A stretch of DNA of 33,077 nucleotides from Bigelowiella natans CCMP2755 (GCA_000320545.1 ADNK01000460.1:1-33077); one strand, 5' to 3'. Shown: positions 1 through 33,077, counted from the first letter of the stretch. Numbers and translations: made by a program. Notes: generated by a model not told the origin, from the sequence alone.

Positions 1-207
1 AGTGTGAGAAGAACTTGTTCCGGTTTATTATTTTCTACAATCGAAAAAACTACTCGAACCGAGGATCCAGCAGGGCTCTTTTTGGTCGCCTGTTTTCTCC
101 ACGAGGGGAGAAAAAATTCAGTCGTGTAAACAATCATCCCCGCATCTTCTCGGTTGTCGTCAGCCCCACACACACACACGACCTCCAAGTATATAGCTCC
201 CCCCCCC

Positions 208-267
<60 letters not shown>

Positions 268-567
268 TGATTGGAATATAATACATGTGCGACTGCACGA
301 GTGAATATGATATGTCCTGAGAAAGGGAGGGAGGGAGAGAGAAGAGGGAAGGGAGTGAGGGTACGACCTATATACTTGATATGACCGAACTAACAATGGA
401 GCTAACGACAACCCAGAAGATACGAAGATGATTGTTTTCACGACTGAATTTGTTCTCCCAATCGTGTAGAAAACAGACAACCAAAAAGAGCTCCTGTTGG
501 ATCCTCGGTTCCTGCTGCTTCTTCGATTGCAGAAAATAATAAAACTGCAACAAATTCTTCTCTCACT
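1..567. repeat. Inverted repeat: arms 1-168 and 397-567, roughly 80% identical, about 230-bp spacer
   Basis: The reverse complement of 397-567 aligns to 1-168 with shared blocks such as tttattattttct, gaaccgaggatcca, gctctttttggt, aaattcagtcgtg and aaacaatcatc. The left arm runs off the window edge. Confidence 0.9.
167..268. repeat. Compound microsatellite (CA)n-(C)n-(CT)n-(AT)n
   Basis: Read directly; lies in the spacer of the inverted repeat. Confidence 0.95.
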
Positions 568-1475
568 TTCAACCGTCCTCCATTGCCGTTTAGAAGCAAG
601 AGGGTTGTGTTCAAAGTGGATATCGACGAAGGCATATGTGACAGCGTGTTTTCTTTGGTTCGTGCCAAGATTGCGGTTCACAGGGCCTTGGTGCACTTGA
701 AACAAACGAAAAAATTGAAAAACCGTCGTGCACTTGTGCCGTACTATGCAAAGAAGGCAGCTTTAATGCTAAGCAGCGAAGAAGTATCTCGAACTCCACG
801 CCAAGTGGTGAAAAATGTTGCGACTGAATTGAAGGCATTTCGGGTATGTGGCTACATAGCATCAGTCGTCTTGAAAATCCCTTATCGTGGAGATGTTTTT
901 AAAGAACATGACGTTTCTTTACTATGTGTAATCTAACTATGTTTCTTGATTTGTTGGGTAGTTTTTCTCATAAAATTCTTCAGACCATGTGTACTCAAAT
1001 TATCAAAATGATTCAATTTCTTGGCATTGCATCATTGTTGTGCCGTTTGCTCGAGTAGGTACCGGTGAATGCAGTGGAACTGTTCGGAGCTTACACGAAA
1101 GGGCGAGATCGGACGAGGGAGTTGTTCAAAAATATCTCGGTTTCGCGACGAGAGATCGCAAGAGATAGAAAGGCAAAGAAAAGGCAGGCTAAGGAGAGGA
1201 AAGAAGAAATTAAAAAAGCGAAAATTGAGGAGTTGATCAACCGTCGCATGCAGGAGGCGGCAGCAGAACACCAAAGGCAGCTTCGCAAAGAAAGGGAGGA
1301 TTTCCACCGTAAGGTGAATCAAACACATAGGGCCATCAAAACGCATGCCCGACATTTAGTACGCCTGGCAAAAACCGTGAAGAAATTGGAAAGATTTGGG
1401 CGCAAAGAAGGATACATTTCCGATCCTCTTTTACCATGGACACGAATTCTTTGTAAATTCGCACGAAATCGCTGA
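448..1475 (+). CDS. Hypothetical basic protein with C-terminal coiled coil; at least 2 exons, 5' end unresolved
   Basis: Frame open from 448; donor CGG|gtatgt at 844 and acceptor tag|GTA at 1058/1059 join in phase 0 (TELKAFR|VPVNAVELF); Lys/Glu/Arg-rich heptad-like region; stop 1473-1475. No family recognised and no in-frame ATG found. Confidence 0.6.
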
Positions 1476-1544
1476 GTGGAGGGTATTCAAATTGTGAACG
1501 ACTTGCAGAATTGGGAGACGTTAACTTTAAGCAGAAGACCATCT

Positions 1545-2180
1545 ACCTAGCATCGTCTTAATGCGCAGCTTATCATTATATCCCCACATTTGCTAGACCT
1601 AGACTAATGCCACATATAGCTACCTACTAGATAAGCTATCAGATGCGCATACAACAATGCCCAAATTTGCACGTAGATGCTGCTTTAGCCATATTGCCGT
1701 TCTAGCGTGTTACATAGCTAGTACGCTAATAGATAGTTGCTGATATGGCAGCATGCGCTAGTGCGGCATGCACACGTGCCTTGCCTGTGATGTGACGAGC
1801 TTGTCCGGTGCCATTGTAGCATAGCGCCAGCTAGCTAGCTAGCTCTAGAGCTAGTGCGTCCCGACTGCCCGTCTGCATGTATACCGTACGCATGTGAGCG
1901 TTCCAGAGTTGGCATGTACTAGCTAGCTAGATAGCTCGCGCTCGGCTGCTGATTAACAGTGAAGTGAAGCTGCGCAGCGTCATGGGAAATCCGGTTGTGA
2001 TGGACCACATATGCACGGCTACATATATGCTTGATGCTTGATACGCAACAAGTACGTACCATGAAGTACCAATACTGATACTCTAATTGCATGCATTGTG
2101 GAACTGTATCGAGAGTGAGGTTTTGCTTGGAATAACTGTGTTTTTGCAGGCCAACAGCATGCGGTATTCGCTAATCTAGA
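1545..2180. other. Palindrome-rich (CTAG/AGCT/CATG/TGCA) intergenic block 1, at a convergent junction
   Basis: Dense tagc/gcat/ctag words, e.g. agctagctagctagct 1829-1844; no long ORF; lies between stops at 1475 (+) and 2286 (-). Boundaries approximate. Confidence 0.75.
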
Positions 2181-2285
2181 TACATACTACCAGGCAATAA
2201 AGTGAATATTTCATGCTTGTTGCACACAGTCAGTAGTAGCAGCTCTGGAATGTCATCTCATATCAGCAGAGAAAAAGAGACAATC

Positions 2286-3746
2286 TTAATCCAGCACAAT
2301 ACTTTCCCTTCTCCGAGATTCACGATTGACATTGCACCCTGTGAGTAATGTTTCGCTTTCAAATTTCTCGAGGCCTTCAATGGCCGTATTGGAACATGTT
2401 TGAAAACCACCTTCAACAGCGCTAGCTTCAGTACTCTGGGCGCACCATAACGAAGAACGCACGTCTTGGATGATCCTTTGGAACGATTGTAAATAATATT
2501 AATACAGCCCTTTCATTGAACAACACATGGTGGTGGTTGCAAACTATTCTACCTGTTATTGACTTCTTTTTGCCATTCTGTCTGTGGATTGAGAATCATA
2601 TTTGCTGAGATCTCCAGTTGGCGTAACGCAGAATCCAAGGAGAAATCGCTCATCTGTCCTCCTTTGGCCAGCCACATGGCGACGGCAGCAGTAAATAAAA
2701 CAACATACACCTGAAAGAGAAGATTACTCAACCAGAAAAACCCTAAAGACTGCAGGCTAACCCTGATCTTGTCAATTAGTGGGTACATACTCCGCAGTTG
2801 TAGTCATCCGCTTGGACTGTATCGTGCGTCCGGGTTAATATGAGAGAAGGGTCAAGGCCTGTTGGTAGAAGTGGTAGCAGTAGTAGTAGTAGTAGTACAT
2901 CTGCTTGTCAGGCTGCGAACAATGATAGCGCATAGCACCGCCAAACGACGTCGTCGTCGTCGTCGCCCAGCAACTCACCTCGTAGGGATTCCTGAAGGGG
3001 AACCAAGTCGTCTCTCGGTATGTAGTTCGTTCCAAAGCTGTCGATCAGGAACGCGGAACAACGACGGCCCTAGTGATGATTGGTATGGAGAAACGACGAT
3101 GTTCAACAAAAGGCCATACGTACATGACAAAAAGGTCTTGTGCCTATCTTACCAGTGCGCCTTTGCTGTTGTTTTGGATATGAAGCACAAATAAGACGAA
3201 ATGGTCATCGTGCCATAGATGGAAGAATAAGGTGTGTTCCTGAGGAGGGAAACAAGGGCAGCAGCAAGCTCATACTCGGCTACTATTTTCAACCAACCAA
3301 AACCCTCAGCGAAAACCTTAATTTCACAGAATTTTCTTCGCCAACTCTTCCTTCGGAAAAGATCGCACAGAGACTTGAGAGAGCGTCCATACCTGCGGAC
3401 CATTTACACCATCCCCATTATCATTTACACCATCCCCATCATCATTTCATCGTGGGGAAAGAAGCGCAACTGCTGCAGCACCCACATCATCTTGAAGTAA
3501 TGACTGACAACGATTGACGACTCTTCTTTCCCAGGACTTTTATGCTTGGAATCATCACGTTTGGTGCCTTCCAGCCTCAAAGCCTGGGATGTCAGGAGAA
3601 TTGAAGCGCACGTGACCTGAGAACAGCAGCAGTAGCAGTTCTTGAATCATCATCATCATCACCATCATCATCATCATAAAAGTGAAGGAATAGTGTTAAA
3701 TGTCACTGATCAGCAGCCGTGCATTAACTACTACAACAAAAACTAT

Positions 3747-3782
<36 letters not shown>

Positions 3783-5639
3783 AACCTGATCTGTTTTTAG
3801 CCAAGACGTATCCATGGCAATAGATGCATTCCCCTGAAGCTCCAAGTTTTCATCGGATATCTTGAAAATTCGAACTACTATATCCGCCTGCTGCTGCTGC
3901 TGCTGCTGCTGCTGGACCTTCGACAAATAATTCAGGTTGAGCTGCTGCTTGGATACGACGACGACCTCTCTCCTCCTCCCCCCCTCTCTCTTTCTCTCCC
4001 TGTTTTCACCCACTTCTTATGTTGTTTTATTGTTGTCAGTGTGCGCGCGCTCTGTGTTTACTCACAAGTAATCATGAAGTCATGACCTTTGGAAATGGAT
4101 CCTCCCCTCGTGACGATGATGTCCTCCTTTTAAGCCTTATTGACGAAGAAGAAGACGTTTGTATATCTAGATGGTTCTCATGTACGTCATCTTGTCCTTT
4201 CTTGCTGTTTGTTCGTGAACTCAATTTATTTTCTCTTTCATGATCACGTGGAAATGTCGTTTTCGCCTTCCTCTGCGCTGCCCTCTGCTCTCGCAACATC
4301 GCCATTTTTTTTAGAAAATAATTTGCAGGTGTGGTGGTTGGTGAAGGTGCCACTGTTTTGCTCGCATTTTCTGTTGAACAAGTTCTGTTGATGATGGAGG
4401 AGCTCCTGCTATTATTATTATCGTTATTATTATTATTAGTAGTATCTCTTCCACAAGTAATGCGACGACTTTCCCCATTGCTGCTGCCTCTGAAATTATT
4501 CTGATCCCCATTTGTGCTGCAGTTGCTTCTATCGTCTTTGCCAGAATCCCTACTGCTCTTACTTCTACGTCCACTAAGATTATTGAATACTTCTGTAATG
4601 CCATCGCACTCATTATCGTTGTTGTAAAATACTTCTTCAGAATCTAAATTGCAAGTCGTCGTCACCCCCTTTTCATCTTCATTCGGCGGAGAGTCACTAC
4701 TACTTTCCGTTAAACAAATGGCTTCGTCTTTAGAGGCGCCTCTATTGGTGGCGGATGATGCTCGACCAGGTTTGGGCGGCTGCTGCGAGTACGTTTGAAC
4801 TCCAATGCTGTCATCTATTCGGATGATGGGAACTACATCGGAAGAAGATCTTCGGATTAAATCGTAAAGAATTTTATCCCCAAGCAGAGATCCTTCATCC
4901 TCGGAAAGAATACTCGGCGAATCTATCACTAGAGTGTGACCGAAGAATCTCGAGGAGGAGGAGGAGGAGGAGGAGGGCACGTCCTCAAAAAAGAAAGAGT
5001 TGTTGATATTCTTGGTTCGTGGGAGCTTGCTGTGAATAGCTACATCCTTATGGCCAGCCGCCTTGTCTCTATGGCGCTTCTTGGTCCCCCTTTTTATGAT
5101 CTTCTTCTCTTCCACCCTCCCTTCTTCTCTTCCTCTTCCTCCTTCTCCTCCTCCTCTATCGAGGCCACTACCATAATCCTTCTCATCATCCACCAGATTG
5201 ATGACACATGCAGACCCTCTTTTCTTCTGGTGTGTCTTAGCTGTGGAGCTCCATCGTTCCTGCCCTTCTCCTCTTTCCTCCTCGCACATTTCGTGAGCCT
5301 TCCTCCTCGCAGGCGGGTTCTCATCACATACCTCAGCTCTCACCTCATGCACGACTCCATGTTCCAACAAACTCTCCTCCTCGGGACCTGGAGGGCTTGC
5401 CGAGAGGAGATCAGGAAATGAAAAGAATGACGGCGACTGATGCCCCATTAAAGAAAGAAGAGCTTATGGATCCCACTTGTCCTACTGCTCCTCCTTTCAC
5501 GTCCCTTTTCTCTCTCCTCCTCTTCCTCCTCTTCCTCCTCCTTAATCTTATGAAGGCTCCTCCTCTCCTTTCCGATGCCACTTATTGTGCCGCAATTGTT
5601 GTCATATTTTCCTTGTCGCACTGCATTAACAGAGGCCAT
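2286..5639 (-). CDS. Ulp1/SENP-family cysteine peptidase (C48, SUMO/NEDD8-type protease) with long low-complexity N-terminus; about 9 exons
   Basis: Spliced C-terminal exons give SWLKTDQVTCASILL (WL motif), TLFFHLWHDDHFVLFVLHI (catalytic His), FLIDSF (Asp) and VQADDYNCG|VYVV (Gln and Cys), in C48 order. Stop at 2286-2288. Start at 5639 is inferred, with an intron near 5476-5390; some internal junctions are ambiguous. Confidence 0.85.
3401..3442. repeat. 21-bp tandem duplication in an intron
   Basis: catttacaccatccccattat / catttacaccatccccatcat. Confidence 0.9.
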
Positions 5640-5917
5640 TCTATTCCACCACTTTTCCCGTTCGTAGCTTGGTGAGCAGGAGCATCGTCATCCATCCCCC
5701 TCTCTCTCTCAACGGAAGGAAGGACCAAAGAATGGGTGACCACGAGCTGGCGGTTATCCTTTCAAAAGTCTGACGTATTCGGCAAATCTTTGTCCACTTT
5801 TCGATTTTGGTTGAAAGGGGTGCTATCGAACATACAGTGAGATTACACCATCCCGACTCCAATCCGAAACTTCCGCAATAACCCCGTGAGCGTAGGAATA
5901 CGTGAGTTGTCGACAAA

Positions 5918-6959
5918 ATGTCTAGTAGCGACTTGGTCATTGACCGCAAGGAACCGCAAGTAATGAAAAGACTAATATCGTTAAGTACCGATCGAGCAAA
6001 AAGTTTGCTTCCATTGCATTCATTTATCCTGTTAACATTGTAAACAGGTCAGTGATTGGGGGGCACTTTCTGAAGGCGAAGACGACGAAGAGGCACCATT
6101 ATCGAGGGTTTTGGAGAGGGGATTCAAGGGGCTCGAGCGTGACGTTTCGCAGAATGAACAAGACGAACTTGTCAGTTCTGCCATTTCCCCTTCTCAATGC
6201 TAGAATTGCTAATTATTACGTGCATAAACAACTTACACTAATCAGGAGGCCTGGCTGAATGATTCTGCTGGTGACACGACACCACCACCATCGCCACCAA
6301 AAATAGAATCACGGAAGCTTCCTCGTTCTCCGAAAAAGGTGAACATTGAGCGGGGGTTTGAAACAGTGACGCGCGAGATAGCTTCTGCATCTGGAAGTGG
6401 GGTATTGAAGCAACGAAAGGGGGGTGGGAAGGACTCGACTTCCACCACCCCCGTCGATAACTCTACATCAACGGGATTAAGGATGACCCACAGGAACAAT
6501 AACCAGCGCAGTATCAAATCAGGCCCCTTAGCCACCACAAATTCGCAAGTTGTTTTGAGGAGAACTTGGAACGGAGGGGTTCAGCAGTCGGATCCGAAGA
6601 AGGACGACGACTTCAAAGCGACAGACTCATTATCTGAAAATCGAAGTAGTAGTTGCATCGGTTCATCAGTAGGAGGCATCAAAATTGTCGATGGTGATGA
6701 TGATGATGATGAGAAAACCTCAGAGAGAATGGTGAACAAGGGGAGACACCACGATAGTCCTCAGCACCATCATCATGACCTTGCATCATCAGCGAATGGA
6801 AAGAAAGAAGTGGGTCAGAAAACAAAAAGTGATAAACGCCTAGGATTATTAGCAATGCTGTTGAACACGGCTGGCTTCGCTATCTCGATAATCATGATGG
6901 CTGGTGCGGCGGTAGGAAAACAATTAAAAGCAGCAGCAAATAAACAAGTGTGAACTCAT

Positions 6960-7034
<75 letters not shown>

Positions 7035-7177
7035 AACACATACATGTATTGTTCAAAGGTCAAAGCAGGGGCATGTGGAATCGTAAACTTTTTGAAGCTG
7101 ATGCGAAGTACCAAAAGGGTGCGCTACGTGGTCATGATCACTCTGCTCTCATTTCTGGTAAAGCAACAAAAACCCGC

Positions 7178-7211
<34 letters not shown>

Positions 7212-7908
7212 GGTAGTGGTAATATATCGTGCCACAGCTATCTTCTTATGAATGCTAACTTTTTCCTACAGGTTACCGGTCAAATTCTTTTACGGTCCAT
7301 CGAGACGAGCAGCATTCTCCAGACAAGTAGCGCCTCAAAGAAAGCATTTGGAAACCTACAGGTTGTCTCCAACCCCCACCTCCCTCCTTCTCCTCCTCCT
7401 CCTCCTCTTCCTCCTAGCGAAACCACCGGTAACAAGGGGGGCAATGAGGAGGATAGAGGTAGCGACAATGATGGGACGACCAATGGCGCAGTAGCAGCAG
7501 AAGCAGCCACCTCAGTCGTCAAACTAGTCAATGATGATGATCCAGCAGGGATGTCTGTGGCTAACGCTATCAACACCTTACCTGAGAATAAAAACAGTAC
7601 ATCCAGCACTCATAATATAGAGGACGACGATCATGATAGTAGTAGTAGTAGTAGTAGTAGTAGTTATAGCACTGGTGGAGACAGTAGCAGATATCAAGCA
7701 GAAGATAGTAATGGAGGAGAGTCCACGTCCCTTCCTGCCGGTAACGTTACCCCCACTGCAGCAGTAGTTTCTGTGGAACCAAAAACTAACAATACTTTAG
7801 ATGCTAGTGCGGGAGGAAGCGATGCTGCTGCGCTAGGTGTAATAGATGGAAGTGGCTCTAATAATGCCACCGATACGAATGGTTACACGAATAGCAGCAT
7901 CGGTGGCG

Positions 7909-7942
<34 letters not shown>

Positions 7943-9025
7943 ATTTATGGTTGATGATAGCTCCGTCGATCAAAAAAAAGAAGCTGTTTCTCCCAGTAAT
8001 ACTACAGCAGCAGCAGCAGCAGTAGACCCTATCATGAACCCCTCCTCATCAGCACAACAGCCATCTTCACCAGCCCCTGCTATTCTGCTCCCTTCACATT
8101 CAGAGCCGATATCTTCGTCTTCACCGTCTAAAAAGAGAAGCCTTGCTTCCCCTGCTGCAGCATATACTACACAAATAGAGATAGCTAATCCTGAGGCCGC
8201 CATAAACACCAATAAAACCTTAAAGGCCACTATAGAATCAGAAGCACTATCAACTCTATCGTCACAATCATCACTTTCTCCAATTCCTTCTCCTCCTCCT
8301 GCTCCTGTCCCAGCCTCCCGCTCTAGGCCACTCCAGAGTCATACAACAGAGAGTTCTAATGATAGCAGAAATAGTCATACCAACAATGGAGGTGGTGGTA
8401 GCAGTAGCAGTAGAAGTAGTAAAAATAGTAGTAATAGTAGTAGCAGTAATAGTAGTGGTAGTAGTGGTAGTAGCAGTAGTAGAAGGGATATTAGCAAGAA
8501 TCATGCAAAAAATAATGCAACTGTGAGTACCAGCACAGACAGGAATGAGGACGCAGGAATATCGATTACAGTACCAACCACCGCTGCTTCTTCAGCTACT
8601 AGAGAAGGGAGCGTGGGGAGGCAGCGGGACTATGCTGCTTCCTTAGGCCACACTGAAAAAGATGGAGGAAAACATCATTCAGATGAGCTTCGACCAAGTC
8701 CAAAAAATACAACAGCGAAAGTGATGGCAGCAAATCTAACATTAATGAAAACAGACAAAATTACATCTCCCTCCTCCCTCCCCTCATCTTCCTCCTCTGC
8801 TACAACCTTAAACTCCTCCGCAAATCTTCCTCTTCGCCATCCACAAGACCAAGCCGAGAATGCTGAAACACCAGTTACGTTATCAGCAGGGGCCAATAGA
8901 ACAGAAAAGCGACAGGAAGAAAACCCCAAAGACAACCACAAAAGTGGTAACAATTCTACAATTGTAGGCCGGACACACGGTTCTCCTACCACTACCACAG
9001 CTGTTAAGATGATCAGCAGGAGCAA

Positions 9026-9057
<32 letters not shown>

Positions 9058-9436
9058 GTAAAACCATAAATGGTGCTATTGCTGTTGGTACCAGCAGTGC
9101 TAATAATAGCAGCGGTAATAGCGATGATGAAGGAGGAGGAGAAAGAAGTAACAAAGGTAGTGGGTTTAGTAGTAGCAGTGCAGAGTTAGAGGCAATGAGG
9201 GAGGCTCTGGAGAGGGAGAAAGCTGCTCACGAAAAGGTACGAACACCTCAGTTGGCAAACCTATAACGTCTACACCTTACTTGTTGCGTTTGCGAGCGAC
9301 CAAACGAAAGTTGTTAATTGATATATACGAAAAGTTTGTTTCCATTAAAAATGACAAATCCTGCTTGAACGCTTTGCAAATACGTTATTACGATTAGTCC
9401 AAGAAGGAGCTGAACATGCTGAAACGAAAAAGGTGA
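5918..9436 (+). CDS. Hypothetical membrane-anchored Ser/Thr/Asn-rich low-complexity protein; about 6 exons
   Basis: Phase-0 chain MSSSDLVIDRKEPQ|VSDWGAL...QDEL|EAWLND...ANKQ|VKAGAC...LLSFL|VTGQ...AHEK|SKKELNMLKRKR*. Two hydrophobic stretches (LGLLAMLLNTAGFAISIIMMAGAAV; YVVMITLLSFLVTGQILL). One exon of about 2 kb with poly-Ser from (AGT)n. Confidence 0.7.
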
Positions 9437-9804
9437 TAGAAATTATTGAGTATGATGGTAGCCACTCTGACGTTAACTATGCGTGATATTTTGTCAACAC
9501 ATCTCACACACAAAGACGAACATCGCACATTCACACTCATACAGCACGCATGATGTAACACATCATTTGTTGTAGTGAAGTCTGCTGCTATCTGTTATGG
9601 GAATATCATTCGAAAGGGAAAAGCTGATAAAAATATTTCTCGGGTGAAACGCAAGTGATTTATTTTTTTCCAGCATGTAGGATTGGGGAAGCAAGTTAGA
9701 GCAAGGAAGAATTTACTTCAAAAAAGTTGAAAATAGCACGAGATATATAGCTGGGCGAAAGCAGGGTACTTTCAAAAAATAGCAATCATTTTTCTGAAGG
9801 TTGA

Positions 9805-10560
9805 GACACTCATGTTATTGTGCATGATGATGCGAGCACATATAAAGATGTTGCTGATGACACTCTTCGATGTGACCGTTGCGCGAGCCTACGAAATGCT
9901 ATGCGGACCGTGCATTACGTGGCCATCGTCATCGCTGCACATGTGCGCATGTAGCGTCGATTGCCATCATCATTGTGCACACAGCATCGCTGTCCGCAAA
10001 TCTCTGTCTAGATGTGCCACCTGTCCGCACTACTAGACTAGCGCAGGATGGCGTGCTAGCATGCATTGTCACACATGACGCACGTTGCAAACAGATGCAT
10101 GTGCTTGTGAACACTAGAACATGCTGCCTCCAGTCTAGCAGTCTAGCAGTGAGCATTCTAGCATTGCACAAAACGCAGTTTCGTCGGAGCAAAGTGCCGT
10201 TTTGAAACAATGCGCAAAGCAATCTAGCAATGCTACAATCAGCAAAATCGAAATCGGTGCGCATGACGCACATGCTAGCATGCCAGCATGCACACGCTGG
10301 CGCGTGCTGTTGTCTGGCTTCGATGGGAGCACCAAGAGAAAACACTGAATGACTTTTCCCATTCACTCACGATCGAACACGAGGACAAAGACAATGATGA
10401 AAAACAACGTTTCCAAAGCGTGGCAAGACACTTGCAATGCACAATGATGAGAACAATGAGAACAATGATGAAAAACAACGTTTCCAAAGTGTGGCAAGAC
10501 ACTTGCAATGCACAACCTCATCGTGTCGAACTGATCGCTGTGAGCAACGCTCCGCTTGGC
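9805..10560. other. Palindrome-rich block 2; probable decayed GC-rich, possibly once coding, element
   Basis: Ten CTAG in 10008-10278 and no CCGG seen; no TAA on the + strand in 9846-10593; all stops in the + frames there are TAG or TGA. Confidence 0.7.
10391..10515. repeat. 54-bp direct duplication (10391-10444, 10462-10515), one mismatch
   Basis: acaatgatgaaaaacaacgtttccaaag[c/t]gtggcaagacacttgcaatgcacaa in both copies. Confidence 0.95.
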
Positions 10561-10666
10561 GAAGACGACACAATTCAACCGTTGTCGCAAATTTAAATTC
10601 TTGTGAGAAAGTGTAAGGAATCTCTAAAACCCCGTCACCACCGGGTTGTTAAAGGTTATCTACTAG

Positions 10667-12108
10667 AACTGCACTCATCAACGTCCACCTCGTTCCATCC
10701 CTCTGTGTGCCTTGGAGCATGTTTCGGATCGTGCGCCGCAGCATGTTGCTGCACTGCTGTTTCCAAAGCTTGCGGATTTGCGAATTCAAAATCAGAACGA
10801 TTCCATAAAGTCCCTTACACAATCCTTATATTCTTCTCTATCCTTGTCGCCATCATCCTGAGGGCTTATCATCAAGATTTGGGAGTAAGAAGCAACCACT
10901 ATTGTGTATCTTTCGTTGTGTTGAGTTTCACCATGATTAGTTTTCTATCTACCCGGGAATCCATTTCACTGCATGCAGCGAGTCATGTCAGGTAGGGCCA
11001 TGTTCATTCTCTTCCTTCACCGAGACTCAACAGCCTCACTGCTGCTGTGTATTTCGTCCAGGGAGACCAGGCGGTGTATAGGATCAGTTTAGCATTAGCC
11101 TTATTCTTCGCTTTCCACGCATTTATCATTGGTTTTTCGCCGTTCGGCTTTGGAAGGGAGCTTCATACATCGTGAGGACCTTCTTCTTGCAACGTTGGAG
11201 ATCATCATAACTTGAACAACTGTATTATTCTAGGTATTTCGGAGTCAAAACTATCGCATTTATCGGAATGGTTATTGGCGTGTTCTATATCGCACCAGAT
11301 AGGTCATCATTAACTCCTGCACGATTACTCACAGTAGTATTGATTGATTTTTTTTGAGTTTCTTTGAGTAGAAATGACAGATGGTCTATTTGAACAGAAT
11401 GGATGAATATGCCGACGCCTGCCGTGTCATTTCTTTGCTCTTCCTGGTCTTTCAGACCGTCGCTATCATCGATTATGCATATACGTTACACTTTTGGATG
11501 GTAATAAATCCCCTTCATAATTGCTTACTAATTGCAAAAGCAGCCAAATAAGTGTTATGTTTTTGATCGTAACTATAGATTGACAAGAATGACCACACTT
11601 GGGATATTGCAAACTTGGCAATTTCCGGGTTGATGTATGCAGCTTCCGTTACTATCGTTGGACTACTCTTTCATTGGTTTGCTGGTAACGCCTAGACTAC
11701 TTAATTGCCTAATGCCAGCAGAACAAAGATCAAGTGCAGAATTGATTCATTCTTTATTCCTTCTTAGATGGACCGACTTGCGGGGTCGAGAAGTTTGTGC
11801 TGTCAATGACCCTTATAGTGCCTTTCGTTTTCTCGGTAGTACGCCAGAAATAGATCTCATTGTTGTTGTGTAAATGGTGGTTACGTGGCATCAGTAATGT
11901 ACTTTTCAATAGGTTCTTTCAGTTACTGAAGTGTGTCCTCATGGGGCGCTGTTCCCATCTGCAGCTATTACTGGATATGTCGTATACATAGCATACACAG
12001 CGATGCTCAGCAGCCCGAAGACCGAATGCAACGTTTTCTTGAGAAGGGTGAGGGCACTTTTGGTTGGAATGTAGACATGAAATATCTATTTGCACACAAA
12101 CACTTTTA

Positions 12109-12144
<36 letters not shown>

Positions 12145-13194
12145 TACACATACGTTGACACATAATATGGGTTTCACAGGGTGATACAACAAACAATTGG
12201 GAACTTGCGGTTGGAATATTCATTGCCGCAGCATCAGTCACGTTTACAACCTGGTGATGAGTTCCATTAGATTTATTCGAGAACATTGTAGTTACTCAAA
12301 TTATAAATCAGGAATGTTGGGTCTTCTAGTTCAAAGCTCTTTGGAATTCGAGAAAGTGAGGAAGATGAGAAGGTCGTGTATTTTCGATTATGTTCTCCAT
12401 GTAATCATGTCGTGGATGACGGTGAATGGTATTGTGGGTTTGGATTTATGTTTGGTCGCGTCGTTAATCGTATTATCTCTATGAGAAAACCAAGACATCA
12501 TGATCTCCTGACAAAATCATATTGATCTACATTTGAAACGTGCTAACAAATATTAACGATTATGCATTAAAAAAGAGGAAGGCCTTAACAGGAGGTGGTG
12601 ATAACAAAAAAGATCTACATAATGCTGTGGATTTGGATAATGACGATGATGAAGAGGAAGAGGTTGAAGTCTCTGAAGAGGTAAGATCGAACGTTACATT
12701 GATGGGAAATATATCATAATTGAAGAACTCTAAACAGGCTGCAGCAGAGATGTGGACTGATGCTCTTGTGTTCCATATATTGATGACGGTATCATCATTG
12801 TTTACATTATATTTTCTGACGTGAGAAGGCAGGGGTGTCTAATTGACCTGCTGCTGCTGCTGTGTCACAGATCGCAAGTATGTATGCGTGTATGCTTCTC
12901 ACTTCTTGGAGCACAGATGTAAGTAAACTGATCATTTTCTTGATGAATCTCGAGCACACACTCCATATACTATTATACAGGATTATAGTTCAAGAGTTGA
13001 AAGATACAGCAGTGTGGAAAGTTTTTGGGTGAAGGTGCTATCATATCAATTATCAATTCCAATCGATGAAAATTTTACCCTTACTGAGGCATATTCTCTC
13101 AATTTGTCAGGTTTGTTCTCAGTGGTTAATAATGATACTCTATACCTGGACTTTGTTAGCTCCAACGTTGTTTCCTGACCGTGATTTCTCATAA
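10667..13194 (+). CDS. SERINC: Serine incorporator (Serinc/TMS/TDE family) membrane protein; about 13 exons; start codon not located
   Basis: Cys-rich N-terminus CLGACFGSCAAACCC; ESCQ|GDQAVYRISLALALFF; FQTVAIIDYAY; YTAMLSSPKTECN; FHILMT|IASMYACMLLTSW; FWVK|VCSQWLIMILYTWTLLAPTLFPDRDFS*, the family's characteristic C-terminus. Symbol is family-level. Confidence 0.93.
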
Positions 13195-13270
13195 ATTCAT
13201 TACGGATACCTGCTGCTGTCCCTATACAGCCCTTGGACTTTGAACGATATGCAGTGTTCACAATATATTT

Positions 13271-14110
13271 GTGCATGCTGATGGTGATGTTTGCGATGAC
13301 GATATTAAGCTACAAGAAATCCTGCATCGCATATAGCAAGCATACAGCACTGCGTAGCTTTAATGCATGTCATGTGCAGCTTCACATTACGTAGTACATC
13401 TGAGACATCGGCAGACTGTTGAGCAGCACCGTGGATCGATGGGCCGGACAGCGCTAGCTAATTAATAAAAAAATTGGCGCCCACGTACGACTTATACCAC
13501 GCAATAAGGCCGCCCTGCGATCGACCGAAAGCCGCGCGTAGCAGGAAGTACGAATCATGTTAGGACTGTGCACAGAACAGCAAGTTAGCAATATAAGGGG
13601 GGGGGAACCTGCATGCGTGCTACTGTTGTTGTGCGTGCGTGCTGAGCTCGCTTGGGCGCCTGACATCCACAAATGTGCATGCTAGCATTGTTATGCATGA
13701 GCTTGATGTTGTAAATACTCCGTATATATACGTGAGACATGCTAGCATGTAGCGTGTCTCTTACTGATGCGATGATGAATGTAGTCGCCTACATACGCTT
13801 GCTAGGCTAGTCTAGTAGTAGGGCTGGCCGCCGCGACCGCTGTAATATAGTACAGCAAATAGAATCTAGTCATTATGCATGGCCAAGCCGAACACATCGA
13901 TGCATCGCATCCGACACAACGGGCACACGTACAGGAACGCTAATAAACGCTGCGCGCTTGCACGCACGCACGCACACACACACACACACACACACGTACA
14001 TCTAGACATATCTAGATATGCACACTAGCTAGCACACGAGAGACATAAAAATATTGTCACTTATTTACTTATGATGATAGAATAGATAACATGTACGTAT
14101 GTGGATGCTG
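13271..14110. other. Palindrome-rich block 3, at a convergent junction
   Basis: acatgctagcatgt 13737-13750 and catatctagatatg 14007-14020; lies between stops at 13194 (+) and 14253 (-). Confidence 0.75.
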
Positions 14111-14252
14111 ATGTACGATCACCACTTATATGATTGCATTTACTACGTCATTTTAATATCATCCAGAATGAAAAGGTGGTAGGTCGGGCTTGTGGGTTCA
14201 TCTATCGTATCTGTGCATTACATCATTGGCCATGCACATGCTTATTTCCCAA

Positions 14253-15919
14253 CTACATCTTATTCTCCCCAGCTAGAACTTCTTCATCCCTCGCGAGGAG
14301 ATCGTGCACGAGACTAGTTGTCCCAGAACTCGCAATAGTGCTACTGCCACGCTGGAGTCTGCTCCTGCGTCTTCTATCTCTTATTACACTCTTGCCATTT
14401 ATACCACTTCTTCTGCTACTACTATTACTACCATTGTTATGCCCAGTACTGCTGTCCGAAACATAATTGGAGCTAATCCCTAAGCGTTCAAGAGCTCGGT
14501 CGATTTCCTCTGCATATTTGCTGCCAGAGCGCGACTTACTAATGTTTTCTTGTTTTTGGGCCATCTTCTCCTGTTTCTGGAGTCGGCGGAGGGCACGATC
14601 TCGCGCACTGCTGCCTCCTTCACGGATGCGGGAGCCTCTCCTTACAGCCCGCTTGACCACTGAACCACCCTGCTGTAATGAGGGAGGGGACGGGGTAGAC
14701 CTTCCTTTCTTCCCCTCATCTGTTCTTAATGGCGTGAAGCCCTCACCCTCCTCCTTCTCCTCCTCCTCCTTTGAGTCTACGGGATGATGATTGTCATAAT
14801 TATGCTTCTGATGACCGTAATTTCGGGGCAGGGCCCCGGACATATTGCCATCCTCTTCGCGTCCTTTGGGAGAGAATTGTTTCGAGGGAGCAAGGTGGTT
14901 TTCGCCACTGCTGACTGAACGACCATTGGTGCTGTTGCTACTCTCCTCTGACTCAACAATTTTCTTGAGCAAATCTATCGCTGCCTGGAAGTTGGCCAAC
15001 TGGTAGCTCAGACCCCCAGCGTCTATAGACGATAACACCTTGCTATCAGGACTAAAATTCTTTAAGTACTCGAGGTTAGAGCACCAGTGCTGATCCCCCG
15101 CTAATGCAATTACGTAGGCAACCAAAGGTAGCACGTCGTCAGCTGCAAGCACTTCGCCAAAGGATTTAGAAGTTTGAGAGGAAGATGATACTGAAGCTGT
15201 TATGATTTCCTGCACATCGTAAAGGCAGCATAGCTTGGCCAGGGGAGTGGTGATGCTCTTACAGTTAAGCTCCTTAAGTCTCTCAACGGCACGGGAAGGG
15301 TTGAAGTGAAGATCTATCCTCACACCTATTCGTTCTCTGAGCGTTTTCCTTGCCTCTTCCACAGCTTGCATAGTTTCTAAGCTTCGGAACAGTTGACTAT
15401 CCTCCTCCTTGTACAGCGTGCAAATACCCTGGAATATCTTCCTATGGAGCGCGTTTTGCACGAGTGACTCGGCCGCAACTAATATCTCCAGGAATCGATG
15501 CTCATTTGCGGGATTCCTGCTTCCTGTCCAAACCGCCTCAAGGGCCTTCTGACAGCGCGTCTTACATTTTTGAGCGGCATCGTCTACGAAGCCTTTTACA
15601 ATCACATAGTTTTGGCGGAAGTGATTGACAAATTCCTGTAGGCTCCCCATCATCACATTTATCGCCTTTGAGTCCAAATGCGAAGAAATACATTTCTTGT
15701 GCTCTCCGAGTCGTCGTCGTGCCAACGCCATCTTACGTTTAGGCCGAGCACTGACTCGAGCCTGTTGTTCCAAGGAATTCTTTGTTCTTATGCGCCCTAC
15801 TAGCGGTGCTGATGTAAGAATTAGTCGAAAGCTCTCAAAGTTCTCGTTGTAGCTGGTTTCCTCACCAAGAACCTGGATATAAATATTGGTGTGCGTTCGT
15901 GTATATGCCGTGGGTTGGG

Positions 15920-15965
<46 letters not shown>

Positions 15966-16446
15966 TGTAATGTAGGATTTCGCTTACTATGAAATAGCAA
16001 AGGATCTGATCACACGAAAAACATATAAAAGACGCCATAAAGCGGTCTAAGAACGCATACACTCTATGTAAGAATCGTATATTTGCAGGCGGATCAACGC
16101 ACGAACATCTTGATCGATATCCAACATCACATCCATCAACATGTGGTCAATCGTTTCATACCTTGACATCTCTAGGATAGCGAAATCCCTGTCTGCATGC
16201 AACATCTTTACCCTTGATCACGACCACTTTCCCATTGAGAGTAACAAATTCATCTTTGAAGTAAGGCGAGGGAGTCAACACGTGCGTCTTGACGAACTCA
16301 ATGTCGATACGGGGGGGAAGCGATGTGAGAACGGGGACGAGGAATGTATGGCAGGCTTGAGAGGATTTGTCAAAAAGGCGCGCGAACGATTTGGTGAGAG
16401 CATTATAGTAAAAGGTTTTTGAGGGGATTGTGTCCTCTTCTTCCAT
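14253..16446 (-). CDS. VPS9-domain Rab5-family GEF with VARP/ANKRD27-like N-terminal domain; 2 exons (16446-16162, 15872-14253)
   Basis: N-terminus FYYNAL...FLVP...HVLTP...FVTLNGKVVVIKG...GF...|VLGEETSYNE resembles the VARP N-terminus. VPS9 motifs LAADDVLPLVAYV, SNLEYL and YQLANFQAAI. One phase-0 GT-AG intron. Confidence 0.88.
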
Positions 16447-16563
16447 CCTGTCAGCTGATGCAATGGTTGTTTGAACCCTGCTTTGGTGAGTGAGGTCGAA
16501 CCTGAACCGAAGCATCAATTAACAGTCATTGCTCCAATACAAGTAATACCGCAAGAGTTGCTT

Positions 16564-17883
16564 TCAATATGTTGTTTTAGTAATGCACTTCTCATTGGGC
16601 CACACACCACCTCTGTTCCACAAGGAGTCGTCCACTCCTGTGCACGTCACTTCGTTCAGGTGGGAAGTGTTGTTAATCGGGTAGGAGAGATTTGAGACCC
16701 ATACAAAAGATTCTACATGACAATCTGAATAGAAATTCGATCCGTTCTTACTCTACGTCATCCTTATTCTAAATTCAGCGCATATTTTAGGGGAATATCT
16801 ATGTATATGTTACTCTGAATATTTAGAATGTAAAGCAAATCATAGCTGTAATTGGTAAAATCATATGTCGTTTAAATAAATAAGATCTTATTTTAATTTC
16901 GTACTACAGAAAAATCGTCTACAAAATTCTTTTATTACATGTAACACCTTATTCAAATTGAATTTCACATTTCTGGCTTTGAGAATGAAGCAAAGCGACG
17001 TGAAACATGGTTACATCTAGATCTATTTTTTTCGCTCGTTGGTAGTACGAGTGTCGCTGCATTTTTACAACATGTGAGACTTTCTAGTGTAGATTTATCC
17101 TCACTAACTTGCTACATAACCTCAAACGATGGACATTTTTGAAGAGTATTGGAATATTTAAGGAAAAATATGTGTGCCTAAAAAAATAATAATTAATCAA
17201 ATATAATGGCATTATTAATATAACGACATAATTGAAAGTGTAATAATGTAGATAATATCCATGATATAACCCCCATTTCCGGTAATACAATCTGAATATT
17301 TCAAGTAATGTGTTTGGCAAAAAAAGGCAGTTAAGTCTTTCCATGTCTTACTTAGTCCTGCTTTCCAATCAGGTATTGAGCCATTGACGGGGAATATCAA
17401 ATTTGAATAGAAAGTCCGTGATTATCTACGAGAAATGGACTGAAATCTTTGACGTTTTAGAATTCTCTCTGTTCTCCACATCTGGCTATATTTAAGATAT
17501 TACTAGAGGTTGCAGAGATGTTTGTGTCTGGGAAAACGTGCCAGTTTACGATGTTGTAAGGAACTATTTAAGACATAAATAAACATTTTATCTCAATAGT
17601 CATTCATTTATTATCATACGACATCCGTATTTAAAATGAAATTTAATAATGTACGAACATATAATGATAATTATCTTTATATTGGGGATTTTACCTATCT
17701 GAATTTGTATCCTTAAGGATACCCTGCATTCCAGCAAAAATCGTAATTTTTTGTTTCATTCATCCAGAAATCTGAAGGCCAAGGCCAAGCTTGGACCGCC
17801 CCCCGCAGGTGTGAAACAACTCCTAAATTCGAATTCTGTCAGGGATATAGACGATAGAATATGTTGAAAATTACTATCAGCAT
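16564..17883 (-). CDS. Probable multi-exon AT-rich gene, product unknown, model incomplete
   Basis: Exon-like segments with GT-AG flanks: cag|NSNLGVVSHLRGAVQAWPWPSDFWMNETKNYDFCWNAG|gt, PYNIVNWHVFPDT, AHIFFLKYSNTLQKCPSFE, and terminal SFVWVSNLSYPINNTSHLNEVTCTGVDDSLWNRGGVWPNEKCITKTTY*. The full phase chain was not resolved. Confidence 0.45.
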
Positions 17884-18014
17884 TCTAGAGTGCTTTGGAA
17901 AATATGTAGCTGTTGTGTGAGAGCCATTCGATATTCACAGATAATTTCCGTTGATTGTCAACGATGACATTTTAAATTACATTAACATGGCCCTCTAATA
18001 TCTGTACAGAAAGA

Positions 18015-18762
18015 ATGTCGGTGGACTATGAACGAGGATGCTGCGAAATGAATGCATACTTCGAGTCACGATACCACGCTTACAGTGGGATCAGCCGGTA
18101 TTGAGATGCATCTAATTGAAAACGTATTATTTTCTAAGCATATCCTCCGAATTGGTTCTCAAGGTACTTCTACCTCTCCGCGCTCATTAACCTTGGACTT
18201 GGAACATGGGGGATGATAGCTCCTGACTGTCCCTCCTTAAACCCCATCTTCGTGGAGGTTTTGTGGATCTGCTGCTACATTGAGGCTGTTGTTGCCATTC
18301 TTGTTGGTCTGGGCATCTCTACGCTTATGAAGACTAGGGGTAGATCGTAGATACAGAGACAATCTAGCTAGTTCCAATTCATTAAAATAGTATTTGGCGG
18401 AATTTCTGGATGTTATTTTGGTACTATTTCCTTATTTTCCACAATAATTCTTACACTGAACATCATCTTAAAAATTAGGTTGGGCAGGTTTTGCACTTTG
18501 CAGCATCTCCTTCTATGGAATCATTATCCTTGCTAAGACCGCATACATAGTTTTGGCTTCAATCCTTGTCGGGAAAGAAATTGCGCAATCTATTTACATG
18601 ATTACTTTGATTTCTGCTTTTGGATTCCACCTTATTTGCGGTTCTTGGTTCGTGCTCGGTATTGGATTCGATGATGCTATCGAAGAGGCAATATTCCACT
18701 TTTCACGTCCAGACAAGGAAAAAATTGAGGAAGGAGAAACTCAAACTAAGCTTCTTAGGTAG
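18015..18762 (+). CDS. Small multi-pass (about 4 TM) membrane protein, unknown family; 4 exons
   Basis: MSVDYERGCC...|YPPNWFSRYFYLSALINLGLGTW...KTRV|FGGISGCYFG|WAGFALCSISFYGII...QTKLLR*. The last two introns are phase-consistent; the first donor is inferred. Confidence 0.72.
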
Positions 18763-18919
18763 AAGATTACCGAGAAAGTTTGTGATTCGCGGTTTTTAAG
18801 AGACCACCACAAAGCTTTATTTGAAAATCTGAGAGATGAATCAATCTCACAAGCTTGCATGTAATATGTTCAAAATTATAACACGAAAACATTGTACTCT
18901 TGATGAACACACGCCTTTC

Positions 18920-18964
18920 AGGATGACAATTGAAAATTTAAGTATATTCATTACACCCGTCTTA
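18920..18964 (+). repeat. Dispersed short element, copy A (core only)
   Basis: aggatgacaattgaaaatttaagtatattcattacacccgtctta matches 30095-30140. Confidence 0.75.
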
Positions 18965-18984
18965 TCATAGACACAACATATATA

Positions 18985-19024
<40 letters not shown>

Positions 19025-19556
19025 TGTATTTTTTTTTTTTTAGTATGCGAAAGTACACACAACGTCTATAACGCGTAGTATGTACAGCGTGTCAATGTAG
19101 CTTTACAAAGCTTCGGCTAGAGCGCTTAAATTGTATTCACTTGTCTCCGCTATTGTCTAGTTATGTCCATCATCAATGTCAAGTTGTTACATGCTGCGTG
19201 CTCGCGAAGCATCGTTATCGATCGATCGCACGCTAGTGCTCTGTGTGACTACGTGCGACAGTATGTAGCGCTAGACTCACATGCGATGCGTGTATGTGCA
19301 GCTGCACACGAACGCTACGTACGCACGTGCTGTAGCTAGCGTTGTAACATAGTAAACGTGATGACTGTACTACTAGACTACAGGGCATGTACGTCGCATA
19401 TGAGCCATGCTAGCATGCGCTCTAGCACTAGCTAGCTAGTATACACGACTGCTGCGCGAAATCTAGAAATGTGCGCCATTCAAGACCGAATCGAAACAAC
19501 TAACTTGCATTTCTAGATTTGATTGCATGTAACACATCACAGCAGATCGGAGACTA

Positions 19557-19721
19557 AACAGATTCAACATGTATTAGCACTGTGTAGCCGCTATAGCAGC
19601 GCTGCATTATTACACAGCTACGTACATGAGGATGGCCATTGAACAAATTCAATTTAATTCATCATCATCACATCTGATCATACACTAAGAATCAATTTAA
19701 TTTGATATTACACCCGTCTTA
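19557..19721 (+). repeat. Dispersed short element, copy B (internally expanded)
   Basis: aacag..caacat...tgtagccgct...cacagcta...aggatggccattgaa...attacacccgtctta, colinear with 30047-30140. Confidence 0.7.
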
Positions 19722-20177
19722 TTACACTTGTCTTGCTAGCTAGTGCTGCTAGATAACAGTAGCGTACACATGTGTGCGCACGTGCTAGCGTGCTATTGTG
19801 CGTGCATGCATGCAAGCATGCAACGACGAATAGACGCATCAGCTACATGTAGATGTCATGCACATTAAAGCTGCAGTCGTGGCTAGATCACAGCTGACTG
19901 TGGCGATGCTGTGCATTGTTGTAATGTTGTACACCCACAAGTGTTATGTGCCTTGCGCGCAGAGCCAGCCTGTGCAAGCTCGGCTGAATGAGCTTCCAGC
20001 TTTGAAATAACATGAGTGAGTCAAATTAAGCACGCATAGCTGTTCACAATGCAATGAATGCAGGCCACATATAGCATGCTATTGTATGGACCATTTTATA
20101 CGTTTTATACGGTTTTTCGTGGATACTTAATGATGATTCTACTGCGATCAACACATTTTGTTATGCAGAAAACAGAT

Positions 20178-22126
20178 TCATATATGTGAAGATGCTTGGC
20201 GGATTTTTAACGCTTTCTCATCGGTTTCAAGTATCCGAAGACCGGCTTGCATTTCATAGATCTGAGGGAAGGAATATAGTATAATGTAAATAAGAATTTG
20301 AATTTCCCACAACATTAGTTCCAACAACAGCTGCCGTAAGAGTGTTTAATTTTTAATAGTGGTACCTCCTGTTCTATCTTATTTAGGTTTGCCCGCCGGC
20401 CCCGAGTCGTAGAACTGAAGGCAGCTGAGGAATGGAGAAATTATTCAATTTTAATTATGATAACATCTGTAATGCTGAGGTATTTAGGGAACCATATGAT
20501 GATGGTTCTATTGTCGACATATTCGAATTCAAACTGCAAAGCAGGCGCATTGAAATCTAGGGCGAAGGTGATAATTATTTAACTTTGCTTTTATTTTTTT
20601 CTCGATTTTCATAGTTCCCTTGTTTCTGTGTTGCATTACCTGCCCACTGGTCTGAAGCAAGATAATCCTTTAACACCATAGCCTGCGTATTTTATGACAG
20701 TTGCTTTGTAAACGATTGTTGAAATCGGTGAGTTCTCTCTCGTTCTGGTGTTGTGCTCATGTCATTGTTCTTCTATGTTTTAACTTTTGTCGTTGCTATT
20801 ATTGATTTATAATCTTCGTTTTAAGCTAAAAAGAAAAACAGGGTTATGGGCACTGGTATCCTCGGAAATGACTGAAGCAAAATTGTAATTTCGAAGAATT
20901 TTGTTTTTCATCTACAGTCGCATGGCTTGTCATCAATGGTTGGCATCATCACCTTCTTACCTTTCTCTCCATGTCTGCAATCTTATACTCTAATCGTATC
21001 CTCTCCACGTGTATATCTAGCAGATTTTCATCCATTTGTATATGAGGTATTGGGCACACACGCACACACACACACACACACACACAACACACATGTATAC
21101 ACACATTGAAAATGAGAGAGGAAGATAAAGAGACGGATGGGTAGAGTGAGATGAAACATTGTCTTGTCGTCGGTTCTAATACAGCAATATTGTCGAAGAA
21201 TGTACCTACGGTACTACCATCAATCAAAGCCTGTATTTCTTGCATATCATGATCGTTCACCATTGTCGCCCCCCTTGCAACCCCTCTAGTTATCCCCCTC
21301 CCTCCTCGTCCTCTTTTATTGTCACTATTTTCAACAATGTCCTCATCCGAGGAAACAATGTACTTTCTGTAACAAGTATGCGAAAATAAGTAAGTGTCAT
21401 TCTGCAGTTCCACTCTCAAGTGTCAAACCTGATTCTATCAAGAATAGCTGCTAGAGTTATCTGCCAGGAGCCTTCGTCTCCATTCTCGCCGTACAGTAAC
21501 GCAGGATCAAGCAAAAGGTTATTATACCAGTTATTATTGTTGCCGTTGTTCGACCCGAAGAATCCTCCCCCTCCCAAAAACAAGGAATTGCCATCATCCG
21601 TAAGGAGTCCGCCTTCGTATGGGGACCGGTAAGGTTGGCCTGGAAGGAGAGTTTTCGCGTGATTTGAAGCTCTACCCCCTCCACATGCAGTGACGATAAA
21701 TCCACCAATCACTGCAAATAGACTCACACTGGCAGAGGAAGATAGCGAGACAATTTGTGATGTACAAAACAGTAGAGATAGGTAGGTAGTACTGTATACA
21801 TTTAGAGTGTGTGCGCGTGTGTTTGTGTATATGCATGTATCACCGGCTTTCAACTTTGCCTCTTCTATGAACGTAGAACTGATTGTCAGCATCCCTTCGC
21901 CTTTCTCTTTCCCAATACCTTTCGAATCATCATTGCTCAAGAAATACCCATACTCTTTTTGTATTGAGTTGCACCATTCGCGGTCGTAGATGTCATAAAC
22001 CCTGACTATCCTCCCATTGGCTCCACCGCCTCTGCCTAATATCATGCCTCTCTCGTATTGTCGCCTTATCGAGCTGCTCTCCCAGATTCCTACTCCATGG
22101 CGAGCAGAAATGCCATTACAGGGCAT
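20178..22126 (-). CDS. Hypothetical protein with one hydrophobic segment and C-terminal coiled coil; multi-exon, internal model partly unresolved
   Basis: ORFs 21416-22126 and 20949-21419 join at phase-consistent sites (LDRIR|KYIVSSDED; STV|DIHVERIRLEYKIADMERK); terminal exons RANLNKIEQE|IYEMQAGLRILETDEKALKIRQASSHI*. Confidence 0.62.
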
Positions 22127-22389
22127 AGGGGGGCTACCTTTCTTGGTTCGAAATCCTGGAGATTCCTCGAGATCGAGTTATATCTCGAGATATCTCGGAG
22201 ATCTATCAGAAAATTTTCGACTGATCAATCCTCCTCCTCCAGCCTTCGTCGGAACCCGTTCTTGATTGCTTTCAGGGCCTCGGAGGGGTTTCGTTCTGGG
22301 ATACATGTACTACTTCCATGCACTACTTTCCCATTATTAGCTAGTTGAATCTAGGTAGTAAGTGGCTACTTTGTAATGAATATCAGAAT

Positions 22390-22752
22390 ATGGATGTCCG
22401 CTCACCACCTTCCCCCTCGCGTCCTCCTCCTTCGCCCTCCACCGTTCGGCAAGTCTCTGTTTCGACGGCATTTACAAACCAGGAACATGTATTATGTGTC
22501 TTGCTATATTTTGCACAGCGCTGAAGAGATTTTGAAGCCGTATAAGTAACTACTGCATGAGTGATTCGTGACGTATATGACACCGACCGCTGTGTTGGTT
22601 GGCAACCTTCATGATATACCTGTTCTTTAGGTGCTATTGGCAACAGTAGGCCTGCCTGCTCGTGGTGTGTATTCAAATCACTACTGTCATACTGTGTTGC
22701 CGCTGCTATGTTGGTGTCAGTGGTGAAGATGGGTTGAGAGAAGGGGAGAGCG

Positions 22753-22791
<39 letters not shown>

Positions 22792-25700
22792 TGGGGGGGA
22801 GGTGTGGGGGGCTCATTGTTTACACGATTTTTTGTTGCTTTTATCGACTGAAGGGAAAAGCTGGCTTTCGGCAAAAATTGTAACGTACATTAACTGGCTT
22901 GGAGGCAACGCCCGAGTTTTTAATGCTGGTATGACCTAAGAACAACTTCATATTTATAGAATACATTGAAACTGAGGTGATGATGTGCACACATACATTA
23001 AATTTTTTATTACATTTTATTTTAAAGTATTTGATTTATTTTTAAATTATGGATAAAGCTCGTGTCTTGAGTTTGTTCAGTGAGTCATATCGCCACATCA
23101 GCTTAAATAAAACAATTTGCAACAACAACAACAACAACATAGGAAAGTATCGAAGAAAGTTGCTAGATCCAAAGAAAAGTGGTCTGTGCTCATACTCCCT
23201 CTCTATGCTTACGCATGTATGTGTGTGTGTGCGCGCGCGCGCGCGCGCGCGTGTGGGTATGTTAGGATCATATTGGCAAACGTGATAGGTGCTGCACTGT
23301 CAATCTCAGGTCGCGCTTCATTTTTCAATAAAGCGAATAGCACGAAGAGGGATGGAATCGCCAAAATGGCCCTGGATGAAGCTATTCAATGGTTACAACA
23401 TCCAGGTGATGGATAATGTATTGAAGAACATATTATGCTAATGACTGATACTTGGCCCTTTAACATTTTTTATTTATCTATCATTAGAGCACCAAGTGGC
23501 CGTGTTTGATGCAACCAATACTACGCCAAGGCGTCGCCAAATTATCCGAGTATGTATTTACATTGTTCATAGAACAAAGTTGTGAAAACGATCCATATAA
23601 TCAATTCTTGAATCCCCCCACCCCCCCCGCCCCCTCCCTCTCTGTGTGTAAGGATACCGTGAACAATTCAAAGCGGAAGTTAAATCTTATATTCATGGAA
23701 TCGATTTGCACGAACCAAAAGGTGTTGCTGCACCTCTAGTGATACAGTTTCTGCAGGACGACTACTGCGTTGGAGTGCTGATATGTTAGCATTTCTTCTA
23801 TCGCCTTAGAAACAGATACATCCGTTGCAGAACCTTGTGTAAATGTTCCCGATTTTGTTGGCTAGTTATCGTCGCCATCTTTGTATGTGAATGCACATTT
23901 GGTTTTTTAATTCAAAATTACGTGTACTACCACTACTATTTATTACTGCTGCTATTACAACTACCATACAGATTAGAGTTTGAATACAAATAGGCAGTAA
24001 CGCCCACGTATCGGCCACATTTTTTCCTTTCACTTCGCTTAATCATCATCATTATCATTATCATTATCATTATCCTCCTCATCATCATCACCATCATCAT
24101 CATCATCCATATAATTAGATATTGGAGAGCAACTACCTTACCAAAGTTAGGAATTCGCCTGATTTCAAGGTTCTCTGTATTTCCCATTCTCCTCCTCCCC
24201 CCATTCTTTAATCAGTTGTTACCATATGAGTTGATAGCTTTTAAATGATCATTATCCAATCGTCCTCTTTCTGTCTATTCGTCGATTGCTCGTGTTCCGC
24301 ATATTTTCACTATTGATGATGATGATGATGACGATGATGGTGATGATATTATTCCGATTTTATCGTATCATTGGGGATAGGCAACAACGGCGACTATATT
24401 ATGAGTGTGTTAATAATAATATGTATTGTACTGAACAAGGGGATGGATGAGAAGGATGCCTTAGAAGACCTCAAGAACCGGATAGCTCGGTATCAACTCG
24501 TTTACCGCACTGTCGGTGACGATGAAGGCAGTTGCTATATAAAGATTCAGGATCTTGCAGACAAGGTAGGTTTAGCTGTTATTCTATTTATTGTTGTGGT
24601 TGTTGTTATTGTTGTTGTTCATGATGATGATATTGTTGTAGTAGTAGTTTTCTGTGTTTTCCTACTTTTCTTTGCCCTTTCCCATTCTCTCTCTGTCGTA
24701 CTTTTTCCTATTGTCACTCGCTACTTCTATCAAAACAACTCTTTATCATCATCATCATCATCATTATCATTCATAATGCTGCTGAAGGTGACCGTAAAGG
24801 GAATCTACGGGTCCATCGCTCTACGAATCGTGAATCTTCTGATGTGCTGTCACAACGGCAATAGGCCTATCATATTATTGAGGTGTTGTTTCCATCTATT
24901 AATTTTACAACTACAAGCACTTTTAATATATCAGTTACACACACAAATACATATATAAATATACAATTTATATGATAAATATAGGGCAGCGGCTGCTGAA
25001 ATAAAGGAGATCGAACATACACGCAAGACAGCACTAAAGGTACAGCTCCTCCTCTTCCTCTCCCCCCCCACTTTTCCTTCTCTCGCATGCGCGCAGCAGA
25101 AGGATGTATCATGGGTTGTTGATTGGGCACGAGAAAGAAGGAACAACAGCCTCCTCTTTATCAGATATGCGAGAATACTCCTGCTAATACCACTGCATTG
25201 ATGACGATAATGAATAATGACAATGAATGACGATTTATGATGATGGCGGTGATGATGAGGTATACTTCATATCGATGATGATGATAACTTTAGACATGGA
25301 CGGCACTGGACGACTCAATGGATTATATTGGAGGTGTAGGCACTACAATACAGAAGAGATTTTATCAACACGTAGTAGTAGCAGCCAAGTATTGAAAAAT
25401 GAGTACAAATTGGGAGGTGTGCTTAAAACATGGGGAAATCTTCATCTTCGTGACGTTGCAGCGTATTCGTGCGCTGCTCTCAAAATAATATCGGTGCCTT
25501 CGCTCGAATTTCCCTTTGAGAGTACGAATAAACATATGCTGATTGATAATTATCATTATGATATGTTGATCTGCGTGCAAAGAGGATATGCTTGGAGGCG
25601 AAGACGACCTGGCTGCTGGTTTCGGTGCGCTCGGCCCTTATGCAGTAATTGAACAACATGTTTAACATGTTTGTCACCAAACACTAACTGATACCTACTA

Positions 25701-25872
25701 CATTGATGATAATAGTTTTCCCCATTACTATTAATGTCTCAGTATTTCTTCTTGTCGTAGTATTTCGATGACACTACTACTGTGAAATATGCAAGGAAGC
25801 AACACAAGCATTATTTTCTGTCGTAGGAAATGCTGCTTATATTTCCATGTGCTTCAGGGCTTGATTATAACA

Positions 25873-25918
<46 letters not shown>

Positions 25919-26695
25919 CTGAAGTGTATTTTTGTGCGTACCCGCTTGCATATGTGTGAGCCAGGAATCTCCATCAGACGAGAAGTCGTTCCGAGAAAGT
26001 AAGTAGCAGAGTTATCACACACATATTGTTTTAAATTACTGTGATGGACGATGTGTACATCCTAGTAGAAAACTGCTAAAGTAGTTGTTCGTTCATATTC
26101 TTGGATGGTACTTACTACCCCTTTCAATCTAGTGGAAGATATGCTGCTGCTGCTGCCTCTGCACACAGAGCATACATTACTACCTTCTTCGTTTGGCTGA
26201 TGTGTGTATCGACGATGCTCTCTGTTATCCTCCTCCACTGCTGCTGCTACTACTACTACTACTATCTGACGATGCTCTCTGTTATCCTCCTCTACTACTA
26301 CTACTACTACTACTACTACTATCTGACGATGCTCTCTGTTCTCCTCCTCTACTACTACTACTACTACTTCTTCTTCTTCTTCTTCTACTTCTACTACACA
26401 GTCACTAGAAGCACAGGGACGACTCCTACCATAGAAGAAGAACAACAAACTGCACTTCCGCCACTTTCAATAGAGGAAATATGCAGAACCAGAAGACTTT
26501 CCGAAACTGTGGTAGTTGTTCTACCATATTTAGTGCATTATTGGTTGTTGTTTGTCATTTACATTTTCATGACATATACATACCGCCGATTTTGAATTTT
26601 TAAGTAAAAGCCTGAAGAGGTGAGATTATTATTGTCCAAACAGCTGATTCCTCCTCTATTTAGTACTGCCACCAGTTATATGTTTGATTCGCCAC

Positions 26696-26738
<43 letters not shown>

Positions 26739-28028
26739 ATTTAGCGTTCGTCATCCCGCGAGGCAAACGTTCTTCCCAGAAGCAGAAGAGGCTCCTCATC
26801 AACGGCTAGCATGAGAGTTTTGCTTAGGGTGGGTTTCAAGCGTAGATAGATTTTGGACATAATAGAAGCAAAATGGGGAAGGGGAGGAGGAGGAGGAGGA
26901 GGAGGAAAGGATGTTACTTTTGCAGCATTCTAAGAGCAGCAGCAGGGTTATTCGGAAGACTTTCGAAAGTTTCCATGCAAGAAAGTGTTCGTGCTGTCTC
27001 TGTGCTTCATATCTCCTCCTCCTCTAGTATATATTGTAATATATTTCTGTCGTTGCCATAATGTAGTAGTAGTAGGAGTAGGAGTAGTAGGAGGAGTAGT
27101 AGGAGTAGGAGTAGTAGCGGTAATGGTGATGGTATTATCAAGGGCCACACCGGCAATTGATCGTCGTGAGTTTTGATGTTCTGATATGCTTTCTGTTGAT
27201 GTAGCAAAATCTACGAGTACCTACTATAACACACAGCACGAGCTACTCCAAGGTAGTAATGATAACAGTATTAACAGTATTAACAATAATAAAGAATAAA
27301 CTTATCGTTTCTTCCCAAATGAAGAAGAAGAAGAAATGTATGGATGATTATGGTGATGAAAACGACTGCCTTCACTAGAGAGAAAGGAACGAAATTTGGG
27401 AAAATTCACGGATAATATCGTATGAATCTCCCCCCCCCCCCCCCCCCCCCTCTCTCTCTCTCTCTTTCTCTTCCTTTCTTTTTTATATGTTTGTGTGCAT
27501 CTGTCTGTGTAGAGAGAGGGAGAGAGAGAGAGAGATTTATATGACAGTGTACAAACTTATGTAATATAGGTCACGAAAGATGGACGTGAGTTTATCAAGC
27601 GGCTCAAGGCATATACAAAAACACAGGGTTGCTTGCACAACAACAACAATTGTATAACAATCATGTCTGCATATATGTGGAAATTCTGGTTGCATATACT
27701 GTGTATTACGCACAGCAGCAGCTGACATTATTATCTATTATCTACTCTGAATCTGGCATTAATAATGTAGACTGGGCAAAGAAAGACTCTGCTGCCGTCT
27801 TTACCTCAACTTTGCCGCGTGCGATCGAAACAGCTACGGTAGTAAGGGACGAGCGATGGTGCTGTCTTCCAGATGCTGATGCTGATGTGTCGTAGTTGTA
27901 GCAGTAGTAGCGTGGTGATGATAATCAGGAGGGATGGTTGTTGTATGCTGACCATAATCAAGGCCTTCTTAGATCCAAACGATTCGGAAACTCAGACACA
28001 GCAATGGTAGTGGTAGTAGTAGTACTGC

Positions 28029-28059
<31 letters not shown>

Positions 28060-28380
28060 CGGATGACGAATTCACACAGAATAATACACAAATTGTCTTA
28101 GCTGCAAGTAAATAGTAGATCGATAATGATTTCTTGATGACAGAAAGAGTTTTACACTATAGAAGGTGGTGTGGTTGACACCGCGTTATGACGTCTATAT
28201 ATGCTGTGTTTGTAGATTTAGAAGTAATAATAGTAATAGTAGTAGTAGCAGTAGCAGTATGCATATTATTAGACTCTACGATTTCCAACAGAATACATCG
28301 CTCTTTTTGAGTGCACTGGTGTACCTTCAACTTAACCGACAGGTCTGCTTTGAACGTCCTGGACACAGGAATATGTCATG

Positions 28381-28412
<32 letters not shown>

Positions 28413-28516
28413 CGTGGTGCTCGTAGTCGTAGTAACGACTAAATTTAATGATGCTGCTACTTTAGGGATGCAAGTTGAAGGCATCAAGGTGGTGGTGGTG
28501 GTGGTGGTAGTGTGTC

Positions 28517-28552
<36 letters not shown>

Positions 28553-28602
28553 ACAGCAGTGGTTGTAGTGTGTGCCAGTAATTTATCAACATATATGCTT
28601 AT

Positions 28603-28666
<64 letters not shown>

Positions 28667-28677
28667 GTTTGTGTGTC

Positions 28678-28716
<39 letters not shown>

Positions 28717-28739
28717 ATATAAATAGATTGGGAGAGAGG

Positions 28740-28776
<37 letters not shown>

Positions 28777-28792
28777 AAGTTATCTGATATGA

Positions 28793-28825
<33 letters not shown>

Positions 28826-29149
28826 GAATCTCATCATTATAGATGTTCATCATCATCACTCATCATTTAGAAAGAGCTCCCTGAAGAGTATGAAAAGTGG
28901 CAAAGGGACAAATTTCGTTACAGGTAGTAATGTGGTGACGTTGTTAGCATGCCAACTACGTGCGCATTATTTTAAAGATTCCTCCTCCTCCTCCTCCTCC
29001 TTCTCTACCTCCTCTTCTCCTTCTTTCCTTTGCAGATTTCCAGGGGGTGAGTCCTACATGGATCTGTGTCATCGTTTATCCACGTTGGTGCTCGAGCTAG
29101 AAAGAACGAAAAGACCTGTCGTTGTGGTAGTAGTAAGAGCAGGAGTAGC

Positions 29150-29181
<32 letters not shown>

Positions 29182-29717
29182 GAGGAGGAGGAGGAGGAGG
29201 AGCAGTAGTAGTAGGTATAAGAGTGATGCTGATAGTAGCAGCAGTTGTGGTAGTATTATTATTCGTCATAGAAGCAGTAACAACTCGTAGTAGGAAGAAG
29301 GCATAACATGCATTGATGTGTAAATTTTATCAACAAACTGTGACTTGCGAGGTTATTTTGCTTTTTAGGTTTCTCACTTATCAACCTTACAAGCTTTATA
29401 CTCGTATTTTCGGGCAATTCCTGTCAGAAAAATCCCCAGTGTCAAGATTAAAAGGCGAGTTGCATTTTAATTTTACTTCGAAAGATATGTTTCATATAAT
29501 GTTGATTGAGATTAATTCGACTGGCTGATTGTTCGTTGTTTTGCCAACGGCAACAAAAGGGAGGAGAAACCATCATCTTAGAAAGCAGAATCTTACTGTA
29601 TATTTGGTGCTTGTTTCTGATCAACTGACAATGTTAATTTTTGGCTTTTACAGTCATACAATGGTGATTCTGAGTCCTCATCAATACGGTTGGAAGGAGA
29701 AGAGGATAGAGATCTAG
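22390..29717 (+). CDS. PFKFB: 6-phosphofructo-2-kinase/fructose-2,6-bisphosphatase (PFKFB family), more than 20 exons
   Basis: Kinase domain: VGLPARG|KS, YINWLG, VFNAG|KYRR, VAVFDATNTTPRRR, FMESIC, SPDF. Phosphatase domain: VFTSTLPRAIETA, W|SALNVLDTGICHG, RYR|FPGGESYMDLCHRL, LELER, VSH, HTMVILSPHQYGW. Symbol is family-level; exons in 25040-27400 are unresolved. Confidence 0.95.
23210..23255. repeat. 46-bp perfectly alternating purine-pyrimidine tract with (GC)10 core, intronic
   Basis: tacgcatgtat(gt)5(gc)10gtgtg read directly. Confidence 0.9.
26211..26380. repeat. 57-bp-period tandem repeat x3 containing (CTA)n, intronic
   Basis: gacgatgctctctgtt at 26211, 26268 and 26325. Confidence 0.9.
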
Positions 29718-29959
29718 CAGAAATATTTAGTTATCTGCTAGTCTGCTGGCAGGAATAGAAATAGGGGCAAGAAGGTTATCGAAGTTGCGCAAATTCGTTA
29801 TTCCCAACTCTATGCGTTCGAGTAGACCTTGTTAAAGTTTGTAAACTATGTAACTGATAATGTTGCAGCTGGCTGTATAGAATTTGAGGTTAAGGAATAA
29901 GGAAGCAGTAATCGAAATTTTGATCGAACGTAGGGTTTCGTGCGGTTATGGTACGTTGT

Positions 29960-30610
29960 GGTACACACGCACGTAAAAACATGGCTTAGCGCATATAGAT
30001 GTGCACACCTGTATGACTAGCTGATGTTGTGTCTGTGGCAGAAACCAACAGACACAACATCAGCGCTGTAGCCGCTGCATTGCACAGCTATATCAGGATG
30101 ACCATTGAAAAATTTTAATTTGTTCATTACATCCGTCTCACCTGTATGACTAGACTATGCATGCTAGCTAGCATGCATGACTACATGCTGTGTGCAATGC
30201 ACATCTAGATCTAGAAGTAGACGACGAGTTTTATTTTTTATCGATCAAATCTAGAAATGACGAGCTACATGTGTACTACATGCTAGCATGCTTGCTAGCT
30301 TGTGATGTTTAACGTACAATTGAAAAAATTGAACATATCATTCATGGCTATATCTATATATATACATATATCTATATATATATATATATTTATATATACA
30401 TCTCATACTAGCATATTGTTGCTACGAACGAGGCGGCCGTAGCGCAACCTGTCGATCAGCTGTGTGCCTATTGTACCAGCAATCATAGAATAATGGTCAT
30501 GCAAACGCGCCCAGTTTGCTGTGAGTGTTTCTGCTGCAGTGTGCAACAAAATCGTGTCGTTCTATACGCATGATGGCTGTCATGCGGTGCTGCGATGAGA
30601 TGTGCTTCGA
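29960..30610. other. Palindrome-rich block 5, at a convergent junction
   Basis: 22-bp perfect palindrome 30157-30178; lies between stops at 29717 (+) and 30721 (-). Confidence 0.78.
30006..30153 (+). mobile_element. Candidate 118-bp insertion (30021-30138; element copy C) flanked by a 15-bp direct repeat
   Basis: cacctgtatgactag at 30006-30020 and 30139-30153; internal 17-bp hairpin stem; 3' part homologous to 18920-18964 and 19557-19721. Confidence 0.55.
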
Positions 30611-30720
30611 TTCGCTCATTGCATGTTTTATTTTTAGTGCAAGCTCAAATATTTGTGATTTCTTCTTGCATGTCCAGATTATATTCTCTACTGTATAAAA
30701 CAATCGTGTTAGGCATCGAT

Positions 30721-31859
30721 TTATTTCTTTTTCTTTTTGCCTCCTAACAATCTCAAAAACTTTTCATGCTTGGCTGTGTCACCAAAAGCTTTGGCAGTAC
30801 TTTCCCAGTGCGCCTTTGGCTGAGAACGCAAATACTCATGATGATGAAAATAATTTCGCTCAAATCACTTACTTTAACTCTTTTCCCTGATGACGGTAAA
30901 GCTCCATCGTCCTTGGTATCGAGATACCTAAGTAATTAGTTGTATATTATTATTATGTGTTAATTAGGGATTTTCGTATTCTCCACTTGTTGTTGTGGTA
31001 TGTATGGATGTACCCCGCTTCGTAATATTTTCGTTTTGCTCCTGCTGTTGCCGCTTCATTACAATCTGATGACTTCTCAGCTATTGTTTTGCCGGAAGGC
31101 TCTATTCCTTTGACGTAATAACTTCTGGAGGACTCGCCGAACTCCAAGCATACACCCTAATAAATGTTGGGAATGTTTTGCTTCATAAGCCATAGATTTG
31201 CATTCTGCTGTAAACAAAACAGAACCTCGGTGAGTATAAATGGCTCGTTCGGTTTGACGCGTTTTCTATGGGACCCCTCTTTCACGTAAGTCCCATGAGA
31301 AGAATTTAGATCAATGAGGCAAACTAATGAAGTAACATTCTTCGTTATAAATGTGGCGAAGGAGCTGAAAGAGCGAGCTCACCATAGTCATCCTTTTTGC
31401 TGTCTTTATCTTTCGAGTGAGGAGAACCATGCACTATAACGGCATGACGTCTTGATATGGAACCATGATCCAACACAACATCTACTGCATTTGGCTGCCT
31501 TCCCAATACAAGACAGAGCTGATCGTCTATACTCAACTTAGCAAGGTATTGCCCTTGCTTGAACACCTCAAAATGCAATCCTTTCAACGGAGTCGATAAC
31601 GCCCATGAAGGTGTTTCAAAGTATTTGCTTGAAAGTTTGGCCTTGGTTTTCGATACATCTGCAAGGTAGTAGTGTGTAAGCATCATCCGTATTAAATAAC
31701 CTCATATCCCACCTCCTTATGCAAATTGATGACTGCAGCAGGGCTTAAAATTTTCGTCATTGGTTATTAGAAAATATTGATATAAATCTCGCTATAACAA
31801 CCATCATTGTCCTTCGTCGCATCTGTTGTGGAGGGTTCCGCTGCTTCGGCCTCCGCCAT
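30721..31859 (-). CDS. FHA-domain protein (NIPP1/kanadaptin-like FHA) with C-terminal SMAP-like motif; 6 exons
   Basis: LGRQPNAVDVVLDHGSISRRHAVI, LIDLNSSHGTYV, FGESSRSY; last exon WESTAKAFGDTAKHEKFLRLLGGKKKKK*. All five introns are phase-consistent from ATG 31859. Confidence 0.88.
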
Positions 31860-32171
31860 TTTTCAACGAGGTCGGTCGGAACACGCTGGATAGGAAACTG
31901 TATTGTTATTGTTGTCTTTTTCATCGAAGCAACATCCTATTATTTTTATCTGAAACTGCTTTGTGTCCCATTAAGGGAAAACCGACCGCTTTGTTAGTAC
32001 GACAATTCATTTTCTGTTAAAGCTCGTAAAAACACGTTTATTTTTATTTTTATTTTTTATATGGAACCATTTCCAGTAGATTTCCTGGATTTTCAAGGAT
32101 TATTTCTTGGATTTCAAAGTTTTTAGGGAAGCCGAGATTTATTTATTTCGACTCCGGGGATTTAAAAGATG

Positions 32172-32222
<51 letters not shown>

Positions 32223-32296
32223 CAGAGAGTCGTACAATTTCAGATATTTTCCGTGACATTTAAGCCGAAAACTCAGGTCAATCAACCTGATCAACC

Positions 32297-32767
32297 ATGA
32301 TTCCAATGGAATTCGAGCTTGCGATCACGGCATTTTTGAAGGGAATAGAGATGCGACAGATTTGTTCAAATTTCAATGATCTCTACTTGTTTTTTGTACT
32401 ACGACGACAACAATCAGTTGTGTCGCACATGAATTTTAATCTAGTTTACCTCGCTCACTTTGGATATTTCAGGTCGTGTTTGTCTCGATTTTGTGTCTCA
32501 CCGATCTTTGGTTGTCGCAGGTGTCGTAATCCAGAAGACTTAGACGGACAAATGTCCAGGATTGGACAGAAAAGAGGTAAAAAAGCCGCGGAGTTTATGT
32601 TTTAAAGTGGTTTGTAGTAAGATCTCCTACGTTTATGGCAGAGTCAAAGAGCATTCACAAAGTTTAACAACAAAAAGCACCTCATCTCGCACATCCATTC
32701 CCATATCGCCACCATCAACAGCGGGGGGAGGACTGCCCAATTCAGGCGCCTTCACTGCTGTACTTGA
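32297..32767 (+). CDS. Possible short spliced gene, unknown product
   Basis: Phase-consistent chain 32297-32472, 32521-32577, 32622-32767; no recognisable motif. Confidence 0.28.
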
Positions 32768-32946
32768 ACACTAGATTTGTGACCTGCACTTGGAGGGTGG
32801 GGGAATCCTGCTTTATCTCTACGCGCTACTGGCCACGATTGCAGTGATTCGAGAGGAATCAGAAACTACTGATACAAAAACTAATTAGACATTACTCAGC
32901 CTCAATACTTCATCACCTTGAGGCAACCCCTTTGATTGGGAATAGA

Positions 32947-33077
<131 letters not shown>

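Follow-up and report, generated by a model that had tools for sequence, protein, structure and literature searches.

Palindrome-dense blocks at tail-to-tail gene junctions in a 33-kb window of the Bigelowiella natans genome

Beyond yeast, animals and kinetoplastids, little is understood of how RNA polymerase II comes to a halt between convergent genes that lie close together. In kinetoplastids, base J is a chemical modification found at convergent strand-switch regions, which lie between long polycistronic units. In Mimivirus, transcripts obey a hairpin rule, in which the hairpin is located inside the transcript and directly before the poly(A) tail. The process termed RIP acts on duplicated sequence, which it renders AT-rich through the conversion of CpA to TpA. 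Finally, REP sequences correspond to conserved families of imperfect palindromes, 20-40 nucleotides in length, that are mobilised by a dedicated transposase and that are found preferentially after the 3' ends of genes and between convergent genes. REP and BIME elements have been described as short palindromes that accumulate outside of genes in bacteria (PMC3733652, PMC3333891).

In Bigelowiella natans itself, a hypermutation that converts TpA to TpG/CpA was demonstrated experimentally by Mettrop et al. (bioRxiv 10.64898/2026.01.13.699255), who defined hypermutated windows by a Rho TpA of 0.43 or less and a Rho CpA+TpG of 1.52 or more, and who described integrated giant-virus and virophage DNA as well as 124 clusters of 1-kb windows. 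The same investigators reported a point-mutation rate roughly 3-fold higher in intergenic DNA than in genes, and assigned 17 of 21 indels to the intergenic fraction, although genic DNA is twice as extensive. CTAG and palindromes do not figure in their preprint, nor do the orientation of genes and the position of poly(A) sites.

The subject of this analysis is a stretch of 33,077 nucleotides of nuclear DNA from B. natans CCMP2755 (hereafter the window), in which the DNA beyond one mapped poly(A) site displays a make-up of its own that is the same in every tail-to-tail gap. The palindrome-rich blocks that occupy those gaps resemble REP and BIME elements in their location, which is extragenic and either past a 3' end or between genes that converge, but their palindromes are mostly 4-16 nucleotides in length and lack a spacer. 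Moreover, a single 12-mer recurs whereas the remaining palindromes are of differing sequence, and they reside in the nucleus of a eukaryote. The literature that was searched, which did not include the 2012 B. natans genome paper, contained no description of chlorarachniophyte 3' spacers rich in CTAG or in palindromes.

Palindrome-dense blocks and the genes that flank them

When six palindromic tetramers (CTAG, AGCT, CATG, TGCA, GTAC and ACGT) were counted per 200 nucleotides across the whole window, their number rose from approximately 4 to between 12 and 24 at five places only (about 1600-2200, 9800-10400, 13200-14400, 19000-20200 and 29800-30800). The five blocks harbor 278 of these palindromes in 4,129 nucleotides (67 per kb), compared with 515 in the remaining 28,948 nucleotides (18 per kb), and the palindrome-dense blocks that an earlier note on this DNA had claimed at five sites are therefore real. 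CTAG is the most strongly concentrated, with 65 of the window's 114 copies inside the blocks and 49 outside (a 9.3-fold difference in density); GCTA/TAGC and CATG are 5.1-fold and 4.4-fold denser in the blocks, respectively, and no further CTAG cluster was found anywhere else in the window.

Block edges, defined as leave-one-out change points, were placed at 1547-2058, 9811-10313, 13244-14150, 19041-20087 and 29939-30625. In combination with 60-nt bins, the change point gives block 1 as a palindrome-rich spacer at 1547-2100 that contains 16 copies of CTAG; block 2 occupies a tandem junction at 9811-10313. The other three are convergent spacers: block 3 at 13244-14150, block 4 at 18940-20087 (including a (TA)21 tract at 18978-19019) and block 5 at 29939-30625. 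Dinucleotide-preserving shuffles of each block retained about half of its palindrome excess. Blocks 1, 3, 4 and 5 exceeded their own shuffles (z of 3-6), block 2 did not exceed its own (z of 1), and coding, intron and head-to-head controls gave z values of 0.5 or less.

The gene to the right of block 1 (2101-5573, minus strand) contains nine exons and is represented by three transcripts (L004, L005 and L006) that align to it at 99.9-100%; it shares a 90% cluster with the JGI model Bigna1/86028. Transcript L005 carries a non-templated AAAAAA after window base 2101, which identifies the poly(A) cleavage site of this minus-strand gene and is the one such site mapped in the window, and the stop codon of L004 at about 2286 delimits a 3' UTR at 2101-2285 (minus strand). 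The density of palindromes is 93.5 per kb in 1545-2100, 32 per kb in the adjoining 3' UTR (6 of the six-word set in 185 nucleotides) and 18 per kb in the introns of the same gene; the bin at 2040-2099 contains 8 palindromes and that at 2100-2159 contains 2. The first 8-nt palindrome, TGCATGCA, is found at 2088-2095, 6-13 nucleotides past the point of cleavage (2101), and the change point obtained by training on the remaining blocks fell 43 nucleotides from that site. The placement of a poly(A) site relative to a block edge, which the earlier note had called for, was thus accomplished at block 1, where site 2101 coincides with the end of the block; this indicates that the blocks represent post-poly(A) spacer rather than 3' UTR. 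Exact-product look-ups, including those with the VPS9 translation and a 236-codon ORF, yielded no further poly(A) sites. Neither a 26-mer from the core of block 1 nor a 33-mer from the last coding exon of the gene to its left had a match in metagenome_contigs; as this collection evidently does not contain the transcripts concerned, the empty result for the core is no evidence for or against its transcription.

As in Mimivirus, palindromic intergenic DNA is here associated with the 3' ends of mRNAs and could be used from either strand, but the palindromes of the blocks begin beyond cleavage and fold no better than shuffles. Single-strand folding, compared with dinucleotide shuffles, gave z values of 0.03, +0.41 and -2.3; folding no stronger than that of shuffled sequence provides no sign of hairpin selection, and selection for hairpins or cruciforms was rejected on those grounds.

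To the left of block 1 lies a plus-strand gene, the stop codon of which ends at 1475, and to the left of block 2 a plus-strand ORF of 684 codons. Block 3 begins 66 nucleotides past the stop of a plus-strand ORF (13178) and terminates 103 nucleotides before the stop (14253) of a VPS9-domain gene (14256-15731, minus strand; Pfam VPS9, E = 1.4e-14), which apparently consists of one exon, has its 3' end facing the block, and displays chlorarachniophyte homologues of 41-55% identity, the best of which covers 100% of the query. Two exons of an FHA-domain gene (31160-31701, minus strand) read towards block 5, with positions 2-27 and 31-58 of the Pfam FHA profile found in two successive minus-strand ORFs. 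Orientation was shown for four of the nine flanks, namely the right-hand flanks of blocks 1, 3 and 5 and the left-hand flank of block 2, the others being judged from ORFs of only 70-250 codons, and on that reading blocks are present at 4/4 convergent gaps and 0/4 divergent gaps (one-sided Fisher p = 1/70). With orientation so based, the claims of the earlier note that every tail-to-tail junction carries a block, that divergent gaps carry none, and that a fifth block (block 2, tandem) follows the 3' end of the gene at 5918-9436 all stand. The divergent gap at 5574-5917, the left edge of which is given by the start of the mapped transcript (5' end, 5573), has no block and contains 2-4 palindromes of the six-word set per 200 nucleotides.

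Codon-usage log-odds and purine skew were set aside as orientation calls because both were too weak, the coding regions being full of (AGT)n-type repeats. An exhaustive search with the exon at 6228-6950 recovered a 147-residue fragment only, and a word-indexed search with a 672-codon ORF was swamped by low-complexity word matches.

The blocks share with base J the property of a distinct DNA state where converging transcription ends, but they are defined by sequence make-up and base J is defined by biochemistry. At least one flanking gene, the mapped one, begins at a transcript start of its own (5573) and is cleaved at a separate poly(A) site (2101), and neighbouring genes switch orientation every 3-9 kb, such that long arrays of genes on one strand are absent here; the analogy to base J that had been drawn in advance therefore fails on gene organisation.

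The location of block 1 directly downstream of the cleavage site of a minus-strand gene, and the presence of blocks at all four convergent gaps and one tandem gap but at no head-to-head gap, would be accounted for by a functional and orientation-independent terminator or boundary, built of CTAG-core palindrome arrays in which a 12-mer, CATGCTAGCATG, serves as the full site. The binding of a dimeric protein, or an unusual DNA conformation, would halt RNA polymerase II soon after the transcript is cleaved and thereby shield the gene that converges on it, and since a palindrome is identical on both strands a single array would serve both genes. Such an element, which would represent a novel type of terminator or insulator that works in both directions and is specified by a simple, testable motif, is possible, if on balance unlikely.

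The explanation that we favour, and to which we would give an even chance, is that the blocks represent unselected spacer that has been shaped by local mutational processes. They would correspond to nuclear DNA past poly(A) cleavage sites, which in these gene-dense regions is the sole DNA that belongs to neither mRNA, intron nor promoter; because tail-to-tail gaps would be composed wholly of such DNA and head-to-head gaps would have none, the orientation rule would arise from that alone. In favour of this explanation are the coincidence of the edge of block 1 with a poly(A) site, the strand symmetry of the blocks, the scarcity of homology among them, the enrichment of palindromic tetramers as a class, the hypermutated composition of block 2, the surplus of GC over CG steps, the raised intergenic mutation rates reported by Mettrop et al. 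and the ordinary folding energies. Introns, which are also weakly constrained, do not carry the signature, and this counts against a mutational origin. Under either reading, the edges of blocks could allow poly(A) sites to be predicted from sequence only, for use in genome annotation.

Sequence composition and TpA hypermutation

When half-blocks were oriented by their own upstream gene, the frequencies of 1- to 4-mers and of their reverse complements were equal within multiple-testing noise (A 1152, T 1119), compared with the strong skew of coding sense strands (AA 618 vs TT 312), and this strand symmetry rules out a sense-strand RNA signal. Steps that alternate between purine and pyrimidine make up 0.61-0.65 of the blocks vs 0.48 elsewhere, and AA/TT, CC/GG and GA/TC steps are lost. 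Strict alternation extends through 17 runs of 12-43 nucleotides, modestly above shuffles (z of 2-5); the runs are putative Z-DNA-prone tracts, and they add to the case for a terminator.

The 16 palindromic tetramers, measured against trinucleotide expectation, display a summed O/E of 1.26 in the blocks (14/16 exceed 1; p = 4e-5) and are under-represented outside of them (O/E of 0.85). CTAG is about 4-fold over base-composition expectation and 1.7-fold over trinucleotide expectation, reaches 15-30 copies per kb across 0.5-1.1 kb, and recurs at a spacing of 4-6 nucleotides in only 17 of 60 CTAG-to-CTAG gaps, which likewise speaks against head-to-tail arrays. The enrichment of palindromic tetramers as a class is better matched by a general palindrome-making process than by a single binding motif, and the density of CTAG over such distances far exceeds the need for binding sites; both points, and the absence of folding energy in excess of shuffles, argue against a terminator.

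Tandem repeats, as identified by TRF, cover 11.8% of block bases vs 11.4% elsewhere, and this equality rules out the blocks being just microsatellites. Comparison of block against block (blastn, word size 7) revealed no homology beyond simple-repeat matches and one element of ~45 nucleotides, and the block-to-block alignment requested in the earlier note thus argues against copies of a single element. No Pfam domain, transposase included, was found in block ORFs; searches of Rfam (E <= 1) returned only microsatellite artefacts below gathering scores, and a tRNA scan returned no tRNA.

Block 2 is in a different state from the convergent blocks. Its Rho TpA of 0.39 and Rho CpA+TpG of 1.75 both fall within the limits established by Mettrop et al., and it constitutes a TpA-erased island that keeps CTAG, with 10 of its 19 surviving TpA steps residing in that tetramer (p = 3e-8). 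The corresponding Rho TpA of blocks 1, 3, 4 and 5 is 1.13-1.39 (0.72-1.02 after removal of CTAG and (TA)n), such that four of the five blocks lie above the 0.43 limit; with TpA that is normal or high they are not members of the published hypermutated class, and the documented hypermutation is not the main cause of the convergent blocks. Rho CpA+TpG is 1.54 in block 5 and 1.33-1.49 in blocks 1, 3 and 4, compared with 1.11 in the rest of the window. All of the blocks show a raised CpA/TpG (1.33-1.75) and a GC step well above CG; the rho of GC steps in the blocks is 1.7-1.9 and that of CG steps about 1.0, an excess that is expected if neighbouring TA units were turned into TG and CA. A foreign origin such as that of the published regions is unsupported, given no Pfam domain, no inter-block homology and one 118-nt insert. 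The hypermutation resembles RIP in that both produce transitions in a specific context and leave behind, outside of genes, islands of skewed dinucleotide content. The two differ in that the conversion in B. natans proceeds in the opposite direction and that the blocks are not duplicated DNA.

A hand tally of 211 mutations on scaffold 10, taken from the table in the preprint, gave the base after the edited A as A in 67 cases, T in 67, C in 52 and G in 20. The enrichment of TpA contexts in the blocks vs the rest of the window, by next base, follows the order G > T ~ C > A, which is the inverse of those hit rates. The notion that CTAG is immune to hypermutation was rejected, as the same table contains 20 hits in a TAG/CTA context. 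More CTAG survives in block 2 (10/19) than would be predicted from a hit rate that is lower by roughly 2- to 3-fold, and the surplus could reflect protection, whether by a base modification or by a bound protein. Base-modified domains (e.g. 6mA, 5mC or hypermodified T) at CTAG, CATG and further 4-nt palindromes, marking gene ends in the manner of base J, would agree with that surplus and with the nature of the enriched words, which are symmetric 4-nt sites of the type that DNA methyltransferases recognise. This origin is nonetheless highly improbable: the blocks show no depletion of CpG (rho of 0.87-1.11), evidence against heavy methylation of the deaminating kind at CpG, and the literature search produced no report of such a mark in B. 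natans.

If the blocks are instead unselected spacer, as we favour, short palindrome-making insertions and duplications would act upon them, self-complementary repeats ((AGCT)n, (CATG)n, (GATC)n and (TA)n) would slip, small elements would insert, and transition-biased decay, including the TpA to TpG/CpA hypermutation, would follow. TpA followed by G is the context that this hypermutation hits least often, and as CTAG has G after A on both strands it would outlast other TpA contexts; block 2 may then represent the end state of TpA decay with CTAG surviving. We infer that mutation, and not selection, maintains the block state, and likewise which processes generate the palindromes. Slow decay can preserve but cannot create CTAG, and so the excess of CTAG counts against a mutational reading. 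Should that reading hold, the blocks would cleanly document, in a natural setting, the repair or insertion processes that make palindromes, and also the context rule of a newly discovered A-to-G hypermutation for which CTAG is the slowest-decaying target.

A recurrent palindrome and a small insert

The 12-nt palindrome CATGCTAGCATG has 8 matches at one mismatch or fewer, vs 0.15 expected, all of them within blocks; it is present in four of the five blocks, the flanks of its copies are unrelated, and about 0.06 perfect copies would be expected by chance (a hand estimate from block tetramer frequencies). A motif search located perfect copies in block 2 at 10271-10282 (with one-mismatch copies at 10052-10063 and 10279-10290), in block 3 at 13738-13749 (one-mismatch copy at 13678-13689), in block 4 at 19406-19417 (one-mismatch copy at 19809-19820) and in block 5 at 30279-30290, and a palindrome search located an expanded form, a perfect 22-nt palindrome centred on CTAGCTAG, at 30157-30178. 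So specific a recurrence favours a terminator, but block 1 contains no copy at one mismatch or fewer. CATG precedes CTAG 12 times and TGTG never does so, which excludes random conversion of (TA)n as the source of CATGCTAGCATG; the recurrence of the 12-mer and this bias, neither of them predicted by random TA conversion, also count against the mutational reading.

Block 5 harbors an insert of 118 nucleotides (30021-30138) bounded on either side by a copy of a 15-bp perfect direct repeat (30006-30020 and 30139-30153), the whole spanning 30006-30153 as read directly. The insert carries a hairpin with a 15-bp stem, and a part of it, ~45 nucleotides in length, resembles two places in block 4 (18918-18962 and about 19620-19735). 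These features raise the possibility that the blocks derive by decay from a single family of mobile elements, or are the footprints left when a TA-targeting cut-and-paste element was excised, and that they accumulate where insertion does no harm, no other such landing zone being available. If a footprint had the form TA + CT|AG + TA, it would read TACTAGTA, and after conversion of TpA it would read TGCTAGCA, which with 6 copies is the most frequent 8-mer around CTAG. The unconverted 12-mer, TATACTAGTATA, is found in one gap of the related genus Amorphochlora, but that single match is within chance expectation there. DDE transposase orthologues number 34 in Amorphochlora and 8 in B. natans (Amorphochlora genome paper). 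Such an origin is nevertheless improbable, given that arrays of CTAGCTAG at 4-nt spacing cannot come from TA-target footprints, that homology between blocks is limited to simple repeats and the one ~45-nt element, and that block ORFs encode neither a transposase nor any other Pfam domain. The earlier suggestion of mobile DNA that was subsequently hypermutated is thus borne out in part, by the hypermutated composition of block 2 and the insert in block 5, but not by the blocks at large, which lack recognisable homology, nor by the convergent blocks, which are not depleted of TpA (0.72-1.02).

CTAG at an Amorphochlora locus

At the VPS9 locus of Amorphochlora, the one locus compared, both annotated convergent gaps are CTAG-rich (odds ratio 13.9, p = 2e-20), with a CTAG O/E of 5-9 in the gaps and 0.5-1.2 in gene bodies, an arrangement that favours a terminator. 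VPS9 is about 55% identical between the two organisms, and a richness in CTAG common to so diverged a genus could reflect selection, which counts against the mutational reading. A broader proposal is that of a 3' boundary in chlorarachniophyte nuclei that is defined by sequence and independent of orientation, in which arrays of CTAG-core palindromes located directly after poly(A) sites, with CATGCTAGCATG as the full site in B. natans, and either bound by a dimeric factor or base-modified, would stop RNA polymerase II, insulate convergent genes from one another and shield CTAG from hypermutation; we regard it as doubtful. Genetic tools have reportedly been developed for protists that include Amorphochlora. 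An Amorphochlora transcript carries four CTAGs within its 3' UTR, which indicates that CTAG is not confined to post-cleavage DNA in that organism and weighs against a terminator.

Gene orientation, a poly(A) site and the limits of the blocks

The six palindromes CTAG, AGCT, CATG, TGCA, GTAC and ACGT, which occur at a background of approximately 4 per 200 nucleotides, reach 12 to 24 per 200 nucleotides at exactly five places in the whole window, and the palindrome-rich blocks described in the earlier note are thereby recovered at 1547-2100, 9811-10313, 13244-14150, 18940-20087 and 29939-30625 (blocks 1 to 5). The blocks hold 278 of these palindromes in 4,129 nucleotides, as compared with 515 in the remaining 28,948, and 65 of the window's 114 copies of CTAG; a scan of the whole window found no CTAG cluster beyond them.

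The ORF at 4072-5448 (458 codons) shares 100% identity with an MMETSP protein whose 90% cluster includes the Bigelowiella natans JGI model Bigna1/86028, and three transcript contigs match the window at 99.9-100%, in nine minus-strand exons between 5573 and 2101; these matches establish the window as B. natans nuclear DNA. In one of those contigs, L005, a tail of six non-templated A residues follows window base 2101, and the corresponding gene, to the right of block 1, has its stop codon at about 2286 and a 3' UTR of 185 nucleotides. (L005 also retains the seventh intron, 2711-2788, unspliced, over window positions 2552-2860 and contig positions 2004-2312, which yields a product of 653 rather than 764 residues, a short form recorded from two samples.) The density of the six palindromes is 18 per kb in the introns of this gene, 32 per kb in its 3' UTR and 93.5 per kb past the cleavage site (1545-2100), with 8 palindromes in the 60-nucleotide bin at 2040-2099 and 2 in that at 2100-2159, and, with a model fitted to blocks 2 to 5, the change point that marks the right edge of block 1 is at 2058. 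The distance from stop codon to edge is 66-103 nucleotides at the left of block 1 and at both sides of block 3, and about 180-280 at the left of block 4. The step in density past 2101, together with these edge positions, indicates that the blocks are DNA lying past cleavage sites, and not 3' UTRs, with one poly(A) site mapped.

Minus-strand orientation follows from the transcripts for the gene right of block 1, from homology for the VPS9 gene right of block 3 (14256-15731), and from two successive ORFs with consecutive parts of the Pfam profile for the FHA gene right of block 5. Plus-strand orientation is strongly suggested by a 684-codon ORF for the gene left of block 2, and is taken from shorter ORFs only for the genes left of blocks 1, 3, 4 and 5; the right-hand neighbours of blocks 2 and 4 are likewise oriented by shorter ORFs only. 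With several flanks thus assigned from ORFs alone, blocks occupy four of four convergent gaps (blocks 1, 3, 4 and 5) and none of four divergent ones, and the orientation rule that had been proposed for them holds in the window; block 2 lies at a tandem junction. The VPS9 ORF displays 41-55% identity to chlorarachniophyte homologues, and no identical B. natans protein was found for it in a collection of 5.8 billion proteins (best match 44%), unlike other genes of the window, for which exact matches are present there. Long in-frame tracts of (AGT)n/(ACT)n, (GGA)n and (GAT)n run through coding ORFs on both strands (2839-3800, 7155-9180 and 26219-29260), and because of them word-based protein searches and codon-usage scoring were swamped.

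Base composition and the palindrome excess

Relative to the rest of the window, the blocks are enriched in CTAG (9.3-fold), GCTA/TAGC (5.1-fold), CATG (4.4-fold) and ATGC/GCAT (3.9-fold). Within them the symmetrised dinucleotide odds are raised for GC (1.83), CA/TG (1.50) and AT (1.28) and lowered for CC/GG (0.43), AA/TT (0.73) and GA/TC (0.74), and alternating purine-pyrimidine steps make up 0.61-0.65 of each block versus 0.48 elsewhere. Approximately half of the palindrome excess is retained in dinucleotide-preserving shuffles; palindromes exceed such shuffles in blocks 1, 3, 4 and 5 (z 3-6), and no excess over them was found in block 2 (z 1) or in coding, intron and head-to-head controls. 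Against a trinucleotide expectation, the 16 palindromic tetramers in the blocks have a summed observed/expected ratio of 1.26, with 14 of them above 1 (Mann-Whitney p = 4e-5 versus non-palindromic tetramers), and are under-represented outside (0.85); palindromes of 6 nucleotides show no class excess in the blocks.

Polypurine/polypyrimidine repeats, common in the window's promoters and introns, are 4-fold depleted in the blocks; at 199-270 and 27423-27475, in non-block intergenic or intronic DNA, poly-C of about 20 nucleotides runs directly into (CT)n, and at the former then into (TA)n. A composite (CA)n(TA)n(TG)n microsatellite at 28580-28730, in a plus-strand region downstream of PFKFB-like exons, forms a 75-nucleotide inverted repeat with no spacer, and is block-like by dinucleotides but free of any CTAG cluster.

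TpA hypermutation in block 2 and in the convergent blocks

Hypermutation in this organism has already been published: in B. natans mutation-accumulation lines, DNA of integrated giant viruses and virophages acquires mutations approximately 1000-fold faster than the rest, almost exclusively by TpA changing to TpG or CpA (bioRxiv 10.64898/2026.01.13.699255). Block 2, with Rho TpA 0.39 and Rho CpA+TpG 1.75, falls within both limits used there (at most 0.43 and at least 1.52). Of its 19 surviving TpA steps, 10 lie in CTAG (6% expected, p = 3e-8) and four more in CTAC/GTAG. Among the 211 scaffold-10 mutations in Table S2 of that preprint, a hand tally of the base after the edited A gave A 67, T 67, C 52 and G 20, whereas G follows in 20.5% of TpA contexts in the window outside the blocks, so that TpA followed by G is hit some two- to threefold less often, without being immune. 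CTAG is the sole tetramer that presents this poor context on both strands, and outlasts other TpA for that reason.

With CTAG and (TA)n tracts removed, TpA rho is 0.72-1.02 in the convergent blocks versus 0.18 in block 2. Hypermutation has therefore done most to shape block 2; for the four convergent blocks, with their normal TpA levels, it is at most a contributor, and may be the source of the excess of GC over CG and of the raised CA/TG in them. CTAG stands about 4-fold above base-composition expectation in the blocks, an excess that slow decay is able to preserve and unable to create.

Block 2 also contains a 54-nucleotide direct repeat (10391-10444 and 10462-10515, 98% identical, period 71), the copies of which differ solely by C/T at a CpG/TpG position. 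Its overlapping opposite-strand ORFs (9932-10366, minus, 145 codons; 9876-10202, plus, 109 codons) have no Pfam match and are probably not genes, because erasure of TpA also removes TAA and TAG. In Table S2 of the same preprint, 9 of 15 de novo insertions leave ACA at the end of the new sequence (+GACA, +CAACA, +ACA, +ACACA and +CATTACA among them), and one multi-nucleotide change is TGGC to AACA; the pattern, on which the preprint is silent, suggests a specific process of small insertion. In the blocks, ACA/TGT is enriched only 1.6-fold.

Origin of the blocks, a related species and a recurrent palindrome

Comparison of the blocks by blastn with 7-nucleotide words found no homology save simple-repeat matches and one short element common to blocks 4 and 5, which rules out copies of a single element; TRF assigns 11.8% of block bases to tandem repeats, a share equal to that elsewhere, which rules out mainly tandem repeats. 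No known RNA families, tRNAs or Pfam domains were found in them, and shuffled versions fold as well as they do (z 0.03, +0.41 and -2.3). When half-blocks were read in the direction of their upstream gene, none of the 1- to 4-mers departed from its reverse complement above multiple-testing noise, which rules out a sense-strand signal; coding sense strands, unlike these, are strongly skewed. The proposal that the blocks are mobile DNA subsequently hypermutated was partly supported, by a 118-nucleotide insert in block 5 and by the signature of block 2, and not by the convergent blocks, which are normal in TpA, nor by any homology between blocks; as a general account, footprints or decay of mobile elements are improbable.

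An origin by mutation, in post-cleavage DNA under no selection, to which we assign an even chance, is consistent with (i) the strand symmetry; (ii) the class-wide palindrome excess; (iii) the lack of homology between blocks; (iv) the inserted mini-element in block 5, with its 15-bp target duplication; and (v) an intergenic point-mutation rate approximately 3-fold above the genic one, with 43 point mutations and 17 of 21 indels intergenic (bioRxiv 10.64898/2026.01.13.699255). The orientation rule would then call for no special mechanism, since tail-to-tail gaps would consist only of post-cleavage DNA, free of selection, and head-to-head gaps only of promoters.

A contig of Amorphochlora amoebiformis that carries the VPS9 orthologue (L002, 23 kb; genes annotated by its authors in the order plus, minus, plus, minus) has 31 CTAG in the 1,450 nucleotides of its two convergent gaps versus 34 in the remaining 21,593 (odds ratio 13.9, p = 2e-20), with observed/expected ratios of 5.1 and 9.2 there, compared with 0.5-1.2 over gene bodies and 1.3 for the divergent gap. 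Those convergent gaps are TA-rich (rho 1.5), with little or no enrichment of CA/TG (0.75-1.08) or GC (0.89-1.31). Thus, at the one locus compared, CTAG richness of tail-to-tail spacers is common to both species, which suggests an older feature, and the accompanying excess of CA/TG and GC is for the most part a B. natans trait. Such spacers go unmentioned in the Amorphochlora genome paper, and in the literature searched no paper was found on them, on a palindromic spacer tied to gene orientation, on the meeting of such a spacer with a poly(A) site, on strand symmetry or a class-wide palindrome excess in it, or on the 12-mer CATGCTAGCATG.

The abrupt start of block 1 at the cleavage site (2101), the recurrence of that 12-mer and the CTAG richness common to Amorphochlora fit a functional terminator or boundary element better than they do a mutational origin. 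Such an element is possible, if on the whole unlikely, and is compatible with a mutational origin; that the blocks form a base-modified domain is very improbable.

The 12-mer was found among 60 maximal perfect palindromes of 8-22 nucleotides in the blocks (pure A/T ones left out). CATGCTAGCATG has four exact and four one-mismatch copies, all within blocks 2 to 5, where 0.15 would be expected (about 0.06 for perfect copies, by a rough hand estimate from block tetramer frequencies), and an expanded 22-nucleotide form at 30157-30178. The flanks of its copies are unrelated to one another; upstream of CTAG, CATG occurs 12 times and TGTG 0 times. One mismatched copy has CCAG in place of CTAG, the change expected from TpA hypermutation.
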